Positions 1-64,000 of a stretch of 64,000 bases of DNA are shown here, piece after piece. The first letter of the stretch is position 1. Each line of letters begins with the position of its first letter. The translations under genes were made by a program, and so were the position numbers. The DNA is from Candidatus Omnitrophota bacterium (GTDB taxonomy: Bacteria; Omnitrophota; Gorgyraeia; Gygaellales; Profunditerraquicolaceae). Under the pieces are notes generated by a model. That model worked only from the letters and a program-made list of their open reading frames with translations, was not told the DNA's origin and made no database searches. The stretch spans positions 193,482-257,481 of the forward strand of contig JBAYMG010000001.1 in the NCBI GenBank assembly GCA_041663665.1, written 5' to 3'.

Positions 1-2
1 GC

Positions 3-221
3 GGCGGCTTAAGGTTTAATAACGATAGCTTTATTCCCACCTCAACTCCGGTAATGCTTGAAATTAATATATTAGACCGCATATTAAGGCCAGTGGGTAA
101 AGTGGCCTGGTCAACACCGTTGGCGCATTCCAGCCGTAGTCAAGTTGGCATAGAGTTCGTAGAGTTTAACGTAATTGAAAAGAACTATCTTAAAGAGTTT
201 GTAAATCTGCAACTTAGATAG
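3..221 (+). CDS. 5'-truncated CDS, probable C-terminal part of a PilZ-domain protein (enters from upstream of the window)
   Basis: Frame 3 is open from the window edge to TAG at 219-221. The C-terminal pattern (...VGIEFVEFNVIEKNYLKEFV) resembles the C-termini of the other PilZ proteins in this window. Confidence 0.35.
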   Translation, partial: GGLRFNNDSFIPTSTPVMLEINILDRILRPVGKVAWSTPLAHSSRSQVGIEFVEFNVIEKNYLKEFVNLQLR

Positions 222-252
222 TTGATTACAACTTAATGAAAGGAAATTAGTT

Positions 253-447
253 ATGTCACCCGAAGCTGTTAAAGAAGAAAAAACTGAAAAAAAGCCGAAA
301 GTCGAAAAACAAACAAACTGTCCGGCTTGTAATAAGCTGATCAAGAAGTTAAGAAGATATTATCGTAACGGTAAATTGTATTGTACTAAGAGATGTTGGA
401 AGACAGCTTTAAGTAAGTCAAAGGAAGAGGCCGCAAATAAAAAATAA
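253..447 (+). CDS. small Lys-rich zinc-ribbon protein (CPAC...C..RC), hypothetical
   Basis: Four Cys arranged CxxC-N15-CxxxC; lies between two PilZ genes. Confidence 0.4.
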   Translation: MSPEAVKEEKTEKKPKVEKQTNCPACNKLIKKLRRYYRNGKLYCTKRCWKTALSKSKEEAANKK

Positions 448-794
448 TGAAAACCCCTCAAGAACGCAGGTTGCATCCACGCCTGGATCACAAGTTACCG
501 CTTAATCTTGAAATTAACGATTATAATTTTTCTACTTCAACTCACAATATCAGCAGTGTGGGGGCATATTGCCATTTAGACAAATATATGCCGCCTTTTA
601 CCAAGATTTCGGTTAAGTTAAGCCTGCCGAGTAAGGGGAAGGCAGGCAAGAACATGATTATTGAATGTAAGGGCGTGGTAGTTAGAACCGAAGATGAAAT
701 TAAGGGCGGATTTAATTTGGCTATATTTTTTAATGAAATCCGTAACGAAGAGCGTAAGAAAATCATCCAGTACATAAGCCGGTTCCTGCCTTAA
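447..794 (+). CDS. PilZ domain protein (c-di-GMP receptor-like)
   Basis: RxxxR (RLHPR) followed by the N-I-S-S-V-G (D/NxSxxG) PilZ signature; single-domain, 115 aa. Confidence 0.6.
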   Translation: MKTPQERRLHPRLDHKLPLNLEINDYNFSTSTHNISSVGAYCHLDKYMPPFTKISVKLSLPSKGKAGKNMIIECKGVVVRTEDEIKGGFNLAIFFNEIRNEERKKIIQYISRFLP

Positions 795-803
795 AAAATC
801 AAA

Positions 804-1319
804 TTGGGTAAAATTAGCAATTATAATCCGCAAGCCAAACTTATAATCGGCCTCATCTATAAAGATGAGGCTGTTTTTATTAAGGCGTTAAGTAAGCTTA
901 AAAAAAAATTTGGTAAAATTGATTTTGAATCAGCGGTAAACGATTTTATTCACACGAATCATTACCAGGCAGAAATGGGCGGAGAATTAAAAAGAAAATT
1001 TGTAAGTTTTTCAAAGATGATTCGACTGCAAAATCTTTATCGGATTAAGCTTTTTACTAATCGGTTAGAAGGTAAATTTCTAGTTAACAAGTGCCGCTTG
1101 ATTAATATTGATCCGGGCTGCCTGGATTTAGCCAGGTTAGTGTTGGCAACGACTAAGGATTATGCCCATAGAATATTTTTAAGAAAAGGTATTTTTGCTG
1201 AGGTTACCTTAACTTATCGCGGAAATACTTTTTCCCGCAATGACTGGACCTATCCGGATTATTGTACTCAAGAGTATATTGATATTTTTAATCAAATCAG
1301 GAAGTTTTGTATTTTGTAG
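804..1319 (+). CDS. DUF4416 family protein
   Basis: FESAVNDFIHTNHY...INIDPGCLDLARLVLATTKDYAHRIFLRKGIFAEVTL...WTYPDY matches the DUF4416 pattern as I recall it. Confidence 0.55.
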   Translation: MGKISNYNPQAKLIIGLIYKDEAVFIKALSKLKKKFGKIDFESAVNDFIHTNHYQAEMGGELKRKFVSFSKMIRLQNLYRIKLFTNRLEGKFLVNKCRLINIDPGCLDLARLVLATTKDYAHRIFLRKGIFAEVTLTYRGNTFSRNDWTYPDYCTQEYIDIFNQIRKFCIL

Positions 1320-1346
1320 TAATTTTTATAAGTTAAGGATTTCAAG

Positions 1347-2306
1347 ATGCCAGATTATCCAGCATATTTAGCAGCGTATAAAAGTGGACGATTAAAACAG
1401 GTTACTGATCAGTTATTTTCTTCGCTTGCTTCATGTTCAATTTGCCCGCGTCATTGTAAAATTAACCGCTTGAAGGAGAAGTTGGGATTTTGTAAGACCG
1501 GCAGCCTTCCTGAAGTGTTCAGTTTTATGTGCCATCATGGTGAAGAGCCGCCGATTTCAGGAGAGCGGGGCAGTGGGACGATATTCTTTAGCCACTGCAA
1601 TATGGGTTGCATTTATTGTCAGAATTATGAATTTAGCCAACTGGGTAAAGGTAAAAAATATTCTTTTGAAGAATTGGCAAAAATAATGTTAAAATTGCAG
1701 GAAGATGGATGCCATAATATTAATTTAGTTACGCCTACTCATGTTCTGCCGCAGATACTTAAGAGCCTGGAGTTAGCTGTCGAGGCTGGGTTGAGAATAC
1801 CCTTAGTTTATAATACCAGTGGTTATGACCTGCCGGAAATTATAAAATTACTCGATGGCATAGTTGATATATATTTAGCCGATAGCCGTTATGGAGATGA
1901 CTTAATTTCTAAGGAGTTATCCGGGGCCTTAAATTACACAAAATTCAATCAGGAAGCGTTGGTTGAAATGCATCGGCAAGTAGGGGTACCTAAAATAACT
2001 TCCGAGGGATTGATTAAAAGAGGCTTGATTGTCCGGCATTTAGTGCTGCCGAATCGGGTTTCGGCTACTGAGAAAATAATGAAATTTATTGCCGAAAAAA
2101 TATCTGATGAAACCTATATCAGCCTAATGAGCCAGTATTTGCCTTATTATCAAGCATCTGGCAATACTAAGATTAACCGCCGTTTGAAAGCTTCCGAGTA
2201 TGAAGAAGCTAAACAGGTTTTAAAACATTATCATTTGCTTAATGGTTGGACTCAGGAGTCCTACGGCCAGGAGAGGTTTGCGGGGGTAAATATCAAACCT
2301 GTTTAA
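1347..2306 (+). CDS. radical SAM protein, PflX-like (putative pyruvate formate-lyase activating enzyme family)
   Basis: CNMGCIYCQN CxxxCxxC radical-SAM motif; length and N-terminal C-rich segment are typical of COG1313. Confidence 0.8.
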   Translation: MPDYPAYLAAYKSGRLKQVTDQLFSSLASCSICPRHCKINRLKEKLGFCKTGSLPEVFSFMCHHGEEPPISGERGSGTIFFSHCNMGCIYCQNYEFSQLGKGKKYSFEELAKIMLKLQEDGCHNINLVTPTHVLPQILKSLELAVEAGLRIPLVYNTSGYDLPEIIKLLDGIVDIYLADSRYGDDLISKELSGALNYTKFNQEALVEMHRQVGVPKITSEGLIKRGLIVRHLVLPNRVSATEKIMKFIAEKISDETYISLMSQYLPYYQASGNTKINRRLKASEYEEAKQVLKHYHLLNGWTQESYGQERFAGVNIKPV

Positions 2307-2307
2307 T

Positions 2308-2790
2308 ATGCCAAAAGAATCGATATTTAAGAAAGTTTTTAATTTTCTATTTGCCAAGCTTTTTATAATTAATGATTCTGCTCAAAAAATTGCTTTAGGC
2401 GTCGGCCTGGGAGTGTTTTCCGGTATATTGCCGGGTACCGGCCCGTTAATTGCTTTATTTTTAGCCTTTATCTTTAGGGCTAATCGGGCTGCAGCATTGA
2501 TCGGAAGTTTACTTACTAATACTTGGTTAAGTTTGATAACTTTTGTCTTTGCAATAAAAGTCGGGTCTGCTATACTAAAGCTAAATTGGCACAATGTTTT
2601 TCATAAAGCACAATTTTTGTTTAAAGACTTTAGTTTTACTAAATTTTTTAAACTTTCATTTTCCGATGTGTTTTTGCCGGTTTTGGTTGGATATCTGGCC
2701 ATTAGCTTAATTCTTGGGGTGTTTAGCTACTTAGTAACCTTGCTGATAATCAGGAGGAGATTTCATGGAAATAAAACAATTCACCCATAA
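2308..2790 (+). CDS. DUF2062 membrane protein
   Basis: IALGVGLGVFSGILPGTGPLIALFLAFIF hydrophobic core typical of DUF2062. Confidence 0.5.
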   Translation: MPKESIFKKVFNFLFAKLFIINDSAQKIALGVGLGVFSGILPGTGPLIALFLAFIFRANRAAALIGSLLTNTWLSLITFVFAIKVGSAILKLNWHNVFHKAQFLFKDFSFTKFFKLSFSDVFLPVLVGYLAISLILGVFSYLVTLLIIRRRFHGNKTIHP

Positions 2791-3313
2791 TGTTAGAAAT
2801 GATTTTAATCGCGCACTAAACCTGGCCGGGGTTATCCCTTTGCTTGTTTTTGTCTATTTGGTAATTGGTAAATTATCCAATTTCAATGTTTTAGCCGGTG
2901 AGATCGGTTATATTATAATAGCCACGATCGGAGTATTTGCAACCGGGGTTGTTGTGGGCAGAAGAATGCTGGAATCAGTTACCTTTAAATTGATCGATGA
3001 TAACCAGAAAATTTTGTCGATGCAGCAAGAGCTGATTGAAAAGAACCGCTTAGCGGCAATTACTGAAACCGTGTTGACTTTAGGGGACCAGATTAATAAC
3101 CCTCTTTTATCGATTAGCGGCAATCTTGAGCTTTTGGATTCCGAGATCAAGGAAGCCGGCGCAGGAGAGAAATTAAAAAACAGAATCCAGACCATGCGGA
3201 ATAATTTTCAAAAAATCCGCGAGGTGACTGATAAGATGTCGAAATTAACCAAAGCGGAACTAGTGACAATTCATGGCAATACCCGGATGATTGATTTAAG
3301 TAAGTCAGTTTAA
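2765..3313 (+). CDS. membrane protein with degenerate HisKA/DHp-like helix (His replaced by Asp), no ATPase domain
   Basis: 2 TM segments, then LAAITETVLTLGDQINNPLLSISGNLELL, which resembles the H-E-I-x-N-P-L phosphoacceptor box but with D-Q instead of H-E. Confidence 0.4.
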   Translation: MEIKQFTHNVRNDFNRALNLAGVIPLLVFVYLVIGKLSNFNVLAGEIGYIIIATIGVFATGVVVGRRMLESVTFKLIDDNQKILSMQQELIEKNRLAAITETVLTLGDQINNPLLSISGNLELLDSEIKEAGAGEKLKNRIQTMRNNFQKIREVTDKMSKLTKAELVTIHGNTRMIDLSKSV

Positions 3314-3373
3314 CTGGTAATAATTTTTGAGAGTTGAAATATAATTTTAAACTAATAATTACCGGAGGAAGTA

Positions 3374-4120
3374 ATGAAAAGACTTGTTTTATTAAGGCAT
3401 GGAGAAAGTACTTGGAATAAAGAAAATCGTTTTACCGGTTGGACTGATGTTGATTTGTCAGAAAAAGGATTACAGGAAGCAAAGCAAGCAGGGGAGCTGC
3501 TTAAAAAAGAAGGTTTTGCCTTTGATGCTGCTTATACTTCAGTATTAAAACGGGCAATCCGCACTCTTTGGATTACTCTTGATGAAATGGATTTGATGTG
3601 GATACCGGTATATAATTCCTGGAGGCTTAATGAAAGGCATTATGGGGCATTGCAGGGATTGAATAAATCAGAGACTGCTTTAAAATATGGGGAAGAGCAG
3701 GTTTTAATCTGGAGAAGAAGTTATGATATCCCTCCGATGGCGTTGGATAAGAATGATGTGCGTTATCCGGGGCAAGATTTACGTTATAAAGGCCTTAAAG
3801 CCAAAGAATTACCCTTAACTGAATGCCTGAAAGATACCGTTGCCAGATTTTTACCTTATTGGCATAAAACTATTGCCCCGGCGGTTAAAAGCGGAAAGCG
3901 GGTAATTATTGCGGCGCATGGGAATTCCTTGCGGGCATTGGTTAAATACCTGGATAATGTTTCTGAAGAAAAAATCGTCGGCTTAAATATTCCTACGGCT
4001 ATGCCTTTAGTTTATGAGCTAGAAGATAATTTAAAACCAATCAGGAGCTATTATCTAGGTGATCCGGAAGCAGTTAAAAAAGCGATGGATGCGGTTGCTA
4101 ACCAAGGCAAGGCAAAGTAA
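3374..4120 (+). CDS. gpmA: 2,3-bisphosphoglycerate-dependent phosphoglycerate mutase
   Basis: [29 protein letters not shown] histidine-phosphatase signature; 248 aa. Confidence 0.9.
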
Positions 4121-4130
4121 GGAGGCAGGT

Positions 4131-4256
4131 ATGGCGGTAAAAAAAGTTGGTGAAAAATATCGTTGTAATGTTTGTGGAAATGAAGTAGCCGTAACTAAAG
4201 TTGGCGGCGGAGAATTGGTTTGTTGTAATGCACCGATGGAGAAAACCGGAGAATAA
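4131..4256 (+). CDS. desulforedoxin (41 aa rubredoxin-type FeS4 protein)
   Basis: [37 protein letters not shown] closely parallels Desulfovibrio desulforedoxin (..[27 protein letters not shown]). RBS GGAGG lies 6 nt upstream of the ATG at 4131. The track's 4059 start overlaps gpmA and is rejected. Confidence 0.75.
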
Positions 4257-4269
4257 GAAAGGACAAGTG

Positions 4270-4848
4270 ATGACTAAATCAATTAAGGGTTCAAAAACAG
4301 AACAGAATTTACTAAAATCTTTTGCGGGTGAATCTCAGGCTCGTAATCGCTATACATATTTTGCTTCCGTAGCAAAAAAAGCAGGTTTTGAGCAAATTGC
4401 CAATATTTTTATTGAGACCGCGGAAAATGAAAAAGAACATGCCAAGATTTTTTTTAAATACCTTGAAGGCGGAGACTTAGAAATTACCGCTAGTTATCCT
4501 GCCGGTCAGATTAAGGATACTAAGGTTAATTTACAAGAGGCGGCAGCCGGCGAAAATATGGAATGGACTCTGCTTTATGCCGATTTTGCTAAAATTGCGC
4601 ATGATGAAGGTTTTGCGGAAATTGCCCGCTCTTTTGAGCAGGTCGCTAAGGTTGAAAGATTTCATGAAGCCAGGTACCGTAAGTTAATTAATAACATTTC
4701 AGAGAATGAAGTGTTTAAAAAGACCTCCACGGTTAAATGGCATTGTACTAACTGCGGCTATGTGTTTGAAGGCTTGGAAGCTCCTAAGGAATGTCCTGCC
4801 TGTAAGCATCCACAGGCATATTTTGAATTATTGGCTGAAAATTATTAA
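4270..4848 (+). CDS. rbr: rubrerythrin (diiron ferritin-like domain plus C-terminal rubredoxin)
   Basis: [22 protein letters not shown]...[10 protein letters not shown] diiron motifs and C-terminal CTNCGY...CPACKHP; the start at the ATG after AGGA fits better than the track start at 4201. Confidence 0.9.
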
Positions 4849-4884
4849 AAAGATTGCTGTGTAGTTCTAAAGGAGGAGGAGAAG

Positions 4885-5334
4885 ATGAAAAAAGTGGTTT
4901 TAGTTTTCACGAGTATTGTTTTCTGTTTTTTCTTAGCGGGTATTTGTATTGTATTTGCACAAGACCAACTGCCGATAAACACTCAGCCAATTAAGCCTGC
5001 CAGCGTTCAAAAGAAGGCCCAAGTAAAAGAAAAAATAACTCAGGACCCTAATTTACCTCCAAAATTAAATAACGATACTGTTTCTTCCGAGTCAGAAGAG
5101 TCGTCGAAAACTAACTTAAATGATTTTCCTCTACCTCCGGTTATCATCTCTACAAGTTCTGATCAAGAAGCTATAGATAAAGAAAATCTTCCTCCTCCGT
5201 TTGTGCCAACAGCTGGCACTGAGGGTGATCTGGCCTCGGATCAAAGCAATAGTCCTTCGGAGCCAGTGAATGAATCGGAAGCCAATTTAGAAAGTAAATC
5301 AAAACTACCAAGCGATACAGTAAGTTCTAAATAG
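4885..5334 (+). CDS. secreted Ser/Pro/Glu-rich low-complexity protein
   Basis: N-terminal signal peptide/TM, then a low-complexity acidic tail. Confidence 0.45.
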   Translation: MKKVVLVFTSIVFCFFLAGICIVFAQDQLPINTQPIKPASVQKKAQVKEKITQDPNLPPKLNNDTVSSESEESSKTNLNDFPLPPVIISTSSDQEAIDKENLPPPFVPTAGTEGDLASDQSNSPSEPVNESEANLESKSKLPSDTVSSK

Positions 5335-5403
5335 ATAAAGCCGGCAATATGAAAAATGGATTAAATGTTGGAGTGGATAAGTAAATTACCTAACGGAGGA
5401 TAA

Positions 5404-5583
5404 ATGATTGATATCGAGGTACTTAAAATCGCCTTAACCAAAGAGGAGGGCGCAATTGAAACATATCAGAAAATGCTAATGGAACATCCTGGTTTAGAAG
5501 AATTACTTTCACTTTTAATATCTGAGGAGCAAAAACATAAAAGATTGATTGAGAATAAGATTATGTCTTTAACTCGAGAATAA
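5404..5583 (+). CDS. possible 59-aa ferritin-like/rubrerythrin-like mini-protein (below the ORF-track cutoff)
   Basis: MIDIEVLKIALTKEEGAIETYQKM...EEQKHKRLIE resembles one EExxH helix pair of ferritin-like proteins; GGAGG lies upstream. Confidence 0.25.
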   Translation: MIDIEVLKIALTKEEGAIETYQKMLMEHPGLEELLSLLISEEQKHKRLIENKIMSLTRE

Positions 5584-5668
5584 TATCTATATGTTTCAAA
5601 GAATATTGCTAGTTTTAAGTTGTCTGGTGCTGTTTGTTTTGGGAGTTGATCTTAAGGAGGGGTTAGCG

Positions 5669-6097
5669 ATGAAAATATCCAGCCCGGTTTTTGAAAATAA
5701 CACATTAATGCCGGAAAAATTCTCTTGTCTGGGGGAAGGCGTGAATCCTGAATTAACCATTAAGGATATTCCTGAAGGAACTGCGAGCCTGGCATTGATA
5801 GTGGATGATCCTGATGCATTGTTTAAGACGTATGTCCATTGGGTGCTTTATGATATTCCGCTTATTACGCGTATCGAAGAAAATAGCACTCCGGGCACTC
5901 AAGGTGTTAATACCTCAGGTGGAGTTGATTACGTAACTCCTTGCCCTCCCAGCGGAACCCACCGCTATTTTTTTAAAGTTTATGCCCTGGATAAAATGGT
6001 TGGTTTAGATGGGTTAAGTAAGCAAGATCTGGAAAATGAAATGCAGGGGCATATATTGGATAAAGCAGAATTAGTTGGTTTGTATAAAAAGAGATAG
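5669..6097 (+). CDS. YbhB/YbcL family Raf-kinase-inhibitor-like (PEBP) protein
   Basis: ALIVDDPDA...YVHWVLYDIP...GTHRYFFKVYALD PEBP signature. AAGGAGGGG RBS precedes the ATG at 5669; the alternative start at 5591 would add a signal peptide. Confidence 0.8.
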   Translation: MKISSPVFENNTLMPEKFSCLGEGVNPELTIKDIPEGTASLALIVDDPDALFKTYVHWVLYDIPLITRIEENSTPGTQGVNTSGGVDYVTPCPPSGTHRYFFKVYALDKMVGLDGLSKQDLENEMQGHILDKAELVGLYKKR

Positions 6098-6116
6098 AAT
6101 TAAAAAGGAGAAAATA

Positions 6117-6521
6117 ATGTTGAATTTGTCCAGGTACTTGTTTTTATCTATTTGTTTAGTTCTCTTAAGCAGCATTAATCTTTTTGCTCAAACCGTTAAT
6201 CCGGGCCCATCTGGCTCAAAATTTCAGAAGATAGATATAAATAAAGACGGTTCGATTACCGCAAGCGAAATGCAGGCGTACCAAGTGCAAAGATTTCAAG
6301 AGTTGGATCAAGACAAGAATGGGGCTATTGATTCTAAGGAGATCTCAGCTGATACAACTAAAATGCACCAGGCAGCTGATGCCGACAAGGATGGACAGGT
6401 AACTCAAGCCGAAGCAGCTTCACAATTTAGCCAATATTTTAAAGAGATGGATAAAAATAATGATAATAAAGTATCTGAGGCTGAGTATACTGATTATTGG
6501 AAGGGTATATATAAATTCTAA
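6117..6521 (+). CDS. secreted EF-hand calcium-binding protein (4 DxDxDG-like loops)
   Basis: Signal peptide, then DINKDGSITASE, DQDKNGAIDSKE, DADKDGQVTQAE, DKNNDNKVSEAE; RBS AAAGGAG lies 7 nt upstream. Confidence 0.65.
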   Translation: MLNLSRYLFLSICLVLLSSINLFAQTVNPGPSGSKFQKIDINKDGSITASEMQAYQVQRFQELDQDKNGAIDSKEISADTTKMHQAADADKDGQVTQAEAASQFSQYFKEMDKNNDNKVSEAEYTDYWKGIYKF

Positions 6522-6549
6522 AATAGCCAGAAGGATGAATCCATAAAAT

Positions 6550-8169
6550 ATGATTACAGTAAGCAATCTGTCATTGCAATTTGGGCAGCGCAAACTTTTT
6601 TCCGGGGTTAATCTTGTTTTTTCTCCCGGGAATTGTTATGGTTTAATCGGTGCTAATGGTTCGGGTAAGTCCACTTTTTTAAAGATTCTTTCAGGTGAGA
6701 TTGATTCAAGCAGCGGTGAAGTTACCGTATCTGCAGGTAAACGTGTTTCAGTCCTAAAACAGGATCAGTTTGCTTTTGACCAGTGTCCGGTCCTGATCAC
6801 AGTAATTATGGGCCATAAGCGTTTATACGAGATTATGGCCGAAAAGGAGGCAATTTATGCTAAGACTCCTTTTACCGATGAAGATGGAATGCATGCCTCA
6901 AGGCTTGAGGAAGAGTTTAGCGAATTAGAGGGTTGGAATGCTGAGAGTGATGCGGCTAAATTATTAAGCGATCTGGGTATCGAGGAGCCGTTGCACAACG
7001 CCCAAATGTCTAGTCTGGAAGCCGGTCAAAAATTCCGGGTTCTCCTGGCACAGGCTTTATTTGGAAATCCGGATATCCTGCTTTTGGATGAACCAACTAA
7101 CCATTTGGATGTCGAATCCAGTATGTGGCTAGAAGAGTTCCTTTGCGATTTTCAGAATATTGCTATTGTTGTTTCGCATGACCGGCATTTTTTAGATAAA
7201 GTTTGTACTCATGTGGCGGATATTGATTTTGCTAAAATTCATCTTTATGCCGGTAATTATACCTTTTGGTCAGAAGCCAGCCAGCTTGCCGCCAGGCAGC
7301 GCAGTGAAACTAACAAGAAGGTGGAAGAGAAACGTAAAGATTTGAAAGATTTTATTATGCGTTTTTCAAATAATGCCTCTAAGTCGCGCCAGGCAACCAG
7401 TCGTAAAAAAATTCTCGAGAAACTTACAATCGAAGATATTGAGCCGTCCTCACGTAAATATCCTTATATTAATTTTGAGCCTGAGCGGGAAGCCGGCAAT
7501 GACCTTTTGAGCATTACTAATTTATCCAAAAATGTTGATGGTGAGGTTATGTTTGAACGGTTAAACTTGACAATCCATAAAGGCGATAAAGTTGCTTTTG
7601 TCGGGCCAAATGACCTTTCCAAGACAATGCTTTTTGAAATTTTGATGAACCAAGCAAGTGCTGATAGCGGGGTTTTTAAATGGGGGGCATCTACCCGCAG
7701 AGCGTATTTTCCAAAAGATAACTCAGCATTTTTTAATTCAGATTTAAATATCCCTGACTGGCTTAGAAGTTATTCCCCCAATACGGAGGAAGAGTATATC
7801 CGTTCCTTTTTAGGGCGGATGCTTTTTTCAGGAGAGGAGGCGCTTAAGCCGGTGAAAGTTTTATCCGGAGGAGAAAAGGCCCGGTGTATGTTTACGCGGA
7901 TGATGGTTATTCAGCCTAATGTGATTGTCTTGGATGAGCCGACTAACCATTTGGACTTGGAATCGATCACTTCTTTAAACCGCGGTTTGGCTAAATTTCA
8001 AGGAACAATTTTATTTTCTTCCCATGACCATGAGCTGGTTCAGACAGTGGCAAATCGAATTATTGAGATTACGCCCAAAGGTTACATTGACCGAATCAGC
8101 ACAACTTTGGATGAATATTTAGCTAATGAACAAATCAAAGAGCAGCGACATGAGCTCTATAAAAAATAA
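6550..8169 (+). CDS. ABC-F family ATPase (EttA/Uup-like translational factor; two ABC cassettes, no TMD)
   Basis: Two Walker A motifs (GANGSGKST; and a second cassette) and LSGGEK signatures; 539 aa. Confidence 0.9.
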   Translation: MITVSNLSLQFGQRKLFSGVNLVFSPGNCYGLIGANGSGKSTFLKILSGEIDSSSGEVTVSAGKRVSVLKQDQFAFDQCPVLITVIMGHKRLYEIMAEKEAIYAKTPFTDEDGMHASRLEEEFSELEGWNAESDAAKLLSDLGIEEPLHNAQMSSLEAGQKFRVLLAQALFGNPDILLLDEPTNHLDVESSMWLEEFLCDFQNIAIVVSHDRHFLDKVCTHVADIDFAKIHLYAGNYTFWSEASQLAARQRSETNKKVEEKRKDLKDFIMRFSNNASKSRQATSRKKILEKLTIEDIEPSSRKYPYINFEPEREAGNDLLSITNLSKNVDGEVMFERLNLTIHKGDKVAFVGPNDLSKTMLFEILMNQASADSGVFKWGASTRRAYFPKDNSAFFNSDLNIPDWLRSYSPNTEEEYIRSFLGRMLFSGEEALKPVKVLSGGEKARCMFTRMMVIQPNVIVLDEPTNHLDLESITSLNRGLAKFQGTILFSSHDHELVQTVANRIIEITPKGYIDRISTTLDEYLANEQIKEQRHELYKK

Positions 8170-8187
8170 AAAAAGAGGGAGTTCCTG

Positions 8188-8763
8188 ATGAAAGTTGTTG
8201 CATTTAACTCAAGCGTACGTAAAGACGGTAATACTGCAATTTTGATCAAACAAGCTTTGGGGGAGTTAGAAAAAGAAGGAATCGAAACTGAACTTATTCA
8301 GCTTGCCGGTGAGAATCTCCAAGGGTGTATCGCTTGTAATAAATGCTTTAAAAATAAAAACAAGCAATGCGTTGTAACCAGCGATTCTATGAATACTTAC
8401 ATTGAAAAAATGGCTGAAGCAGACGGGATTATTATCGGGACTCCGACATATTTTGCCGATTGTACGGTTAATGCTAAAGCTCTAATTGAAAGGGCGGGCA
8501 TGGTTGCCCGGGCTAATGATAATATGCTAAAGCGTAAAATCGGCTCAGCGGTTATTGCCGTCAGGCGTGCCGGGGCAATTCATGCTTTTGATACAATCAA
8601 CCATTTTTTCACCATTGGCGAGATGATTATTGTCGGTTCATCATACTGGAATGTCGGGGTAGGAAGAGAAGCCGGAGAAGTTGAAGGTGATAAAGAAGGC
8701 TTAAGTACGATGAGCGTATTAGGCAAAAATATGGCCTGGCTTTTGAAGAAGGTCTGTAAATAA
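8188..8763 (+). CDS. iron-sulfur flavoprotein (Isf) / NADPH-dependent FMN reductase family
   Basis: Flavodoxin-like fold plus the compact C-x2-C-x2-C-x7-C motif (CIACNKCFKNKNKQC) characteristic of Isf. Confidence 0.75.
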   Translation: MKVVAFNSSVRKDGNTAILIKQALGELEKEGIETELIQLAGENLQGCIACNKCFKNKNKQCVVTSDSMNTYIEKMAEADGIIIGTPTYFADCTVNAKALIERAGMVARANDNMLKRKIGSAVIAVRRAGAIHAFDTINHFFTIGEMIIVGSSYWNVGVGREAGEVEGDKEGLSTMSVLGKNMAWLLKKVCK

Positions 8764-8782
8764 AAAAAAGTTTAGATAGCTA

Positions 8783-9550
8783 ATGATTGCAAAAATTATT
8801 AAACGATTTTTGATTTCCTTAGGAATAGTTTTTTTTATCTTGTTTATTACCGGGGTGGTTTCTTTTTTTGTTTTAAAAAATCTTAAAATAAAAGAAATTG
8901 TTGAGCGGGAGATCGAGAAAAGTTTAGGAATTAATGTAACGATTGAAAAGATTGAGATATCAGCATTGTTTACACATATTGCCGTTAAGGGGATAACTAT
9001 TCATAATCCCGGAGGTTTTCTTGAAGATGAACTGGCTTATATAAATTCCATTCATATTTTATTCGATCCATTGGAGGTCTTGCTCAAGTCTAAACCGAAT
9101 CTCTATGTTTTTGCGTTGGATTTACAGCGGCTGAATATTGTTAAGAATAATGACGGGTTGGTAAATATCGAAGAAATACTTCCGGTTAAGGATAAAAATG
9201 CTCCGGGGAGAGATCAGACTCCATTCTATTTTGATGTGTTAGTATTTAGCTTGGGTGAGGTAAATTATATTGACTATTCACAGGTAGCTAAAAAAGTAAA
9301 TAATTATCCGATTGGAATAAAAATGGCAACTTTTATCGGGATTAAGGATGAACAAGAGGTTATAAAATTGGTTGTTTCCAAAGCCATCGAGAATACGGAT
9401 ATCGGTAAGTTAATCAATTTAAAGATTATTCCGGTTGTTTCGCAAGTTGGAGATACTGTGGATGCGACTTGGGGTGCGGCAAAAAGCGGAGCAAGGAGCA
9501 TTTGGGGCATTGCTGTTTTGCCTTTTAATCTGTTATTCGGTAAATTATAA
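8783..9550 (+). CDS. membrane-anchored hypothetical protein
   Basis: N-terminal TM helix, no recognisable domain. Confidence 0.4.
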   Translation: MIAKIIKRFLISLGIVFFILFITGVVSFFVLKNLKIKEIVEREIEKSLGINVTIEKIEISALFTHIAVKGITIHNPGGFLEDELAYINSIHILFDPLEVLLKSKPNLYVFALDLQRLNIVKNNDGLVNIEEILPVKDKNAPGRDQTPFYFDVLVFSLGEVNYIDYSQVAKKVNNYPIGIKMATFIGIKDEQEVIKLVVSKAIENTDIGKLINLKIIPVVSQVGDTVDATWGAAKSGARSIWGIAVLPFNLLFGKL

Positions 9551-9594
9551 AGCAGATCCGGGGTTTTGGATAAAAGATTAAGAAAGGATAAAAT

Positions 9595-10662
9595 ATGAAA
9601 AGCAAAGTATATTTTATTGCGGTAAAAAATTCCGAGAGTATTGAAGGTATTAATCAAAAGCTTAAAATATTGTTAGATGAGAGTAAGGTTTTAGATTTTA
9701 TTCGGAAGAACGATAAAGTTGCACTTAAGATGCATTTTGGAGAAGAAGGCAATACTGGTTATGTTAATGCTTCCCATGTGCGTGTAGTTTGTGATGAAAT
9801 TGCCAAGAAGGAAGCCAGCGTATTTCTCTCAGATGCAAATACGCTTTATCGCGGTAGGCGCCTGAACTCTTTAGATCATAAAAATCTTGCTCTGGAGCAT
9901 GGTTTTACTAAAGACGTAACCGGAGCAGAGGTTATTATTCCTGATGATACTAAAAGCGAAAATAGCATTAGTGTTGAAATTAATCAGAAATTTATTACGA
10001 GCGCAAAGATAGCGCGGATTTTTATCGATGCGAATGCGTTGCTTGTGGTCAGCCATTTTAAGGGGCATATTCTTACCGGGTTTGGAGGCGCGGTTAAGAA
10101 TATCGGGATGGGGTGTGCTACGCGAGAAGGAAAGCTTGCTCAACATTGTGATGTTGCCCCGGTAGTCCATCTTGATAGGTGTATTGGCTGCGGTGCTTGC
10201 GAAAAAATTTGCCCGGTACAAGCAATTCATCTTGAAAATAAGAAATCTGTAGTTGATAAGTCAAAATGCATTGGTTGCGCAAGCTGCCTGGCAGTATGCC
10301 CGACAATGGCGATGTTTATTGATTTTAGCGCCGGGGATAAGGTACAGGAAAAAATGGCCGAGTATAGCTTAGCGGTGCTTAGAAATAAGAGAAATAAAGC
10401 CGGGTTTATAAATTTTGCGGTTAAAATTAATAAAGAATGTGATTGTTGGGGGATGGAAAATCCACGGATTGCTCCAGATGTCGGGATATTAGCATCGTTG
10501 GATCCGGTGAGCATCGATAAGGCAAGTTTTGATTTAGTAAACAATGTTTGCGGAAAAAATATTTTTAAAGAAACACATCCTGAACAAGACGGTATAAAAC
10601 ATCTTAAATACTCCCAGGAATTAGGATTAGGCAGTCTTGACTACGAGCTGTTAAAATTATAA
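9595..10662 (+). CDS. DUF362 domain protein with 2x[4Fe-4S] ferredoxin insert
   Basis: CIGCGACEKICP and CIGCASCLAVCP ferredoxin motifs embedded in a DUF362-like scaffold. Confidence 0.7.
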   Translation: MKSKVYFIAVKNSESIEGINQKLKILLDESKVLDFIRKNDKVALKMHFGEEGNTGYVNASHVRVVCDEIAKKEASVFLSDANTLYRGRRLNSLDHKNLALEHGFTKDVTGAEVIIPDDTKSENSISVEINQKFITSAKIARIFIDANALLVVSHFKGHILTGFGGAVKNIGMGCATREGKLAQHCDVAPVVHLDRCIGCGACEKICPVQAIHLENKKSVVDKSKCIGCASCLAVCPTMAMFIDFSAGDKVQEKMAEYSLAVLRNKRNKAGFINFAVKINKECDCWGMENPRIAPDVGILASLDPVSIDKASFDLVNNVCGKNIFKETHPEQDGIKHLKYSQELGLGSLDYELLKL

Positions 10663-10691
10663 GTTCCAATTAAGGTGATAATTTTTAAAGC

Positions 10692-11117
10692 TTGATTAAT
10701 AATGGAGGTAGCATGGCAGATAAGCTGGAAGGAAGAGAACGTAGGAAATCCGAGCGTATTGATGCTTCTTTTACTCTTACCTACTATGTCGAAAAGCCTT
10801 ATACTTTATGTATTAGCTTAGGTTTGGTGGGAAGCGTAGAGGCAGTAATGGTTAATTTAAGCGATTCCGGTATGGCAATTATAACCGATTATGATATTCC
10901 TCAGGGTGTTCAGCTTTATATTAAGTTTAACCTGATAAATATGCGTTTAAGCGGCGATGAGCGTTGGAGGTCAATGAAGATCACTGGGGATGTGGTTTCT
11001 AATGTACTCTTACCGAATAAAAGCCATAGAGTAGGTATTCATTTTGGGAAAATTTTAGAAGCGGATAGTGTAGCGATAAGGAATTTTGTGTTGTGTAATA
11101 AAATTCCTTCGGCATAA
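10692..11117 (+). CDS. PilZ domain protein
   Basis: RRKSER (RxxxR) and N-L-S-D-S-G (D/NxSxxG). Confidence 0.55.
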   Translation: MINNGGSMADKLEGRERRKSERIDASFTLTYYVEKPYTLCISLGLVGSVEAVMVNLSDSGMAIITDYDIPQGVQLYIKFNLINMRLSGDERWRSMKITGDVVSNVLLPNKSHRVGIHFGKILEADSVAIRNFVLCNKIPSA

Positions 11118-11146
11118 TTTAAAATAAGTATTAACGGGAGGATTTA

Positions 11147-12097
11147 ATGTTCAGGGATAAGATTAAAGTTTTGGATTGTACGATTAGAGACGGTGGGTTG
11201 ATGAATAAACATGATTTTGATTTGCGTTTTGTGCGTGAGGTTTATAAGGCACTTTCCGAGGCGGGTATAGATTATATGGAAATTGGCTATAAGAATTCCC
11301 GCCGGCTTTTTAATCCGAAAGAATTCGGTAAATGGAAATTTTGTGATGATGCGGATATTTCAAAAGTCATTGATGGCGTTATTTCGCATACCAAGATTTC
11401 GGTTATGGTTGACGTGGACAGAGTTGATGTTGATGATATTCTGCCGAAAAAAGACAGCCCGGTAGACATGATTAGGGTTGCTACTTATGTTAAGGATGTG
11501 GATAAAGCAATATTTCTAACTAATCATTTTGCTGATAAAGGTTATGAAACTGCGGTGAATATTATGGCTATATCCCGTGCGCTGGATAATGAGCTGAACG
11601 AATGCCTGGAGCAGCTAGAGAAGGAATGCAGGGCAAAGATAATTAATATTGTTGATAGTTTTGGCTCTCTTTATCAAGAGTCAACCGAGTTTTTAATTAA
11701 GAAGGCTAAAAATATTTTAAAAACTAAAGAAATTGGTATGCATGCGCATAATAATCAGCAGCTTGCATTTTCAAATACCATTGAAGCAATCATACATAAT
11801 GCTAACTATGTAGATACTACAATCTTTGGTTTGGGAAGAGCAGCGGGAAATTGTCCGACAGAGCTTATGCTGGGATTTCTGAAGAATCCTAAATATGATA
11901 TCCGGCCGATTCTAGATGTAATTTCTAAGGAGTTTATTCCTTTGCAGAAAAAAATTGAGTGGGGATATTTTATCCCTTATGCGATAACCGGAATGCTTGA
12001 TGAGCATCCGCGCACAGCCATTGCTTTGCGTGAAAGTGATAAAAAAGAGAATTACCGTGAGTTTTATGAGGAGCTAGTTGGAGAAGTCGGGGATTAA
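11147..12097 (+). CDS. HMGL-like (DRE-TIM metallolyase) family aldolase/carboxyltransferase
   Basis: N-terminal VLDCTIRDGG signature of the HMGL-like/pyruvate carboxyltransferase family. Confidence 0.65.
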   Translation: MFRDKIKVLDCTIRDGGLMNKHDFDLRFVREVYKALSEAGIDYMEIGYKNSRRLFNPKEFGKWKFCDDADISKVIDGVISHTKISVMVDVDRVDVDDILPKKDSPVDMIRVATYVKDVDKAIFLTNHFADKGYETAVNIMAISRALDNELNECLEQLEKECRAKIINIVDSFGSLYQESTEFLIKKAKNILKTKEIGMHAHNNQQLAFSNTIEAIIHNANYVDTTIFGLGRAAGNCPTELMLGFLKNPKYDIRPILDVISKEFIPLQKKIEWGYFIPYAITGMLDEHPRTAIALRESDKKENYREFYEELVGEVGD

Positions 12098-12724
12098 ATG
12101 AATTTAGAAGATTTTAAGAAGAAACCTATTTTAGGAATATTGCGGGGAGTAGACTTGGGGGCAATTGAGCCTTTGGTTGAAACGGTCATTTCCGCGGGTT
12201 TGGAAACATTAGAAATAACTATGAATACCCAAGGCGCCCCGGAGTTAATCCGTAAAGCAAAAAAAGTTGCAAATTCCCGGCTTGTATTGGGAGCAGGGAC
12301 AGTGCTCTCAATACAAGATTTAAAAATAGCTTTAAAAAGCGGAGCCAGCTTTATTGTTATGCCGGTCTTAATTAGAGATGTTGTAAAATATTGTGTGAAA
12401 AATAAGATACCTGTTTTTCCCGGGGCGCTAAGCGCGCAAGAGATTTATCAAGCCTGGGGAGCAGGGGCTTCGATGGTCAAGGTTTTCCCGGCAAAGTTCT
12501 TTGGCCCGGAATATCTTAAAGAAATAAAAGGGCCTTTTAATAAGATAGAGCTTTTGGCTTGCGGCGGAGTAACCGCGGAAAATTTAAATGAATATTTTGC
12601 TAATGGTGCAAGCGGGGTAACTTTTGGAGCAAGCATTTTTAAAAAAGATTGTCTGTTAAACCGGGATTTCAAAGCCATTCATGCGGCAGTTAAAAAGTTT
12701 GTTGATGCCTGGGGGAAGCATTGA
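12098..12724 (+). CDS. eda: KDPG/KHG aldolase (2-dehydro-3-deoxyphosphogluconate aldolase)
   Basis: ILGILRG...GLETLEITMNT...GAGTVL...FIVMP...KVFPA...ACGGV, the classic Eda pattern. Confidence 0.8.
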   Translation: MNLEDFKKKPILGILRGVDLGAIEPLVETVISAGLETLEITMNTQGAPELIRKAKKVANSRLVLGAGTVLSIQDLKIALKSGASFIVMPVLIRDVVKYCVKNKIPVFPGALSAQEIYQAWGAGASMVKVFPAKFFGPEYLKEIKGPFNKIELLACGGVTAENLNEYFANGASGVTFGASIFKKDCLLNRDFKAIHAAVKKFVDAWGKH

Positions 12725-13737
12725 TTAAAAGAATCTCCGGAATTGTCCTATTAGTTATTTTTTTGTCAGGAGTTGGTATGGCAGGTGGCCAGGATAAAAT
12801 AAAGATATTTGATGCTAAGTTTGGCAAAGTCATCGAGGTTGATAAGGTTATTAAGAGCGATGATGAATGGAAGCACATTCTTACTCCTGAACAGTATCGC
12901 GTTATGCGCCGCAAAGGTACCGAAGAGCCGTTTCAAATAAAATGTCCTTTGCCGCCTAAAGATAAAAACGGTATTTATCAGTGTGTTGCCTGTGGTACGG
13001 ATTTATTCAGATACTATGCCAAATTTGAGTCAGGTACAGGTTGGCCGAGTTTCTGGGAGCCGGTATCAGAATTAAATGTTAGGTTAAAGCCTGATGACAG
13101 TTTGGGTATGAAGAGAACTGAAATTTTATGCGCACGTTGTGATGCCCATCTGGGGCATGTTTTTGATGACGGACCTCTCCCCGCCGGAAAACGTTATTGC
13201 ATTAATGCTATTGTACTAAAATTAGCAGATATGCCTTTGCGGGAGAAAGCTGCTTTTGCGGCAGGTTGTTTTTGGGGTGCGGAAGCGGCTTTCGGGCAGA
13301 TTCCCGGAGTGGTTTCGACTTTGGTTGGTTACATGGGGGGAGTAACAAAGAATCCTACTTACGAAGAAGTCTGTGGAAATAAAACCGGACACGCTGAAAC
13401 AGTCTTGATTGAATATGACCCGGATAAAGTCGCCTATAATTATCTTCTGGATTTTTTCTTTAATCTTCATGATCCAACTACTGCTAACCGCCAGGGGCCG
13501 GATATAGGTTCGCAATATCGTTCGGTAATTTTTTATTATACGCAAGAGCAAAAGGAATTAGCAACAGCTTTTAAGAAAAAGCTTCAAGATTCTAAAAAAT
13601 TTAAATCCCCGATTTTAACCGAGATTATTCCGGCAGGAGAGTTTTATAAGGCTGAAGATTATCATCAAAAATACTTTGATAAAAAAGGTATTAAGCCAAC
13701 CTGTTACATACCTTTAAGGAAAGTTGATAAAATTTAA
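12721..13737 (+). CDS. msrAB: bifunctional peptide methionine sulfoxide reductase MsrB-MsrA, with N-terminal signal/anchor
   Basis: N-terminal MsrB (CVACGTDLF...GWPSFW...CARCDAHLGHVFDDGP), C-terminal MsrA (GCFWGAEAAF); N-terminal hydrophobic segment. Confidence 0.9.
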   Translation: MIKRISGIVLLVIFLSGVGMAGGQDKIKIFDAKFGKVIEVDKVIKSDDEWKHILTPEQYRVMRRKGTEEPFQIKCPLPPKDKNGIYQCVACGTDLFRYYAKFESGTGWPSFWEPVSELNVRLKPDDSLGMKRTEILCARCDAHLGHVFDDGPLPAGKRYCINAIVLKLADMPLREKAAFAAGCFWGAEAAFGQIPGVVSTLVGYMGGVTKNPTYEEVCGNKTGHAETVLIEYDPDKVAYNYLLDFFFNLHDPTTANRQGPDIGSQYRSVIFYYTQEQKELATAFKKKLQDSKKFKSPILTEIIPAGEFYKAEDYHQKYFDKKGIKPTCYIPLRKVDKI

Positions 13738-13741
13738 AACT

Positions 13742-14779
13742 ATGAATAAAATTTCAAAAGACTATGAAATTGGAGACGTTGAAGCGGATGGTTTAATTGA
13801 CCAGCTGGTTAAAAAATCCGGCTCTACTGAAAATGGGTACTTATTAAGAGAAATCCTTACTACCGCGGTTAAGCTGGGAAGAGAATCCAGCGATAAAGGA
13901 GATCTAAAACTTGTAAATAATACGCTTAAAGAATTACGCTATTCATTTCGAATATTTTCTCCTTATCGAAATATTAAAAAAGTTATAATTTTTGGTTCAG
14001 CTCGCTCGGGTAAAACATCAGCTGAATATAAAATGGCTGAAGAATTTTCAAGGAAGCTGACTGAAAAAGGTTATATGATTGTGACTGGCGGCGGTCCCGG
14101 GGTGATGGAAGCAGGCAATAAGGGGGCGGGCAGAGGGAAAGATTTTGCGCTAAATATCCGCCTGCCTTTTGAGCAAAAACCTAATCCTTATATTGATGAA
14201 AAAGAAAAACTGATTAATTTTAAATATTTTTTCACTAGGAAATTGGTATTTGTTAAAGAAACTGATGCTACCGCGCTTTTTCCAGGAGGTTTTGGCACTA
14301 ATGATGAAGGGTTTGAAATGCTGACACTGATCCAGACTGGGAAATCCAAGCCCCGGCCGATAGTACTAATGGAGCCGCCAGGCTCTAGTTATTGGGCTGA
14401 TTGGAAACGTTTTATAACCAAGCAATTATTCAAAAAAGGTTTTATCAATAAGGAGGATTTTAGCCTTTTTTCTATTGCCAAAACAATTAATCAGGCAATT
14501 AAGCAGATTGAAGATTTTTATCAGGTGTATCACTCGATCCGCTATGTTTCGGGTTTAACTGTGATCAGATTAAATAAGCAGCTGCAAGCTAAAACCTTGG
14601 CGCTTTTAAATAGAAGGTTTAAAGATATTTTAACCCGCGGTGAAATCTGCTCTTCGTCTCCAACTAAAGAGGAAATTGAAAAAGGAGAGTATCTTGATTT
14701 GCCCAGAATTATCATGAACTTTAATATGCACGATTACGGCAGGCTTTGTGAATTGATTCAGGTAATTAATAAAGATTAA
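13742..14779 (+). CDS. LOG family protein (TIGR00730 lysine-decarboxylase-like / nucleotide 5'-monophosphate nucleosidase)
   Basis: IFGSARSG...GYMIVTGGGPGVMEAGNKGA...PGGFGTNDE LOG signature; start at the second ATG, 13742. Confidence 0.8.
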   Translation: MNKISKDYEIGDVEADGLIDQLVKKSGSTENGYLLREILTTAVKLGRESSDKGDLKLVNNTLKELRYSFRIFSPYRNIKKVIIFGSARSGKTSAEYKMAEEFSRKLTEKGYMIVTGGGPGVMEAGNKGAGRGKDFALNIRLPFEQKPNPYIDEKEKLINFKYFFTRKLVFVKETDATALFPGGFGTNDEGFEMLTLIQTGKSKPRPIVLMEPPGSSYWADWKRFITKQLFKKGFINKEDFSLFSIAKTINQAIKQIEDFYQVYHSIRYVSGLTVIRLNKQLQAKTLALLNRRFKDILTRGEICSSSPTKEEIEKGEYLDLPRIIMNFNMHDYGRLCELIQVINKD

Positions 14780-14796
14780 GGAGTTATGTTTTAAAT

Positions 14797-16440
14797 ATGC
14801 TTACTGCAGTATTTTCTCTAGCTTGTGTTTTATTCATATTTGCCTATATCAAGTACGGTAAATTCCTTAAAAAACATTTTGAATTGGACAATAATAATCA
14901 GGTTCCTTCGCAGCGTATGTATGATGGGGTAGATTATGTTCCGGCTCCTGCGCCAGTTTTATTCGGCCATCATTTTTCATCAATTGCCGGTGCTGGTCCG
15001 GTTTTAGGCCCGATTATTGCCGGTATTGTTTTTGGCTGGGCACCGGTTTGGTTGTGGGTGATCATCGGTTCTATTTTTATCGGCGGTATCCATGATTTTT
15101 CAAGCCTGGTAATTTCCATCCGTAACCGTGGACGTTCAATTGCTGAGATAGCTAATACATATATGTCTAAACGGGCATATCAGCTTATGCTTGCTTTTAT
15201 CTGGTTTACCCTGGTTTATGTGTTAACTGTTTTTACTGACTTAACTGCTAGTACTTTTAAGCTTGATGGGGGAGTGGGAACCTCATCGTTGCTTTTTATA
15301 CTGCTTGCGGTTGGTTTTGGAATTTTCTTGTACCGGGTAAAAATACCTTTAAAATTGGCGACTTTAATATTTGTTCCATTGTTATTTTTCTCGGTTTGGT
15401 TGGGGCAGATAATTCCTTTAAGCAATATTCCCGCGATTTTTGGAGATAGAGCCAAGACTTGGGATGTTGTGTTGATTATCTATTGTTTTGTTGCTTCGGT
15501 TACTCCGGTTTGGATATTATTGCAGCCACGTGATTATCTATCCAGTTTTTTGCTTTATGCTTCGCTAATCGGTGGATTCTTCGGAATTCTTTTAGGAGGG
15601 TTGCCGCTTAATTATCCGGCATTTATCAGTTGGGATGGACAGGGCATTGGGCCGATGTTTCCTATGCTTTTTATAACTGTGGCTTGCGGAGCAATCAGCG
15701 GTTTTCATGCTATTGTTGCCAGCGGCACCTCCTCTAAGCAGCTCAAAAAAGAATCTGATGCTTTACCTATTGGCTATGGCGCTATGCTGGTTGAGGGGTT
15801 GGTTGCTATTATTGCTTTATGTACGGTAATGGTTATCGGCCGAAATGATTCTTTAACTACCCAAGCGCCTTTAGCAATTTATGGCGCAGGCATAGCTAAA
15901 TTTTTATCTGTGTTTGGGGTCCCGGAAAAATTTGGAGCTTCTTTTGGGTTATTGGCACTTTCTACCTTTATTTTAACGACGCTAGATACTGCCACCAGGT
16001 TAGCTCGTTATATTTTTCAAGAATTTTTTAATATTGAAGGAAAACATACCCGGTATTTGGCAACGGCAGTTACTTTGTTTTTACCTGCGGTTTTTGTTTT
16101 AATTACCATTAAGGATGCAAGTGGTAATGTTATACCTGCCTGGAAAAGTATTTGGCCGGTTTTTGGAGCGACTAATCAGCTTTTAGCCGGGCTTGTACTT
16201 ATGGTTGTAGCGGTTTGGCTTAAGAAAAAAGGCAAACATATTTGGTTTGTAGTTATTCCTATGCTCTTCATGCTGCTGATGACGCTCTGGGCATTATTCT
16301 TGGTAATTATTCAGTATAAATTAAGCCTGATTGGTTTTATCGGAGTGATTCTATTGTTTTTAGCATTCTTATTGATTTTAGAAGCCATTAAAATTTTTGA
16401 GGTAAAACAGCACATCAGAAAAATTTTAAGGAAAAAATAA
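14797..16440 (+). CDS. cstA: carbon starvation protein A family transporter
   Basis: 547 aa polytopic membrane protein; HHFSSIAGAGPVLGPIIA CstA motif. Confidence 0.85.
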   Translation: MLTAVFSLACVLFIFAYIKYGKFLKKHFELDNNNQVPSQRMYDGVDYVPAPAPVLFGHHFSSIAGAGPVLGPIIAGIVFGWAPVWLWVIIGSIFIGGIHDFSSLVISIRNRGRSIAEIANTYMSKRAYQLMLAFIWFTLVYVLTVFTDLTASTFKLDGGVGTSSLLFILLAVGFGIFLYRVKIPLKLATLIFVPLLFFSVWLGQIIPLSNIPAIFGDRAKTWDVVLIIYCFVASVTPVWILLQPRDYLSSFLLYASLIGGFFGILLGGLPLNYPAFISWDGQGIGPMFPMLFITVACGAISGFHAIVASGTSSKQLKKESDALPIGYGAMLVEGLVAIIALCTVMVIGRNDSLTTQAPLAIYGAGIAKFLSVFGVPEKFGASFGLLALSTFILTTLDTATRLARYIFQEFFNIEGKHTRYLATAVTLFLPAVFVLITIKDASGNVIPAWKSIWPVFGATNQLLAGLVLMVVAVWLKKKGKHIWFVVIPMLFMLLMTLWALFLVIIQYKLSLIGFIGVILLFLAFLLILEAIKIFEVKQHIRKILRKK

Positions 16441-16644
16441 ATGGAATTTAGATTAGAAGGTGATTTTATTGAATTGGATAATTTGTTAAAGGCGGCAAGG
16501 TTTGCTTCTAGCGGTGCTGAAGCTAAACTGCAGATACAGAAAGGAAAAATTAAAGTTAATGGAGTTGTTGAGTCCCGTATTCGCCGGAAGCTTCGCTTGG
16601 GAGATGCTGTGGAGTTTGGGGATGAGAACATTAAAGTTATCTGA
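16441..16644 (+). CDS. S4-domain RNA-binding protein (YbcJ/ribosome-associated)
   Basis: 67 aa; GKIKVNGVVESRIRRKLRLGD S4 fold pattern. Confidence 0.65.
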   Translation: MEFRLEGDFIELDNLLKAARFASSGAEAKLQIQKGKIKVNGVVESRIRRKLRLGDAVEFGDENIKVI

Positions 16645-16675
16645 TAATTGAGAGATTGTTCTTAATTTATTCTAT

Positions 16676-16703
16676 TTGACTTCGGTTTTTATAAGATTAT
16701 AAT
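16676..16703 (+). promoter_or_regulatory. sigma70-type promoter TTGACT-N16-TATAAT upstream of the envelope cluster
   Basis: TTGACT at 16676-16681 and TATAAT at 16698-16703, read directly. Confidence 0.45.
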
Positions 16704-16739
16704 AAATTATATTGGTTAGATTAGGAGATAAGATTAAAC

Positions 16740-18239
16740 ATGCCCTTTAAAGTTTTTAAGACTTTCTTTGTTGTTCTCGCCATAGTTTCAACTACAACTT
16801 TAGCTTTCGCTCAAGAGCCGAAAAATCCCATTTCTGAAGAAGAAAAATTCAACTCAAAAAATTTACTCGATGAAACTGCTATGCAGGCAGAAATGGATTT
16901 TTATGCCGGAAATGACCATCAAGCAGAACTAATCTTTAAGGGTTTAAAGGAAAAGAAGAATCACGATGTTGCCTTATGGGGCAATCAGCTAGGGTCCTTG
17001 TATCTGGCGCAAGGCCGCAAAAAAGAAGCTTTGGAAGCTTTTATGGACGCATACCTAGTGATGAATAATCTGACCGCTTTTAAGGATTTGGAATTAAAAT
17101 CTGTCGGATTAACCAGTTCTGAAGCAACTAAGGCTTATAAGGGCGATCCCTATGAAAAAGTGTTCAATTCTTTTTATGTCGGTATGCTTCTTTATGCAGA
17201 TAAAGATTTTGAGAATGCCCTAGCTTCTTTTAAAAACGGTATTTTATGCGATTCTGATGTCGGAAGTGATCTTTATAAGAGCGATGTAACTATTCTTTAT
17301 TTGATGGCTTCGCGCCTGGAATCTCTTCAGAAAAATCAATCTATGGCAGATGATTATTTTAAGCAGGCAATGGAAGCATTTATCCTTTCTTGCCCGAATA
17401 ATCGGGCACTAGTTTCTCAGGAGCAGAGTTTGCTGGATGATTTGGCTAAGAAACAAAAAATTCTGTTAAAGAAAGAGGCTCCCTATAAAAATGAAAATTC
17501 AGCAGAGTCAGCTAAAGCTAAAGCTAAAACGAAAACTGCCAAGCTAGAAAAAGAAATTGCGGATTTGGGAACTGAAATTTCTAAGCTTGAAACTGAAATC
17601 AAAGTTTTGACTGACAAGATACAGGAAAATGGCCGTAAGCTGGTAACGAGTAGTTTAAGAGATATTGTCAATCTTAATAATAATACTTTGTTGTGTATTG
17701 AGACTGGCAAGGGGCCGCTTAAGTATCAGTCCGGCAACTTCGGGGAAAAAGCGATTTTTACTATCAAGCCTTATCAAGCCACAGGTTTTAGTGTTACAGT
17801 TGATAATTTTACCAGAATTGATGTTGGCAGTTTTCTAAAGAATAACGATATTTATTATCAGGCTTCTACCCGCGGCGGGAGGGTTATGGATAGTATCTTA
17901 AAAGGTAAGGCGGAATTTAAGCAAACTACCGCCGATGTTTCAGAGGTGATTTCTGTTGCTTCGCAGGTATATGATCCTTATGGGGTAATGTCGCTCTTTA
18001 GTTTGGCAACTAAAGCAGTCAGCAATGCGACTAATCCTTATGCTGATGCCAGGCATTGGAGCTTGATTCCTGCAGAGATTCAGATGATCCCATTACATTT
18101 AAATGCCGGAACGCATAAATTTCAGATCGATAGCTATGACTCTAAAGGGAAATTGATTGAAAGCGTAAAGTTTGATCTAGAGATCAAAGATGAGGTTAGT
18201 AATGTTATCTTTAAGAGGTTCAGGGGAAAGATTTCTTAA
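16740..18239 (+). CDS. secreted hypothetical protein with TPR-like N-terminal region and central coiled coil
   Basis: Signal peptide ...TLAFAQE; KAKAKTKTAKLEKEIADLGTEISKLETEIKVL coiled coil. Confidence 0.5.
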   Translation: MPFKVFKTFFVVLAIVSTTTLAFAQEPKNPISEEEKFNSKNLLDETAMQAEMDFYAGNDHQAELIFKGLKEKKNHDVALWGNQLGSLYLAQGRKKEALEAFMDAYLVMNNLTAFKDLELKSVGLTSSEATKAYKGDPYEKVFNSFYVGMLLYADKDFENALASFKNGILCDSDVGSDLYKSDVTILYLMASRLESLQKNQSMADDYFKQAMEAFILSCPNNRALVSQEQSLLDDLAKKQKILLKKEAPYKNENSAESAKAKAKTKTAKLEKEIADLGTEISKLETEIKVLTDKIQENGRKLVTSSLRDIVNLNNNTLLCIETGKGPLKYQSGNFGEKAIFTIKPYQATGFSVTVDNFTRIDVGSFLKNNDIYYQASTRGGRVMDSILKGKAEFKQTTADVSEVISVASQVYDPYGVMSLFSLATKAVSNATNPYADARHWSLIPAEIQMIPLHLNAGTHKFQIDSYDSKGKLIESVKFDLEIKDEVSNVIFKRFRGKIS

Positions 18240-18240
18240 T

Positions 18241-18807
18241 ATGAAAAAACTATTTTTTATAGTTTCCGTTTTTCTGCTTTCGGGATGTGCCAGTGTTAAT
18301 CCTTACGCTCTAACTAAGACCCAAACTGTTCTGGACTTAAGCAATAATCGCGGGGTAGCATTGTTTACTTTAAAAGTTAATAATCCTGCGCAGGGCAGCC
18401 GGCTTTCTTTAGCTTCTTTTACAGCCCGCGAAACTAATCAGTATAAAGCTTATAATACTTTAGGTTATTATTCTGTTCCATTAACCCAAGAAAGTTATTC
18501 GGTACAGGATGATTTATATTTTTGTTCGGCAATTTTAACCAGTGGTATATACCGGTTAGACTCGTTTAACGGAATGATTAATTTATTATTTGGCGTTCCG
18601 TACACTTTAAAAATGGATAAGATTTTTGATGTTTATCCGGGCGTGATAAGTTATCTCGGACGGCTTGATTCCGGGCCATTGGATATGAAATCTGCTTTTA
18701 TGCAGTTAAAAAGTATCAGGGATAATTATGAGCAGGATACAGTAAAATTTAAAGAAATTTTTCCGGTATTACAAAATAAAGAAATTGGAAAAGATTCATT
18801 TTATTAA
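18241..18807 (+). CDS. lipoprotein, hypothetical
   Basis: MKKLFFIVSVFLLSGC lipobox; start at the internal ATG 18241. Confidence 0.55.
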   Translation: MKKLFFIVSVFLLSGCASVNPYALTKTQTVLDLSNNRGVALFTLKVNNPAQGSRLSLASFTARETNQYKAYNTLGYYSVPLTQESYSVQDDLYFCSAILTSGIYRLDSFNGMINLLFGVPYTLKMDKIFDVYPGVISYLGRLDSGPLDMKSAFMQLKSIRDNYEQDTVKFKEIFPVLQNKEIGKDSFY

Positions 18808-18867
18808 GTTAATCTTTTAAGGTGTATTAAAGCGCCTATCCCCTGTGGGGGTTAGAAAGGAGCAGTA

Positions 18868-19461
18868 ATGAGGTGTTCAGTGATTATTCTTGGGGCATTT
18901 TGTTTATTTTTGGCAGGCTGTGCAACGGTTGAGACTTCGCACATGCGCTCGATTCAGCCGGATCAGGATGATGAACTGGGTGGAACAGGCATCGAATCTA
19001 CGGATATCCGCACGGTATCGAGAAAAATGGCTGCTTCAATATTAGATGTTCCTCAGATTATGAAAGCTCAAGGCACCCCTAAGATTGCGCTTTTACCGGT
19101 AAAAAATTCCACGCGTTTTATTATCAATAAAGATATTTTTACTAAAAAAATCCGCATCGAGCTTAATCAGAATGCTTCCGGTAAAATTACGTTTCTTGCC
19201 CGGGATCGCATGGACGATATCTTAAAAGAAAGAACATCTAAGCGCGAAGGTTTGGTTGGTGCTAGTAAGCAGGAGGATCTAAAAGGAGTAGATTTTTATC
19301 TTACCGGGGAATTAATCGGTTTAAGTAAAGCGATTAACGGCGACCGGTCGGATTATATCTCAATGTCCTTTCAGCTTATTGATGCTGAGACCAGCGAGAT
19401 TATCTGGGAGAATGAATACGAAGTTAAGCGCGTAGGCGAGACAGGCGCTGTTTATCAATAA
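18868..19461 (+). CDS. LpoB-like (COG3417/YcfM-like) lipoprotein
   Basis: Lipobox LAGC; IALLPVKNST...ITFLARDRMDDI pattern resembles PBP-activator LpoB; followed by a YcfL-like gene, as in E. coli ycfL-lpoB. Confidence 0.45.
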   Translation: MRCSVIILGAFCLFLAGCATVETSHMRSIQPDQDDELGGTGIESTDIRTVSRKMAASILDVPQIMKAQGTPKIALLPVKNSTRFIINKDIFTKKIRIELNQNASGKITFLARDRMDDILKERTSKREGLVGASKQEDLKGVDFYLTGELIGLSKAINGDRSDYISMSFQLIDAETSEIIWENEYEVKRVGETGAVYQ

Positions 19462-19480
19462 TTTTTTTAAGGAGAGGGCT

Positions 19481-19894
19481 ATGTTTAAGAAAACATATTT
19501 ATTGTTGCTTGTGTTTGCATTTGTATTTGCAGGTTGTTCTTCGGTTCCGGCGAAAGGAATTAAGCCTAAGAAAGTATCTCAGCTGTATGAAGAGACAGAA
19601 ACCTTTGTTTATTTAAATAAAAATTTAAATAAGCAGCTAATGCTGGTGGATCAGGCAGTTTCGTCTACTGAAGACGGCAGACTGATTGTTAAAGCCAAGT
19701 TATTCAATAAATTACCTGAAGATTTACGGGTGCAGATTCAGACTGTTTTTAAAGATAAAGACGGTTATCCATCTGGAGATGAAACAAACTGGGAATTAAT
19801 TATTGTTCCCCATGATGCCTATTATTATTATGAAGCCAAGGCTATGAATACAAGAGGCCAGAGCCATGTTTCGCGCTGCCGTTATGCTGAATAG
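19481..19894 (+). CDS. YcfL-like (DUF1425) lipoprotein
   Basis: Lipobox FAGC, ~125 aa mature protein, adjacent to the LpoB-like gene. Confidence 0.4.
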   Translation: MFKKTYLLLLVFAFVFAGCSSVPAKGIKPKKVSQLYEETETFVYLNKNLNKQLMLVDQAVSSTEDGRLIVKAKLFNKLPEDLRVQIQTVFKDKDGYPSGDETNWELIIVPHDAYYYYEAKAMNTRGQSHVSRCRYAE

Positions 19895-19909
19895 AAGTGT
19901 TCGGTTTTT

Positions 19910-21553
19910 ATGCAGGAGGACAAAACTATGTTAAGAAATATTTTGATTTTTTTCTTTGGTTTTAATTTTTTGATGTTAGCCGGGCAGCAAGCTTTGGCGC
20001 AGGATAATGGGAAGAATGAAGTTTATAACTATGAACAAAAAACCATTGGTAGGACTGTTAAAAAAGATTTAGAGATTCCGATTGCGATTTTCGTCTCTGA
20101 TGGGAATTTAAAATATAAAGATAGCCTTTTTAATTTACCCCAGGATGAGCAACAGCAGGTAACAGCAGTTACTGTTGATAAAGCTGAGATCAAGATTGAT
20201 AACGCCAAAAATCAGGATTTAAAAAAGAGAGATTCAGATTTATTGTCCGGGTTTTTAACTAATGCCCTGCTTAAAAGCGGTAAATTTAATATTGTTGAAC
20301 GCCAGGACATAAATGCTCTTTTAAGAGAAGCGGAGTTTAGTAATTCTAAATGGGTTAATCCTCAACAGGCAAATAGAATCGGCAATGTCTACGGGGTTAA
20401 GCATATTGTCATTGCGAATTTATTAAGAAATGAATCAGGAAATAGGGTTACTGCCGGTAATTATGCGTTAACTTTACGTTTGTGTGAGGTAGAAACCGGG
20501 AACATATCTGCCAGCGGCCAGGGGGAGGGATTAAATATAAAAGAAGCGGTTATCAATGCGGTGAGTGATTTTTCTGCTAAAGTCTCTAGCCAGCCTTGGA
20601 GCACGCGGATTATCAAGATTGAGGATGGTTTTATTTATTTTGCTGCCGGAACTAATGAAGGCCTAAAAGTTAAAGACGTGTTAGAGCTTTATAAGTTAAA
20701 AAGCCAAATCGTTGATCCGCAAACAAATAAAGTTTTAGGTGCTGAAAAAATAAAAGTAGGTAATATCGAAGTTGTTGAAATCCTGCGGGCAAATTTATCT
20801 AAGGCCAAGGTTTTAGAGTCGATAGAACCTGTAGCTGCGGATTTTATCATTCAGGCAAGCCCGGTGGAAAATAAGGGAACTGATGAAATGTTGAAATGGA
20901 AAAAAATTTACGGTGATACGAATCAAGCTAAGCCTATAGCTGAAGGGGTTGCTAATTCTGTTTCAGAAGCTGCTCCGGCAGCAAATATGAGTATGTCAAT
21001 CGAGGGGTTAGTGCAGGCAGCTAATCCGGCGGTGGTTATGATTACCACTGTTACCAGTAATGGTACTGCTTTAGGTAGTGGTTTTCTGATTAGCTCAGAT
21101 GGAGTTATTGTTACTAATAACCATGTAATCAAGGGTGCTGAGGGTTTGGGGGTTAAGTTTGCTCAAGGTAAGGAGTTGATTACTAATGTCAGCGTAGTAA
21201 AAACTGATGCTTTACGCGATATAGCTATAATTAAAGTTAATACTCCGGTTAATGTTACTCCGTTATCGCTTGGAGATTCAGAGCAGATAGCAGTAGGTGA
21301 GCGGGTAGTTGCTATCGGTAACCCGCAAGGATTACAGAATACAGTATCCGATGGTTTAGTCAGCGCAGTGCGTGATGATGGCGGCATAAAACAAATTCAG
21401 ATTAGTGTTCCGATTTCCCATGGTTCAAGCGGGGGTGCATTAATCAATATGCGCGGTGAAGTTATCGGGATAACCTCTTCGGGTATCGAGCAGGGGCAGA
21501 ATTTGAATTTTGCCATTCCGATAAATTACGTCAAAGAGTATCTACAGAAATAA
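19910..21553 (+). CDS. fusion: CsgG/LpoB-like N-terminal domain plus trypsin-like serine protease (S1C, HtrA-like, no PDZ)
   Basis: N-terminal FLTNALLKSGKFNIVER (CsgG-type LxxxLxxSGxFxV(L)ER); C-terminal TNNHVI (His), DIAIIK (Asp), GSSGGAL (Ser) catalytic triad context. Confidence 0.7.
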   Translation: MQEDKTMLRNILIFFFGFNFLMLAGQQALAQDNGKNEVYNYEQKTIGRTVKKDLEIPIAIFVSDGNLKYKDSLFNLPQDEQQQVTAVTVDKAEIKIDNAKNQDLKKRDSDLLSGFLTNALLKSGKFNIVERQDINALLREAEFSNSKWVNPQQANRIGNVYGVKHIVIANLLRNESGNRVTAGNYALTLRLCEVETGNISASGQGEGLNIKEAVINAVSDFSAKVSSQPWSTRIIKIEDGFIYFAAGTNEGLKVKDVLELYKLKSQIVDPQTNKVLGAEKIKVGNIEVVEILRANLSKAKVLESIEPVAADFIIQASPVENKGTDEMLKWKKIYGDTNQAKPIAEGVANSVSEAAPAANMSMSIEGLVQAANPAVVMITTVTSNGTALGSGFLISSDGVIVTNNHVIKGAEGLGVKFAQGKELITNVSVVKTDALRDIAIIKVNTPVNVTPLSLGDSEQIAVGERVVAIGNPQGLQNTVSDGLVSAVRDDGGIKQIQISVPISHGSSGGALINMRGEVIGITSSGIEQGQNLNFAIPINYVKEYLQK

Positions 21554-21581
21554 AAACATTTTTTAAGGAAAAAATAAGCCG

Positions 21582-21923
21582 ATGAGTATTGAACGAAGAG
21601 AAGCCCCCAGGTTTTTATTAAATCTTTCCGTAAGTGAAATTAGCGGGCACGGATTACTGGGTAAGGTGGTAGATTTTTCCCGTAAAGGGATGAGAATAAT
21701 CCTGGATGCGCCTGCGCTTAGCGAGAGAACAGATATACAAATTGCAATTAATCGGCCGGACTATAATAAACAGATTTTTGTTATTGCTTATGTCGCCTGG
21801 ATAAAGCCTTTCGAAGGTAAATACGAAGCTGGTTTGAAATTCAGGAATATTCCTCCTGATGCTAAGGCAGATTTCTTGAACTATGGTTATAAATTGTGGT
21901 TAAAGAATAGGCTTTCTTGCTAG
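21582..21923 (+). CDS. PilZ domain protein
   Basis: REAPR (RxxxR) and D-F-S-R-K-G (DxSxxG). Confidence 0.55.
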   Translation: MSIERREAPRFLLNLSVSEISGHGLLGKVVDFSRKGMRIILDAPALSERTDIQIAINRPDYNKQIFVIAYVAWIKPFEGKYEAGLKFRNIPPDAKADFLNYGYKLWLKNRLSC

Positions 21924-21947
21924 GAGTATTTTTTAAAATACATTTCT

Positions 21948-22736
21948 ATGTCAACTGCAATTTATTATTTTTCCGCAACCGGTAATTCTTTAAAAGTAGC
22001 CAGAGATTTAGCGAAGAGATTTGGCGATGTTAAGCTTATCCCGGTTACTAAAGCCTTAAAGGACGATAGCGGGCAATTTTTTGATATTGTTGGTATTGTT
22101 TATCCGGTTTACATGTTCGGCTTGCCGCTAATTATCAGAAAATTTCTCAAACAGATAAAATTTAAATCTGATGCTTATATTTTTAGTGTTGCTACTTTAG
22201 GCGGGTTACCCGGAAGGGCACATTCACTTGCTAAGAATATTCTTGCGCAACGTGGATATAAGCTTGCTCTTGGATTTTCAGTACTTATGCCGGGAAATTA
22301 TACTCCGCTTTATGGAGCGATCGCTCAAGAGAAGCAGGACAAGGTGTTTGAGGAAGAGGAGGGGCGTATTCAATTTATTGCTGAAAATATACTTGCCCGA
22401 AAGCGCGGTATAATTGAAGAAAAGCCGGCTCTGGCTAATTTTTTGCTTTATAAGCTTTTGTATAGAGGAGGAATGGCGCAAGTGCCCTTATCCGGTAAGA
22501 ACTTTTGGGTAAATGAAGCTTGTATCAAGTGCGGGCTTTGTGCTAAGGTTTGCCCGGTTAACAATGTTGAATTAGTTGAAGGTAAGCCTAAATGGCTCGA
22601 TCATTGCCAGCAGTGTATGGCTTGTTTGCAATGGTGTCCGGTTGAGGCGATTCAATATAAGAAAAATACTGTCGGCAGGAAACGCTATCATCATCCGGCA
22701 ATTACTGTTGGGGATATAATGGAGCAAAAAATATGA
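21948..22736 (+). CDS. EFR1-family ferredoxin (flavodoxin-like domain plus 2x[4Fe-4S])
   Basis: N-terminal IYYFSATGNS flavodoxin-like, C-terminal CIKCGLCAKVCP / CQQCMACLQWCP. Confidence 0.7.
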   Translation: MSTAIYYFSATGNSLKVARDLAKRFGDVKLIPVTKALKDDSGQFFDIVGIVYPVYMFGLPLIIRKFLKQIKFKSDAYIFSVATLGGLPGRAHSLAKNILAQRGYKLALGFSVLMPGNYTPLYGAIAQEKQDKVFEEEEGRIQFIAENILARKRGIIEEKPALANFLLYKLLYRGGMAQVPLSGKNFWVNEACIKCGLCAKVCPVNNVELVEGKPKWLDHCQQCMACLQWCPVEAIQYKKNTVGRKRYHHPAITVGDIMEQKI

Positions 22737-22751
22737 AAGGCTTAAAATAAA

Positions 22752-23162
22752 ATGCAAATAGAAATTTTTTCCTTATGTGATGCGGCAACTGCGGATTTTG
22801 GAAAACTTAGTATGTTGGGGGCATTTGATACGCTTTGGGTAAGTAAAATGCCGGCTGTGCACCCGCAATGTACAATTGCCTTAAGGATTGGATTTAAAAG
22901 AATTGAAAAAGGTGAGCATAAAATTTTGGTTCATTTCGTAGATGCTGATGGAAAGAATATTATTTCTCCAGCTCAAGGGGGTATAGCAATAAATTTTCCT
23001 GAGGATCAAAGTTCTTGTTCGGCAAATTTAATTTTTAATATCCAGAGCCTAAAGCTGGAAAAATTAGGTGAATATTCTATTGATTTAGCTATTGATGGGC
23101 AGCAAAAGGCATCATTACCGCTTTTTGTAAAAGAACATAAAATAAAAAAGGAGGGGTTATGA
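22752..23162 (+). CDS. hypothetical protein
   Basis: 136-aa ORF with good coding look; no recognisable domain. Confidence 0.4.
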   Translation: MQIEIFSLCDAATADFGKLSMLGAFDTLWVSKMPAVHPQCTIALRIGFKRIEKGEHKILVHFVDADGKNIISPAQGGIAINFPEDQSSCSANLIFNIQSLKLEKLGEYSIDLAIDGQQKASLPLFVKEHKIKKEGL

Positions 23163-23359
23163 AGAAGATCTTAGTTTTGTTGTCAGTTGTTTTGTTTTTA
23201 GCTGGCTGCTGCTCTACTACCGCAACCAAATATCTTAAGAAGGTGACAGTTGAGAAAGATGGTGATGGTAAGATAGTTAAGACAATTGTTGAGGAGCAGG
23301 TTATACAATCACATCTTGAAAAAGCACCAATTGAGCTTGAGCAGATAGAAGCGAAGTAG
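23159..23359 (+). CDS. small lipoprotein
   Basis: MKKILVLLSVVLFLAGCC lipobox; 4-nt overlap with the upstream gene. Confidence 0.45.
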   Translation: MKKILVLLSVVLFLAGCCSTTATKYLKKVTVEKDGDGKIVKTIVEEQVIQSHLEKAPIELEQIEAK

Positions 23360-23377
23360 GGATATTATCGATTAATA

Positions 23378-23430
23378 AATCGGGGACGCTCCTATTTAAT
23401 TAAAATAAATAGGAGCGTCCCCGATTTTCC
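23378..23430 (+). terminator. rho-independent terminator
   Basis: Perfect inverted repeat AAATCGGGGACGCTCCTATTT / AAATAGGAGCGTCCCCGATTT followed by TTTTCC. Confidence 0.75.
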
Positions 23431-23468
23431 TATTGCTTTGAGAGTAATTTTGAGGGGAGAGGTTTGAT

Positions 23469-23810
23469 ATGTTTGAACACAAACATCAAAAAGTAGCTCC
23501 TGTTCACGTTTTTATCAAGAGATTGGTTCTGTACATCGGCGTTGCCATTGTGCTTATCCTGGCTGCCCTGTGTATTGGGATTATCGGGTATCGTTATGTG
23601 GCTGGTTTGACTTGGATAGACGCGCTATTGAACGCATCCATGATCTTGGGAGGAATGGGGCCTGTGGATAAGCTCACTCAGCCGGCTGCAAAAATTTTTG
23701 CGTCAGCATACGCTCTTTTTAGCGGCCTTATCTTCATTGCGGTTATGAGTATTATCTTAACTCCTATCGTACACAGGATTCTTCATAAATTCCATGTCGA
23801 TGAGGAATAA
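23469..23810 (+). CDS. small integral membrane protein (3 TM)
   Basis: Hydrophobic segments; RBS GGGGAGAGG upstream. Confidence 0.45.
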   Translation: MFEHKHQKVAPVHVFIKRLVLYIGVAIVLILAALCIGIIGYRYVAGLTWIDALLNASMILGGMGPVDKLTQPAAKIFASAYALFSGLIFIAVMSIILTPIVHRILHKFHVDEE

Positions 23811-25119
23811 ACCTGGCTTCCCCGATCAGCTTCCGTCACATCTTGATATAAATGCTGAATTCGAATCGGCGTTTGATCTTATGGAACGCACTAAAGAATG
23901 CCTTTTTATTACAGGCAAAGCGGGCACTGGTAAGTCGACTCTGCTAAAATATTTTAAGGCGAATACCGGCAAGAGCATAATTGTTTTAGCTCCAACAGGT
24001 GTGGCGGCGGTTAATGTCGGCGGACAGACAATTCATTCGTTCTTTAGGCTTCCTCCAAAGATTATTCAAAAGGAGGTGATAAAACGCCTTAGGGATAGAA
24101 GCCTGTTTGAAAATCTTGAGATGATAATAATTGATGAGGTTTCGATGGTTCGTGCAGATCTTATGGATGGTATAGATTATGCGTTACGTTTAAATCGCGG
24201 AAAAATGAAGACGCCATTTGGCGGTATTCAAATGGTATTTTTTGGGGATCTTTTCCAATTGTCTCCTGTGGTTGAGAGCGAAGCAAGGAAGCTTTTGGAG
24301 GAGAGGTATACAAGTCCATATTTCTTTAGTGCTAAAGTATTTGACGATTGCAATATCAAGGCAATTGAATTATCGACTATATATAGGCAAAAAGACAGTT
24401 TATTTATGGAGCTTTTAAACCGGGTCAGAAATAAAGAGCACACCAAAGAAGATTTGGATACATTGAATAAAAATGTCCAAAAAGATATTGTGTCTTCCAG
24501 GAAAGACGCTACCGTGATTTTAACAACGACCAATAGCTTGGCAAGTGCAATAAATCAGGATCGTTTAGACGAGCTTCCTGGCAGAGAGATTGTCTATAGG
24601 GCTATGTCTACCGGTAAATTCGAAGAGCCGGCATATCCCACAGAAGGATCGTTAAAACTTAAAAAAGGCGCGCAGGTAATTTTGATAAAAAATGATCCGG
24701 ATAAGAGATGGGTGAACGGTACGCTGGCTAAGGTTGTGGCTTTGTCGAAAGATTCTATAGTTTTGGATGTTAATGGTGTGGCGTGCGATGTACCGGTTGC
24801 GAAGTGGCAGAAAATTGAGTATAGTTATAATGAGGTTGAAGGTAAGATAGAAGATACGGTCGTAGGGGAATTTGCGCAGTATCCTATAAAGCTGGCCTGG
24901 GCTATAACTATTCATAAGAGTCAGGGGCAGACATTTGATAAAGTTATAATTGACCTTGGGTATGGCGCTTTTACTCATGGCCAATTATATGTGGCGCTTA
25001 GCAGGTGCACTCGTTTGGATGGTATAAGATTTAAGCGCCCGGTGGTTAGTAGTGATGTCATATTTGATGAGCGTATTTATGAGTTTAATAACCGGTTTGT
25101 AGATTTATTTAGGGGGTAA
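23794..25119 (+). CDS. PIF1/RecD-family ATP-dependent DNA helicase
   Basis: GKAGTGKST Walker A, IIDEVSMV Walker B, IHKSQGQTFDKVII motif typical of Pif1/RecD2 (AAA_30 plus UvrD_C_2). Confidence 0.8.
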   Translation: MSMRNKPGFPDQLPSHLDINAEFESAFDLMERTKECLFITGKAGTGKSTLLKYFKANTGKSIIVLAPTGVAAVNVGGQTIHSFFRLPPKIIQKEVIKRLRDRSLFENLEMIIIDEVSMVRADLMDGIDYALRLNRGKMKTPFGGIQMVFFGDLFQLSPVVESEARKLLEERYTSPYFFSAKVFDDCNIKAIELSTIYRQKDSLFMELLNRVRNKEHTKEDLDTLNKNVQKDIVSSRKDATVILTTTNSLASAINQDRLDELPGREIVYRAMSTGKFEEPAYPTEGSLKLKKGAQVILIKNDPDKRWVNGTLAKVVALSKDSIVLDVNGVACDVPVAKWQKIEYSYNEVEGKIEDTVVGEFAQYPIKLAWAITIHKSQGQTFDKVIIDLGYGAFTHGQLYVALSRCTRLDGIRFKRPVVSSDVIFDERIYEFNNRFVDLFRG

Positions 25120-25121
25120 AT

Positions 25122-25946
25122 ATGATTACTCTAGAAGTTAATAAAAAAATATGTGTAGGTGATGGAAAGTGCGTTGAAATCTGCCCGGTGCATATTTTGA
25201 AAATGAATGAACAAGAGCACGTACCGGAATTTATTCCGGGCGGGGTAGAAATTTGTATTAACTGCGGGCATTGTTTTGCTTTTTGCCCTCCTGGCGCGAT
25301 AAAACTTTCCACAATGGAAGTTAAGGATTCTACTCGGCTTGATTATTCCAAATTGCCCAGCGTAGAACAAATTGAACTGCTGCTGAAAGCTCGGCGTTCT
25401 ATCCGTAGATATAAAGATGAAGCTGTTGCCAAAGAGGTAATCGAAAAACTTTTGGATATTGCCCGGTATGCGCCATCAGGTATTAACCGCCAGCCGGTTA
25501 ATTGGGGGGTAGTTGCAGGTAAAGATAAAGTGCATGATTTAGGGGAACTGGTGTCTCAATGGATGGAAGATCTTTTGAATACTAAATCTCCGGTGGCAGA
25601 ATCTTTTCGTTTTGACCGCCTGGTTGAATCATGGAGAAGGGGAAATGATTTAATCTGCCGGGATGCGCCTTGTATTATTATCGCTTATGGTTTAAAAGAT
25701 GATCCAATGGTTTCGCAATCATGTATAATTTCAGGAACATATCTTGAATTGTCAGCGTTTGGTTTAGGTCTGGGAGCCTGTTGGGCGGGGTATGTGAATA
25801 TGGCGATTAATATGTCCGAGATGGTAAGAAAATTTGCAGGGTTATCTTCGCGCGCTTATGCCGGGGCAGTAATGATGGTGGGATATTCTAAATATCGTTA
25901 CAGCCGGATACCGGTAAGAAATGCCCTTAAGGTCATTTGGAAGTAA
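25122..25946 (+). CDS. ferredoxin-nitroreductase fusion protein
   Basis: N-terminal CVGDGKCVEICP / CINCGHCFAFCP plus a nitroreductase-family body. Confidence 0.7.
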   Translation: MITLEVNKKICVGDGKCVEICPVHILKMNEQEHVPEFIPGGVEICINCGHCFAFCPPGAIKLSTMEVKDSTRLDYSKLPSVEQIELLLKARRSIRRYKDEAVAKEVIEKLLDIARYAPSGINRQPVNWGVVAGKDKVHDLGELVSQWMEDLLNTKSPVAESFRFDRLVESWRRGNDLICRDAPCIIIAYGLKDDPMVSQSCIISGTYLELSAFGLGLGACWAGYVNMAINMSEMVRKFAGLSSRAYAGAVMMVGYSKYRYSRIPVRNALKVIWK

Positions 25947-25955
25947 GGATTAAGT

Positions 25956-26777
25956 ATGAATAGGAATAAAAAAATACAGTTTATTGATTATCCTCTTTTA
26001 GAGTTTAATAATATTACCGTAATTAAGGGAGAGAATAAAAAAGTCCTTGATGCTATCTCAATTACGATAAATAAGGGTGAGAATACAGCTATATTGGGCC
26101 CGAATGGCGCAGGTAAATCCTCGCTTATCAAAACTATCACTAGAGAATATTATCCATTATCGTATAGAAAAGATTTTTCTTTTAAGATTTTAGGCCAAGA
26201 GAGATGGAATATTTTTGATTTGCGGTCTTTATTGGGCATTGTCTCAAATGATTTGCAGTTTACTTTTACCCGGGATATAACCGGCCTGGAAGTTGTGCTG
26301 TCCGGATTTTTTAGTTCCGTAGGATTATTTAAAGAGCATGTTAACCTTAAGATGAAAAAGAAAGCCTGTGAAGTAATCGATTTTCTAAAGATAGCTCATC
26401 TGGCGAGTAGAAAAATAAGCGAGATGTCCTCCGGAGAGGCCAGGCGTTTTTTGATCGGCAGGGCCTTAGTGCATAATCCTAAAGCGCTTATTCTGGACGA
26501 ACCGGCTAACAGCCTTGATTTGTATGCACTTTATAGATTCAGCGATATTTTACGTAAAATAGCTGAATCCGGGATAAGTATAATTTTGGTTACGCAGAAT
26601 CTTAATGATATTATTCCTGAAATAAAAAGGGTAATTCTAATGAAAGACGGGAAATTTTTTAAAGACGGGCCTAAAGAAAAAATTTTAAATAATAAAAATA
26701 TCAGTAATCTTTTTAGTATTCCCGTTGAAATTAAACAAAAAGACGGTTATTATTATGCTTTAAGGGCTGTTTCTTAA
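25956..26777 (+). CDS. standalone ABC ATPase (ModF-like, COG1119)
   Basis: GPNGAGKSS Walker A, LSGGE-like MSSGEARR, ILDEP; no permease nearby. Confidence 0.7.
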   Translation: MNRNKKIQFIDYPLLEFNNITVIKGENKKVLDAISITINKGENTAILGPNGAGKSSLIKTITREYYPLSYRKDFSFKILGQERWNIFDLRSLLGIVSNDLQFTFTRDITGLEVVLSGFFSSVGLFKEHVNLKMKKKACEVIDFLKIAHLASRKISEMSSGEARRFLIGRALVHNPKALILDEPANSLDLYALYRFSDILRKIAESGISIILVTQNLNDIIPEIKRVILMKDGKFFKDGPKEKILNNKNISNLFSIPVEIKQKDGYYYALRAVS

Positions 26778-26792
26778 TGGGCGGGGTAAAAT

Positions 26793-27290
26793 ATGCAGAA
26801 GTTCGCAAAGTATATAAAATTAGCAAAAGAGATGGGTTTTAGCGGAGCGAAGGTTATTCCGGTAAAAACCATAGCAGTTGCGGAATGGGTTAGGTTTAAA
26901 TGCCAGTTTGGCTGTGACGGGTTTGGCCAGTCTTTGACTTGTCCGCCGTATTCGCCTACCCCGGATTTAACCCGTAAGATATTGTCTTTCTACGAACAAG
27001 CGCTGCTTGTCCATGGGGATGGATATACAGATGTCCATGATTTGATTCCAAAATTAGAAAAAGAAATATTTCTAGACGGTTATTTTAAGGCCCTTGGCAT
27101 GGGAGCCGGGCCATGCCAACTTTGCGCTAAATGTGCTAAAACTTGCCGCCATCCGGATAAGACCAGGCCGTCGATGGAAGCCTGCGGAATAGATGTATTT
27201 ACTACTGTTAGATCTAATGGATTCTCTGTGAAAGTGTTAAAAACACAGGAAGGCCGGGGGAATTATTATGGCGTAGTTTTGATTGAATAA
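26793..27290 (+). CDS. DUF2284 predicted metal-binding protein
   Basis: CQFGCDGFGQSLTCPP plus C-terminal CAKCAKTCRHP cysteine motifs. Confidence 0.55.
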   Translation: MQKFAKYIKLAKEMGFSGAKVIPVKTIAVAEWVRFKCQFGCDGFGQSLTCPPYSPTPDLTRKILSFYEQALLVHGDGYTDVHDLIPKLEKEIFLDGYFKALGMGAGPCQLCAKCAKTCRHPDKTRPSMEACGIDVFTTVRSNGFSVKVLKTQEGRGNYYGVVLIE

Positions 27291-27317
27291 GCAGTTGTTT
27301 TTATGGATAAGATAAAA

Positions 27318-27806
27318 ATGGAAATAAAAATTATTCGTAGTAAAAGGCGTTTGCGTACAGTTGGGGCGCGGTTAGTTCACGATACACTTTTGGTTAGCGC
27401 GCCTTTGATGCTTTCCCAGGAGCGCCTGGAAAAGATTGTTGCTGATTTCAAAGTAAAATTCGAAAGAAAAAAACTTAAGGATAATCTGGATAAAAGTGAT
27501 AATCTAATTGAAAGAGCTGGCAGGATAAATAAGGAATATTTTGGTAATAGGCTTAAGATTAATTCAATAGAGTATGTTGCTAATCAGAATTGTAAGTTTG
27601 GCTGTTGTAATCACCGTTCGGCCAATATTCGCATATCGCATAAAGTAGGCTTGATGCCTGATTGGGTCAGGGATTATGTTATAATTCATGAGATGGCGCA
27701 TTTAATTGAGCCTAATCACAGCAGTGCATTTTGGGATATTGTTTCCCGTTACAAATTAACTGAGAGGGCTAGGGGTTATCTTATGGCAGCTAACCTTGAT
27801 TTTTAA
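27318..27806 (+). CDS. YgjP-like (DUF45) M48/SprT-type zinc metallopeptidase
   Basis: VIIHEMAHLIEPNHSSAFW (HExxH...H). Confidence 0.7.
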   Translation: MEIKIIRSKRRLRTVGARLVHDTLLVSAPLMLSQERLEKIVADFKVKFERKKLKDNLDKSDNLIERAGRINKEYFGNRLKINSIEYVANQNCKFGCCNHRSANIRISHKVGLMPDWVRDYVIIHEMAHLIEPNHSSAFWDIVSRYKLTERARGYLMAANLDF

Positions 27807-27850
27807 GGGAAGCTTCTGTACTTAGGTATCTGTTCAAAAGGAGGATTCAA

Positions 27851-28285
27851 ATGAAGAAAGGGTTTTATTTAATAATTATTTTGGCGTTTGTTTTTGTGGT
27901 TACCGGGTGCGAGTCGAACAAAACAAGAGTTGCTGAAGGAGCAGGTATCGGCGCAGGTTTGGGAGCAGTTGTCGGAGGAATTATTGGTTTTCAAAGCGGG
28001 CATCCTATCCAGGGAGCTGCGATTGGAGGTGCTATAGGCGGAGGTACGGGAGCAGTAGTTGGAGCACAGATTAAGAAACCTGCTCAGGGAACTTCGGTGC
28101 CAGCTTCATCGCAAATTACTATGCAGCAGATTGTTGATTTGACTAAGCAGGGAGTTTCGAGTGATGAAATCATAGCTAAAATTAAATCTGCAAATTCGAA
28201 ATATTCTTTAACCTCCGATGATGTCGATTATTTAAAGAAACAAGGCGTAAGTCAGCGGGTTATTGAAACAATGCAGGGTTTATAA
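27851..28285 (+). CDS. glycine-zipper lipoprotein
   Basis: Lipobox VTGC; GAGIGAGLGAVVGGIIG Gly-zipper. Confidence 0.5.
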   Translation: MKKGFYLIIILAFVFVVTGCESNKTRVAEGAGIGAGLGAVVGGIIGFQSGHPIQGAAIGGAIGGGTGAVVGAQIKKPAQGTSVPASSQITMQQIVDLTKQGVSSDEIIAKIKSANSKYSLTSDDVDYLKKQGVSQRVIETMQGL

Positions 28286-29806
28286 ATGAAGTATGCTCAG
28301 GGTATAAAAACGACACTTGAAGCATTGCTCCTTTTGGCTCTGATTGCTTATTTCATATTTATCGGCAAGGATAAGCTGGCGGCATTTTATTATAATCGTG
28401 GCCGTGATTATTATGAAGCTGAATCGTACAAAGAGGCTATAAAATCTTTTAATAGATCACTTGAAATCAGCCCCTTGATTAGTAAAACCCATTATAGCTT
28501 AGCGAATGCCTATGGGGCGGATGGCCAGGCAGAGAAAGCAATTGAAGAATATAAGAAATCAATTCAAGTAGATGAACATTTTCTTTGGGGTTATGAAGCT
28601 TTAGTCGATATCTATCTGCAGAAGAGAGATTATTCAGAAGCATTTGCTTTATTAAAAGTGGCAGAGTCCCATCTTCCGGAAAGTCAGGAGATCCAGGATT
28701 TAATAAATACCGCTTCCTTTAAACAAGTGGCTTATTATATGAATAGCGGAGTTGATGCGTTTTTAGCCGGGGAGAAATCAAAAGGTTATGAATTATTAAA
28801 TCAGGCGCTTGAAATTAATCCGGAATTTGCCGGCGCCTATTACACTTTGGGTTATTTTTATTACACTGAAAATAAATACGATAAGGCTTTGTCGATGTTA
28901 AATAAGGCGCTTAGTTTGGATAGTAAGTTTGTCCTTACCCATAAACTGTTGGGGGATATTTATTTTGGAAAAGGTGTTTTTAATAAGGCGATTGATGAGT
29001 ATAAAGAGGCGATAATGATCAATGACCGTGACCCGATTCTTTTTAATAATTTAGGTTTGTCTTATATGAACCTGGAGGATTATAATGAAGCGGTTAAGTT
29101 TTTAGAGCGGGCTGTAGATTTGGATTCCTCTAATATAAATTTTCATTATAATTTAGCTAGTGTATATCGGGATGCCGGCAGGGCTAAGGATGCTCTTCCT
29201 GAATATTTAGAGGTTGTTAAATATCAGCCGGAGTATCTTAATGTACATAATGATTTGGGGGATATTTATAAACACAAAGGCCAGCCGGATCAGGCATTAA
29301 CGGAATATCAAAAGGAAGTTAAATACTGCCGAGTTAAACTTTTATCAACCGGTGATGATCCGGTTCTTTTAAACATTATGGCGTATGCTTATAATGGTTT
29401 AGGCCAATATGCTAAAGCCAAAGAGTTAATAGTTAAGGCATTAACTATTAAGCCTGATAGCCGCGAAGCGCATTTAACTTATGCTAATATACTCAATAAT
29501 CTTGGGGAACATCAGAGTGCATTGCAAAGTTTGGATAGGGCCAAGAAATTATCCGGGCGTAAGCAGGTTTTTATTGAACAGAAAGTTGAAGACTTAAAAG
29601 AGGAATTAAGGGGCATTGCTGCTTCTAAAGAAGGTCCAAAGTTTAATTCGACGGATGCGGTATATTTAAAGAATGGCCGTCATTTTGAAGGGGTTATTAT
29701 CGGAGAAACAAAGGATAAGGTAACTTTAAAAATAAACTTGGGCACTTCTATCGGTACTGTTACATTATCTAAAGATGATATTCTGCGCAAAGTTAGTAAG
29801 AATTAA
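28286..29806 (+). CDS. TPR-repeat protein with N-terminal TM anchor
   Basis: Multiple 34-aa TPR-like units (W/LG..Y.....Y..A...Y...). Confidence 0.7.
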   Translation: MKYAQGIKTTLEALLLLALIAYFIFIGKDKLAAFYYNRGRDYYEAESYKEAIKSFNRSLEISPLISKTHYSLANAYGADGQAEKAIEEYKKSIQVDEHFLWGYEALVDIYLQKRDYSEAFALLKVAESHLPESQEIQDLINTASFKQVAYYMNSGVDAFLAGEKSKGYELLNQALEINPEFAGAYYTLGYFYYTENKYDKALSMLNKALSLDSKFVLTHKLLGDIYFGKGVFNKAIDEYKEAIMINDRDPILFNNLGLSYMNLEDYNEAVKFLERAVDLDSSNINFHYNLASVYRDAGRAKDALPEYLEVVKYQPEYLNVHNDLGDIYKHKGQPDQALTEYQKEVKYCRVKLLSTGDDPVLLNIMAYAYNGLGQYAKAKELIVKALTIKPDSREAHLTYANILNNLGEHQSALQSLDRAKKLSGRKQVFIEQKVEDLKEELRGIAASKEGPKFNSTDAVYLKNGRHFEGVIIGETKDKVTLKINLGTSIGTVTLSKDDILRKVSKN

Positions 29807-29847
29807 TTAGGGTTAGCTGAGTTACCTTTATCCCTATTTATTTTTTC

Positions 29848-29879
29848 TTGACAGACCACACATTTGTGTGGTATATATA
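29848..29879 (+). promoter_or_regulatory. lexA promoter with palindromic operator: TTGACA -35, CCACACA-TT-TGTGTGG palindrome, TATATA -10
   Basis: TTGACA at 29848-29853; perfect 7-bp-arm palindrome at 29856-29871; TATATA immediately after; ATG at 29883, so the transcript is leaderless or near-leaderless. Confidence 0.55.
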
Positions 29880-29882
29880 ACC

Positions 29883-30485
29883 ATGAAAGAGAAGCCATTT
29901 TTGACGCCAAAACAGGAGCAGGTGCTTAATTTTATTCGAAAACGGGTAGGGGAGAGGCTCCCTCCTACAATTCGTGAAATAGGAGAGGAGCTGGGATTTA
30001 AATCTACAGGTACGGTAAGGGACTATCTTAAGGCATTAATGCAGAAAGGTCTGGTGAAGCGGATGAATAATAAATCCAGAGCAATTGAGCTAACTGAACG
30101 CGCATCAATTAAAATTCCCATAATTGGTACCATAAATGCCGGTAAGCCGAATTTGGCTTATGAAGAAATTCAAGGTTATGTTGATGCTGATGATTTGTTT
30201 CTTGGCCGCTTAGGCTTTGATGATGTTTTTGCTTTGAGGATTAAAGGCGACAGCATGATTGATGCCGGGATACTTAATGGCGATATTGCTGTGATTAAGA
30301 AACGCCCGAATGCCGACAATAATGATATAGTTGCTGCGTTGCTGGATAATAATGAGGTTACCTTAAAGAGGTTAAGCAGTAAATCCGGCAAGTTTCATCT
30401 GGAAGCTGCGAATGCCAATTATGCGCCGATTTTTGAAGAGTTTAAAGTTATTGGTAAGTTGATTACGGTGATCAGAAAATATTAA
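29883..30485 (+). CDS. lexA: LexA repressor
   Basis: N-terminal winged HTH (LTPKQEQVLNFI...IREIGEELGFKSTGTV); C-terminal S24 peptidase (GDSMIDAGI; Lys in IAVIKKR). Confidence 0.9.
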   Translation: MKEKPFLTPKQEQVLNFIRKRVGERLPPTIREIGEELGFKSTGTVRDYLKALMQKGLVKRMNNKSRAIELTERASIKIPIIGTINAGKPNLAYEEIQGYVDADDLFLGRLGFDDVFALRIKGDSMIDAGILNGDIAVIKKRPNADNNDIVAALLDNNEVTLKRLSSKSGKFHLEAANANYAPIFEEFKVIGKLITVIRKY

Positions 30486-30546
30486 AGATTGTTAAGGTGC
30501 ACTTGACATTAAGTGGAAATAGAGTAAAATTTGATTGAGGGTTATT

Positions 30547-31122
30547 ATGATAAATTATACACCGCCAACCAAACACACTTCATTATTTTATAATTCTCAA
30601 GAAGAATATCTGGATATTGTTGTGCCTTATCTTAAGGCAGGATTAGAAAATAATGAACTTTGTACCTGGGTTGTCCCGGAAACATTAAAAATTGAAGATG
30701 CTCAGGAGTATTTAAATAAAGTTTCAGAAAATCTGAATAGTTATCTGGAAAAGGAACAACTATTAATTAAGGGCCATCAAGATTTTTATTTAAAAGATGG
30801 CGTATTTTCTGCCTATAGAACTATAGATGCTGTTGTGGAATTAGAAAAAAAGGCTTTAAAGAAAGGATTTAAAGGAATGCGGGGTACAGGAGATTGCAGC
30901 TGGGCGTTAGATGCTTGTTGGTTTAGTTTTTTGATGTATGAAAAAGAGCTGAATAAAGTTATCGAAGAATATAAAATAAGAGCCTTATGTTCGTACTCTA
31001 TACCTGCGCTTGATTTAAAAAAGATCCGTGATATAGGAACAAGTCATCAATCGTCTTTAGTCAGGCAAACAGACAATTGGAACAGGCTTGATTCCCAGGA
31101 ATTTGAGAAAGTCAATATTTGA
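30547..31122 (+). CDS. MEDS-domain-like protein (DcmR-type sensory domain)
   Basis: HTSLFYNSQEEYLDIVVPYLKAGLENNELCTWVV matches the N-terminal H..FY..eE.l....fl..Gl..gE.c motif of MEDS as I recall it; GAGGG RBS lies before the ATG at 30547. Confidence 0.45.
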   Translation: MINYTPPTKHTSLFYNSQEEYLDIVVPYLKAGLENNELCTWVVPETLKIEDAQEYLNKVSENLNSYLEKEQLLIKGHQDFYLKDGVFSAYRTIDAVVELEKKALKKGFKGMRGTGDCSWALDACWFSFLMYEKELNKVIEEYKIRALCSYSIPALDLKKIRDIGTSHQSSLVRQTDNWNRLDSQEFEKVNI

Positions 31123-31155
31123 CAAGTTTTATCCTCAGTATAATTCCTAATAAAA

Positions 31156-31464
31156 ATGAATCAAAATAGTTTTAGCCCTAAAGCCCGCTGGGATAGATTT
31201 GAACCGGACAAAACCGGTTTTAATCCGGATTGTCTAAATGAACGTATTGAGGTCCTGGCGTTTTTTAAGCATACCAAAATTTTCCCCAAAAGTTTCATTT
31301 GGAATAATAAAGAATATAAAATTGAGACTATTACTTATAACTGGCAGGAACGTATTGGCCAGGCATTGATCAATTATTTTTCTGTACTAAGTAGCGGCCA
31401 AATGTATCAGATTTCTTTTAATAATTCCACTTTCCGCTGGCAGATAGACAAATTAATGCAATAA
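31156..31464 (+). CDS. hypothetical protein
   Basis: 102-aa ORF between the MEDS-like gene and dinB. Confidence 0.4.
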   Translation: MNQNSFSPKARWDRFEPDKTGFNPDCLNERIEVLAFFKHTKIFPKSFIWNNKEYKIETITYNWQERIGQALINYFSVLSSGQMYQISFNNSTFRWQIDKLMQ

Positions 31465-31545
31465 AAATCCCGGTAAGTTTGATTAAATACCTTAAGCTCT
31501 GGTCTGAAATGAAATTTCGCGTAGCGGGAGTAGAAAGAAATTACC

Positions 31546-32652
31546 ATGATTTTACATGTTGATATGGATGCTTTTTTTGCTTCGATTGAACAGGCAATTA
31601 ATCCGCGGCTTAAGGATAAGCCTTTAATCGTTGGTTCACGCGGCAATAAAATGCACACTGTAGTTTGTGCGGCCAGTTACGCTGCCAAAGCTTTGGGTAT
31701 ATATTCCGGAATGCCTTCCAGGGAAGCATTTGCCAGATGTCCAAATTTAGAGTTTGTGGAAGCTGATCAATCTAAGTATATTTGGACTTCGGAGCAGATT
31801 TTTGAGCTTTTAAAAAGCTTTAATTTTCCCCTGAATTATGCCTCAATTGATGAGTTCCAAATGGACTTAGGTGCCCATGAAAACCCGGTAAGTTTGGGTA
31901 ACGAACTTCGAAAGCAGATCTATGCAGACTTTAACATTACTGCTTCAGTAGGCATTGCCAAGAATTGGCTTTTAGCAAAACTTGCTTCTAAGCTGAATAA
32001 ACCAGATGGCTTGGCTTTGATTAATGATGAAAATTTTGAGGCAGTTTTACGGAAGACTTCATTAGATGAATTATGCGGTATGGGCGGTAAAACCGGTCAA
32101 GTTTTTATTGCTCAGGGCTTAAAAACCTGCTGGGACTTATACCTAAACTTACCGGCTTTTTTTGATAATAATCCTAGTAAGTTTGATGAAAATCCCGGTA
32201 AGTCTAGTGAATTGCCTAAGTCGGTTAGTCATTCATATACTTTGCCAAAAGTTCAAATAAACCACCAGGTTATTCAGGCCTGGATTAGGCTTTTGGCTGA
32301 GATGGTTGGTACCAGGTTGCGGCAGCAAAATTTAGTTAGCGCAACTGTGCATCTTTGGTTAAATGGCCCGGAAATCGGTAATTTTGGAGCTCAGAAAACT
32401 TACCCAAATCAGGCCACAAATGATGGTTTCGAGATCTACCAGAGAGCTTCTAAGGTAATGGCTAGATTAGCCGCTAAAAATCCCAGAATTCGGGCAATTG
32501 GGGTTACCTGCAGCAGTCTTTCTTTAAGCGTCTATCAACCCTTGTTTAGTGAAGAAATCCGCAGGGAGGGCCTTATAAAGGCTTTAGACCGTATAAATAA
32601 CCGCTTCGGAGAGGGGTCAATTTATCCCGCAATAACTTCTTTTACCCGTTAA
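31546..32652 (+). CDS. dinB: DNA polymerase IV (Y-family translesion polymerase)
   Basis: ILHVDMDAFFASIEQ catalytic motif with Asp/Glu retained; 368 aa. Confidence 0.85.
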   Translation: MILHVDMDAFFASIEQAINPRLKDKPLIVGSRGNKMHTVVCAASYAAKALGIYSGMPSREAFARCPNLEFVEADQSKYIWTSEQIFELLKSFNFPLNYASIDEFQMDLGAHENPVSLGNELRKQIYADFNITASVGIAKNWLLAKLASKLNKPDGLALINDENFEAVLRKTSLDELCGMGGKTGQVFIAQGLKTCWDLYLNLPAFFDNNPSKFDENPGKSSELPKSVSHSYTLPKVQINHQVIQAWIRLLAEMVGTRLRQQNLVSATVHLWLNGPEIGNFGAQKTYPNQATNDGFEIYQRASKVMARLAAKNPRIRAIGVTCSSLSLSVYQPLFSEEIRREGLIKALDRINNRFGEGSIYPAITSFTR

Positions 32653-32754
32653 TAGTTAACAAAATCCCCGTAAAAAAATTTTTAATTAAAGGCAAAAAAT
32701 CTAGAGAAGATGGCGCATGTATTCCGCTTAAATTGTCAGGTATAAAATAACGCG

Positions 32755-32768
32755 GTAAGTTTAAGTAA
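32755..32768 (+). repeat. left arm of the 14-bp inverted repeat GTAAGTTTAAGTAA flanking dif
   Basis: Exact reverse-complement partner at 32928-32941. Confidence 0.7.
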
Positions 32769-32856
32769 AAAAGAAACGGCTTTTCCACAGCTTAAAAACA
32801 GGCTTTAGTAAAGTGTTATCTCCCATTGGTTTATGAACACTTAGCAAATACAGACA

Positions 32857-32884
32857 AGTTAACATAATGTACATTATAGGAAGT
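32857..32884 (-). other. dif: dif-like XerC/XerD chromosome dimer resolution site
   Basis: The reverse complement ACTTCCTATAATGTACATTATGTTAACT matches B. subtilis dif ACTTCCTAGAATATATATTATGTAAACT at 24 of 28 positions. Its XerD arm TTATGTTAACT matches E. coli TTATGTTAAAT at 10 of 11. It sits exactly at the convergent strand switch. Confidence 0.75.
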
Positions 32885-32927
32885 AGACTAAAAGGGCAAA
32901 ATAGACTAAAACTGCTCATGGTGCACT

Positions 32928-32941
32928 TACTTAAACTTACT
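32928..32941 (-). repeat. right arm of the inverted repeat (TTACTTAAACTTAC on +)
   Basis: Perfect 14-nt match to the revcomp of 32755-32768; abuts the stop codon of the DUF134 gene. Confidence 0.7.
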
Positions 32942-33301
32942 TCAATTTTTACTTGGTTTTGTGTTAGTTAAATTTATAGGATTTTGTTTTACATCCTGGC
33001 GGGAACTTAGTATATATTGGCCTCCTTGAATTCTTATGGCTGATCCGGTAGTTATCCCTTTAGCGATTAAACCTCTGGCTTTTTTTAAGATTCGGCTAAA
33101 GGTTTGTTGGGATATACGCATTGAGCTGGCTGCTTCTTTTTGGCTTAAATTTAAGCAATCGGCTAGCCTCAGGGCTTCAAATTCGTCCATTCTAAGCCCT
33201 ACTTCGTCTGGCCTGCCAGGCTTGCCTCTGGGGCTAAATTGGCTTATTTTAGGGTCAACTTTGACTATTCTATATTTCTTGGGTCTTCCGCGCGCTCGCA
33301 T
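32942..33301 (-). CDS. DUF134 (UPF0251) predicted DNA-binding protein
   Basis: RGRPKK...VKVDPKISQFSPRGKPG...LRMDEFEALRLADCLNLSQKEAASSMRISQQTFSRILKKAR...AIRIQGG fits the DUF134 pattern. Confidence 0.6.
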   Translation of the reverse strand: MRARGRPKKYRIVKVDPKISQFSPRGKPGRPDEVGLRMDEFEALRLADCLNLSQKEAASSMRISQQTFSRILKKARGLIAKGITTGSAIRIQGGQYILSSRQDVKQNPINLTNTKPSKN

Positions 33302-33312
33302 TAATTTTCCTC

Positions 33313-33387
33313 AAACTTACTTAAATTTAACGCCCAGGTTAATATGAGTACATACTCATAAGTAACATTTAAAAAGTATTTTGTCAA
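33313..33387 (-). promoter_or_regulatory. DUF134 upstream region: -35 TTGACA (revcomp of 33382-33387), palindrome ATGAGTACATACTCAT (33344-33359) and a third TTAAGTAAGTTT motif copy (33313-33328)
   Basis: All elements read directly from the sequence; the palindrome has 7-bp arms. Confidence 0.4.
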
Positions 33388-33402
33388 GCACAAAATCAGG
33401 GT

Positions 33403-34350
33403 TTATTTTTGATAAATTTTACGGAAATATTCTACGGTTCTACGCAGGCCTTCTTCAAAGGTTATCTTTGATTTATAGGTTAGTTTTTCTTTGATTTTGG
33501 TAATATCGGCCAGGGTTTTATAAACATCCCCAAGCCTTACCGGAAGGTGTTTTGGAGCTATATTTTTACCGATTATTTTGTTCAAAACTTCAACTAATTC
33601 CATGACTGTTTTATCCTGGCCATTGGCAACATTGAATACTTCATGTTTAATTCCGGTAGTTGTTGCCGCAAGGATATTTGCTTCAACTATGTCATCAATA
33701 TAGGTGAAATCGCGGGATTGTTTGCCAGTACCAAAAATAGGCGGTTGTTCATCGCGTAAAATACAATGAATAAATTTTGGGATAACTACAGCATATTCAT
33801 CATCCAAAGCTTGTCTTGGCCCAAAGACATTAAAATAACGCAGTCCGACAGTTTCCAGTCCGTAAGCATTTGTAAAGATCCGGCAATAGTACTCGTTTGC
33901 AAGTTTACCTAGAGCGTATGGTGATATGAGCAAAGGAAAAGCGTCCTCCCTTTCCGGGAATTGCTCAACATCTCCATAAACTGAGCTGGAAGATGCGAAA
34001 ACAAACCGTTTTATCTTGTTTTTTAACGCTGCCTGAAGCATAAATAGCGTACCATCAATATTTACCCGATTATAATTAAGCGGATCATGCATTGATTTGG
34101 GTACGCTGCGTAATGCGGCTTCGTGAAACACATAGTCTATGCCAACACAGGCTTTATTGCAGGTGGATTGGTTGCGGATGTCGCCTTTGATTAGTTGGAA
34201 ATTACGGGAATATTCTTTAGCAAAAAGCAGGTTTTCCCGCTTGCCACTAGAAAAATTATCCAAAACACGGACAAAGTTGCCTTCTTTAAGCAATCTTTCT
34301 GTGATATGTGAACCGATAAAACCTGCACCGCCAGTGACTAAAAAACGCAT
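33403..34350 (-). CDS. NAD-dependent epimerase/dehydratase (SDR family, UDP-sugar 4-epimerase-like)
   Basis: VTGGAGFIGSH Rossmann motif; YxxxK context. Confidence 0.85.
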   Translation of the reverse strand: MRFLVTGGAGFIGSHITERLLKEGNFVRVLDNFSSGKRENLLFAKEYSRNFQLIKGDIRNQSTCNKACVGIDYVFHEAALRSVPKSMHDPLNYNRVNIDGTLFMLQAALKNKIKRFVFASSSSVYGDVEQFPEREDAFPLLISPYALGKLANEYYCRIFTNAYGLETVGLRYFNVFGPRQALDDEYAVVIPKFIHCILRDEQPPIFGTGKQSRDFTYIDDIVEANILAATTTGIKHEVFNVANGQDKTVMELVEVLNKIIGKNIAPKHLPVRLGDVYKTLADITKIKEKLTYKSKITFEEGLRRTVEYFRKIYQK

Positions 34351-34372
34351 TAGATGGTATGATTTAATTTGA

Positions 34373-34768
34373 TTATAGTTTATAAACTTTATCGTCTTGC
34401 CTGACCCGGGAGCTTACTTGCAAGCCTATTTCATCGCCTTTTTTGGCTTTTGAAATGTTAACTCTATCCATTTGCATGGAAGTAATTGTTTGAGTGAAAT
34501 CTGTAGTGTGGCCTTTTATTTTTAAAGTTTCTCCCATTGCTAGCGGCGCCTTTAACTTAATTACGGCGGCCTGAACATGTGGAAAATAATGTGTAACTAT
34601 ACCGATTAGCTTGCCGGCTTTTTTTAGTGTAACCTTTGTTTTGGCAAGCGGTTTATTTTTAACCGTTTTCTTGATTATTTTTTTTGCTGTTTTTTTGACA
34701 ATCTTTTTAACGGTTTTTTTTACTGTCTTTTTTTTAGTTATTTTTTTTATTTTCTTTTTTAAAGCCAT
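34373..34768 (-). CDS. histone-H1-like Lys-rich tail fused to an EF-Tu domain-2-like beta-barrel
   Basis: N-terminal KKTVKKTVKKIVKKTAKKIIKKTVK repeats; C-terminal IGIVTHYFPHVQAAVIKL...GETLKIKGHTTDFTQTITSMQMDRVNISKAKKGDEIGL resembles small translation-elongation-factor-like barrel proteins. Confidence 0.55.
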   Translation of the reverse strand: MALKKKIKKITKKKTVKKTVKKIVKKTAKKIIKKTVKNKPLAKTKVTLKKAGKLIGIVTHYFPHVQAAVIKLKAPLAMGETLKIKGHTTDFTQTITSMQMDRVNISKAKKGDEIGLQVSSRVRQDDKVYKL

Positions 34769-34779
34769 GGCGAATCTCC

Positions 34780-35106
34780 TTATAGGACTATTTTGTCCGA
34801 TATTTCGCTCACAACCGGTATACGGCTATAAACACCTAGCGCAGCCTGCATAATTCCCCAGACTGAAACTAAAAGGAATAAAACATAGCCGAAAATTCCG
34901 ATCAACCAGCCCAGGAAAGGTATGATTGATAAAATAAACGCGGTAACTTCCATAACGAAAAGCACCAGGCCTTGTCTGGCGTGGTAAAGAGCGAATTTAT
35001 TGCTTTTTTTAAGAATAAGCGTAATTATGCAGAGAAAAGAAATATAAGAAATTACTGCAAAAAATTTACCTTCGATAATTTCCTGTTCTTCGGGTGTGTG
35101 GGTCAT
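34780..35106 (-). CDS. DUF4870 membrane protein
   Basis: GKFFAVISYISFLCIITLILKKSNKFALYHARQGLVLF matches the DUF4870 core; 4-nt overlap with the ParA gene. Confidence 0.5.
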   Translation of the reverse strand: MTHTPEEQEIIEGKFFAVISYISFLCIITLILKKSNKFALYHARQGLVLFVMEVTAFILSIIPFLGWLIGIFGYVLFLLVSVWGIMQAALGVYSRIPVVSEISDKIVL

Positions 35107-36218
35107 TTATTTACCTCAAGTAGTGAATCCAGTGTTCCGTAGGTGTTTAGTTGAACTTGCGGGTTAGCCGGATCCTCGACCCAGTTTCCGTCGATAACAA
35201 ATCGGTAACGATATTTGCCGTCTTCCAGGTTTAGTTGTTTAGTCCAGCAGCCGTTAGATTGTTCCATTTTACTGCTTTCGTCAAGTTTCCAGCTGTTGAA
35301 TTCGCCTGCCAGATAAACTTCTTTGGCGTTTGGTGCTTGGATTGAAAGTTTAATCTCATTTAATTTTGGTAGGCTCTCTTGTATTTTTGGCAGATTTTCC
35401 TGGAGAATCACCTGCATGCGTTTTTCGAATATTTTTGGCAGATTAGCAGCCGGTTGAGGCGTTGTTTCCTGAGTGATAATTTCACGTGAAAGGCTGAAAT
35501 AGTCTTTTGCCCCGCGGCAGTATTTATCATAGGCAAAAACGTGCAGGCCTTCATTTTGAGCTTCCTTAAGTTTTACGTTTACATGGATAATATTTGAAAA
35601 CATTTTATTGCTATAATCGCTTTTAATTTTTTCCAGCATTTTGAATGAATGTGCTAATCGAGAATCAAAATTTGTAACTAAGACACCAAAGTCTACTTTG
35701 TGGCCTAATCTTTCGGTGATTAAATCAATAATACTGGTAAGTTGAGATAATCCTTCAAGTGAAAATCTGCTGGCTTCAACCGGAATAATGATTTCGCTTG
35801 CTGCACGGATGGCGTTAATGGTTAAGATGCCCAGGTTCGGCGGGCAGTCAATTAAGATGTAATCATAGTTAGAACCGAAATTTTTTAATATATCCCAGAG
35901 TCGGGATTCACGGCCGATCTCTCCGCTTAATTCCTGCTCAAGCGTGCTTAAGATTATTGAGGATGGTGCGATATCAAAATTTTCGCCGAAGTTTTGGATA
36001 ATATCTCCCAGGGAGCTTTTTTTATGGGCGATTTTTGATAAGACATTGTAGATACTTAGATCGGCTTTAATATTTAAGCCGCTGGTTGCGTGTGACTGCG
36101 GATCAAGGTCAATGAGTAAAACTTTACGGTTATTTGTTGCCAATGCTGCAGCTAGGTTTATCGAGGTAGTTGTTTTACCGCAGCCGCCTTTTTGGTTGGC
36201 AATTGAGATAATTCGCAT
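35103..36218 (-). CDS. ParA/MinD-family ATPase fused to a C-terminal AMPK-beta-type glycogen-binding domain (CBM48)
   Basis: Deviant Walker A KGGCGKTT. The C-terminal KEVYLAGEFNSWK...EDGKYRYRFVIDGNWVEDPANPQ...GTLDSLLEV closely parallels the AMPK beta GBD (KEVYLSGSFNNW...EGEHQYKFFVDGQW..DP). Start at the ATG at 36218, preceded by GGGAGGG. Confidence 0.8.
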   Translation of the reverse strand: MRIISIANQKGGCGKTTTSINLAAALATNNRKVLLIDLDPQSHATSGLNIKADLSIYNVLSKIAHKKSSLGDIIQNFGENFDIAPSSIILSTLEQELSGEIGRESRLWDILKNFGSNYDYILIDCPPNLGILTINAIRAASEIIIPVEASRFSLEGLSQLTSIIDLITERLGHKVDFGVLVTNFDSRLAHSFKMLEKIKSDYSNKMFSNIIHVNVKLKEAQNEGLHVFAYDKYCRGAKDYFSLSREIITQETTPQPAANLPKIFEKRMQVILQENLPKIQESLPKLNEIKLSIQAPNAKEVYLAGEFNSWKLDESSKMEQSNGCWTKQLNLEDGKYRYRFVIDGNWVEDPANPQVQLNTYGTLDSLLEVNK

Positions 36219-36281
36219 TAGCAATCCCTCCCTGCGCAAGATGCGCTTACCGGTTTTTCTTGATATAAAAACCGGCGATGA

Positions 36282-36854
36282 TTATTTTAGAACCCTGATG
36301 TTATCCAGATAAACTATTCCTGTTTTTTCACGGGCATTCCATTCTTCAACTGTAAAGACCAGAGATTTCATTTGCTGCCAGTCGTTAATTTTAGCAAAAC
36401 GGGAAAAATCTATCCGGTGATCCGACCATTTGTTCAAAATATCTTTAACGTAAACTTCTGATTTTTCGTCAAAGCGATTTATAAATTCTACTCTTAAAGA
36501 AAGGATATCTTTAGAATTGGTTTTTCTTGCGGCAAAAGCCAGTTCTTTGTACTTGGATAAATTTAATTGTTTGAGATTTACGGTTAATGTTTCCTTGCTT
36601 GCCGGGTCAAAATTAAAATTTATTTTTGCTGTGTCTTGATGCAAAAATAAAGCAACTTCGGTGTTGGATCTAGTTTGGTCAAAATAATTAAAAACTGCAA
36701 AACTGCCAATACCTAAAAATAATGCTAAAAAGCTAACGATTAAATTTTGCTTGGTTTTAGGATTAAGCCAGAATTTCCGTTTTTTCTTTGACGATTTTAA
36801 AGAGGCATCCAGATAAATATTAGCCAGATGCTCATAAATTTCTTTCTTATTCAT
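36282..36854 (-). CDS. membrane-anchored hypothetical protein (candidate partner of ParA-CBM48)
   Basis: One TM helix; no known domain. Own promoter TTGACA-N17-TATAAA (revcomp of 36865-36893) with an almost leaderless start. Confidence 0.45.
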   Translation of the reverse strand: MNKKEIYEHLANIYLDASLKSSKKKRKFWLNPKTKQNLIVSFLALFLGIGSFAVFNYFDQTRSNTEVALFLHQDTAKINFNFDPASKETLTVNLKQLNLSKYKELAFAARKTNSKDILSLRVEFINRFDEKSEVYVKDILNKWSDHRIDFSRFAKINDWQQMKSLVFTVEEWNAREKTGIVYLDNIRVLK

Positions 36855-36889
36855 TTGAACTAATTTTATAACACAAAACCCTATTTATG

Positions 36890-38434
36890 TCAAGGGGTTA
36901 AGGGCTCTGTTAAGTATGCCGGCTGGTCAATTTCAAGCAGCGTATATAGATTGGATAAATGCAGCCTAAATAACTTGTCAAATGAGCCGTCCGGGTCCTC
37001 TCCATACCACCAAAACCAGTCGCTTCCTTCTAGGATATACATTTGTTTTAAGGCAAGTTCGCTGGGGGTTTTTGTGTTTTCTAACGCTTTCCGAGCGCTA
37101 GCCAGCCATTCCCAGGCTTTTACTTTGTAAGGATTGCCAATCCATTTACCGAATTCACCGTAAATCCAGGATCCTGCGCTTAAGCGTTTTATTTGGCGCT
37201 TGGCAGGATTAAGTTTTAGATAGTCGCTTATGGTTGTAGTTTTGATAAAATCGCTTTCCGAAATCTTTTGGTAAAATAATTCCAGAAAATCATGTCCATC
37301 GTTACGAAAATATTCCCAGGCATTCTCCCCATCCATGGCGATAGTGACTAAGGTGTCTTTATTTTTAAATGCCTTATGAATATTTTCTAAATGGGACATG
37401 AAGTTATTTACAGCATCGGTTTCTTTCATATTGCTGTAAGAAAATCCGATTAAATCTGAAAGATTGCGGTCACGGAAAACTATGCTAAGCTCTCCCTCTT
37501 TTCTTTTTAATAAGTGCGGTTGATAAAGCAGCTGGGTGTTACGCTTATTTAATTTTAAGGATTTAAATAGAATTGCCTCGTCGGTAACAATCCATTTTAT
37601 ACCGGAATTAATTATAAATGGCAGGATGTGTTCGCAGACTCCTTCTTCCGAAGGCCACATGCCAAGGGGTGTATTGCCAAATCTATCTTTATAAAATTTT
37701 GCGGCGCTATCAATTTGGTATTTTGCGTCTTGGGGGTAATTGAATTCTACTTTAGGCAGAACAGTTTTTTTGTTAGCTTCTTTGGCGATGTTGGTACTGT
37801 AAAGTAACGGTAAAATCGGGTGATAATATGGGGTAACGCTTATCTCAATTTGGTTATTTAAGGAAAACTTCCGGTAAGCCGGGATGATTTCTTTTAATAT
37901 TTGGAGTTGTATATTTAAAACAATTTGTTTGTCCTCTTCGCTAAAGAATCTTTCCTTAAGTACGATTTTTTTAAGTTCAGGTATATTTTGCCTAAAAGTT
38001 GGATCGATCCAGGCTAAATTAAAGTAAAGTTGCAGGTCTAGGAAATCTTGGGTTAAAAATTCATGATTGCGTTGTTTTTTTAAGGCTAGTTCATAATAAC
38101 GCGGGAAATTTAGAATTACCTTTTCTTTATTGATTGAGAAAAAATTTTGGAGGATAAATTCTTTATCGGTATTAGTAAGTAAGGCTGCCGGTTTTTGGGT
38201 TAGTTGGCTAAATTTATCTTTGACCAGGTTATTATTGTAATCTTCAATCTGTTCAAATAAAGACGGGACAACATTAAAAGTTTGTTTGATCTTGGGAAAT
38301 TTTTCCAGGATTTGCACCATATCCAGGTAATCTTTAATTCCGTGCAATCTTACCCAAGGAAGGGTGCTCTCTTGGGTTAAGAGGTTCTTGTAATACGGTT
38401 GATGCATGTGGAAGATAAAGGCGAGGTTAATCAT
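36890..38434 (-). CDS. glycoside hydrolase family 57 (alpha-glucan branching/4-alpha-glucanotransferase-like)
   Basis: N-terminal FIFHMHQPYY, the GH57 HQP signature; 514 aa. Confidence 0.8.
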   Translation of the reverse strand: MINLAFIFHMHQPYYKNLLTQESTLPWVRLHGIKDYLDMVQILEKFPKIKQTFNVVPSLFEQIEDYNNNLVKDKFSQLTQKPAALLTNTDKEFILQNFFSINKEKVILNFPRYYELALKKQRNHEFLTQDFLDLQLYFNLAWIDPTFRQNIPELKKIVLKERFFSEEDKQIVLNIQLQILKEIIPAYRKFSLNNQIEISVTPYYHPILPLLYSTNIAKEANKKTVLPKVEFNYPQDAKYQIDSAAKFYKDRFGNTPLGMWPSEEGVCEHILPFIINSGIKWIVTDEAILFKSLKLNKRNTQLLYQPHLLKRKEGELSIVFRDRNLSDLIGFSYSNMKETDAVNNFMSHLENIHKAFKNKDTLVTIAMDGENAWEYFRNDGHDFLELFYQKISESDFIKTTTISDYLKLNPAKRQIKRLSAGSWIYGEFGKWIGNPYKVKAWEWLASARKALENTKTPSELALKQMYILEGSDWFWWYGEDPDGSFDKLFRLHLSNLYTLLEIDQPAYLTEPLTP

Positions 38435-38456
38435 TGGTTAGGGTGCATGCCAGAAA

Positions 38457-38487
38457 AAACCCTCGGAGGATTGCTCCTCCGAGGGTT
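38457..38487 (-). terminator. hairpin terminator downstream of the OMP gene
   Basis: AACCCTCGGAGG-attgct-CCTCCGAGGGTT perfect 12-bp stem. Confidence 0.6.
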
Positions 38488-38512
38488 TAAGTGTTGCTCT
38501 ACATAACTCTTA

Positions 38513-39883
38513 TTAGAATGTTACTTTCATTGAACCAATTAACTGGGTTGCATTAGCTGCATCTGAAGTAAGGGCGTTACCTGGCAGAAAATATCCGCCA
38601 GTTAAGCCGAACTGCACATCTTCAGTATAGTCATAGGTAATAGTTCCATCAAGTGCACTACCTAAATATGCCTTACCAGTATAGGTGCTTTTACCATCAG
38701 TACCATAATAATTAGTTCCATTATTATAGGTGCCAGGAATACTGAATTCGCCTGTACTTTTTTGGGCTACGGTGTAGTATCCATAAACAGCAGATACGGT
38801 GACATCTTCAACTGGTTTACAGCTTGCTCTTAAGTTATAAGCGTTCATGTTTGAAAAAGGCAAGATCGTGTAAACAATGTTATTGAGTTTTTGATCATAG
38901 AACATGGCATCCCAGCCATCATTCTTTTTATCACTGCTATTATCATTATTACTTTTACTTCCTGAAAGATAGGTATAAGAAGCACCAATCTTAGGAGTGG
39001 TTTTTACTTTGGAAAAAGTATAATCGGCCATTGCTTGTACTGCCCAAGCATTATGCTTTTTCTGGTTATTTGTTGCTGTGTTTCTACCAAACTGATATGC
39101 AGCTTCTAAAGAAGTGCTTAGATCTTCGATTGGTGCAGCAGAAATTAAACCGCCGATTGTAGAAAGTTCATCTGGTCTGCTGGTGGTAGAATTCATTGTG
39201 CTAGTGGTATGGTCATCATTCTTCTTAAGCCAGTAATATGCAGAAACATCAACTTTTTTGTTTATAGCATAAGTGGCATTAATACCAGTTAAACTAACGG
39301 TATTTCTATCAGTTGTATTGGTTTGTTTTACTTGAGCATAAACTAAATCCACAATTAGAGGATCATAGTTTAAGGTTGCGCGGATAGCATCAAAAGCTTT
39401 TCTTTCAGTTAAATCTGTAGGAATGCTTGATGATGTTCCGATTGCCTTTGCATTGCCAATAATTAATCCGTTACCGAATTTAATTTCCTGACGGCCAACG
39501 GTTAAAGTTAAAGGTGAATATAAGAATTCTTTTAAAGCAACGTAAGCAAGGTCAAGATCAATGTTGGTGTTATTGCTGCTTGAGCTGGTGTTGGCATCGT
39601 TTTGTCCATTCCAGACTCTTTCGTTGATCAATCTTACGGTAGCCATGACATTATCAGTAAGATCGGCATCAATACGGACTCGAATTTGAGACATTAAGAA
39701 GTTCTGCTTTAAAACACTTTTGTCTCCAGGGGCGTTGTTGTCTAAATTAAAATGGTTTCTGGCAACTACACTTGTAATAATATCTCCACTAATTTTTACA
39801 TTCTGTACCTCGGCATAAGCGGCGCTAAATGTTAGGCCGAATACCAAAGCAAGCGCTAATACTGCTATTAAGCGTTTACCCAT
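38513..39883 (-). CDS. outer-membrane beta-barrel (porin-like) protein
   Basis: Signal peptide ...SAAYA, alternating amphipathic strands, C-terminal ...KVTF. Confidence 0.55.
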   Translation of the reverse strand: MGKRLIAVLALALVFGLTFSAAYAEVQNVKISGDIITSVVARNHFNLDNNAPGDKSVLKQNFLMSQIRVRIDADLTDNVMATVRLINERVWNGQNDANTSSSSNNTNIDLDLAYVALKEFLYSPLTLTVGRQEIKFGNGLIIGNAKAIGTSSSIPTDLTERKAFDAIRATLNYDPLIVDLVYAQVKQTNTTDRNTVSLTGINATYAINKKVDVSAYYWLKKNDDHTTSTMNSTTSRPDELSTIGGLISAAPIEDLSTSLEAAYQFGRNTATNNQKKHNAWAVQAMADYTFSKVKTTPKIGASYTYLSGSKSNNDNSSDKKNDGWDAMFYDQKLNNIVYTILPFSNMNAYNLRASCKPVEDVTVSAVYGYYTVAQKSTGEFSIPGTYNNGTNYYGTDGKSTYTGKAYLGSALDGTITYDYTEDVQFGLTGGYFLPGNALTSDAANATQLIGSMKVTF

Positions 39884-39982
39884 TTTTTGCTCCTCCTTTT
39901 ATGTTAACTGTTGTGGATATATGGTTAACTAGGCCAATAATTTATTGCCTAGGATGATTTCTTTGTTAAGTTACTTATGATT

Positions 39983-40010
39983 ATTTTACTCATAACACTA
40001 TGTTTGTCAA
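39983..40010 (-). promoter_or_regulatory. sigma70-type promoter TTGACA-N16-TAAAAT for the OMP gene
   Basis: Reverse complement of 40005-40010 is TTGACA and of 39983-39988 is TAAAAT. Confidence 0.5.
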
Positions 40011-40018
40011 GGAATTTT

Positions 40019-40477
40019 TTACTTAACCGGAGCTTTGGCTTTTTTAGGTGAATTTTGTGATTTCGGGCCCAAGAAAATGATTAAAGTTACGTTGTTCCCT
40101 TTGGGTTCAATATTGATAATACAGGTCTCATTTTCGCGGTCAAAGTTCATCAGTTTTACGCCATACTCGACGATGTTGATCAGGTTCCAGTTATACATGG
40201 CCATCTGTTCTTTGTAAAAATTAACTATTTGATCTGAGTCGGCTTTGCCCTGGTATTTTAAGACACCAACGCGTATTCCTGAGCTCTCAAAAGAGTAGGA
40301 TTGCTGGGGTATGATTTTTAAACCTATAGGTATTGGGACATCTGCAAATTTTAAATTTGTTTGAGGTTCAATCATCGCAGGATTTCCGGATCTGCTGTCG
40401 GAAAATGTTGAGCAGCCAATAAGAGTCGTTAGGATACAGAATATTATAGATAAGAAAAACAGCTTTGAAAATTTCAT
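40019..40477 (-). CDS. lipoprotein, hypothetical
   Basis: LIGC lipobox; 4-nt overlap with the PHP gene. Confidence 0.5.
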   Translation of the reverse strand: MKFSKLFFLSIIFCILTTLIGCSTFSDSRSGNPAMIEPQTNLKFADVPIPIGLKIIPQQSYSFESSGIRVGVLKYQGKADSDQIVNFYKEQMAMYNWNLINIVEYGVKLMNFDRENETCIINIEPKGNNVTLIIFLGPKSQNSPKKAKAPVK

Positions 40478-41130
40478 CTTCCCTCCTTCTTGGTTAAAAA
40501 ATCTCCTACAGCTTGGTAGATTTTATCAATTTCAGCTTGAGTTAGCCCGGAGTCTATCCCGATTTTAATTAGTTGTTCCGGAGTGATTATATCTTCCGGA
40601 GTGTGGCTATCGTGATTTAAAATTAATTTTGCGCCAAATTTTCTTGCCTGGGTTACGACGTGCGCATTAGTTTGCTTGTGGCCTTTTCTGCTGGTGACCT
40701 CTAAAAATATGCCGCGTTGACTTGCAAGTTTTGCATCGGTATCAGAAATTAATCCGGGGTGCGCCAGAATATCAATGTCGGCTAATAAGGCAAGGTGGTT
40801 TGTGTTTTTGGTAACCGGCTCAACCGGGGTTTCTCCATGCGCAATAATAATTTTAATTCCCTCTTTTCTTGCCAGTGCCGCAAGAGGCTTAAATTGTTCC
40901 GGTGGAAGATGGGTTAACTCAATTCCCGGAAGTACCCTAATTGCGGAATTTTTAGGCCAACGTTTGCAGAATTCAACAATTGATTTAGTGATTTGTTTTA
41001 TGTTGCTGTAGTCAGCGTGATCGGTAATGGCGATTACTTTGTAGCCTTTGTCAAGATAGCGTACAGCTACTTCTGAAGGAAGTAAATTTCCGTCACTTAA
41101 AAAGGTGTGAGTGTGTAAATTGTACATCAA
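40474..41130 (-). CDS. PHP-domain metal-dependent phosphoesterase
   Basis: NLHTHTFLSDG...IAITDHADY PHP motifs. Confidence 0.7.
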   Translation of the reverse strand: MMYNLHTHTFLSDGNLLPSEVAVRYLDKGYKVIAITDHADYSNIKQITKSIVEFCKRWPKNSAIRVLPGIELTHLPPEQFKPLAALARKEGIKIIIAHGETPVEPVTKNTNHLALLADIDILAHPGLISDTDAKLASQRGIFLEVTSRKGHKQTNAHVVTQARKFGAKLILNHDSHTPEDIITPEQLIKIGIDSGLTQAEIDKIYQAVGDFLTKKEGR

Positions 41131-41196
41131 ACTCCTTATGTTTTTTTAAGCCTAGTGTAGTCCTACCGAACACAAATTTAGGTAGGGAATTGTTAA

Positions 41197-41270
41197 CGCC
41201 CCTGGCAGGAATCGAACCTGCCGCACGCAGTTTAGGAAACTGCTGCTCTATCCTTATGAGCTACAGGGGC
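41197..41270 (-). tRNA. tRNA-Arg (anticodon CCT)
   Basis: Revcomp GCCCCTGTAGCTCATAAGGATAGAGCAGCAGTTTCCTAAACTGCGTGCGGCAGGTTCGATTCCTGCCAGGGGCG folds as a cloverleaf: anticodon stem GCAGT/ACTGC, loop TTCCTAA, T-arm GGTTCGATTCC. Confidence 0.8.
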
Positions 41271-41324
41271 AGATTTAATACTCTACGCATAAAATATTGC
41301 GCAGGTGTGCTCTCTTGCGAGGGC

Positions 41325-41855
41325 TTATTTCTCATTAAACTTAATCAAAGAAAATACAGGATAATCTTTAAACTTTTCTTTGCCCTTAAGATCTACCAGC
41401 TCAATAACAAAACCGATTCCTGCGATTTTCCCTCCCAGTTGATTTACCAGTTTAATTACAGCTTCAACTGTGCCTCCGGTAGCCAGGAGGTCATCAATAA
41501 TTAAAATTTTTTCGCCGGGGATAATTGCGTCTTTATGGATTTCTAAGGTGTCTGTACCGTACTCGAGTTCGTAAGTTGTGGAAATAGTTTTATAAGGCAG
41601 CTTGCCTTTTTTACGTACCGGCACAAAACCTGCGCCGATTTTGTGGGCAATAGCTGCGCCAAAAATAAATCCACGGGCTTCGACAGCGACTATTTTGTTA
41701 AGCCCTTTATTTTTATATTTTTTAGAAAGTAAATCAACTGCTTTTTTAAAAGCGTCTTTATTTTGAATCAGGGTTGTAACGTCGCGGAAAAGGATTCCCG
41801 GTTTTGGAAAGTCGGGAATATTTCTAATGGATTTTTCTAGTAAAGCGTTGTTCAT
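41325..41855 (-). CDS. apt: adenine phosphoribosyltransferase
   Basis: IVAVEARGFIFG...ILIIDDLLATGGT PRTase motif. Confidence 0.85.
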   Translation of the reverse strand: MNNALLEKSIRNIPDFPKPGILFRDVTTLIQNKDAFKKAVDLLSKKYKNKGLNKIVAVEARGFIFGAAIAHKIGAGFVPVRKKGKLPYKTISTTYELEYGTDTLEIHKDAIIPGEKILIIDDLLATGGTVEAVIKLVNQLGGKIAGIGFVIELVDLKGKEKFKDYPVFSLIKFNEK

Positions 41856-42671
41856 TTAAATTTCCTTTTCTTGCCCGGCGACGAATTTTCTTAATTTTTT
41901 TAAAGCCGCTTCTTCGATTTGGCGGATTCTTTCGCGTGAAACACCGAGTTTTTTGGCAACTACTGCTAGAGTTTGTGGTTTGGAATTGGTGAGGCCAAAA
42001 CGTAAGTTCAGGATTTCTCTTTCTCTCTCCGACATTACCTCAAGGAGATTCTCTACTCTTTCGTGATCTAAAAGGCGTTCAATGCTTGAATCCGGCGGAG
42101 TGGAATTTTTATCTTCCATCAAGTCGGATACCTGATTATCGCTATCTTCGCCAAGCGGGGCTTCTAACGAAGAAGTGGTGCTAGACATCCAAAAGTTAAT
42201 TTGTTCAATTTTATCAGCCGGTAGTTTTAATTTTTTGGCAATTTCTTCATCTGAAGGTATGCGTTTTAATTTTTGGCTTAAGCGTTCTTTGTTTTTCTTC
42301 CATTTGCTGATCAGGTCATTCATGTACACTGGTACGCGGATCATTTTGCTTTGTTCACCGATTGAGCGGGTGATTCCTTGTTTTATCCACCATGCGGCAT
42401 AGGTAGAAAAGCGGAAACCCTTACGGTGGTCAAATTTTTCAACTGCTTTTATTAATCCGAGATTGCCCTCTTCGATTAAATCCAGGAATGGCGCTCCCAT
42501 ATGCATGTAATGTTTTGCAATATGGATAACTAGCCGTAAATTTGCGCGAATCATATCCTTGCGCGCAATTTCATCTCCTTGGCGTACTCTTCTGCCTAAT
42601 TCAATCTCTTGCTTTGCAGTTAAAAGAGGGATTAAGCGTACTTCTTTGAGATATGTTTTTAATGCTTCCAT
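41856..42671 (-). CDS. RNA polymerase sigma factor, sigma-70 family (compact, regions 1.2-4)
   Basis: DLIEEGNLGLIKAVEKFD (region 2.x), YAAWWIKQ, C-terminal HTH LAVVAKKLGVSRERIRQIE (region 4.2). Confidence 0.85.
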   Translation of the reverse strand: MEALKTYLKEVRLIPLLTAKQEIELGRRVRQGDEIARKDMIRANLRLVIHIAKHYMHMGAPFLDLIEEGNLGLIKAVEKFDHRKGFRFSTYAAWWIKQGITRSIGEQSKMIRVPVYMNDLISKWKKNKERLSQKLKRIPSDEEIAKKLKLPADKIEQINFWMSSTTSSLEAPLGEDSDNQVSDLMEDKNSTPPDSSIERLLDHERVENLLEVMSEREREILNLRFGLTNSKPQTLAVVAKKLGVSRERIRQIEEAALKKLRKFVAGQEKEI

Positions 42672-42695
42672 TGTTTTAATTTTCGTTTATTTATA

Positions 42696-42729
42696 CCCCA
42701 AGAAAAGTATTTTATACTTTTCTTGGGGT
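42696..42729 (-). terminator. hairpin terminator after ppdK
   Basis: CCCCAAGAAAAGTA-tttta-TACTTTTCTTGGGG perfect 14-bp stem in an AT-rich context. Confidence 0.55.
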
Positions 42730-42744
42730 ATAAAATCACTAAAG

Positions 42745-45489
42745 TTATTTTTTAGCGATTTTCTTATTTTTTAATACAGCCTGTGCTGCGGCTAATTTTG
42801 CAATTGGAACTCTAAACGGTGAGCAACTGACATAGTTCATACCTATATTATGACAGAACTCAACTGATCTTGGTTCGCCACCGTGTTCTCCGCAGATGCC
42901 GACCTCAAGATTTTTATTAGTTAAGCGTCCACGTTTAATGCCGATTTTAATTAGCTCGCCAATCCCTTCTTGGTCGATGCTTTGGAACGGATCTTCCGGT
43001 AAAATCCCCTTTTTGATATATTCCGGTAAAAATCCGCCGATATCGTCTCTTGAAAAACCAAAACCCATTTGTGTTAAGTCATTGGTCCCGAAGGAGAAGA
43101 ATTTAGCTCTAGTGGCTAACTTGTCAGCGATAATTGCTGCCCGGGGAATTTCGATCATTGTGCCCAAAAGGTATTTAAATTTCTTCAATCCGTATTTTGT
43201 CAGCACTTCTTTATATATCTGCTCGGCAATAGCGAATTGATCATCTAGTTCTTTTGTATCGCAAACAACCGGAATCATGATCTCAGGGTAAGGATCTTTT
43301 CCCTCTTTAACTAATTCTGCAGTTGATTCAAAAATTGCACGTATTTGCATAGCGCTTACCTCAGGGTAAGTTATTCCCAGGCGTACGCCGCGATGGCCCA
43401 TCATCGGGTTAGACTCATGCATGTTTTCTGCTCTTTTTGCCAACTCTTGCATATCAATGTTTAAGTCTTTTGCTAATTGTTCAAGTTTTGCTTGTTCACG
43501 AGGAACGAATTCATGCAGAGGCGGATCAAGTAATCGGATAACTACTGGAAATCCATCCATTGCGGAAATCGTTCCTTTAATGTCTTTTTTTACAAATGGG
43601 AACAATTCATCTAAAGCTTTCTGTCTTTCTTCGGTAGTTTTGGAAACAATCATTTTGCGCAGCAAAAACAGCGCTTGATCGGAGCCTTTACCGTAGAACA
43701 TGTGCTCTGTGCGGAAAAGCCCAATACCTTCAGCTCCAAATTGCAGGGCTTTTTGCGCATCTTCCGGTGTATCAGCATTGGTGCGGATACCTAACTGTTT
43801 TACTCCGTCGCACATTTTTAAGAATGATGAAAGAATTGTATTTTCTTCGGAAGCATTCATCATCGGAAGCTGGCCTTCGTAAACATTACCCTTAGTTCCG
43901 TTTAAAGTAACCCAGTCGCCTTCTTTAAGTGTTATGTCTCCGACATGCACAATTTTTTTATCCAGATCAACATGCATGGCGCTACAGCCAACGATGCAGC
44001 ATTTTCCCCAGCCGCGGGCGACTAGAGCTGCATGCGAGGTCATTCCACCGCGAGCAGTAAGAATTGCCTGGGCTACGCGCATACCTTCGACATCTTCAGG
44101 ATTAGTTTCTTCGCGGACCAGAATTACTTTCTTCCCGGTTTTAGCCCATGCTACTGCATCGTTAGAAGAGAAAACGATTTGTCCGCTTGCTCCGCCGGGT
44201 CCAGCTGGCAGGCCTTTGGCAAAAGGTTTAACCGTTACTTCTGTTTTTGGGTCGATAATCGGATGCAATAACTCATCAAGTTGTGATGGGGTTACGCGTA
44301 ATAGCGCAACCTCTTTTTTGATCATTTTTTCTTTGACCATATCAACTGCCATGCGTACGGCCGCTGGCCCGTTACGTTTTCCTATGCGGCACTGCAGCAT
44401 AAAGAGTTTTCCTTTTTCAATGGTAAACTCAATATCCTGCATGTCATGGTAGTGTTGTTCTAAGCGATTTTGTATAGCATAGAGCTCTTTGTAAATCTTA
44501 GGCATTGTTTTTTCCAGAGTAAGCAGCTCTTTATTGTGGCTGGAAGTTGAGTACTCATTGATTGGTGCAGGCGTGCGGATACCGGCAACTACATCCTCGC
44601 CTTGGGCGTTGATCAAATACTCTCCGTAGAAATTATTTTCGCCATTTCCCGGGTTGCGTGTAAAGGCAACGCCGGTTGCTGAATCATCGCCCATGTTTCC
44701 AAAAACCATGGTTTGCACGTTTACAGCAGTGCCCCAGGCATCCGGAATATTTTCTATTCTACGGTAGCTGATTGCGCGTTTTCCATTCCAGGAAGAAAAT
44801 ACTGCCCCAATTCCGCCCCAGAGCTGTTCCATTGGTTCATCGGGGAATTCTTTGCCTAGAACATTTTTGATTCTGATTTTAAATTGATCGCAAAGTTTCT
44901 TTAAGTCATCGACGTTTAAATCTGTATCACTGGAGTAGTTTTTTGATTTTTTAAGTTCCAGCATAATACCTTCTAATTGTTTACGGATTCCTTCTTCGCC
45001 CTTAGGTTCAATTCCGGCAGCCTTCTCCATAACCACATCAGAATACATCATGATTAAACGGCGATAAGCATCATAAACAAAACGGCTATTGCCTCCGCTT
45101 TGTTTAATTAATCCGGGGATAGTCTTTTCAGTTAAGCCGACATTTAAAACTGTTTCCATCATTCCGGGCATGGATTTTCTTGCTCCGGAGCGTACTGAGA
45201 ATAAAAGCGGATTATTGGCATCGCCGAATTTCCTGCCCATTAATTTTTCAACTTTTTCTAGCGCTGTCAATACCTGGCTTTTTAATTCTTTAGGATATTT
45301 TTTCTTGTTTTGATAATAATATGTACAGACCTCGGTGGTGCAAGTAAATCCCGGAGGAACTGGGAGCAGTAAGTTTTTGTTTCCAGCCATTTCTGCTAAA
45401 TTTGCACCTTTACCTCCTAAGAGGTTTTTCATGCTTTCGTTGCCTTCACCTTTACCTCCGCCGAAACTATAAACATATTTCTTTGCCAT
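42745..45489 (-). CDS. ppdK: pyruvate, phosphate dikinase
   Basis: 914 aa; GGKGANLAEM ATP-grasp N-terminus, GGMTSHAAL phospho-His domain, C-terminal PEP-utilising TIM barrel. Confidence 0.95.
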   Translation of the reverse strand: MAKKYVYSFGGGKGEGNESMKNLLGGKGANLAEMAGNKNLLLPVPPGFTCTTEVCTYYYQNKKKYPKELKSQVLTALEKVEKLMGRKFGDANNPLLFSVRSGARKSMPGMMETVLNVGLTEKTIPGLIKQSGGNSRFVYDAYRRLIMMYSDVVMEKAAGIEPKGEEGIRKQLEGIMLELKKSKNYSSDTDLNVDDLKKLCDQFKIRIKNVLGKEFPDEPMEQLWGGIGAVFSSWNGKRAISYRRIENIPDAWGTAVNVQTMVFGNMGDDSATGVAFTRNPGNGENNFYGEYLINAQGEDVVAGIRTPAPINEYSTSSHNKELLTLEKTMPKIYKELYAIQNRLEQHYHDMQDIEFTIEKGKLFMLQCRIGKRNGPAAVRMAVDMVKEKMIKKEVALLRVTPSQLDELLHPIIDPKTEVTVKPFAKGLPAGPGGASGQIVFSSNDAVAWAKTGKKVILVREETNPEDVEGMRVAQAILTARGGMTSHAALVARGWGKCCIVGCSAMHVDLDKKIVHVGDITLKEGDWVTLNGTKGNVYEGQLPMMNASEENTILSSFLKMCDGVKQLGIRTNADTPEDAQKALQFGAEGIGLFRTEHMFYGKGSDQALFLLRKMIVSKTTEERQKALDELFPFVKKDIKGTISAMDGFPVVIRLLDPPLHEFVPREQAKLEQLAKDLNIDMQELAKRAENMHESNPMMGHRGVRLGITYPEVSAMQIRAIFESTAELVKEGKDPYPEIMIPVVCDTKELDDQFAIAEQIYKEVLTKYGLKKFKYLLGTMIEIPRAAIIADKLATRAKFFSFGTNDLTQMGFGFSRDDIGGFLPEYIKKGILPEDPFQSIDQEGIGELIKIGIKRGRLTNKNLEVGICGEHGGEPRSVEFCHNIGMNYVSCSPFRVPIAKLAAAQAVLKNKKIAKK

Positions 45490-45511
45490 TACTTTTTAAA
45501 CCCTTCCTTTC

Positions 45512-46816
45512 TTATTCCAGCTGGTTAACTAAATATTTTTTTAATTGATCTAATGAAATTCTCTCTTGCAGCATAGTATCACGGGATCGTACGGTTACTT
45601 GTTTATCCTCCAGTGTTTGGACATCAACGGTTACACAATAAAGTGTGCCAACTTCATCCTGCCTGCGGTAGAGTTTGCCGATTGACCCGGTATCATCGTA
45701 AACCGTAACCATTGATTTTTTTAAATCTTTGGAAATATTTTGGGCTAGTTCCACAATCTCTGACCGGTTACGTAAAAGCGGTAAAACGGCTACTTTAGTC
45801 GGCGCTAAATTTTTATTGAATTTTAAAACTACACGGTTATCTTCTTTAACTTTTTCTTCGTGATAAGCATCAACTAGTATTGCCAGGACACTTCTGTCTA
45901 CTCCCCCGCTTGGCTCAATTATGTAAGGGAAGAATCTTTCTTTTTTCTGATCATCAAAATAAGCCAGTTCTTTGTCGCTTGATTTAGAGTGTTGTTTAAG
46001 GTCATAGTCTGTGCGATTGGCAATTCCTTCTAATTCGCTCCAGCCAAACGGAAAATTATATTCGATGTCAGTGCAGCCTTGGGCATAATGAGCCAGTTCG
46101 TCTTTTGCGTGCTGGCGTTTGCGCAGGTTTTCTTTTTTTACTCCGAGGCTTAAATACCAGTTAAAGCGGTCTTCTACCCAGGCTCCATAAATCTTTTCGG
46201 CATCTTCAGGCCGGCAAAAATATTCAATTTCCATTTGTTCAAATTCGCGGGTACGGAAAGTGAAATTTCCCGGGGTAATTTCATTACGGAATGATTTGCC
46301 GATTTGGGCCAAGCCAAAAGGTAATTTGGGATGTTTTGAATCCAGGATGTTTTGAAAGTTTACAAACATGCCCTGGGCAGTTTCCGGCCGCAGGTGAATT
46401 GCATTGGAGGCGTCTTCTACCGGGCCCTGGTGCGTTTTAAACATTAAATTAAACGGCCGGGATTCAGTAAGCTCTCCGGAGCATTCCGGGCATTTATTTT
46501 TATCTTTTAAGTCTTCGGTTTTAAAGCGTTTTTTACAGATTTTACAGTCACTTTTTAAATCAAAAAAATTCTCGACATGGCCGCTTGCCTCCCAGACTTT
46601 AGGATGCATCAGGATCGCAGTATCCATGCCAAAAATATCATTTCTTTCATAGACGCAGGTTTTCCACCAGGCGCGCTTGAGGTTATTTTTTAGCTCGACT
46701 CCAAAAGGCCCGTAGTCCCAAGTGTTGGCCAGTCCGCCGTAAATCTCGCTGCCTTGAAAAATAAATCCTCTGCGTTTGCACAGGGAAGCAATTTTATCCA
46801 TCAAATTTTCAGCCAT
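45512..46816 (-). CDS. glyQS: glycine--tRNA ligase (alpha2 dimeric type)
   Basis: RGFIFQGSEIYGGLANTWDYGP N-terminal signature of class II GlyRS. Confidence 0.9.
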   Translation of the reverse strand: MAENLMDKIASLCKRRGFIFQGSEIYGGLANTWDYGPFGVELKNNLKRAWWKTCVYERNDIFGMDTAILMHPKVWEASGHVENFFDLKSDCKICKKRFKTEDLKDKNKCPECSGELTESRPFNLMFKTHQGPVEDASNAIHLRPETAQGMFVNFQNILDSKHPKLPFGLAQIGKSFRNEITPGNFTFRTREFEQMEIEYFCRPEDAEKIYGAWVEDRFNWYLSLGVKKENLRKRQHAKDELAHYAQGCTDIEYNFPFGWSELEGIANRTDYDLKQHSKSSDKELAYFDDQKKERFFPYIIEPSGGVDRSVLAILVDAYHEEKVKEDNRVVLKFNKNLAPTKVAVLPLLRNRSEIVELAQNISKDLKKSMVTVYDDTGSIGKLYRRQDEVGTLYCVTVDVQTLEDKQVTVRSRDTMLQERISLDQLKKYLVNQLE

Positions 46817-46871
46817 AGTCTTTTATTTTTAGCTCAATTTAACTTAAAAGTCAAGCAGAGTTTATATTCAG

Positions 46872-47603
46872 TTATTCTCGACTTTGATTATTCAACGGTT
46901 TTAATGTTGAGATTATAGCAAAGACATTGTTTAGGTCAAGATAGCCCCCAATATCTTTTATGTAAACTTTGAAGAAATTTCCTTTTTGGTCAATGATGTT
47001 GCAATCAAAGTAATTATCCGGTTTAGCCAGTGTATAATTAATAAAACCTTGAGTTTGGTTTAGTTTGAATTTGATCATTTTGGCGATGTTCTGGTTTCCA
47101 ATGTCAGGAGTAAAAACGCTTTTCATGATTACAAAAAAGGCATCAGTAAGATTATTTATTTGATTAAAATTAGCATAGGTAAGATGGCGCATGAATTCAT
47201 AATTATCCATGATTCCTTGTTTTTGAACATCAGGATAAAGTTTGATAAATGTTTTTGGTTCCTGATAAAGAAGGAAGATGACGGCCTTATGATTAGCATG
47301 CCTTTTTTTATAGTAATCTTTTTTAATTAATTCCTGGATTATGTTAAAACGTTTTGGTACAGAAATCGACATTTTCGGGAAGGTGTACGGGACTAATGTT
47401 CCAAGGTATTCTTTATTAATCTCAGGTTCGAAAACATAGTCTTCCGGCTGGCGGCAGAGTATTGGGATACTTTTGCAGTCTCCAATACCATAAGTAATAT
47501 ATTGTTTTAAAATATTGGGCCCGGCAAGTTTAATTATCGGAATTAAACATAAACCAAGAATGAGTGTGTTAATTAAATATTTGAAAAATCGCTTAGGCGT
47601 CAT
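46872..47603 (-). CDS. membrane-anchored hypothetical protein
   Basis: Start moved to an internal Met to limit overlap with panB; one TM helix. Confidence 0.4.
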   Translation of the reverse strand: MTPKRFFKYLINTLILGLCLIPIIKLAGPNILKQYITYGIGDCKSIPILCRQPEDYVFEPEINKEYLGTLVPYTFPKMSISVPKRFNIIQELIKKDYYKKRHANHKAVIFLLYQEPKTFIKLYPDVQKQGIMDNYEFMRHLTYANFNQINNLTDAFFVIMKSVFTPDIGNQNIAKMIKFKLNQTQGFINYTLAKPDNYFDCNIIDQKGNFFKVYIKDIGGYLDLNNVFAIISTLKPLNNQSRE

Positions 47604-48417
47604 GTATCTTTTTAAACTCCTCTTCTTTAATAGTAAAGGAATGCTCCGGATCGGGAAATTTTCCTTGAACAACCTCATTTTTAAAATCTTGAACAGCTTT
47701 TAAAATTATCTCAGAAAGGTTAGTGTATTGTTTGACAAATTTGGGAGTGTAGCGTTCAAAGAGCCCGAGCATATCGTTTACGACCAGTACTTGTCCATCG
47801 CAATGAACTCCCGCTCCTATGCCTATGGTTGGAACTTTAAGTCTTTTAGTAATTAGTTCGGATATTTTGCTCGGGACACATTCCAAAAGAATAGCAAAGC
47901 AGCCCAATTTTTCTAAAATCAAGGCTTGGTCAATAAGCTTTTGGGCGGTTAGGGCGTCTTTGCCCTGTACTTTAAATCCTCCGATTTTATCTGCGGTCTG
48001 AGGAGTTAATCCGATATGGCCCATAACCGGTATACCTGAACTAATAATGTTTTTAGTTACTTCCGGGCAATTTGGGAACCATTCTAATTTTACTGCCTGG
48101 CAGCCGGCTTCCTTAATAAAACGTTTGGCATTTTTGACTGATTCTTGAGAGTTGATTTGATAAGAACTGTAGGGCATATCTGCGATTACTAGCGCGTTTT
48201 TTACCGCACGAGTTACCGCTTTGCTGTGGTGCAGCATCTCTTCGATTCCGATTTGAGTGGTAGATTCAAGGCCCAGCACGACATTGGCCAGGGAATCTCC
48301 GATAAGGATTATATCGATTCCTGCTTTATCCAGGATACTGGCTATAGGGTAATCGTAAGCCGTAAGTACGGTAATTTTACGCCTGCCTTTTAATTCCAAG
48401 ATATTTTTAGTATCCAT
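47593..48417 (-). CDS. panB: 3-methyl-2-oxobutanoate hydroxymethyltransferase
   Basis: KITVLTAYDYP...IILIGDSLANVVLG signature. Confidence 0.9.
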   Translation of the reverse strand: MDTKNILELKGRRKITVLTAYDYPIASILDKAGIDIILIGDSLANVVLGLESTTQIGIEEMLHHSKAVTRAVKNALVIADMPYSSYQINSQESVKNAKRFIKEAGCQAVKLEWFPNCPEVTKNIISSGIPVMGHIGLTPQTADKIGGFKVQGKDALTAQKLIDQALILEKLGCFAILLECVPSKISELITKRLKVPTIGIGAGVHCDGQVLVVNDMLGLFERYTPKFVKQYTNLSEIILKAVQDFKNEVVQGKFPDPEHSFTIKEEEFKKIHDA

Positions 48418-48424
48418 AAAATCC

Positions 48425-49690
48425 TTATTTGAAAAAGCGGTTGATTAAAGGAGAAATTATGAGCATTACAGTCAGGATTATGAGAATAACTGTAGTTGAC
48501 CAGCCGATAGTATTTTGAAAAGTATTGTTGGTATATTTGCCCATAATTTTTTTGTTATTAACCATAAAAATCATTGAGATTAAAACTACCGGTAGAAGCA
48601 TAGCATTAATAATCTGGCTCCAAATGGTTATGGCAATCAACGGGGCGTTGGGGATAAGTATAATAATTACGCTGATTAAAATAATAAAAGTAAATAAGGC
48701 ATAAAATTGTGGCGCTTCATTTAGTTTTTTATTTATCCCTGCCTCAAATCCAAAAGCTTCGCAAACATAGAAAGCAGTAGCTAACGGCAGAATTGTGGCA
48801 GAAAATACTGAGGCTACAAATAATCCAAATGCAAAAAGCTGGCTGGCAAAAACTCCGGCAAAAGGCTTAAGTGAAACAGCCGCATCTTTAGCTTCATTAA
48901 TGATAATGCCATTTTGGTGCAAAGTGGCTGCGCAGGCAACCATAATAAAAAATGCCACGACGATTGTTGCTACGCATCCGACAATTACGTCAGCTAAGAC
49001 GAATTTATAATCCTCTTTTTTGATTCCCTTTTCGATAACTGCCGACTGCATATAAAATTGCATCCAGGGGGCAATGGTTGTTCCAACTATACCTAAAACC
49101 ATCCCCAGGTAATCTTTGGTAAGATGCATTTGTGGTTTTATGAGAGAGGTGCCGATTTGGGCCCAGTCAGGTTTTGATAATAACGCTGATACGATATAGG
49201 ATAAAAGACAGAAACTAAAAAGCAAAAAAACTCTCTCGGCAATTTTGTAGTTTCCTTTAACTGCCAGTATCCATACACCGATAGCCACAAAAGGAACTGA
49301 GATATACTTACTAATTCCAAAGATATCCATACTTCCAGCTACTCCGGCGAACTCTGTAGCAGTATTGCCGATGTCAGCTATAACTAGCCCAAGAAAAATG
49401 AAAAAAGTAATTTTTAAGCCGAAATTTTCGCGGATTAAATCGGCCAGGCCTTTGCCGGTGATAATCCCCATTCTGGCGTTCATTTCTTGTACGACAGTTA
49501 AAATTATAAAAGACGGAATTAATGTCCATAAAAGTTTATATCCATAAACTGCCCCGGCCACTGAGTAAGTGGTGATACCTCCGGCATCATTATCTACGCT
49601 TCCGGTAACTATTCCCGGACCCAAGATGCTGATAAAGATAATTAAGTTTCTAATTGTCGGGTTATCTTTTAATTTTTCAATGAATTTCAT
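48425..49690 (-). CDS. NRAMP-family divalent metal cation transporter
   Basis: GPGIVTGSVDNDAGGITTYS N-terminal Nramp motif; 11 to 12 TM segments. Confidence 0.85.
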   Translation of the reverse strand: MKFIEKLKDNPTIRNLIIFISILGPGIVTGSVDNDAGGITTYSVAGAVYGYKLLWTLIPSFIILTVVQEMNARMGIITGKGLADLIRENFGLKITFFIFLGLVIADIGNTATEFAGVAGSMDIFGISKYISVPFVAIGVWILAVKGNYKIAERVFLLFSFCLLSYIVSALLSKPDWAQIGTSLIKPQMHLTKDYLGMVLGIVGTTIAPWMQFYMQSAVIEKGIKKEDYKFVLADVIVGCVATIVVAFFIMVACAATLHQNGIIINEAKDAAVSLKPFAGVFASQLFAFGLFVASVFSATILPLATAFYVCEAFGFEAGINKKLNEAPQFYALFTFIILISVIIILIPNAPLIAITIWSQIINAMLLPVVLISMIFMVNNKKIMGKYTNNTFQNTIGWSTTVILIILTVMLIISPLINRFFK

Positions 49691-50979
49691 TTAATTTCCT
49701 CTGATTCTTGTTTCATGGGGTCAAATACCGCTTCAAAAGCGTCTTTGATAGTGATGATTCCTTGAACCTTCCCTAATTTGTCGACAACCGGAACAACTGT
49801 GAAATCATATTTGTAGAAAATCTCAGCGACATCTTTAAGTTTAGTGTCAATTTTAACTTTAGCAATTCTTTTACGCATAAAATCTGAAATTATTTTTTCG
49901 GGGGCGACCATTAATAGCTGTTGCAGGGTTATTACTCCAACCAGAGTATCGTTTTCATCGGTAACATAAATATAATAAATCGATTCTTTTTTACGCGTTC
50001 CTTTTTTTATTTTTTCTAAGACAGAACTTGCGGTTTCTGTCTGGCGGGCAGCAACAAATTCAGTGTTCATAATGCTGCCGGCAATATTTTGGGCGTGCCC
50101 AAGCAAGCTTGAAATTTGGGTTACTTTTTCCGGTGGAAGTTTAAGAAAAATAGAATTAATTTTCTTTTTAGTTAATTGCGAGAGGAGATCCGCTACCTCA
50201 TCCATCGGCATTTCATTAATCAGATCTAAAAGCAATTTTTGATCAATGGATTCAGCAATTTGTACACGGTTTTTTAATGGCAGTTCCTGGAATGTCCCTG
50301 CTGCTGTGGACGGATCTAAAGACCTTAATATAGTTATTCTTTCGTCAATGCTTAAATCATTTAAAATGTCGGCTAAGTCAGCCGGATGCAGTTCTGCTAA
50401 TTTTGAATGATGTATTTTTAGCGCAAGCGTTTCTTGGCCGATAGCATTAGTTACCGGTTGAACTGATTTCCAGGTAATCAGACGGTCTTCCATTTCGCAG
50501 GAAGAAAGTAATTTTACAAAAAATTGCACAAATTTTAAACATCCTAAACGGCGTAATATACCGGTAAAGCCGATGTCCATATGGACTACCCAGAGGCCCA
50601 GGCCTTCTTTAAGCAGGTGCAAATCGTTAACCCGGACAACTTTTGAACCATAAACATCGACAATTTGTTTATCCCAAAATGTTTCTTTAAGCGGAATATC
50701 GCCATTGATTGGGCCAAGATATTCACTAAAAGAGGCAGGTGTATTCTCAATAAAAATACCCTTCTCTTCGACCAGGATTTTTACGAATTTCCAGGGGATA
50801 TAAAATTTTTTACCTGATTTCCGGTCACGCATAATCAAGGCATTGACCTTAGGGTACATCTCTTTCATGGTTGCGGATAAATCAATTAACCGGCCGATTT
50901 TTTTGCCGGTTGCTGAATCGATTATCGGCAGTTTAATTATTTCGATTAAAAATATGAATTTTTTAACTACGGGGTTCAT
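49687..50979 (-). CDS. soluble PRC-barrel x2 / MgtE-N / CBS-pair protein (MgtE cytoplasmic regulatory module without the pore)
   Basis: IIDSATGKKIGRLIDL PRC-barrel pattern; central MgtE_N-like helical region; CBS pair; no TM domain; 4-nt ATGA overlap with the NRAMP gene. Confidence 0.65.
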   Translation of the reverse strand: MNPVVKKFIFLIEIIKLPIIDSATGKKIGRLIDLSATMKEMYPKVNALIMRDRKSGKKFYIPWKFVKILVEEKGIFIENTPASFSEYLGPINGDIPLKETFWDKQIVDVYGSKVVRVNDLHLLKEGLGLWVVHMDIGFTGILRRLGCLKFVQFFVKLLSSCEMEDRLITWKSVQPVTNAIGQETLALKIHHSKLAELHPADLADILNDLSIDERITILRSLDPSTAAGTFQELPLKNRVQIAESIDQKLLLDLINEMPMDEVADLLSQLTKKKINSIFLKLPPEKVTQISSLLGHAQNIAGSIMNTEFVAARQTETASSVLEKIKKGTRKKESIYYIYVTDENDTLVGVITLQQLLMVAPEKIISDFMRKRIAKVKIDTKLKDVAEIFYKYDFTVVPVVDKLGKVQGIITIKDAFEAVFDPMKQESEEIK

Positions 50980-50982
50980 TTT

Positions 50983-51918
50983 TTAGAAGATTTTTCCTTG
51001 GGTATTAGGAAATTTTTTAAGTATTTCTTTAGATTTTTCTTTTCCTAACACAAATAATATTGTAGATAATGCGTCAGCAGTTAAGCCATCATTTGCGATT
51101 ACAGTTACAGAATTAATTCTTGAATCTACCGGGTAACCGGTTAGGGGGTTAATTATGTGGCAATAACGTTTTTCGTCTTTTATAAAAAACTGTTCGTAGT
51201 TACCGCTGGTTGATGCCGATTTATTTTTTAATTCTAAAGTTTCGCCAATTTCAAATTTGTTTTTCCCTTGAATGGCAATTTTCCAGGGTTTACCGAATTT
51301 ATCCCCCAGGGCATATATTTGTCCGCCGGCGTAAATTAAGCAGTTATTTATATTTTTTTCTCTTAATTTTTTAACCGCACAATCCAGCGCAAATCCTTTG
51401 GCTATTGCCCCTAAGTCAATCAGCATTCCCGGAAGCCTAAATTCTACCACATTATCGAGCTCATGCAAAATAATTTTATCGCTGCCAACAAGCTTTAAGG
51501 CAGCCTTAATTTCTTGTTCTGTGGGCAGGTAATGTTTTTGGCTGGTAAAGCCCCAAAGGCTGACTAAGGGGCTAACGGTTATGTCAAACGCTCCGGAACT
51601 GGCTGTGTAAAACTCTTTTGACCTTTTGATAATGTAAAAGGTATCTGCGCTTACTTTTAATTTTCCTAAGCGGTTAAGTTGGGAAACTTCGCTTTCTTCC
51701 TTATATTTGCTTAATAACTGGTCTAGCCGGGCTACTTCTTTTAAGACAATTTGACCGGCTTCCTTGCTTGGGGATGTTACCTCCCAGAAAGTTCCCATCA
51801 AAATCTGGTTATCGTGATAGAGTCTTTTAGGAGGTTGGTTAAAAAATAATAAAGCAATTGACCAGCCGATGATTAAAAGAATAACTAAATATTTACGGAT
51901 TTCTTTGCTAAAGGCCAT
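50983..51918 (-). CDS. apbE: FAD:protein FMN transferase (ApbE family)
   Basis: ILMGTFWEV..., IDLGAIAKGFALD motifs. Confidence 0.8.
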   Translation of the reverse strand: MAFSKEIRKYLVILLIIGWSIALLFFNQPPKRLYHDNQILMGTFWEVTSPSKEAGQIVLKEVARLDQLLSKYKEESEVSQLNRLGKLKVSADTFYIIKRSKEFYTASSGAFDITVSPLVSLWGFTSQKHYLPTEQEIKAALKLVGSDKIILHELDNVVEFRLPGMLIDLGAIAKGFALDCAVKKLREKNINNCLIYAGGQIYALGDKFGKPWKIAIQGKNKFEIGETLELKNKSASTSGNYEQFFIKDEKRYCHIINPLTGYPVDSRINSVTVIANDGLTADALSTILFVLGKEKSKEILKKFPNTQGKIF

Positions 51919-51921
51919 TTT

Positions 51922-52851
51922 TTAAGAAGTTGTCAGCTTATAATTTGATTCGATTGCATTGACTAAATCAAGCAGGAATTTATTAGTGGGTACTTCAATT
52001 CCTAGTTCTTGCCCAAGGCGGACAATTACTCCGTTAATAAAATCAACTTCAGTGCGTTTTTTTTTCAAGACATCTTGGAGCATTGAAGAAAGATTGCCGG
52101 AGGTGCTTTCGCAGACTGCTTCAACTTTAGCCAGCGGATCATCGAAAGTTAACTTAATACGTTTCTTTTTAGCAATCCGTGTAGCCTCGGTAACGGCGTT
52201 TCTTAAAATTCTTTTTGTACCTTCGAATTGTATAAGTTTACCGTTAGGTAGGCGGGTAATTGCGCTTAGGGCATTGATACCGACATTAATAATTAATTTT
52301 GACCAGATCAGGCTTTTTATATCCCGGGTCATTTTAGTTTCAAATCCTGCTTTATTGAAGGCTTCGCGGATTGCGCGTATCTCAACCGGAGTCTTTCCGC
52401 CGATTGCACCGATAATAGTCTCTCCTTTTCCGGCATGGCGGATTTTTCCCAAGTCAATTAAAGTTGAGCCTTCATTGGTTACTCCGCCGATTACCCGGTC
52501 TTCGCCAGCAATTTCAGCAATAATCTCCAGGTTCCCTACTCCGTTTTGTAAAGTTAAAATTTTAGTATGTGTAGTTAATAAAGGTTTAATCTGTTCAATG
52601 GCTGTTTTAGTGTCAAATGATTTTACACAGACAATTATCAAATCTGTTTTCCCAATGTCCTGGACACTGGATGTAACTTTTACCTTCACCTGAAAGGTAT
52701 TCGATGTTCCTTCGACAGAAATTCCTGATTCATTAAGCTTAGAAGCATTTTCTTTGGATTTATCTAAGAGCCAAACGTCTTCTTTAGATTTTGTTAAAAA
52801 AGCGGCAAAAAGGCATCCTATTGCTCCTGAACCGACAATAGCAATTTTCAT
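51922..52851 (-). CDS. panE: 2-dehydropantoate 2-reductase
   Basis: MKIAIVGSGAIGCLFAAFL Rossmann N-terminus; ApbA C-terminal domain. Confidence 0.8.
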   Translation of the reverse strand: MKIAIVGSGAIGCLFAAFLTKSKEDVWLLDKSKENASKLNESGISVEGTSNTFQVKVKVTSSVQDIGKTDLIIVCVKSFDTKTAIEQIKPLLTTHTKILTLQNGVGNLEIIAEIAGEDRVIGGVTNEGSTLIDLGKIRHAGKGETIIGAIGGKTPVEIRAIREAFNKAGFETKMTRDIKSLIWSKLIINVGINALSAITRLPNGKLIQFEGTKRILRNAVTEATRIAKKKRIKLTFDDPLAKVEAVCESTSGNLSSMLQDVLKKKRTEVDFINGVIVRLGQELGIEVPTNKFLLDLVNAIESNYKLTTS

Positions 52852-53603
52852 ACCACTTCCTCCATTTTGCTCAATACTTTTTGAGATTTTAATTCACGGC
52901 CAAGATGAAAATTTAAGAAGGCGTTAAGAATTATATCTAACTCTTTTTTTATTTGGGGGTTCATTCCCAGATTCAGACTGTTGGAAAAACTGTTTTTTTC
53001 AATATGCAATACTGTTCCGATGGTGCCGCGAAAAATTGAACGGCTGGCGGGGTCTTTTTGTATGCAGCTGGGGCAAAGCAGCCCGCCAAGCGATAAACTG
53101 AATTTGGATTGCCCCATAATTTTGTTCAAACAAGAAACACAGGAATCAAAATGTGGTTTAAAACCCGAAAGCTCCAAGATTTTAATTTTAAAAATTGTTG
53201 CGATTTTTTCAGGATTGTAATTAGTTTCCAATTCTTTTAGGGCGGCTATTGCTAAATTAAAGATCTCTTCGTTTTTATCCTCCACCTGCATTATTGAACC
53301 AATCAAATCCATCATAAATCCTGCGGTGTTCGCCCTTTCGATACTTTGCCGGATGCCGGTGAAGTTGTTTAATTTATCTGCCTGGCTGACTAAATGCAGT
53401 TCGGAATGCGTTTTTCGATAAAAAATTATTTCATTTAAAGAGAATGGCTCTAAATTTGAAGCGAATTTTTCCGGTTCAGTGCGGATTCCTTTAAGTATCC
53501 CGCTAATTTTCCCGAATTCCTTAGTGTAAAAATTGACGATGATTGAGGTTTCACGTAAGTCATGTTTATTTAAAACAAGTGCTTGGGCTTTATCAATTGA
53601 CAT
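52848..53603 (-). CDS. recO: DNA repair protein RecO
   Basis: N-terminal OB (QALVLNKHDLRETSIIVNFYTKEFGK) and CVSC...CPSC zinc finger. Confidence 0.8.
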   Translation of the reverse strand: MSIDKAQALVLNKHDLRETSIIVNFYTKEFGKISGILKGIRTEPEKFASNLEPFSLNEIIFYRKTHSELHLVSQADKLNNFTGIRQSIERANTAGFMMDLIGSIMQVEDKNEEIFNLAIAALKELETNYNPEKIATIFKIKILELSGFKPHFDSCVSCLNKIMGQSKFSLSLGGLLCPSCIQKDPASRSIFRGTIGTVLHIEKNSFSNSLNLGMNPQIKKELDIILNAFLNFHLGRELKSQKVLSKMEEVV

Positions 53604-54006
53604 ATTGTTTTTCCTTATTACGCATCAATTCCGTTTGAGTTTTTGTTTGGTCGTTGTAACCAAGTAAATGCAGTAATCCGTGGGCAACGTAAAGGTGTAA
53701 TTCATAACCAACAGTTGTTTTGAAAGTAATTGACTGTTTAATTGCCATGTCAGTAGAAATCATAATGTCAGCCAAAAGTTCATCATCGGTATTGCTTAAA
53801 TTAAAAGCCAAGACATCTGTAAAATCTTTAGTTTTATGAAATTTAGTATTAAATTTTCGGATAAGCTGATTGTTTACAAAACAGAGGTTAATGTGCCCAT
53901 TTTTTTTAAATTTTTCGTTTTTTAGAATTTTAAAGATCAACCTTTTTATTTTTATTGGATGGATGATTAATTTATTTTGTAAGTTCTTTATGGTTATTTT
54001 CATCAA
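53593..54006 (-). CDS. ybeY: rRNA maturation endoribonuclease YbeY
   Basis: HGLLHLLGYND metal-binding motif. Confidence 0.85.
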   Translation of the reverse strand: MMKITIKNLQNKLIIHPIKIKRLIFKILKNEKFKKNGHINLCFVNNQLIRKFNTKFHKTKDFTDVLAFNLSNTDDELLADIMISTDMAIKQSITFKTTVGYELHLYVAHGLLHLLGYNDQTKTQTELMRNKEKQYVN

Positions 54007-54053
54007 GTTCTATTGTTTTACTCTGTTTTTTTTAGAAGAAGGTAGAAAATAAT

Positions 54054-55385
54054 TTATTGCTTTCTATCCTGAGGATAATTTATGCGGCTGTGATACATGC
54101 CGCATAAGATCTTGATAAAAACACCTGAAATTTTTTCAATATCTTTTAAGGATAATTCACATTCGTCGAGTTGCCCATCGATAAATTTATTATTTATAAC
54201 TTTATGGACCATCTCTTCAATTTTATCCGGCGTAGGGTCTTTTAAGGAGCGGGTAGCTGCTTCAACAGAATCTGCCAGAAGCACGATTGCAGTTTCGCGG
54301 GTGTCTGGTTTTGGCCCGGGGTAGCGATAAATTTCTTCGGCTACCTCCTGGTTCTCTTCTTTTCCAACCAGGGCTCTTTGATAAAAATAATAAACCAGGC
54401 TGTTTCCGTGATGTTGTTGGATAAAACTCCAGAGTGCCGGTGAGAGTGAATATTTTTTAGCCAGCTCTAATCCTTCTTTAACATGGTTCATGATGATTAA
54501 TTTACTCATTGTTGGAGAAAGGTCGTCGTGCAGATTGTCTTTAATGTTTTGATTTTCAATGAAATATTCGGGTTTTTGTAATTTTCCAATATCATGGTAG
54601 TAAGCTCCGATTCTTGCCAATAGTCCGTTTGCCCCTACGGCGCAGCAAGCTGTATCTGAAAGATTACCGACAATCAGGCTGTGATGATAAGTACCGGGTG
54701 CTTCCAGTATCATGCGCTGCAAAACCGGATGATTTAAGTCGGCCAGCTCAAGTAAGCTGATGTTAGTTACTCTTTGCAGGATATATTCAAATAAAGGTAG
54801 AATGCCCAGAGTAATGATGCCGGAAAGTAAACCATTAATTAAAATTATCAGGTATCTTTGAGGATGGACTAATAGAAAATTTTCCAGAAGAATTAAGCTG
54901 GCTAATTGCAGTAAACCGGCAATTACACCGGCTCGGATTAATTTGCTGCGTTTACGTGCTCCATTTGCCAGAATTACTGCGCTGGTGCAGGATGTCATGA
55001 AGATAAACCAGGCTTTAAATGGTTCACAAGTTAAAATCGCCAGCGGCAAGCTGGTTGCCAGTGCTAAAAAATAAGCAACTTCAAGATTATTGAATAATAA
55101 AACACCAAGCATCGGTACGATGGCGATGGGGATAAAATAAAAAGACAATCCCTGCCTAAGGACAAAATAGCCGATGCAGAAAGAAATGAGAAATAAGAAA
55201 CATAAATTAGTAAGATTTGCTCCTTTTATTTTAGAAAACTTATTATAAAAACACAAATAAAGAAAAATTAAAAAAAATGGAACAGCAGGATTTATGTGGA
55301 TAATATAGCTGAATATGAACATAAAAGCGCATATTCCTGTGAAAATTAATTTATTATTATTGAGTAGTTTTTTCATATGCTTCAA
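54054..55385 (-). CDS. 7TM receptor with intracellular HD hydrolase domain (PgpH/YqfF-like)
   Basis: Seven TM helices plus YYHDIGK HDIG motif; canonical phoH-(7TM-HD)-ybeY gene order. Confidence 0.8.
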   Translation of the reverse strand: MKHMKKLLNNNKLIFTGICAFMFIFSYIIHINPAVPFFLIFLYLCFYNKFSKIKGANLTNLCFLFLISFCIGYFVLRQGLSFYFIPIAIVPMLGVLLFNNLEVAYFLALATSLPLAILTCEPFKAWFIFMTSCTSAVILANGARKRSKLIRAGVIAGLLQLASLILLENFLLVHPQRYLIILINGLLSGIITLGILPLFEYILQRVTNISLLELADLNHPVLQRMILEAPGTYHHSLIVGNLSDTACCAVGANGLLARIGAYYHDIGKLQKPEYFIENQNIKDNLHDDLSPTMSKLIIMNHVKEGLELAKKYSLSPALWSFIQQHHGNSLVYYFYQRALVGKEENQEVAEEIYRYPGPKPDTRETAIVLLADSVEAATRSLKDPTPDKIEEMVHKVINNKFIDGQLDECELSLKDIEKISGVFIKILCGMYHSRINYPQDRKQ

Positions 55386-56307
55386 TTATTCTTTGTACTA
55401 AAGAGTGCCGGACTACATCTGAGCCTGAAAAGTAAATGAATTTTATTCCTTCGATTGTTTTAAGTATTTCCTGAGCCTGGAGCAACCCGATAGGTTTGCC
55501 TAGCGGGAGATCGCTTTGGGTCAAGTCTCCGGTAATAACTGCTTTGGAATCAAAACCCAGGCGGGTTAAAAACATTTTCATTTGTTCGGCAGTACAGTTT
55601 TGTGCCTCATCTAAAATGATGAAAGCGTCATTTAAAGTCCTGCCGCGCATATAAGCGAGCGGGGCGACCTCGATTATTCCGGTTTCAATATATTTCTCAA
55701 TACGTTCCGCATCAATCATGTCATAAAGAGCATCATAGAGCGGACGGAGATAAGGTGAAATTTTTGCCTGCATGTCACCGGGAAGAAATCCCAGTGATTC
55801 ACCGGCTTCAATCGCCGGCCGGGTAAGAATAATTCTGCGTACTTCCTGTTTTTTTAATGCCTCGACTGCGCAGGCCATTGCCAGATAAGTTTTTCCGGTT
55901 CCTGCCGGTCCGATACCAAAAACAATATCATGTTTTCTAATTGCTTCGACGTATTGTTTTTGTCCGTCGGTTTTTGGCCCAATTTGTTTCCCGCCAAAAG
56001 TCCGGGTAACATTGTTATCTAAATGCCTGATTTGCTCGGTTTTTGGCCCTTTTTTTAGCTCAGAGATTAAGTAAGTCAAATCTTTTTGTCCGATTTCACG
56101 GTTCCCGGAGCGCCTTGCTTCAAGTAAATATTCAATAAGCTCTCCTGCTTTTTTAATGTTCGCCGCAGTTCCGGTTAATTTTAAGTGTTCACCTCTTAGG
56201 GTAAGCTTGATTTTAAATTCATTTTCGATGGATTTAATATTCGCGTCATAAGAACCGGCAATCCCTTGTGCTTCTTCCTGAGAAAGTAATTGGATTATTT
56301 TATCCAT
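55357..56307 (-). CDS. phoH: PhoH-like ATPase
   Basis: GPAGTGKTYLA Walker A, ILDEAQN Walker B. Confidence 0.9.
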   Translation of the reverse strand: MDKIIQLLSQEEAQGIAGSYDANIKSIENEFKIKLTLRGEHLKLTGTAANIKKAGELIEYLLEARRSGNREIGQKDLTYLISELKKGPKTEQIRHLDNNVTRTFGGKQIGPKTDGQKQYVEAIRKHDIVFGIGPAGTGKTYLAMACAVEALKKQEVRRIILTRPAIEAGESLGFLPGDMQAKISPYLRPLYDALYDMIDAERIEKYIETGIIEVAPLAYMRGRTLNDAFIILDEAQNCTAEQMKMFLTRLGFDSKAVITGDLTQSDLPLGKPIGLLQAQEILKTIEGIKFIYFSGSDVVRHSLVQRIIEAYEKTTQ

Positions 56308-56364
56308 TAACCCAGATCCTTATTTTGTTTTTTTTGCAAAGATTTCTTAGATTTTTATTGAAGC

Positions 56365-56928
56365 TTATTTAAGGTTCTCTTTTGGTTCTTCCAATTTTTC
56401 AGCCTCTACTTTTAATCCGCCTTCGGAAGGAATATTTAAAATTTGTCCGGGATAAAGCTTGTCTGGTCCGCGTAAAGTATCTTTATTTGCCTGGTAAATT
56501 TTGTACCATTTTTTAGTTGTGCCAAAGAATTTTTTGGAAATTTTTTGTAGAGTATCGTTTTTGCTTACTGTATATTTTTCAAAGCTTGTGCTTCCGCTGG
56601 TGCTTTCGATCGGAGCTTCTTCTTGATTTTCGGTTACTACCGGTTCCTCAGCCATGTTTGAATTGGCTGCCAAGGGAGTAGTTGCTGGGCATATAGCTGC
56701 AGATTTTTTGGCTATTCCTAACTCGACCTCAAAAACTCTTGTAGTGCGTGTTTGTGTGCGCTCTTTAGGTTCTGGGGCAGTACCTATAAAGTAGCCGCGG
56801 TTTCCAGATGTTGGAGTTAAGTCTTGATCAACCCGGTCACGGGTTAAATTATAAGTCCTGGCCACACATCCGGATAATGCCAGTGTGGATGTTAATACGA
56901 AAATTCCTGCTAATTTGAATCTGTTCAT
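56365..56928 (-). CDS. LysM-domain lipoprotein
   Basis: Lipobox LSGC; C-terminal YTVSKNDTLQKISKKFFG...GQILNIP LysM. Confidence 0.65.
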   Translation of the reverse strand: MNRFKLAGIFVLTSTLALSGCVARTYNLTRDRVDQDLTPTSGNRGYFIGTAPEPKERTQTRTTRVFEVELGIAKKSAAICPATTPLAANSNMAEEPVVTENQEEAPIESTSGSTSFEKYTVSKNDTLQKISKKFFGTTKKWYKIYQANKDTLRGPDKLYPGQILNIPSEGGLKVEAEKLEEPKENLK

Positions 56929-56929
56929 T

Positions 56930-58321
56930 TTACTTTCCTCCCTGTTTAATGGTTATACCTAATTCTTTTAATTGTTTATTATCAACCTCTGTCGGAGCGC
57001 TAGTTAGTGGGCAAAATGCAGCTGAAGTCTTGGGAAATGTAATTACTTCGCGGATACTTGATTCGTTAGATAGTATTGTCAAAAGCCTGTCTAGCCCGAA
57101 AGCAACTCCTCCGTGCGGAGGTGCGCCAAACTGGAAAGCTTCAAGTAAAAAACCAAAGCGTTTAATTGCCTCTTCTTTTTCAATACCAATAATTTTAAAA
57201 ATTTTCTCCTGGAGCTCTTGGCGGTGGATCCTTATAGAGCCGGACCCTAGTTCCATTCCGTTTAAGACTAAATCATAAGAACGTGACTTGACTTTATCCG
57301 GTTGGTTTTCTAAATTTTCCAAATCTTCTGCTGAAGGCGCAGTAAAAGGATGGTGCTCGCTTTCCCAGCGTTTTTCTTCAGTATTAAACTTGAAAAGTGG
57401 AAAATCCACTACCCAGCAGAAAGCAAAATCGGCTTTTGTTTCCGGCCTTAAGTCAGGTTTATCGCACTTATATTTTTCCATTGATTCTTTATAGCTTATA
57501 CGTTTAAAGGGTATAGGAATGTCAATATTTTTTAATTCCTTAAAAATTAATTGCATTAATCCTTCAGTTAAAACAAAAACATCTTCTTCGTCTATAAAAG
57601 ACATTTCTATATCTAATTGAGTAAATTCCGGCTGACGATCAGCTCTTAGGTCTTCGTCGCGGAAACATTTGGCGATCTGGTAATATTTTTCAGTTCCGGC
57701 AACCATTAGGATTTGCTTAAATAATTGCGGTGATTGCGGCAAAGCAAAAAAATGCCCGGGATTTACCCGCGAAGGAACTAAATAATCTCGCGCTCCTTCC
57801 GGGGTTGATTTAGTTAAGATTGGAGTTTCGCATTCTATAAATTCCTTGGCGCCTAAATAATTACGAATGATTTTGTAAAGATTACTGCGTAGAAGCAGGT
57901 TATTAAAAACCTTGGTCCTTCTTAAATCAAGATAGCGGTATTTAAGCCGTATTTCTTCGGTTATATCAATATCGTCTTGGATTTCAAACGGAGGCGTATT
58001 GCTGGGATTTAGAATTTCAAGTTCCTTAGCTAAGATTTCTATTTCGCCGGTACCTAGTTTTTGATTAATTGTATTTCCGGGGCGCTTATTTACCATCCCG
58101 TTCAATTTAATTACGAATTCACTGCGCAATTGCTGGGCTAATTCATAAGCACTCCCAGATTCTTTAGGGATAAAAACAACTTGGGTTAAACCGGTGCGGT
58201 CACGAATATCGATAAAGACTAATTTGCCATGGTCGCGCCTTTTAGCAACCCAACCACAAAGTGTAACTACTTTTCCTGCATCGGCGGCACAAAGCTGGCC
58301 GCAGGTATGTGTCCTTAGCAT
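56930..58321 (-). CDS. aspS: aspartate--tRNA ligase, bacterial type but lacking the GAD insertion domain
   Basis: LRTHTCGQL start; motif 2 FRDEDLRADRQPEFTQLD; DKPDLR is followed after ~10 aa by WVVDFPLF...HHPFT, whereas E. coli AspRS has ~130 aa of GAD between these; 463 aa. Confidence 0.85.
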   Translation of the reverse strand: MLRTHTCGQLCAADAGKVVTLCGWVAKRRDHGKLVFIDIRDRTGLTQVVFIPKESGSAYELAQQLRSEFVIKLNGMVNKRPGNTINQKLGTGEIEILAKELEILNPSNTPPFEIQDDIDITEEIRLKYRYLDLRRTKVFNNLLLRSNLYKIIRNYLGAKEFIECETPILTKSTPEGARDYLVPSRVNPGHFFALPQSPQLFKQILMVAGTEKYYQIAKCFRDEDLRADRQPEFTQLDIEMSFIDEEDVFVLTEGLMQLIFKELKNIDIPIPFKRISYKESMEKYKCDKPDLRPETKADFAFCWVVDFPLFKFNTEEKRWESEHHPFTAPSAEDLENLENQPDKVKSRSYDLVLNGMELGSGSIRIHRQELQEKIFKIIGIEKEEAIKRFGFLLEAFQFGAPPHGGVAFGLDRLLTILSNESSIREVITFPKTSAAFCPLTSAPTEVDNKQLKELGITIKQGGK

Positions 58322-59553
58322 TTTAATTCCTCAATTAAATTTTGGATAGGTACTTCTTTTTGCGTGCTTTTTGACATGTCTTTGACTGAAATAATATTCT
58401 TTTTTAGCTCATCGTCACCCAGAATTAAAACTAGGCTTGCTTTAGCGTCATTAGCTGAGCGCATAGCCGCTTTTAGTGATCTGTTTAAGTAATCTGTATC
58501 TGCCGGAATTTCCGCATTTCTTAGCTGATTTAATATTTTTAATCCGGCGGATTTGGCAGTTTCCCCCAGAGTGATAAGATAGACTAGTTTTTTATCCGGA
58601 TTTTGAATTAGGTTAGTTTTAGCTAAAAGAAGGCGTTCTACGCCAAAAGCAAAGCCTACCCCTTCTAGTTCCGGGCCGCCTAAATCTTTTACTAAATTGT
58701 TGTATCTTCCTCCTGCGCCAATAGCGTCCTGGCTGCCTAAATCCGGATGGCTGATTTCAAATACAGTACGGTTATAGTAATCCAGGCCGCGCACAAGATG
58801 TGGAGCAATTTCAAATTTAATATTTAAATTATTTAATCCATCTTTAACCTGGCTAAAATGTTGAAGGCAATCCGGGCAAAGATGGCTTTCTTGCGGGCAA
58901 AATTGTTTGACTATTTTTTGACAGTTATCGTTCTTACAATCTAACACCCGTAAGACATTAGTTTTAATCCGCTCCTGACAATCGCAGCACAGTTCTTCTG
59001 ATTTTTTTTGGAGTTCTTCTTTTAGATTAAGACTTAATGCTTGCTTATCTTTTAAGCAGCCTAAGCTGTTAATTTTTATTTTATAATTGGTAATTCCGAA
59101 AGCCTTAAGTAATTGTTCAGCTAGGCTGATTATTTCTACATCTAAAGCAGCACTTGAGGAGCCAATTGCTTCGCAGCCGATATGATGAAACTGGCGCAGT
59201 CTTCCTTTTTGTGGGCGTTCAAGCCTGAACATCGGGCCGATATAATATAATTTTACGAAACCAACTTCTTTGTCTAAATTATTTTCTAGATAACTGCGTA
59301 CAATCGAAGCAGTACCTTCCGGCCGTAAGGCGTAAGTGTCATCTTGATTGTGAATAAGGAACATTTGCTTTTGTACGATTTCAGTGGTTGAGCCTAAGGT
59401 ACGGTTAAAAAGTGCTGCGTCTTCAATTATGGGAGTGCGGATTTCCTGATAGTTGTAAAGTGAGAAAATTTTACGTGCTCTTGCTTCAACTGTCTGCCAT
59501 GAAGAAGCCTCCTCAGGCAGAATGTCTTTGGTACCCGGGACTCGTTTAAACAT
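58315..59553 (-). CDS. hisS: histidine--tRNA ligase
   Basis: RVPGTKDILPEE...LRPEGTASIVR class II HisRS motifs. Confidence 0.9.
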   Translation of the reverse strand: MFKRVPGTKDILPEEASSWQTVEARARKIFSLYNYQEIRTPIIEDAALFNRTLGSTTEIVQKQMFLIHNQDDTYALRPEGTASIVRSYLENNLDKEVGFVKLYYIGPMFRLERPQKGRLRQFHHIGCEAIGSSSAALDVEIISLAEQLLKAFGITNYKIKINSLGCLKDKQALSLNLKEELQKKSEELCCDCQERIKTNVLRVLDCKNDNCQKIVKQFCPQESHLCPDCLQHFSQVKDGLNNLNIKFEIAPHLVRGLDYYNRTVFEISHPDLGSQDAIGAGGRYNNLVKDLGGPELEGVGFAFGVERLLLAKTNLIQNPDKKLVYLITLGETAKSAGLKILNQLRNAEIPADTDYLNRSLKAAMRSANDAKASLVLILGDDELKKNIISVKDMSKSTQKEVPIQNLIEELKC

Positions 59554-59556
59554 AGC

Positions 59557-59829
59557 TTACTTGATTTTTTGTTTCATTTCCAGGCCAGCTTTGAAGATAA
59601 CTACTTTTCTGGGCGGGACAGGAATTACCTGATTGGTGCGCGGATTTCTGCCTGTGCGGCTTCTTCTTTGCTTTACTTTAAATACGCCAAAATTACGTAA
59701 TTCTATTTTTTCGCCTCTAACTAAGGCGTCAACAATGCAATCAAAGGTTTTTTGAACAACTTCTTTAACGTCAATCTGTTTTAAGTTGGTTGCGTCAGAT
59801 ACTTTTAAGACAATATCTTTTTTTGTCAT
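59557..59829 (-). CDS. hup: HU/IHF family DNA-binding protein
   Basis: 90 aa; RNFGVFKVKQRRSRTGRNPRTNQVIPV arm motif. Confidence 0.85.
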   Translation of the reverse strand: MTKKDIVLKVSDATNLKQIDVKEVVQKTFDCIVDALVRGEKIELRNFGVFKVKQRRSRTGRNPRTNQVIPVPPRKVVIFKAGLEMKQKIK

Positions 59830-59943
59830 ACCAGTGCCTCCCTATATGTGACCTTGTTACTTGCTAACTATAATAACAGCAAAAAGTTACAGTGTCAAGA
59901 AATATTGAGCATAAAAAGCTTTTATCCGGTAAAATGCCAGGAG

Positions 59944-62900
59944 TTATATTACCAGCGATAATCTTTCTTCCCCTAATAATTCATCTAAATCAGCGATAAG
60001 TTTCTCGTTCGGCCGGACATAAAGGTTTTCGCCTACGAGCAGCTGAACTCGGGATCTTGATGGTGTATCGAGGCGTAAATATACGGGAATACTTCCGCGG
60101 TACTCTTCGAGCATTATTTTTAAGGATTCAAAGATATTTTCTTTTATACCGGATAAATTAATGCTCATAGCGGTAATTAATTTATAAATATCTTCAAAAG
60201 GAAAAAGGTCCTCAACAATTATTTTCGGAGTTTCCTCCTTTAGGTCTAGAATGCCGCGAATATGTACTATACTGTTTGGCTGGATATAGCTGCCAATTTT
60301 TGCGAAAGCACGAGGAAAAACTAGTACTTCAACTGATCCGTCTAGATCCTCTAATTTTAATATTGCCATTTTTTCTTGCTTGGCGCGTGTAACTGTGTGT
60401 TTAATCTTAACAATCAGCCCGACTATTTTAATTTGATCCTGGTCTTTATGCTCATGCAGGCTAGACATCGAGCAGGAGACAAAGCGTTTGAGTTGTTTAG
60501 CGTAGCGGGCTAAAGGATGTCCGGAGACATAAAAACCCAGCATATCTTTCTCAAAAGCAAGCAATTGCGGTTCAGGCCACTCTTTAATTTCAGGTGAATT
60601 GTTGGTAGTTTCTCCAAACCCGTTATCGTTATTTAGGATCTGATCAAAGAAAGAAAGCTGTCCGCTTGATTTTTCTCTTCTGGTTCTTTGGGCACCCTCT
60701 AATACCGTATCCAGGCTGGCAAACATTTGGGCTCGGGCCTTGCCAAAATAATCTAAAGCTCCGCATTTAATTAAACTTTCTAAAACTTTTCGATTAGCCA
60801 GCCTTAAATCTATACGGCTGCAGAGGTCATCTAATGATTTAAATTTTGAATCTTTTTTTTCGTTAGCAATAGATTCAGCTGCCCCCTGGCCGACATTCTT
60901 TATCGCTAAAAGTCCGAAACGAATGGTTGAGGTGTCTGCTACTTTAAAGAGCGGTTCGCTTTCGTTTATGTCCGGCGGTTGTACTTTTAAACCCATTCGC
61001 TCTGCTTCATTAACGTATTCGACAATTTTATCAGTATTATCACGCTCGGAAGTAAGTAGGGCAGTCATAAATTCCACAGGATAGTTTGCTTTTAAGTAAG
61101 CAGTGCGGTAGGAAATTAAGGCGTAGGCAGTTGAATGTGATTTATTAAAACCATAGCCTGAGAAATATTCAATTAAATCAAATATTTTGCTGGCAGTGCT
61201 CTCTTTAATTCCATTTTTAATGCTACCATTGATAAAATTAGTCCGCTCTCTTTCCATTACTTCGGGAATTTTTTTACCCATGGCTTTACGTAAAATATCT
61301 GCCTGGGCTAGTGAAAATCCCGCCAAGGCGGATGCAATTTGCATAATTTGTTCCTGATAAACCATGATACCGTACGTTTCTTTAAGTATAGGTTCCAGCT
61401 TAGGGTGTTCATATTTTATCGGGATAATTCCGTGTTTACGTTTCATAAAATCATCCAACATTCCTGAACCAATTGGCCCCGGTCGGTACAACGCCAATAG
61501 TGCGATCAGGTCTTCGAAGCGCTCAGGAATAAGTTTTTTAAGCAAATCGCGCATTCCTGAGCTTTCAACCTGGAATATTCCGATAGTGTGGCTTGAAGCA
61601 AGCAACTTGTAAGTATTTTGATCATCTAAGGATATTTTTTCAAAGTTAACTTCAATACCTTGAGTTTGTTTAATTAATTTTAAAGTTTCGCTGATTACGG
61701 TTAACGTTCTTAAGCCCAGGAAATCAACTTTGAGTAAGCCGATTTTTTCAAGTGTTCCCATGCTGTAGCCGGTTGTGATTTGATTGTCAGTAGTTCTAAA
61801 CAGCGGCATATAATTGTTTAAAGGTTTATCCGTAATAATTACTCCGGCGGCATGGACTGAAGCATGCCGGTTTAATCCTTCTAAGGATAAGGCAATGTTA
61901 ATCAGTTTAGTTATCTGTGGGTCATTTTTGTAAAGATTATTCAGTTCGGTTTCGCTTTCCAGGGCTTTTTTAAGAGTCATGTCCAAATCAGCAGGAATCA
62001 TTTTAGCGATTCGATCAACTTCTGAATAGGGCACTCCCATAACTCTGCCGACATCCCTGACTACCCCCCTGGCCTGCATTGTTCCAAAAGTAATAATTTG
62101 AGCGACATTATCCTTCCCGTATTTTTTAGTTACGTAATCAATTACTTCCTGCCGGCGTTCATAGCAGAAATCAATATCAATATCCGGTAAGCCCATGCGT
62201 TCAGGATTTAAAAATCTTTCAAAAATAAGCCCATACTTTAGCGGATTTAAATCAGTGATCCCTAAAAGATAACTGACTAAACTTCCTGCGGCTGATCCTC
62301 TGCCCGGGCCAACGGGAATATCCTGGCTTTTAGCATGAGAAATGAAATCCCAGACAATCAGAAAGTAACTGACAAAGCCCATATCTTTTATAATTTTTAA
62401 TTCATGGTTAAGGCGTTTTTGTATCTCTGGGGTACTCTCGAGTTCATTTTTAACTAATCCTTTTTTGCAAAGCCCGAGTAAAAATTCTTCTTTTTCTATT
62501 CCTTCCGGAGGAGTGTATTTCGGCAGGTGCATTTTGGTAAAATCTAATTCCAGGTTACATCTTTGAGCGATTTCTAAGGTGTTTTTTATTGCCTCAGGGT
62601 AACTTGAAAATATTTTTTTCATTTCATCCGGAGAACGGAAATAAAATTCTTCCGTTTGAAAGCGCATATGTTTTGGGTCATCCAGAGTAGTCTGGGTTTG
62701 GATGCAGAGCAATGCTTCATGCGCAGCGGCCCGCTCTTTAGTCGGATAATGCACGTCATTAGTAGCAACTAAAGGGATGTTAAGTTCTTTCGAAATTTTA
62801 ACCATGCCTTCGTTAACAATTTTTTGTTCCGGAATAGAGTTAGCTTGAATTTCCAAGAAAAAATTATTTTTTCCCAGAATATTTTGATAGTTATCAGCAG

Positions 62901-63381
62901 CTTTTAAAGCGTCGTTAAAACGTTTCTGCAATAGGAGCCAGGCAACTTCTCCTTTGAGGCAGGCGGATGATCCGATTAATCCTTTAGCATGCTGCGCCAG
63001 GACTTCTTTGTCGATTCTGGGGCGATAATAAAATCCTTCGAGATACCCAATGGAAACTAACTTCATTAAGTTGTTATATCCGTCTTCATCACGAGCTAAG
63101 AGTATCAAATGGTTGGCGGCGTCTTCGATTCCCCCATTACCTTTATTAAACCTGCTTTGCGGTGCGATATAAACTTCGCATCCGATAATTGGCTTGATTC
63201 CTGCTTTGCGTGCTTCAAGGTAGAATTCAACTGCTCCAAACATGTTACCATGGTCAGTAATTGCCAGTGAACCCATCTTAAAATTTTTAGCAATAGAAAG
63301 TATTTCGGGTATACGACAGGCTCCGTCAAGAAGACTGTATTGGGTATGTAGGTGCAGGTGGATAAAATCAGAACCAGGCAT
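59944..63381 (-). CDS. dnaE: DNA polymerase III alpha subunit
   Basis: 1145 aa; N-terminal PHP (FIHLHLHTQYSLLDG), palm and OB domains. Confidence 0.95.
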   Translation of the reverse strand: MPGSDFIHLHLHTQYSLLDGACRIPEILSIAKNFKMGSLAITDHGNMFGAVEFYLEARKAGIKPIIGCEVYIAPQSRFNKGNGGIEDAANHLILLARDEDGYNNLMKLVSIGYLEGFYYRPRIDKEVLAQHAKGLIGSSACLKGEVAWLLLQKRFNDALKAADNYQNILGKNNFFLEIQANSIPEQKIVNEGMVKISKELNIPLVATNDVHYPTKERAAAHEALLCIQTQTTLDDPKHMRFQTEEFYFRSPDEMKKIFSSYPEAIKNTLEIAQRCNLELDFTKMHLPKYTPPEGIEKEEFLLGLCKKGLVKNELESTPEIQKRLNHELKIIKDMGFVSYFLIVWDFISHAKSQDIPVGPGRGSAAGSLVSYLLGITDLNPLKYGLIFERFLNPERMGLPDIDIDFCYERRQEVIDYVTKKYGKDNVAQIITFGTMQARGVVRDVGRVMGVPYSEVDRIAKMIPADLDMTLKKALESETELNNLYKNDPQITKLINIALSLEGLNRHASVHAAGVIITDKPLNNYMPLFRTTDNQITTGYSMGTLEKIGLLKVDFLGLRTLTVISETLKLIKQTQGIEVNFEKISLDDQNTYKLLASSHTIGIFQVESSGMRDLLKKLIPERFEDLIALLALYRPGPIGSGMLDDFMKRKHGIIPIKYEHPKLEPILKETYGIMVYQEQIMQIASALAGFSLAQADILRKAMGKKIPEVMERERTNFINGSIKNGIKESTASKIFDLIEYFSGYGFNKSHSTAYALISYRTAYLKANYPVEFMTALLTSERDNTDKIVEYVNEAERMGLKVQPPDINESEPLFKVADTSTIRFGLLAIKNVGQGAAESIANEKKDSKFKSLDDLCSRIDLRLANRKVLESLIKCGALDYFGKARAQMFASLDTVLEGAQRTRREKSSGQLSFFDQILNNDNGFGETTNNSPEIKEWPEPQLLAFEKDMLGFYVSGHPLARYAKQLKRFVSCSMSSLHEHKDQDQIKIVGLIVKIKHTVTRAKQEKMAILKLEDLDGSVEVLVFPRAFAKIGSYIQPNSIVHIRGILDLKEETPKIIVEDLFPFEDIYKLITAMSINLSGIKENIFESLKIMLEEYRGSIPVYLRLDTPSRSRVQLLVGENLYVRPNEKLIADLDELLGEERLSLVI

Positions 63382-63410
63382 GAAGAAAAGCTTAAAGTTA
63401 TAGAGCTATT

Positions 63411-64000
63411 TTATTCCCACTCGATTGTTGCCGGAGGTTTAGAGCTTATATCGTAAACAACTCGATTGATCCCGCGTACTTCATTGATAATGCGGTTAGA
63501 TATTTTTTCTAAAACTTCATAGGGTAATTTTACCCAATCAGCGGTCATTCCGTCAAAGCTGGATACGCAGCGAAGTGCGGCAACGTTTTCATAGGTACGC
63601 TCGTCTCCCATAATTCCAACGCTTTTAATGGGAAGCAATATTGCAAATGATTGCCAAACCTGATCATATAAACCGGCTTTTGAAATTTCTTCAATAACAC
63701 GTTTGTCAGCTTCGCGTAAAAGATCAAGCCTCTCTTTAGTTACCTCGCCGATAATTCTGACTGCTAGCCCTGGGCCAGGAAATGGCTGGCGTTGTACGAT
63801 ATTATCAGGCAGCCCAAGTTGCCTGCCCATTTGGCGGGCTTCATCTTTAAATATTTCTCTTAACGGCTCAATAAGCTTGAGTTTCATCTGAGCCGGTAAT
63901 CCTCCGACATTGTGATGGCTTTTGATTTTTCTGCTTGGGCCTCCGGTTGGCGATACCGATTCAATTACATCCGGGTAAAGTGTTCCTTGGCCTAAAAATT
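63411..64000 (-). CDS. guaA: GMP synthase, C-terminal part (gene continues beyond the window end)
   Basis: Frame stays open to position 64000, giving ...HHNVGGLP..., then [23 protein letters not shown]...[11 protein letters not shown], the GMP synthase C-terminal dimerisation domain. Confidence 0.85.

Follow-up and report, generated by a model that had tools for sequence, protein, structure and literature searches.

In the Firmicutes and Mollicutes, approximately 75-87% of the genes lie on the leading strand, a bias that is linked to PolC. In the Omnitrophota, replichores have been reported to carry almost all of their genes on one strand each (West-Roberts et al., 2023, preprint), and the arms were equated there with replichores from bulk cumulative GC skew. 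Hence, the one-strand-per-replichore architecture is on record for the phylum and is not new. The XerC/XerD-dif sites of E. coli and B. subtilis are 28-bp elements with an 11+6+11 architecture (Kono et al. 2011, PMC3025954), which occur in one copy, in intergenic DNA, where the chromosome arms converge. According to published values, dif and the GC-skew shift point are 0-1.39% of the genome apart (1 sigma), with a maximum of 3%, and replication does not end strictly at dif.

The 64,000-nucleotide stretch of DNA analysed here (henceforth, the window) lies, in architectural terms, at the terminus of a chromosome from Candidatus Omnitrophota, whose arms converge exactly on a conserved XerCD-type dif. 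It shares with the architecture of West-Roberts et al. the near-absolute one-strand-per-arm gene order, seen here at the terminus end of both arms. It shares with the Firmicutes and Mollicutes the long co-oriented runs and the G-rich leading strand, although the bias is more absolute here, as measured over this window alone, and a DnaE-type polymerase is the only one seen. The dif agrees with those of E. coli and B. subtilis in being a 28-bp 11+6+11 site, present once in 82 kb, intergenic and at the convergence of the arms, yet here the compositional shift point is approximately 35 to 50 kb or more from dif, and not at dif. Whereas the earlier report on the phylum relied on bulk skew, codon-position-resolved skew reveals here a distance between the orientation switch and the mutational shift point. 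What is added to the record is that the switch and dif lie approximately 50 kb from the compositional shift point, that this distance is approximately 30-45 kb in two or three relatives, and that the polarity is reversed in others.

Gene layout

Tiling of open reading frames (ORFs) placed 45 non-overlapping ORFs in the left arm, all 45 on the + strand, and 30 ORFs (32942-63887) plus a tRNA-Arg(CCT) in the right arm, all 31 on the - strand (Table 1). The last - strand ORF, guaA, is cut off by the window end. Coding density is 96%, and the only sizeable gap at the strand switch, of 289 bp, is the one on which both arrays converge. ENA contig L205, an independent assembly of the same genome with a 100% match to window positions 59806-64000 (4195 bp), lengthens the window by 17.8 kb, over which the right block stays on the - strand with 15 extra genes. 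Within the sequence covered, genes are thus co-oriented in both arms, with the strand switch at the terminus. The gene counts of the original prediction (about 48 and 33) were slightly high; its 100% co-orientation and its coordinates hold.

Table 1. Coordinates of the features of the window.
Feature	Coordinates	Strand	Content
Left arm, 45 consecutive ORFs	54..32652	+	Mix of accessory genes and ordinary chromosomal ones, running with the G/T-rich (leading-type) strand; 3 PilZ, DUF4416, radical SAM, gpmA-like, rubrerythrin, ABC-F, CstA, MsrAB, PIF1-like helicase, TPR proteins, LexA, MEDS, DinB
Accessory region, ~27 kb	3374..29806	+	Between DUF2062/radical-SAM and LexA/dif (tblastn synteny)
LexA - MEDS - 102-aa hypothetical - DinB (Y-family polymerase) cassette	29868..32652	+	Abuts dif
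Non-coding gap, 289 bp	32653..32941	.	Convergence of both gene arrays
dif (XerC/XerD-type, 11+6+11)	32857..32884	-	ACTTCCTATAA TGTACA TTATGTTAACT
DUF134 gene	32942..33301	-	Conserved right-hand neighbour of dif
Right arm, 30 ORFs and tRNA-Arg	32942..64000	-	Composition of lagging-strand (head-on) type; DUF134, epimerase, ParA-like/CBM48, GH57, outer-membrane protein, PHP, apt, sigma-70, ppdK, glyQS, panB, Nramp, MgtE-like, apbE, panE, recO, ybeY, 7TM-HD, phoH, LysM, aspS, hisS, HU, dnaE, guaA
tRNA-Arg(CCT)	41196..41271	-	Co-oriented with the right arm
dnaE (DNA polymerase III alpha, 1145 aa)	59944..63381	-	27-30.5 kb from dif, within the putative head-on zone

Under random orientation, the chance of this layout is p ~2^-73. 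Across 51 related Omnitrophota loci, neighbouring ORFs lie on the same strand in 85.5% of pairs, and at this rate runs of 45 and 31 would have p values of ~0.001 and ~0.009. Given 18 of these 51 loci (8-21 kb each) have no minority-strand ORF, long one-strand runs are normal for the phylum. It had been proposed that unbroken one-strand blocks elsewhere would weaken the replichore interpretation. Such blocks are indeed common in relatives, but they are no test of the interpretation in that form, since whole one-strand replichores would produce them too.

The dif site

The dif-like site that had been noticed in the convergence gap is real. Its 28-bp - strand sequence (Table 1) agrees with B. subtilis dif at 24/28 positions and with E. 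coli dif at 21/28, the reference sequences having been checked in Kono et al. 2011. The right arm of the site agrees with each reference at 10/11 positions, and its two arms, 7/11 self-complementary, have the XerCD-type 11+6+11 arrangement, with the XerD-type arm toward the left chromosome arm and the XerC-type arm toward DUF134. It is the sole match within 7 mismatches in the window plus extension (81.8 kb), and 100 shuffles produced none. A dif-integrated mobile element (IMEX) was considered and rejected, as no second dif-like site exists in the 81.8 kb; furthermore, the left arm consists of ordinary metabolic and regulatory genes, with no mobile-element families.

In relatives, the dif is found at the syntenic position, with arms more conserved than the centre. 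The arms are kept and the central 6 nt are variable in five genome loci (L003, L008, L012, L023 and L038) and in approximately 30 metagenome loci, the latter adjoining DUF134/DinB or DUF134/DUF2062, while in L029 the right (XerD-type) arm is kept and the left arm has diverged. LexA, the 102-aa ORF and DinB adjoin dif in more than 10 relatives, and genes converge at dif in 21 of the 27 scorable related dif loci. With a conserved XerCD-type site, an orientation switch exactly there and the same arrangement in these 21 loci, the terminus proposed in the original prediction stands as architecture. In comparison with E. coli and B. subtilis, the recombinases are assumed here, given xerC, xerD and ftsK (tyrosine recombinase, FtsK) do not occur in the window.

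Logan contig L002 stops inside the gap, near position 32753, as might be expected if two unrelated contigs had been joined at 32.8 kb. However, L002 spans the epimerase, DUF134, dif and 100 bp beyond, the DinB-dif-DUF134 order recurs among relatives in over 10 independent assemblies, and L205 matches the right end at 100%. A chimera is hence extremely improbable.

Strand composition across dif

Coding-sense GC3 skew is +0.252 in the left genes (positive in 44 of 45) and -0.245 in the right genes (negative in 30 of 30), and four-fold sites agree with it. For two-fold codons, the left arm has C/(C+T) and G/(A+G) values of 0.20/0.41 and the right arm 0.40/0.20; since these values mirror each other, the composition of the + strand is equal on both sides of dif. 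From left to right, bulk GC skew goes from +0.20 to ~0 and AT skew from 0 to -0.13, so the purine excess flips with the genes and the keto excess stays on the + strand. Intergenic DNA is consistent with an uninverted skew after allowing for the ribosome-binding-site effect.

In 5-kb bins, the + strand GC3 skew is +0.22 at 30-35 kb and +0.33 at 35-40 kb, and no change of sign in synonymous-site skew occurs at 32.87 kb, where a compositional terminus would place it. The G>C and T>A synonymous bias of the + strand is the same on both sides of dif, to approximately 65 kb. Genes are therefore co-oriented with the G-rich (leading-type) strand on the left arm, but not on the right out to ~49 kb from dif. 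The original prediction further held that genes on both sides are co-directional with the forks and that the replichores meet at 32.8 kb; this part is not supported, because the GC3 skew is not inverted at the junction.

The difference between the arms could instead reflect codon usage, if, for instance, the right arm held highly expressed housekeeping genes and the left arm accessory or horizontally acquired ones, in which case both arms could be leading. The right arm is in fact rich in housekeeping genes and the left in accessory ones, and the left arm is partly lineage-specific. Yet the sign is common to all 30 right genes, hypotheticals included, and to 44 of the 45 left genes, the two-fold codon frequencies are exact complements, and the skew shifts with distance from dif inside one co-oriented housekeeping block. 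In addition, the same orthologues that are C>G in this genome are G>C in many other Omnitrophota; as they show the opposite sign elsewhere, the skew belongs to the strand and not to the genes. Codon usage is thus a largely refuted explanation, and a very unlikely one.

Decay of the skew in the extension and in relatives

Each of the thirteen 5-kb bins between 0 and 65 kb has a + strand GC3 skew of +0.20 to +0.33, and the bins that follow have +0.19, +0.10, +0.12 and +0.04. A change point fits best near 67 kb (LR 21). Measured rightward from dif, the fall begins at approximately 35 kb, and the skew is close to zero at approximately 49 kb (~82 kb window-equivalent), by which point the coding-sense GC3 skew of the right side has climbed from -0.245 to about -0.05. 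A change of sign is not reached in the window's own genome, the value at the end of the L205 extension being +0.04 +/- 0.08. In a bulk plot, the offset between skew and orientation appears merely as a plateau at 33-65 kb.

In three syntenic relatives with identical gene order, a single strand carries 27 of 27 ORFs (L203/L206), 27 of 27 (L199/L207) and 21 of 22 tiled ORFs (L200), the last count being for L200 and not for the L200/L210 composite. Binned skew goes from -0.15 to +0.09 in L203/L206; in L199/L207 it starts at -0.14 and reaches +0.045, a value that exceeds zero by about 1 SE. In L200/L210, for which per-gene values only are available, four distal genes are at +0.04 to +0.15. In two or three syntenic relatives, the skew thus changes sign approximately 30-45 kb from dif (a distance inferred from the gene order of the window, dif not being on the stretches analysed) with the gene strand unchanged. 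These skews are weak (0.05-0.15), and the zero crossing is spread over 10-20 kb.

These results bear on the canonical terminus of the original prediction, where forks would meet at or near dif today and the 75 genes would be co-directional. The skew would then have to be a relic of a recently moved origin or terminus, still short of a new equilibrium. Such a reading accounts for the coincidence of dif with the exact orientation switch, and fits a layout that is typical of the phylum, for which textbook cumulative GC skew is reported in complete genomes. However, the + strand synonymous composition is equal across dif (0.20/0.41 versus 0.20/0.40), and a skew that is flat over thirteen 5-kb bins points to equilibrium instead of a transient. 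Moreover, relatives at 13-17% DnaE divergence share the polarity and have a similar offset, and the right block would still have been head-on for long in the past. This reading is consequently unlikely.

Fork meeting and gene polarity

The window is probably a true terminus region whose time-averaged fork-meeting zone lies approximately 50 kb from dif, so that the dif-proximal right block would be head-on. Leading strands are, as is well established, rich in G and T, and from this we infer both the fork offset and the head-on genes. The fork arriving from the left would normally pass through dif, its direction being read from composition only, and the forks would meet in a broad zone approximately 35 to 50 kb or more right of dif. 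The time-averaged terminus would then be offset from both dif and the gene-orientation switch, and the approximately 45 genes between dif and the meeting zone (DUF134 through dnaE, guaAB, groESL, uvrB and valS) would be transcribed head-on. In the Firmicutes, lagging-strand genes are scattered, in contrast to the contiguous, apparently head-on block of ~45 genes beside dif here. Inversions of dif-proximal DNA would flip FtsK-orienting polarity as well, and this may be what keeps gene orientation tied to dif.

The gradual decay over 15-20 kb would fit termination by fork collision with no fixed trap, or else a meeting point that moves as the arms change in length. If the fork-collision and fork-trap models (Kono et al. 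2012, PMC3317982) apply here, a decay with no step would fit a variable meeting point.

A second possibility is that polarity is set relative to dif and segregation (through FtsK-orienting sequences, or through SMC complexes that load and move from ori towards ter) and not by replication-transcription conflict. The switch would then follow dif irrespective of the fork-meeting point, the cost of head-on transcription being small in slow-growing cells. The switch at dif in 21 of 27 scorable loci is in line with this, as are the essential, highly expressed genes that would remain head-on across species. The skew also crosses dif either way: among nine loci that have 500 codons or more on both sides of dif, four are window-like, two reversed, none canonical and three weak, although these loci are phylogenetically related and their flanks short. 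The polarity of skew across dif is reversed in L139 and L145. Against this possibility, the relatives have their genes far from dif on the G-rich strand, as do many other Omnitrophota loci and as ordinary co-orientation predicts, and KOPS-like motifs, few in the window, are confounded with the coding strand and inseparable from its effects. The offset of 35-50 kb, furthermore, may be within the published dif-to-skew distances (3%), perhaps in their upper part, if the genome is approximately 1.7 Mb or larger, in which case no special mechanism is needed. Segregation as the determinant is thus unlikely.

Implications

In totally polarised genomes, the coding-strand effect dominates an ordinary bulk plot of GC skew, in which the true meeting point of forks can be masked; hence codon-position-resolved skew is needed. 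Uncultivated Omnitrophota also provide a natural setting in which to ask whether replication conflicts maintain co-orientation, as the apparently head-on block is long and conserved, with dnaE, groESL, a sigma factor and five aminoacyl-tRNA synthetases among its genes. If the offset is general and the switch always tracks dif, a driver of gene polarity other than replication would be indicated. In the furthest-reaching reading, the near-absolute polarity of the Omnitrophota would be anchored to dif through segregation or dimer resolution (FtsK- or SMC-related) and not to fork direction, with forks routinely ending tens of kb to either side; this we regard as improbable. Were it true, stable head-on blocks of dozens of essential, highly expressed genes would exist, and conflict would not be what maintains polarity.

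In a phylum with near-total co-orientation, the approximately 45 apparently head-on genes, among them dnaE, groESL and several aminoacyl-tRNA synthetases, have been kept through species-level divergence, which is awkward for a purely conflict-driven view.

Other observations

The 289-bp gap contains no terminator-like hairpin, and promoter-like matches in it are at chance level. Crude tiling of L205 yields one 100-aa antisense ORF, which overlaps groES. The coding-sense GC3 skew of dnaE is -0.18. The accessory region of the left arm is missing from relatives L139, L145 and L146, as judged by tblastn synteny, and is a gene gain near the terminus.

Gene orientation and the dif-like site

The gene layout was obtained from a mechanical ORF listing of the window and tiling of the longest ORFs. 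The features are presented in the table, and the coding density of the window is 96%. The original prediction counted about 48 genes on the + strand and about 33 on the - strand. Although these counts are slightly too high compared with the 45 and 30 tiled ORFs, the complete co-orientation on each side is borne out. An Rfam search of the window returned nothing besides the tRNA, and a promoter and terminator scan of the 289-bp gap gave no signal above chance.

Coordinates of the features in the window
Feature	Position	Strand	Remarks
Left-arm ORFs, n = 45 consecutive	54-32652	+	longest-ORF tiling
Extra accessory genes, ~27 kb	3374-29806		left arm; absent from relatives L139, L145 and L146
LexA, MEDS-domain protein, 102-aa hypothetical, DinB (Y-family polymerase) cassette	29868-32652		abuts dif
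Single gap at strand switch, 289 bp	32653-32941		ORF tiling
dif-like site, 28 bp, ACTTCCTATAA-TGTACA-TTATGTTAACT	32857-32884	-	sole such site in gap
Right-arm ORFs, n = 30	32942-window end	-	longest-ORF tiling
ParA/MinD-type ATPase with C-terminal glycogen-binding module (AMPK1_CBM/CBM48), adjoining GH57 glycoside hydrolase	35103-38434		
tRNA-Arg(CCT)	41196-41271	-	right arm
panB ORF	46872-47678		
268-aa ORF downstream of panB	47593-48417		

Orthologues of the epimerase adjacent to the junction assign the window to Candidatus Omnitrophota. Absolute polarity is not unusual within this phylum: in 51 related loci of 8-21 kb each, 85.5% of adjacent ORFs are on the same strand, and a minority-strand ORF is absent in 18 of the loci. 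The one-strand-per-arm architecture was already known for Omnitrophota (West-Roberts 2023, preprint), hence the predicted strand switch is a correct rediscovery.

The dif-like site is present as a single copy in the window, with zero occurrences in shuffled sequence. In comparison with reference sequences taken from Kono et al. 2011 (PMC3025954), it shares 24 of 28 positions with B. subtilis dif, a site confirmed by experiment, and its right arm matches the E. coli XerD arm at 10 of 11. In five GTDB genomes, the motif is located downstream of epimerase/DUF134, its arms conserved and its centre variable, while a sixth (L029) retains the right arm alone. When the dif arms were used as a pattern in a metagenome scan, more than 120 contigs matched, about 30 of which are Omnitrophota relatives with the gene order DUF134-dif-DinB/LexA or DUF134-dif-DUF2062/radical-SAM/DUF4416/PilZ. 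Of the 27 loci with ORFs on both sides, 21 have genes that converge on dif according to a crude ORF tiling. For the KOPS/SRS motifs GGGNAGGG, GAGAAGGG and GAAGAAG, no dif-centred polarity could be demonstrated, as they are too rare or fully confounded with the coding strand.

Identical dif arms (TTCCTATAAT-N5-TTATGTTAACT) also occur beyond Omnitrophota, in many gut/rumen metagenome contigs of 22-29% GC (L081, L088, L091, L104, L109, L116, L130, L143 and L154). ORFs are mostly convergent on dif in these contigs as well, and several present a canonical skew sign change at dif.

An assembly chimera at the junction was rejected and is effectively refuted by an independent Logan contig, by the gene order of relatives and by a 100% match to an ENA contig. 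The Logan contig (L002, SRR6484787) covers epimerase-DUF134-dif. Its assembly ends within the 289-bp gap, at window position ~32753, about 100 bp past dif, a break that might reflect strain variation or low coverage. The ENA contig k141_1696094 (L205), found via the UvrB of the same genome, is 100% identical to window positions 59806-64000 and extends the window rightward by 17,779 bp. The extension carries guaA, guaB, groEL, groES, coaX, uvrB, nadC, valS, a leuA-like gene, ask, apgM, DFP, thrC and hom, all of which remain on the - strand. No records matched the window's dnaE and DinB or P0001 in exact-protein look-ups, those of two other window proteins returned only Logan contigs of 2-3 kb, and a homologue search with a 202-aa C-terminal ValRS fragment returned only short fragments.

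Strand composition across dif

The left arm has a bulk GC skew of +0.15 to +0.28 and the right arm one of about 0, not negative, and AT skew goes from about 0 on the left to about -0.13 on the right. Hence, the purine excess flips with the genes, and the keto (G+T) excess remains with the + strand. In the coding sense, the GC skew at third codon positions (GC3 skew) is +0.252 in left-arm genes (positive in 44 of 45) and -0.245 in right-arm genes (negative in 30 of 30), and four-fold sites agree on both arms. Two-fold codons of the left arm have a C/(C+T) of 0.20 and a G/(A+G) of 0.41, against 0.40 and 0.20, respectively, for the right arm. These frequencies are exact complements, i.e., the synonymous composition of the + strand is identical on either side of dif. 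The asymmetry belongs to the DNA strand rather than to the genes.

An explanation of the skew difference between the arms by codon usage or expression was rejected and is effectively refuted by the mirror-image two-fold codon frequencies, by orthologue sign reversals in other genomes and by position dependence within one block. The same orthologues are richer in G than in C in many other Omnitrophota, and relatives L139 and L145 have the opposite polarity across dif. Among the nine relatives with at least 500 codons per side, the skew at dif is window-like in four, reversed in two, canonical in none and too weak in three.

Given that the strand-bound skew is identical across dif, the two arms cannot both be long-term leading-strand residents. 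As a general rule, leading strands are rich in G and T, which would make the + strand leading throughout the window and place the right arm head-on. The right-arm GC3 skew is the composition expected of head-on genes, and it does not support the claim that all genes are co-directional with the fork.

Position of the skew shift

Along an 81.8-kb composite, all 5-kb bins between 0 and 65 kb have a + strand GC3 skew of +0.20 to +0.33; the next values are +0.19, +0.10, +0.12 and +0.04, with no sign change reached by the composite end, past which the ENA contig continues for only about 5 kb. The best change point is at about 67 kb. Three relatives have the same gene order. Genes are on one strand in 27 of 27 cases in both L203/L206 and L199/L207; the L200/L210 composite was left out of this count, and 21 of the 22 tiled ORFs of the L200 locus are on one strand. 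In L203/L206, coding-sense skew is -0.15 close to dif and reaches +0.09 at the hom-thrC-apgM end; in L199/L207 it changes from -0.14 to +0.045, about 1 SE over zero. In L200/L210, with per-gene scoring only, four distal genes present +0.04 to +0.15. The zero crossing in relatives is about 30-45 kb from dif, a distance placed by synteny with the window.

The decay in the composite and the sign change in relatives show that the compositional shift point is real. It sits inside an unbroken one-strand gene block, offset from dif. Forks had been predicted to meet at dif; the synonymous skew does not invert there, but turns about 35-50 kb or more rightward. Unidirectional replication is disfavoured, since the skew decays, and in relatives reverses, 30-50 kb from dif. 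In the bulk cumulative G-C plot the offset is visible solely as a plateau at 33-65 kb, and the coding-strand and replication effects are of similar size (about 0.1 each).

In L135, a locus of reversed polarity, + strand GC3 skew falls from around +0.4 to around -0.1 at roughly 8 kb from dif, on the side facing away from DUF134, with constant gene strand and a noisy signal. This fall could mark a closer shift point on the other arm.

Replication termination

A genuine terminus region is the best-supported model: dif coincides with the switch in gene orientation, and forks would on a time average meet in a zone about 35-50 kb or more rightward. The original prediction is partly supported: it holds for the region, but not for the fork meeting point or for all genes running with the fork. 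The fork from the left would pass through dif, and the approximately 45 genes lying between dif and this zone would be head-on. The gradual skew decay fits collision-type termination or a drifting meeting point. That forks meet at dif today and the skew is a relic is unlikely, given the equilibrium composition and a polarity shared across species.

The switch may stay at dif because an inversion of the DNA next to dif would reverse FtsK-orienting polarity too. A less likely reading is that gene polarity follows dif or segregation instead of replication; the data also fit the ordinary model.

Across hundreds of genomes, the distance from dif to the skew shift was 0-1.39% of genome length at 1 sigma, with outliers of at most 3%, and termination was described as "near but not at" dif (Kono et al. 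2011, PMC3025954). Depending on genome size, the offset in the window may be within this range; it requires no new mechanism. The added value here is a documented dif-to-skew-shift offset with a conserved head-on block, as well as a caution on bulk GC-skew plots in fully strand-polarised genomes.

Gene content of the two arms

Pfam assignments on the left arm include PilZ proteins, DUF4416, radical SAM, phosphoglycerate-mutase-like, rubrerythrin, ABC-F, CstA, MsrAB, a PIF1-like helicase, TPR proteins and the LexA-MEDS-hypothetical-DinB cassette. These are ordinary chromosomal genes and the 81.8 kb contain no second dif, hence a mobile-element or IMEX origin was rejected for this arm. LexA, the 102-aa ORF and DinB hold the dif-adjacent position in more than ten related metagenome loci. 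The relatives without the accessory block lack it between DUF2062/radical-SAM and LexA/dif. Terminus-proximal gene gain is confined to the left arm; at least four genomes share strict synteny across about 50 kb of the right arm.

Housekeeping genes make up most of the right arm. Outward from dif it comprises DUF134, the epimerase, the ParA-like ATPase with glycogen-binding module, GH57, apt, a sigma-70 factor, ppdK, glyQS, panB, panE, recO, ybeY, phoH, aspS, hisS, HU, dnaE and guaA. The ParA/MinD-CBM48 ATPase and GH57 may constitute a glycogen-granule positioning system. The panB ORF and the 268-aa ORF overlap by 86 bp as listed, and the real start of the latter is probably further inside. The dnaE homologue P0095 (1602 aa) contains intein/LAGLIDADG domains. 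In the MAG JAQTQQ01 (L209, 18395-21106), the dnaE call is split into pieces of 106 and 763 aa, possibly through a frameshift or assembly error.

Follow-up and report, generated by a model that had tools for sequence, protein, structure and literature searches.

A conserved Omnitrophota envelope lipoprotein cassette with a DegP-type protease fused to a CsgG/LpoB-fold subunit

The five consecutive genes A to E (Table 1) are a lineage-specific form of a widespread envelope lipoprotein set, a form in which a DegP-type protease is fused to one of the subunits. Judged by sequence comparison, they look like a self-contained module of the Omnitrophota that is conserved by vertical inheritance across the phylum. 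Their products would most likely function as an outer-membrane-tethered periplasmic scaffold, and on balance we favour the fuller reading in which this scaffold holds the protease in place, protein E is no channel, the protease is optional and the PilZ protein of the adjoining gene F is a bystander.

Table 1. Features of the cassette and its surroundings (positions of the window)
Feature	Position	Strand	Residues	Remarks
Sigma-70-like promoter, TTGACT-16-TATAAT	16676..16703	+		before gene A; consensus match only
Gene A	16740..18239	+	499 aa	secreted; divergent COG3014-related family member
A motif KAYKGDPYEK	17130-17159	+		
A motif GILCDSD	17238-17258	+		
A motif TRGGRVMD	17868-17891	+		
A motif ADARHWSLIP	18042-18071	+		
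Gene B	18241..18807	+	188 aa	lipoprotein, lipobox LSG/C; ATG 18241
Gene C	18868..19461	+	197 aa	LpoB-family lipoprotein, lipobox LAG/C
C N-terminal motif LGGTGIESTDIRT	18976-19014			short, invariant
Gene D	19481..19894	+	137 aa	YcfL/DUF1425-like lipoprotein, lipobox FAG/C
Gene E	19928..21553	+	541 aa	secreted fusion protein; type-I signal peptide, residues 1-24
E CsgG/LpoB-fold domain	20060..20587	+	45-220	N-terminal; no membrane hairpins, no lipobox
E beta-barrel domain, FlgT_C/TsaP type	20591..20863	+	222-312	middle; profile matches
E HtrA/DegP-type serine protease domain	20990..21553	+	355-541	without PDZ
E catalytic His codon	21122-21124	+		
E catalytic Asp codon	21218-21220	+		
E catalytic Ser codon	21428-21430	+		
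Gene F	21582..21923	+		single-domain PilZ protein; adjoins cassette, outside conserved module
Terminator-like hairpin	23379..23425	.		20-bp stem; first strong one 3' of cassette

All six open reading frames of the preliminary description, A to F, are found on the + strand of the window (the whole stretch of 64 kb that was analysed), with the exported proteins A-E encoded at 16740-21553, 3' of a near-consensus promoter. The good sigma-70 promoter claimed there is retained as a putative one, a consensus match that agrees at 11 of 12 positions and is the top site within 16300-23500; it lies in the 95-nt gap 5' of A, and promoter-like sites as a class are in no excess (16 found, 19.6 expected after shuffling). 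The cassette genes are tightly spaced, the start of B being 1 nt past the stop of A. B, C and D encode lipoproteins, and A and E have a type-I signal peptide without a lipid anchor. These signal peptides and lipoboxes are kept in all cassette orthologues, in agreement with the earlier view of a cluster of consecutive exported proteins and lipoproteins. No Asp is present at position +2 of B, C and D, although this sorting rule may not hold in Omnitrophota. The longest reading frame of E, from 19910, does give the 547 residues first proposed, but the ATG at 19928 is favoured because of the AGGAGG at 19913-19918, giving 541 residues, as in the NCBI record.

The gene order A-B-C-D-E is kept in about 17 of about 17 Omnitrophota loci of sufficient length, down to an identity of 38% for E (full cassettes in L012, L014-L018, L020, L021, L023, L024, L031, L033/34 and L037); shorter contigs carry partial cassettes. 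Gene B is present in all type-1 cassettes. Since the five genes recur in identical order in independent loci, their clustering is far beyond chance, and since the order recurs with unrelated flanking genes, the cassette is a real module. C is its most conserved member, with 66-86% identity among orthologues versus 38-73% for E. The core parts of the module are recognisable because a variant arrangement, C-D-E-A', and a protease-less E' exist. Co-occurrence of the genes in other genomes, and a match of the N-terminal domain of E to CsgG/LpoB, were the two points on which the preliminary description had said that it could fail, and both are found.

The fusion of a CsgG/LpoB-fold domain with a complete S1 protease in E is borne out by the profile searches. 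The N-terminal domain scores 46.2 bits for CsgG (cutoff 20.8) and 33.4 bits for LpoB, both above the Pfam thresholds, and has an alpha/beta secondary structure in the AF2 model, which is moderately confident (pLDDT 61.7 overall, 55-73 in the N-terminal domain and about 80 in the middle domain). The protease domain scores 108.8 bits for Trypsin_2, and its triad H399/D431/S501 (GSSGG) is kept without exception in 13 homologues. Foldseek matches it to DegQ, DegP and HtrA1 at an E-value of about 1e-18. The domain is 33-40% identical to HtrA/DegP/DegQ, its fold can be superposed on theirs and no catalytic residue is lacking, but E has no PDZ domain and carries an N-terminal scaffold module instead. 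With the Do-family model TIGR02037, E reaches 150 bits, far under the cutoff of 416 bits because the match is confined to the protease part. E lacks the protease in L022, L023 and L025 and in the Verrucomicrobiota-type module, and the protease is therefore optional. Of the localised proteolytic machine proposed earlier, the HtrA-type protease with its intact triad stands, but as an add-on that some loci do without. An anti-phage defence or conflict system with the protease as effector is extremely unlikely: the PADLOC models RT-Protease_XI, LmuA and Avs1b do match the protease of E, but only over the generic trypsin fold, and none matches the other five proteins. Moreover, all cassette proteins have export signals, the cassette is conserved across the phylum with seemingly vertical inheritance, and neither a phage-resistance phenotype nor a defence-island location is seen here.

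Between the two end domains lies a beta-barrel of the FlgT_C/TsaP type, which the preliminary description had overlooked. Its profile matches TsaP in 6ve2_O (E 3.4e-7) and in 3jc8 (E 0.005), and FlgT_C is matched by 4 of 9 E members, single-sequence scores being below the Pfam threshold. Vibrio FlgT, of the flagellar H-ring, and TsaP, whose ring encircles the type IV pilus secretin, both build periplasmic rings under the outer membrane, and the N-terminal TolB-N-like alpha/beta domain of FlgT may be a further likeness to E. E differs in having a protease and no LysM domain, and no flagellar or pilus genes are found near the cassette. The profile of E matches CsgG structures over two separate segments. 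Between these, about 20 residues are lacking at what we take to be the position of the first membrane hairpin of CsgG, and the domain ends before the second. Since the N-terminal domain is thus too short for the CsgG membrane hairpins, E is read as a scaffold and not as a pore; the absence of a lipobox and the barrel that follows also speak against the CsgG-like pore suggested earlier. By its sequence, E resembles ring or scaffold subunits rather than a channel, and, because the confidence of its model is moderate, ring formation stays an analogy.

The cassette is unlikely to be a curli-, Pel- or holdfast-type outer-membrane export apparatus, in which CsgG-fold subunits and an outer-membrane beta-barrel would form or gate a fibre or polysaccharide channel and the protease would mature the cargo. 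CsgG/LpoB-fold domains are present in both C and E, but both proteins are too short for the CsgG hairpins. An outer-membrane beta-barrel gene adjoining the cassette in L014, L015, L017 and L024 would also suit an export function: this is an OMP_b-brl barrel of about 275 aa in L014, L017/18 and L024, and an Alginate_exp barrel, upstream of the cassette, in L015. Such a neighbour is missing from the window and from most loci, however; no csgE/F/A/B-like genes accompany the cassette, and no gene for a cargo or for an export component of the inner membrane or cytoplasm is conserved alongside it.

Protein A agrees with its first description as a secreted 499-aa TPR/coiled-coil protein. Its signal peptide is of type I, cysteine is absent, and the score for TPR_12 is 30.0 bits (Pfam cutoff 30.1). 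In its AF2 model (pLDDT 75), TPR-like helices (residues 46-217) are followed by a coiled-coil hairpin (219-299), with a beta-sandwich (316-494) at the C-terminus. The A family comprises 1681 representative clusters, and by profile comparison it is related to the 'COG3014 family' lipoproteins, the N-terminal TPR region matching a group with proteins so named by NCBI (hhalign probability 97%, E 1e-10). The putative link from A to Campylobacter jejuni Cj0089 and Helicobacter pylori HP0018 is made via these NCBI names and via membership in COG3014, to which Cj0089 presumably belongs.

The Omnitrophota module elaborates a wider core, which consists of a COG3014-type TPR protein, a YcfL/DUF1425 lipoprotein and an LpoB-fold lipoprotein, and which is joined in PVC bacteria by a CsgG-fold and FlgT_C-barrel protein. 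In Verrucomicrobiota-like contigs, the A, C and D core is accompanied by a protease-less E-like protein, the loci of this type encoding a PEGA protein, a CsgG/FlgT-like protein, a COG3014 protein, a DUF1425 protein (65 bits) and an LpoB protein (72 bits). On a Sphingomonas plasmid, the Omnitrophota profiles find LpoB-like, A-family and D-like genes (E 1e-22, 2e-39 and 3e-9); the LpoB-like gene is annotated 'CsgG/HfaB family' and has a nucleotide-sugar dehydrogenase gene nearby, which would also fit the export apparatus considered above. The gene content and order of the A-D-C core of the Verrucomicrobiota-type loci are those of the cj0089-cj0090-cj0091 operon of C. jejuni, which encodes outer-membrane-associated lipoproteins: a TPR protein (about 450-480 aa), a small lipoprotein (120-140 aa) and the lipoprotein Cj0091 (about 200 aa), which like HP1457 is described as an LpoB homologue (PMC3100323, PMC11394524). 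This operon has no CsgG/FlgT-like subunit, protease or B, and Cj0089 is a lipoprotein, whereas A of the window is a secreted protein with a coiled coil as an insertion. An HP0018 mutant has an outer-membrane-vesicle phenotype, and the peptidoglycan hydrolases AmiA and MltD are recovered with HP0018 in co-immunoprecipitation (PMC11394524). The likeness to cj0089-91, HP0018 and HP1457 points to a role in envelope maintenance.

The LpoB-like and YcfL-like assignments of C and D hold in the HMM searches. D scores 17 bits for DUF1425 in the window copy, under the cutoff of 28.3, but the model is matched by 5 of 6 orthologues (best E 4.6e-7), and the profile of D detects genuine DUF1425 neighbours in L040 and L041. 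C scores 73.7 bits for Pfam LpoB (cutoff 22.3). The hint at regulation of penicillin-binding proteins (PBPs) fares less well, and it is doubtful that C is a true LpoB-type activator through which the cassette regulates a class A PBP and peptidoglycan synthesis or turnover, the protease setting the level of synthases or hydrolases. The Pfam score would fit this, as would the binding partners of HP0018 and the adjacency of ycfL and lpoB in E. coli K-12, where a DUF1425 lipoprotein gene also adjoins an LpoB-family lipoprotein gene, although in reversed order and without a COG3014-like or CsgG/FlgT-like partner. However, C reaches 66 bits with the LpoB equivalog model TIGR02722, below its cutoff of 110.55 bits, so that orthology to the PBP1B activator is unsupported; hhalign gives only a weak match to LpoB of E. 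coli (E 1e-3), and no PBP gene is conserved beside the cassette. Instead of the long disordered linker of the E. coli protein, C has a short invariant N-terminal motif, and the UB2H docking domain of PBP1B is, to our knowledge, confined to some Gammaproteobacteria.

In the scaffold that we favour, lipoproteins B, C and D would anchor the assembly to the outer membrane, on its periplasmic side. A, in which the usual lipid anchor of the family seems to have been lost and a long coiled coil acquired, would be a TPR binding platform, probably held by B, as the A and B genes are coupled; this role of B is a guess, since no Pfam, NCBIfam or PDB relative of B was found. E would dock via its CsgG/LpoB-fold domain and its FlgT_C/TsaP-type barrel; in FlgT, TsaP, CsgG and PelC, rings beneath the outer membrane are built from such folds. 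In this way E may keep its PDZ-less HtrA protease in place there, where it would process envelope proteins locally or control their quality.

The c-di-GMP-responsive module of the preliminary description was suggested by gene F, and a response of the module to c-di-GMP via this PilZ protein is very unlikely. F is a canonical PilZ protein (48.7 bits, RxxxR and DxSxxG motifs) that starts 28 nt past E with no terminator in between; two PilZ genes are found 2-2.6 kb upstream of the cassette in L016 and L020, and a GGDEF/EAL gene 2.4 kb from the Sphingomonas cluster. However, no homologue of F is found near the cassette in any other locus examined, and with about 4 PilZ ORFs in the 64-kb window, chance would be expected to place one a few kb away (roughly 0.35 for one within 3.5 kb); the gene is therefore incidental. 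In addition, PilZ proteins are cytoplasmic, whereas every one of A-E is exported and no partner that would span the membrane is encoded, and no c-di-GMP riboswitch was found 5' of the cassette. Intergenic gaps are at most 28 nt throughout 21553-23359, and the hairpin 3' of this region may be where a longer transcript ends, which would also cover the genes for the PilZ protein, an EFR1 ferredoxin, a DUF6941 protein and a 66-aa lipoprotein.

Genes A-E, which encode a secreted TPR/coiled-coil protein (A), an orphan lipoprotein (B), an LpoB-family lipoprotein (C), a YcfL/DUF1425-like lipoprotein (D) and a protease-bearing protein (E), are a real, conserved module that forms one unit. In the window, these genes and the PilZ gene F are six tightly spaced + strand genes that fill 16.7-21.9 kb, and the stop of A and the start of B are 1 nt apart. 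When compared with the ORFs, HMM scores and signal peptides, the preliminary description of five exported proteins and a PilZ gene, including its domain calls, is accurate with small corrections. The start of E that gives 541 aa is favoured over that of the 547-aa longest ORF because of the AGGAGG at 19913-19918.

Coordinates of the cassette, its neighbours and related features in the window and in the comparison loci (L numbers)
Feature	Sequence	Position	Strand	Remarks
Promoter-like site TTGACT-16-TATAAT	window	16676-16703		near-consensus (11/12 positions); within the sole sizeable upstream gap
Gene A	window	16740-18239	+	type-I signal peptide
Gene B	window	18241-18807	+	lipobox LSG↓C
Gene C	window	18868-19461	+	lipobox LAG↓C
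Motif in C	window	18976-19014		C residues 37-49
Gene D	window	19481-19894	+	lipobox FAG↓C
Gene E	window	ATG at 19928	+	type-I signal peptide; 541 aa
Gene F	window	21582-21923	+	PilZ, 48.7 bits
EFR1 ferredoxin	window	21948-22736
DUF6941	window	22752-23162
66-aa lipoprotein	window	23159-23359
Terminator-like hairpin	window	23379-23425		perfect 20-bp stem; T-rich tails on both strands
Other PilZ ORFs	window	3-218; 441-791; 10689-11114		the last one weak
Orientation and GC skew switch	window	~32.7-33.4 kb
Variant cassette C-D-E-A'	L025	9974-13843		without B
Variant cassette C-D-E-A'	L026	6819-11394		without B
A' in addition to A-E	L024	9026-10630
A' in addition to A-E	L037	6309-7652
Protease-less E	L022	1902-2945
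Protease-less E	L023	4134-5156
Protease-less E	L025	10946-12049
PEGA-domain protein	L039	5803-6960
PEGA-domain protein	L040	4916-6058
PEGA-domain protein	L041	4602-5987
Core gene cluster	L043	57.9-61.3 kb		Sphingomonas hankookensis plasmid NZ_CP117027.1
~275-aa outer-membrane beta-barrel	L014	3742-4545
~275-aa outer-membrane beta-barrel	L017	5407-6201
~275-aa outer-membrane beta-barrel	L024	2825-3631
Alginate_exp barrel	L015	3470-4786		upstream of the cassette

The contigs encoding E homologues of 69%, 63%, 51%, 39% and 38% identity were inspected, and each of them has the same five genes in identical order between unrelated flanks. Searching metagenomes with the profile of C yielded twenty further loci, which were annotated using local HMMs, one for each of A-D and for each of the three parts of E; the complete A-B-C-D-E order is present in every locus that is sufficiently long, and synteny across related genomes is thereby borne out. 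A scan of genome contigs with a single-protein query finds one close relative only. The export signals are kept in all orthologues of the cassette proteins, with C being the most conserved member (66-86% identity among orthologues; E, 38-73%; B, 32-68%). In other Omnitrophota, two loci have the variant order C-D-E-A', which lacks B and ends in A', a TPR-rich lipoprotein that is paralogous to A; two loci have both A-E and A'. In three loci E is protease-less, being 341-368 aa long and stopping after the FlgT_C-type barrel. These variants reveal the core parts of the cassette. No functional study of the module was found in the literature on YcfL, DUF1425, COG3014 and Omnitrophota envelope proteins.

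The fusion of a CsgG-type N-terminus with a trypsin-fold protease, noticed earlier, is confirmed by the Pfam matches of E to CsgG (PF03783, 46.2 bits, cutoff 20.8), LpoB (33.4 bits) and Trypsin_2 (108.8 bits), and by the triad of H399, D431 and S501, which is invariant in 13 homologues. C is also above the CsgG gathering score (21.2 versus 20.8 bits). The AF2 model of E (mean pLDDT 61.7) is good in the protease and middle domains and moderate in the N-domain. An export channel is a less likely reading of the cassette, as a defining feature is missing. CsgG has two transmembrane beta-hairpins that build a 36-stranded barrel, whereas the N-domain profile of E (residues 45-220) aligns in two pieces (CsgG residues 62-94 and 156-192), with 42 residues between them in E versus 62 in CsgG, and the domain ends 8 residues past the second piece; the AF2 model of this domain has short strands only. 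In the CsgG structure, the two places missing in E are the positions of the hairpins. CsgG also has a lipobox cysteine at its N-terminus, whereas the signal peptide of E is of type I (ALA↓QD), with no cysteine in any of six orthologues. On the domain length and the missing hairpins a CsgG pore is rejected, and the earlier suggestion of an outer-membrane pore goes beyond the data. In its domain anatomy E resembles a soluble subunit of a scaffold or ring, akin to LpoB, FlgT and TsaP but with a protease appended, and not a channel.

The middle domain of E, of the FlgT_C/TsaP type, was overlooked in the preliminary description. Its profile (residues 222-312) matches the beta-barrel of TsaP (6ve2_O, E 3.4e-7), the ring protein encircling the type IV pilus secretin; Pfam FlgT_C is matched by this domain in four of nine members, at E 1e-3 or weaker, which is under the Pfam threshold. 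FlgT and TsaP are tied to the flagellar basal body or a secretin, whereas the cassette has no such association: no flagellar, pilus or secretin gene is found among 88 flanking genes of 16 loci.

The protease domain (residues 355-541) superposes on DegQ, DegP and HtrA1 (Foldseek, ~E 1e-18), having the trypsin-fold domain and the His-Asp-Ser triad of HtrA/DegP. However, HtrA/DegP proteins have one or two C-terminal PDZ domains, whereas E ends at the protease domain, the DegP/HtrA model matches E over the protease part only and HMM searches of E give no PDZ match. Since E-like proteins without a protease occur both in Omnitrophota and beyond this phylum, the protease was probably gained in a lineage-specific manner by a scaffold that is older. 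A defence system was also considered and rejected, as the PADLOC models matched the generic protease fold only.

C is a clear member of the LpoB family (PF13036, 73.7 bits, cutoff 22.3) and, like the PBP1B activator LpoB, has the LpoB domain in an outer-membrane lipoprotein. A true LpoB-PBP regulatory system is a less likely reading of the cassette, as a defining feature is missing: C scores 66.2 bits with the LpoB equivalog TIGR02722, under the cutoff of 110.55, and its hhalign E value with E. coli LpoB is 1.2e-3. LpoB binds and activates a PBP1B with a UB2H domain; among the flanking genes of 16 loci, no conserved PBP gene adjoins the cassette. The proposal of PBP regulation from the LpoB-like protein was in this respect too strong. 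The motif LGGTGIESTDIRT is located just N-terminal to the LpoB domain of C; it is invariant across six aligned Omnitrophota orthologues, bar one S-to-A change, and absent from C of the Verrucomicrobiota-type module, and it may be a lineage-specific interaction site.

D of the window matches DUF1425 (PF07233) weakly, with 17 bits, under the gathering score of 28.3; five of six D orthologues match this family (best E 4.6e-7), and the D profile matches bona fide DUF1425 proteins of the Verrucomicrobiota-type loci L040 (E 3e-6) and L041 (E 5e-9). The hhalign E value with E. coli YcfL is 1.5e-3. For B, the search of PHROGs matched the signal peptide alone, and a relationship with the PEGA protein of the Verrucomicrobiota-type module was tried by hhalign, which gave nothing. 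Sequence searches for solved structures gave no meaningful match for A, B, C or D.

The model of A (pLDDT 75) has TPR-like helices, a long coiled-coil hairpin and a beta-sandwich, and a Foldseek comparison with the PDB gives generic TPR matches only, with E above 1e-3. An exhaustive profile search places A in a family of 1681 representative clusters, of which 426 reach an E value of 1e-30 or better. Most of these relatives are lipoproteins of 390-480 aa without the coiled coil, and they have in common the motifs KG(D/E)PYE(R/K), QA.TRGGR.MD and P.AD.R.W..LP. A more distant branch, from Limisphaerales and Verrucomicrobiota, carries the NCBI name 'COG3014 family protein', for which there is no NCBIfam model. 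The A profile aligns with this named group over 109 columns, corresponding to the N-terminal TPR region of A (hhalign probability 97%, E 1e-10), and HMM matches also cover the C-terminal AD.R.W..LP motif. The kinship is distant, and the nearer relatives are unnamed. Most relatives have a G/A-C lipobox, and most COG3014-family members are lipoproteins, as is Cj0089 of C. jejuni; in contrast, A of the window and its orthologues in loci of the A-B-C-D-E order have a type-I signal peptide and no lipobox.

The same core is found outside Omnitrophota. Three high-GC contigs (L039-L041), whose A-like proteins are 51-54% identical to NCBI Limisphaerales proteins, encode in order a PEGA-domain protein, a ~300-aa protease-less CsgG/FlgT-like protein, a COG3014 lipoprotein, a DUF1425 lipoprotein and an LpoB-family lipoprotein (the last two with 65.5 and 71.7 bits in L039). 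The PEGA-domain protein is thus the first gene of this Verrucomicrobiota-type module, and in L039 its N-terminus is weakly like GNA1162-like/CsgG-fold lipoproteins. In Sphingomonas hankookensis, LpoB-like, A-family and D-like (YcfL-like) genes lie side by side on a plasmid, where profiles built from Omnitrophota detect them at E 1e-22, 2e-39 and 3e-9, respectively; being a cultured alphaproteobacterium, this species may lend itself to tests of the core module. The Sphingomonas cluster also has a 279-aa gene of unknown kind, is 2.4 kb from GGDEF/EAL and adjoins a nucleotide-sugar dehydrogenase gene. E. coli K-12 retains ycfL-lpoB only. A putative link between A and Cj0089 of C. jejuni is drawn from the match in gene content and order, and from the membership of Cj0089 in COG3014. 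A single operon comprises cj0089 (TPR lipoprotein, 453 aa), cj0090 (122 aa) and cj0091 (207 aa) (PMC3100323). Cj0091/HP1457 have been called LpoB homologues, and HP0018 of H. pylori, the homologue of Cj0089, co-immunoprecipitates with AmiA and MltD, its loss causing an outer-membrane-vesicle phenotype (PMC11394524).

The comparison shows that YcfL/DUF1425, COG3014 and LpoB-family proteins are one conserved module across distant phyla, and it suggests that E. coli LpoB is derived from an older multi-lipoprotein assembly. Envelope lipoproteins of the YcfL/DUF1425 and COG3014 types are widespread and have no known function; outside enterobacteria, most members of the LpoB family are uncharacterised too. 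As an envelope lipoprotein operon, the cassette is a variant of a kind already known, though uncharacterised, and not a new kind of system; all its domains are already known, and the domain architecture is already listed by automatic pipelines. Its significance is moderate, chiefly because YcfL, COG3014 and LpoB-family proteins are tied into one module and because the Omnitrophota version, having recruited an intact HtrA protease, provides a concrete, testable experimental handle on the function of this module.

In the most likely mechanism, B, C and D would tether an assembly to the outer membrane on its inner side, with the secreted A supplying a TPR platform and a coiled-coil spacer; A probably pairs with B, its stop being 1 nt ahead of the B start. 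E would dock via the LpoB-fold domain and the FlgT_C-type domain, perhaps in a ring analogous to those of FlgT, TsaP, CsgG and PelC, and would thereby keep the HtrA protease at this site, where it could process envelope proteins locally or control their quality. A more far-reaching reading, which we consider rather unlikely, is that the COG3014-type protein, YcfL, the LpoB-fold lipoprotein and the CsgG/FlgT-like protein are an unrecognised ancient periplasmic machine, common to the PVC phyla Omnitrophota/Verrucomicrobiota, Alphaproteobacteria and Campylobacterota, with E. coli ycfL-lpoB as its remnant. Such a machine would be a ring or a cage beneath the outer membrane and would couple this membrane to peptidoglycan remodelling. 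If so, the protease fusion of Omnitrophota would point to local turnover of envelope proteins as its activity.

F has both motifs of PilZ c-di-GMP receptors, RxxxR (as RREAPR) and D/NxSxxG (as DFSRKG), and the cassette had been proposed to be c-di-GMP-responsive. PilZ is the commonest Pfam family among the 88 flanking genes of 16 loci, with five matches, but these stem from the window and one related genome pair (L016/L020), where the PilZ genes are 2-2.6 kb upstream of the cassette; no homologue of F is beside the cassette in any other locus. PilZ ORFs are unusually dense in the window, with about four in 64 kb, and therefore one would be found within 3.5 kb by chance with a probability of roughly 0.35. 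No riboswitch is found upstream of A. On synteny, background PilZ density and the lack of a riboswitch, c-di-GMP control is rejected; it had been read into the PilZ gene too readily. Several PilZ ORFs are likewise present in the relative L020, and the data suggest that single-domain PilZ proteins make up a large family in this lineage of Omnitrophota.

The sole other recurrent neighbour is a ~275-aa outer-membrane beta-barrel (OMP_b-brl/Autotransporter-like), which directly adjoins the cassette in three divergent loci but has no homologue in the window; an Alginate_exp barrel is present in a further locus. The first strong terminator-like site past the cassette is a hairpin, and the gene run that it closes also includes the genes of the PilZ protein, an EFR1 ferredoxin, a DUF6941 protein and a 66-aa lipoprotein. 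Farther downstream, the gene orientation flips from all + to all -, and the GC skew changes from +0.15..0.28 to about 0; this switch may be a replication-related or an assembly boundary.

Follow-up and report, generated by a model that had tools for sequence, protein, structure and literature searches.

A DUF134 gene linked to the chromosomal dif site, with conserved flanking DNA motifs, in the uncultured phylum Omnitrophota

In the uncultured phylum Omnitrophota, a gene for a small predicted DNA-binding protein of the DUF134 family lies beside the chromosome's dimer-resolution site (dif) in about 60 of 73 species-level relatives and in a second deep clade. In the main clade it is accompanied by DNA motifs at fixed positions, an arrangement that points to an undescribed helper system acting at the replication terminus. 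The starting point was a preliminary description of a 14-bp perfect inverted repeat flanking a dif-like site, with a third copy bracketing a DUF134 gene, in a 64,000-nt stretch of Omnitrophota DNA (the window). That observation was confirmed, with small corrections. The 14-mer, GTAAGTTTAAGTAA, lies at 32755-32768 (+) as described, but its exact reverse complement is at 32927-32940 and not, as had been given, at 32928-32941; the arms are 158 bp apart, and they lie 88 bp (copy 1) and 42 bp (copy 2) from dif. The third copy is imperfect, consisting of two overlapping 12/14 matches at 33307-33320 and 33317-33330, and it shares an exact 11-mer with copy 2 in a shifted register. The regions of copies 2 and 3 form a 22-nt direct repeat at 86% identity (32927-48 and 33307-28), spaced 380 bp and bracketing DUF134. 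The features of the locus are collected in Table 1.

Table 1. Features of the DUF134–dif locus in window coordinates. L-numbers designate individual loci of the comparison; positions with a plus sign are counted from the start of dif.
Position	Strand	Feature	Observations
31470..31489	+	Motif copy CCGGTAAGTTTGATTAAATA, just upstream of the dinB start	Position weight matrix (PWM) score 23.4; homologous copies at +1311..+1460 in relatives
31885..31904	+	Motif copy CCGGTAAGTTTGGGTAACGA inside dinB, encoding PVSLGNE	Present in about 27 relatives at about +957; synonymous-constraint patch 31879-31896
32136..32155	-	Motif copy CCGGTAAGTTTAGGTATAAG inside dinB, the only copy pointing away from dif	About 37 relatives at about +705; constraint patch 32140-32157; can pair with the 32195 copy in an RNA hairpin
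32174..32214	+	Two tandem motif copies in the dinB linker, AGTAAGTTTGATGAAAAT and CCGGTAAGTCTAGTGAATTG, encoding PSKFDEN-PGKSSE	Among the strongest synonymous-constraint patches of dinB (32173-90 and 32194-211)
32734..32856	.	Conserved non-coding block on the XerD-arm side of dif	Aligns without gaps; mean pairwise identity 0.60, against 0.36 on the other flank
32752..32771	+	Copy 1, the conserved 20-mer GCGGTAAGTTTAAGTAAAAA, a tandem GTAAG-N5-GTAAA pointing toward dif	Exactly at +113..+132, 88 bp beyond the XerD arm, in 57 of 61 GTDB relatives and 62 metagenome loci
32781..32790	+	TTTTCCACAG, a DnaA-box-like motif (TTWTNCACA), reading CCTGTGGAAAAG on the other strand	Conserved at about +94 in both Omnitrophota clades, with variants TGTGGATAA, TGTGAATAA and TGTGTATAA; 4 matches in the window against 1.36 expected
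32857..32884	-	dif site, ACTTCCTATAATGTACATTATGTTAACT; XerD arm 32857-32867, central hexamer TGTACA 32868-32873, XerC arm 32874-32884	The same 28-mer, with central hexamer TATATC, lies downstream of DUF134 in about 60 relatives
32924..32943	-	Copy 2, GAAGTAAGTTTAAGTAAGTG, abutting the DUF134 stop codon and pointing toward dif	PWM score 22.4; absent at this position in all 73 GTDB relatives; analogous copies between the DUF134 stop and dif in metagenome loci L084, L127 and L181
32942..33301	-	DUF134 (PF02001) gene, 119 aa	Predicted sigma-70-region-4-like HTH and a disordered basic N-terminus with two RGRP motifs (Pfam, alignment, AF2 model, Foldseek)
33307..33333	-	Copy 3, a tandem GTAAG-type repeat in the DUF134 5'UTR, overlapping the ribosome-binding site (GAGGA)	Conserved in relatives as GGTAAR-N4/5-RGTAA immediately 5' of the ATG
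33344..33359	.	Perfect palindrome ATGAGTACATACTCAT, the probable operator at the DUF134 promoter	Unique in the window; conserved as ATGAGTAnnTACTCAT in both Omnitrophota clades
33359..33387	-	Putative sigma-70 promoter of DUF134; -35 TTGACA at 33382-33387, 17-nt spacer, TG-extended -10 TACTTA at 33359-33364	Read from the sequence; TTGACA-N17-TAATTA conserved in relatives; not listed by a consensus promoter scanner

To establish whether the repeats exceed chance, the window was searched for related sequences. The 14-mer with up to 2 mismatches gave 9 hits against 1.01 expected, a number reached in 0 of 100 shuffles, and seven of the 9 hits lie in 31473-33330; the two others are at chance level. 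The 8-mer GTAAGTTT occurs 13 times in 64 kb, with 8 occurrences within 1.85 kb around dif. Perfect inverted repeats of 14 bp or more with a gap of 300 bp or less are expected 0.29 times per 64 kb in first-order Markov simulations, and the other three in the window are tight hairpins.

The dif site fits the consensus for chromosomal XerCD recombination sites, with two 11-bp arms of partial dyad symmetry around a 6-bp centre. On the - strand it reads ACTTCCTATAA-TGTACA-TTATGTTAACT, matches the B. subtilis dif at 24 of 28 positions, and has arms near-identical to those in more than 110 relatives. Its location is that of a terminus. All ORFs above 110 aa left of 32.65 kb are on the + strand and all those right of 32.94 kb on the - strand, and the change points of AT skew and GC skew are at 32,910 and 30,980, respectively; the same gene convergence is seen in the second clade. 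The site is also used by recombinases, as integrated mobile elements have created hybrid sites in L027, L004, L045 and L051, where the XerC arm and centre are joined to a foreign arm, followed in L027 by an excisionase-like gene and phage-like genes. Within the window, tblastn with approximate E. coli XerD and FtsK motor query sequences gave no hit, and neither xer nor ftsK was among the 25 most frequent families in a Pfam annotation of 60 window ORFs.

The DUF134 assignment was supported by a Pfam match of 85.2 bits (E = 4.9e-24) against a cut-off of 27, covering profile positions 1-96 of 98; the only other Pfam hit was a weak one to Xre-like-HTH, and the NCBIfam PRK04217 match was below its cut-off. 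The best Foldseek matches of the AF2 model were ECF sigma region 4 and the DeoR DNA-binding domain, and no relative of solved structure was found by sequence. The basic N-terminus and its two RGRP motifs are invariant, and the recognition helix (ISQQTFSR) is identical in both Omnitrophota clades. Searches of the literature on DUF134/UPF0251 returned only three passing mentions, and nothing combined Omnitrophota and dif.

The preliminary description had proposed comparing related genomes to ask whether DUF134 is always adjacent to dif and whether the repeats are conserved, and about 190 related loci were compared for this purpose. In about 60 of 73 GTDB loci, dif lies downstream of the DUF134 stop, mostly within about 130 bp and in the same orientation; most exceptions are contig ends or insertions. 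All 5 loci of the second clade, at 45% identity, show the same linkage with entirely different neighbouring genes. The linkage is specific to this subfamily, given that three Firmicutes-type DUF134 genes sit in Nitro_FeMo-Co/CbiA operons with no dif nearby, and plasmid homologues are distant (below 45% identity) and neighbour NifB/NifX-family genes. Copy 1 is ancient. Its 20-mer, GCGGTAAGTTTAAGTAAAGA, holds its position in more than 110 distinct Omnitrophota sequences, and in the 62 metagenome loci dif follows the 17-mer at the same spacing, give or take 1 bp. In this metagenome scan, which had no control scan, 46 of the 123 hits to the 17-mer lie in unrelated recurrent coding contexts that could not be assigned to a taxon. 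L048 and L058 keep the 5'UTR tandem but lack the +113 site. Copy 3 is also conserved, but copy 2 is lineage-specific, so the perfect inverted repeat itself is partly a lineage accident. In the second clade the GTAAG tandem is lacking, and the 5'UTR instead carries CCTGTGGATAA; inspection by eye for repeats shared between the 5'UTR and the dif flank of that clade revealed only CCTGTGGATAA / CCTGTTGATAAG.

The 125-bp block beyond the XerD arm showed no sign of being structured RNA or coding sequence. RNAalifold on 53 ungapped sequences gave SCI of about 0 on both strands, and there was no Rfam hit at the gathering threshold or at E up to 1. No frame is open in more than 3 of 113 sequences, and the 52-aa ORF at 32761-32919 is window-specific. 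Conservation within the spacer showed no clean 10.5-bp periodicity. Outside the block, four of the six strongest synonymous-constraint patches of dinB are motif copies, in three different frames or orientations, indicating selection at the DNA level. No copy lies more than 1.8 kb from dif in 61 loci of up to 12 kb each or in the window. Seven of the eight copies in the window point toward dif, and in GTDB relatives all DUF134-side copies are '+' and all dinB-side copies are '-' except the one at +705; L109, however, has DUF134-side copies in the opposite orientation. The possibility that the palindrome (ATGAGTATATACTCAT) at the DUF134 promoter is the SOS box was rejected because it is unique in the window and the lexA promoter carries a different palindrome, CCACACAtttGTGTGG.

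The favored, though still tentative, interpretation (probability about 0.45) is that the 14-mer is the core of a roughly 20-bp asymmetric site, SCGGTAAGTYTRRGTAAA, composed of two GTAAR half-sites one helical turn apart and belonging to a dif-anchored module conserved across Candidatus Omnitrophota. In the main clade the module runs from a sigma-70 promoter with the palindromic operator ATGAGTAnnTACTCAT, through a GTAAG tandem next to the start codon, the DUF134 gene and dif (XerC arm first), to an 88-bp spacer of fixed length containing CCTGTGGAWAAG and an inverted GTAAG tandem. DUF134 is proposed to be a DNA-binding protein dedicated to the dif locus that would repress itself at the palindrome. 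Together with the GTAAG sites, read by DUF134 or a partner, it would build a nucleoprotein complex of fixed geometry on the XerD side of dif and at its own 5' end, and that complex would control Xer recombination at the terminus, following the logic of plasmid cer/psi accessory sequences, phage recombination directionality factors, or XafT. The extra copies in dinB and between DUF134 and dif would raise local occupancy. The existence of the elements, their linkage, their exact spacing and the action of selection on the DNA are established by the sequence comparisons, but the binding of any protein to any of these sites, and any effect on Xer recombination, are inferred from sequence alone. A resemblance between half-sites fits this view, as TAAGTA differs by one base from the operator half-site TGAGTA, and one subclade has GTAAGTACTCAT at the operator position. 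Other observations fit it less well. The invariant recognition helix contrasts with a tandem missing from the second clade, so the HTH may read only the palindrome and the 14-mer may belong to another factor. Known Xer accessory sequences (cer, psi) lie on the XerC side, whereas the block is on the XerD side; an accessory complex does not need copies up to 1.4 kb away in dinB, three of which could instead be explained by an mRNA hairpin; and prophage insertion can separate DUF134 from the block by at least 6 kb.

The interpretation given in the preliminary description was partly supported by these data. Its first reading, that the repeats are binding sites for a terminus-specific organizer or Xer regulator, possibly DUF134 itself, is favored by the linkage of DUF134 to dif, the conservation of copies 1 and 3, and the absence of the motif away from the dif neighborhood within the window and all fetched loci. 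It is weakened because reading of the 14-mer by DUF134 remains conjectural, the identical recognition helix fitting the equally invariant palindrome better than the clade-specific 14-mer, and because the suggested analogy with MatP/matS is poor. The second reading, that DUF134 is small cargo brought next to dif by an Xer-exploiting element, is not supported and is largely refuted; on this reading the direct repeats around the gene would be insertion scars. The 22-nt direct repeat brackets the gene and dif regions of relatives do host mobile elements, but DUF134 is a fixed resident on the XerC-arm side, at the same place and orientation in two deep clades. There is a single dif site with no second dif-like site, real mobile elements insert between DUF134 and the XerD arm, copy 2 is missing in all GTDB relatives, and the region has no DNA match in phages.

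The main rival, considered unlikely, is a compact replication fork trap in which DUF134 would be a third, independently evolved terminator protein functionally like Tus or RTP, the GTAAG tandems would be polar Ter-like barriers of opposite orientation bracketing dif, and the copies in dinB would be back-ups. The architecture mirrors the "ancestral" two-Ter Tus trap, where TerB/Ter1 lies just upstream of the tus ATG, Tus autoregulates, the second Ter has opposite polarity, and dif and the skew flip lie between them (PMC8707476). Here a site abuts the DUF134 ATG and an inverted site lies beyond dif, most copies point toward dif, copies are under DNA-level selection, and copies between the DUF134 stop and dif have arisen repeatedly (the window, L084, L127, L181). 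Fork traps are known to have evolved convergently (PMC10331603). However, the predicted fold is neither Tus nor the winged-helix RTP, a barrier needs no base-exact 88-bp spacing, the second clade keeps DUF134–dif without GTAAG tandems, and L109 is reversed. Also unlikely is that a factor other than DUF134 reads the sites, for example a roadblock shielding dif from convergent transcription of dinB and DUF134, or arm-type binding by the Xer recombinase, with DUF134 regulating only itself at the palindrome. No intrinsic terminator lies between either gene and dif, the helix matches the palindrome rather than the tandem, and sites on both sides of a tyrosine-recombinase core at fixed distance recall the arm-type sites of lambda attP. 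This view does not explain why DUF134 in particular stays with dif through complete turnover of neighbors or why a tandem sits at its ATG, and no candidate protein was identified, with no xer gene found in the window.

A KOPS-like role, in which the copies would steer FtsK or another translocase onto the XerD side of dif, is more doubtful still. Copies on both sides point toward dif and are tolerated inside coding DNA under DNA-level selection, and the block lies on the XerD side, where FtsK activates XerD (general background in PMC9226527). But KOPS are short, G-rich 8-mers skewed genome-wide, and this roughly 20-bp site has no good copy in the other 62 kb of the window; moreover, L109 is reversed and the DUF134 linkage is not explained. 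Action at the RNA level, by pairing of complementary copies within dinB or DUF134 transcripts or of 3' read-through RNA with the DUF134 ribosome-binding site, is improbable. The dinB copies at 32143-61 and 32189-207 fold into a stable hairpin (z = -2.55) and the lack of terminators makes read-through across dif plausible, yet no conserved structure or Rfam hit was found in the dif flank, most copies have no nearby partner, and copy 2 is not conserved.

Several characterized systems resemble the locus in part. The Tus–Ter type I trap of Enterobacterales and RTP–Ter of Bacillus subtilis share a small DNA-binding protein gene in the terminus with a cognate-looking asymmetric site immediately upstream of its ATG, a second site of opposite polarity across dif, and additional same-polarity copies on one side (PMC8707476; PMC10331603), but the predicted fold here is unrelated, the opposed orientation is reversed in L109, the second clade lacks the sites, this array spans about 2 kb instead of kilobases to hundreds of kilobases, and its spacing to dif is base-exact. 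The plasmid cer/psi accessory sequences, which act with PepA/ArgR/ArcA, share a conserved block of about 125-180 bp adjoining the core site, with fixed geometry relative to the core; here the site is chromosomal, the block is on the XerD side instead of the XerC side, and the candidate binder is a DUF134 protein encoded in cis. XafT (DUF3653), the Xer activation factor of TLCphi, is a small protein that acts with XerD at a dif-type site independently of, or alongside, FtsK (PMC6744903; PMC9226527), but it is phage-encoded and of a different Pfam family, while DUF134 is a fixed chromosomal resident whose interaction with XerD would be hypothetical. In the XerS/difSL and XerH/difH single-recombinase systems a dedicated gene is also linked to the dif site across species, although there it is the recombinase itself. 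In MatP/matS (and ZapT) systems a sequence-specific protein marks the terminus region, but matS is a 13-bp palindrome, GTGACRNYGTCAC, with about 23 copies spread over about 800 kb, and matP is not dif-linked, whereas the sites here are direct repeats confined to about 2 kb around dif.

dif sites are normally described as lying in non-coding DNA with varying flanking genes (PMC9765430). They are normally controlled in trans by FtsK. Fork traps are known only from the Tus and RTP lineages (PMC10331603). Here, a gene for a predicted DNA-binding protein stays linked to dif through complete turnover of neighboring genes and comes with a 125-bp flank of invariant length and motif copies selected even inside a neighboring coding sequence, which together suggest that an uncultured, widespread phylum solved terminus control differently. 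It is possible, although less likely than not, that Omnitrophota carry a previously unrecognized chromosomal system dedicated to dif, in which a specialized DUF134 subfamily encoded in cis would bind arrays of GTAAG-type sites at base-exact distance from the XerD arm and would either activate or gate XerCD recombination or form a minimal fork trap centered on dif. This would be the first assigned function for any DUF134 protein, and either a third independent invention of a terminus-specific terminator or organizer or the first chromosomal Xer accessory factor. The locus offers defined DNA sites for binding and recombination assays and a concrete, testable function for a domain family matched by 2,837 cluster representatives at E up to 0.001.

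In the window the 14-bp sequence GTAAGTTTAAGTAA (copy 1) is followed by its exact reverse complement (copy 2), and a 28-bp dif site lies between the two; coordinates of these and other features are collected in the table below. All ORFs above 110 aa to the left of 32.65 kb are on the + strand and all those to the right of 32.94 kb are on the - strand. GC skew drops from about +0.2 to about 0 around this point, and change-point analysis placed the AT-skew switch at 32,910 and the GC-skew switch at 30,980. The site therefore sits at a replication-terminus-like convergence point. The neighbors on the left are lexA, a MEDS-domain gene, a 102-aa ORF, and dinB, and those on the right are DUF134 (PF02001, E = 4.9e-24), an epimerase gene, and a parA-like gene with a carbohydrate-binding domain. 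The last of these encodes a ParA/MinD-type ATPase fused to a glycogen-binding AMPK1_CBM/CBM48 domain; nearby is a 131-aa protein with a very lysine-rich, histone-H1-like N-terminus, and both are conserved next to DUF134 in the main clade. The window is 100% identical to part of a 162-kb metagenome contig.

Features of the dif region and of related loci, with positions in the window unless a locus is named (L numbers designate loci from relatives and metagenomes)
Feature	Position	Strand	Place in relatives	Sequence or remark
Copy 1	32755-32768	+		GTAAGTTTAAGTAA
Copy 2	32927-32940			exact reverse complement of copy 1
dif site	32857-32884	-		ACTTCCTATAA-TGTACA-TTATGTTAACT, read on the - strand
Central hexamer of dif	32868-32873			TGTACA
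DnaA-box-like element	32781-32790; L076:3960-3975		about +94 from dif	TTWTNCACAG
Motif copy inside dinB	32195-32214		about +647	
Motif copy inside dinB	32174-32193		about +667	
Motif copy inside dinB	32136-32155		about +705	
Motif copy inside dinB	31885-31904		about +957	
Motif copy at the dinB start	31470-31489		about +1311 to +1460	
Constraint patch inside dinB, not a GTAAG copy	32254-32271			CAAATAAACCACCAGGTT
Constraint patch inside dinB, not a GTAAG copy	31921-31938			
Possible mRNA hairpin in the dinB linker	32143-32207			MFE -26.5 kcal/mol, z = -2.55
Palindrome in the lexA promoter	29845-29866			CCACACAtttGTGTGG
Perfect hairpin-type inverted repeats	23377-23427, 38457-38488, 42690-42734			arms of 14-22 nt, loops of 3-7 nt, intergenic
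ParA/MinD-type ATPase with AMPK1_CBM/CBM48 domain, and 131-aa lysine-rich protein	35103-36239 and 34373-34768			
Hybrid dif sites right after DUF134	L027:2000-8018, L004:1361-2794, L045:6312-6943, L051:6339-6548			XerC arm and center joined to a foreign arm
Insertions between DUF134 and dif	L026:3230-4404, L067:6340-7276, L052:2380-3063, L030:6330-6681			0.3-1.1 kb
Contig ends at the locus	L002 end (= window 32753); L017, L056, and L059 ends			

The preliminary description had reported a 14-bp perfect inverted repeat around dif, with a third copy on the far side of DUF134, and this observation was confirmed, except that copy 2 lies one base to the left of the position originally assigned and the "third copy" consists of two overlapping 12/14 matches. 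With copy 2, the third copy forms a 22-nt direct repeat at 86% identity around DUF134. To assess whether the pattern exceeds chance, the 14-mer was searched with up to 2 mismatches, giving 9 hits against 1.01 expected; none of 100 shuffles reached 9, and seven of the hits lie between 31473 and 33330. The 8-mer GTAAGTTT occurs 13 times in the window, with 8 occurrences within 1.85 kb around dif. Perfect inverted repeats of 14 bp or more with a gap of 300 bp or less are expected 0.29 times per 64 kb, and the three others in the window are tight hairpins.

A scan of one genome per species (GTDB) with the DUF134 protein returned 73 loci at 45-89% amino-acid identity, all but three labeled Candidatus Omnitrophota/Omnitrophica or "uncultured Planctomycetales" MAGs. 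In about 60 of them, a dif site (consensus ACTTCCTATAATATATCTTATGTTAACT) lies downstream of the DUF134 stop in the same orientation, in most within about 130 bp; most exceptions are contigs that end at the gene or loci with an insertion. Assemblies tend to break here: a Logan contig ends 2 nt before copy 1, the contigs of loci L056 and L059 end at dif, that of L017 ends just after its +113 site, and 13 of the 73 GTDB contigs end less than 700 bp 3' of DUF134. This may reflect strain-level variation or integrated elements at dif. Most of the loci share the synteny GH57–ParA–…–DUF134–dif–dinB–lexA, but about a dozen have a different gene beyond dif and still keep DUF134–dif. A second, more divergent Omnitrophota clade was reached through the 45%-identical homologue. 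Its neighbors are entirely different (PAC2, DUF748, and Polysacc_synt on one side; HypA, 4HBT, and M50 on the other), yet DUF134 is again at a gene-convergence point, with dif about 150-210 bp downstream. In one locus, L078, the distance is 515 bp, with an extra HTH gene (an HTH_3 ORF) in between. By contrast, three Firmicutes-type DUF134 genes sit inside Nitro_FeMo-Co/CbiA-Fer4/DUF5320 operons with no dif-like site nearby, and plasmid homologues neighbor NifB/NifX-family genes. The dif linkage is therefore a property of an Omnitrophota subfamily, whose recognition helix reads ISQQTFSR rather than VSRPTFHR.

The three copies have different histories. Copy 1 is ancient: the 20-mer GCGGTAAGTTTAAGTAAAGA sits at exactly +113 to +132 from the dif start, 88 bp beyond the XerD arm, in 57 of 61 GTDB loci, and a metagenome scan for the 17-mer gave at least 123 matches, of which at least 62 have dif at +87 to +89. 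The whole 125-bp stretch beyond the XerD arm aligns without a single gap, with a mean pairwise identity of 0.60 against 0.36 on the DUF134 side. It includes CCTGTGGAWAAG, which on the other strand fits the DnaA-box consensus TTWTNCACA and is kept at the same distance in the second clade, where a perfect TGTGGATAA also sits in the DUF134 5'UTR. The block is neither RNA nor coding: it showed no conserved RNA structure (SCI about 0 on both strands), no conserved ORF, and no Rfam match. Copy 3 is conserved in the main clade as a tandem GGTAAR-N4/5-RGTAA directly 5' of the DUF134 ATG, and upstream of it come GGCGTTAAA, an invariant palindrome ATGAGTAnnTACTCAT, and a TTGACA-N17-TAATTA promoter. The palindrome is a separate element; it is unique in the window and is also present in the second clade. 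It differs from the palindrome that lies between the TTGACA and TATATA elements of the lexA promoter, which is a candidate SOS box of this lineage. Copy 2 is a lineage feature and is absent at that position from all 73 GTDB relatives, although similar copies between the DUF134 stop and dif occur in the metagenome loci L084, L127 (two in tandem), and L181; locus L109 has them in the opposite orientation.

A position weight matrix built from the +113 sites revealed additional CCGGTAAGTTTRRGTAAAGA-type copies, beyond those in the preliminary description, at four conserved places inside dinB and at the dinB start. No copy lies more than 1.8 kb from dif in 61 loci of up to 12 kb or in the 64-kb window. 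In a codon alignment of 34 dinB orthologues, four of the six strongest patches of synonymous-site constraint coincide with these copies, and the motif is embedded in three different frames or orientations, encoding PVSLGKE, PGKFDE/PGKSSE, and, in reverse, LYLNLP. The constraint is therefore on the DNA, or possibly the RNA, not on the protein. Two further patches of strong constraint are not GTAAG copies, and the first of them resembles the reverse complement of the conserved TAACCTGGGCGTT element of the DUF134 5'UTR. On the dinB side, all copies except the +705 one point toward dif, and on the DUF134 side all GTDB copies also point toward dif. The inverted copies in the dinB linker can fold into a stable mRNA hairpin, and the tandem copies encode a repeated PGK(F/S)(D/S)E peptide in what appears to be an insertion-tolerant linker.

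The DUF134 protein is 119 aa in length. Its AlphaFold model has a confident core over residues 33-91, with three helices forming a sigma-70-region-4-like HTH plus a short hairpin, whereas the N-terminus is disordered but invariant and basic, with two RGRP motifs. The best Foldseek matches are ECF sigma region 4 and the DeoR DNA-binding domain; neither Tus nor RTP appeared among the matches, and no solved structure matched by sequence. No functional literature on DUF134/UPF0251 was found.

The loci of relatives also indicate, from sequence, that dif is a working Xer site. In L027, L004, L045, and L051, the XerC arm and central region directly after DUF134 are joined to a foreign arm, the signature of an element integrated at dif. 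In L027, the junction is followed by an excisionase-like 83-aa HTH gene and phage-like structural genes, so this looks like a prophage or other mobile element. In L026, L067, and L052, an insertion carrying genes for a LAGLIDADG-like protein (FDGDGSV motif) and a small Xre-like HTH protein lies between DUF134 and dif, whereas L030 has only the HTH gene; the extra ORF of L078 is similar. The XerC arm is replaced (AGTGGA, AGTGCC, or AGGGAG), and no second dif-like site is present. DUF134 always stays on the XerC side and the conserved block on the XerD side, so the proposal that DUF134 is itself the cargo of a mobile element is not supported.

Collectively, the comparisons directly establish a conserved dif-anchored module with base-exact spacing, selection on the motif copies at the level of the DNA (or possibly the RNA), restriction of the motif to the dif neighborhood in the sequences examined, and linkage to a gene for an HTH protein with a promoter-proximal palindrome; which protein reads the 14-mer, and what the complex does, are inferred. 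The interpretation in the preliminary description, that the repeats may be binding sites for DUF134 acting as a terminus-specific organizer or Xer regulator or, alternatively, that DUF134 is cargo, is partly supported. The tentatively favored reading (probability roughly 0.45) is a nucleoprotein complex dedicated to dif that involves DUF134 and acts on Xer recombination. Base-exact spacing to the XerD arm is what a stereospecific recombination complex needs and is not what a simple barrier needs, and DUF134 is the only gene that never leaves dif. Against DUF134 being the reader of the 14-mer, its recognition helix is identical in the second clade, which lacks the tandem; in its favor, TAAGTA differs by one base from the operator half-site TGAGTA, and one subclade has GTAAGTACTCAT at the operator position.

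The main rival, considered unlikely, is a compact fork trap. Its layout strikingly resembles the two-Ter "ancestral" Tus trap, with TerB 11 bp upstream of the tus ATG and dif between the opposed sites (PMC8707476), and fork traps are thought to have arisen convergently (PMC10331603). Still less likely are recognition by another factor or a transcriptional roadblock, given that no terminators are present, KOPS-like orienting sites, and RNA pairing, given the dinB hairpin; the cargo reading also ranks among these lower possibilities. dif is usually described as lying among varying flanking genes (PMC9765430), and known Xer helpers are FtsK, the plasmid accessory proteins, and phage XafT (PMC9226527, PMC6744903). 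No description was found of a conserved chromosomal dif module with a cis-encoded HTH protein and fixed flanking sites. Because its function is inferred from sequence alone, the module is regarded as a dif/Xer locus that differs in these features rather than as something categorically new.

The central hexamer of dif is palindromic in the window, but in almost all relatives it is TATATC; a palindromic overlap region would remove the directionality of strand exchange. The three perfect hairpin-type inverted repeats elsewhere in the window are probably transcription terminators.
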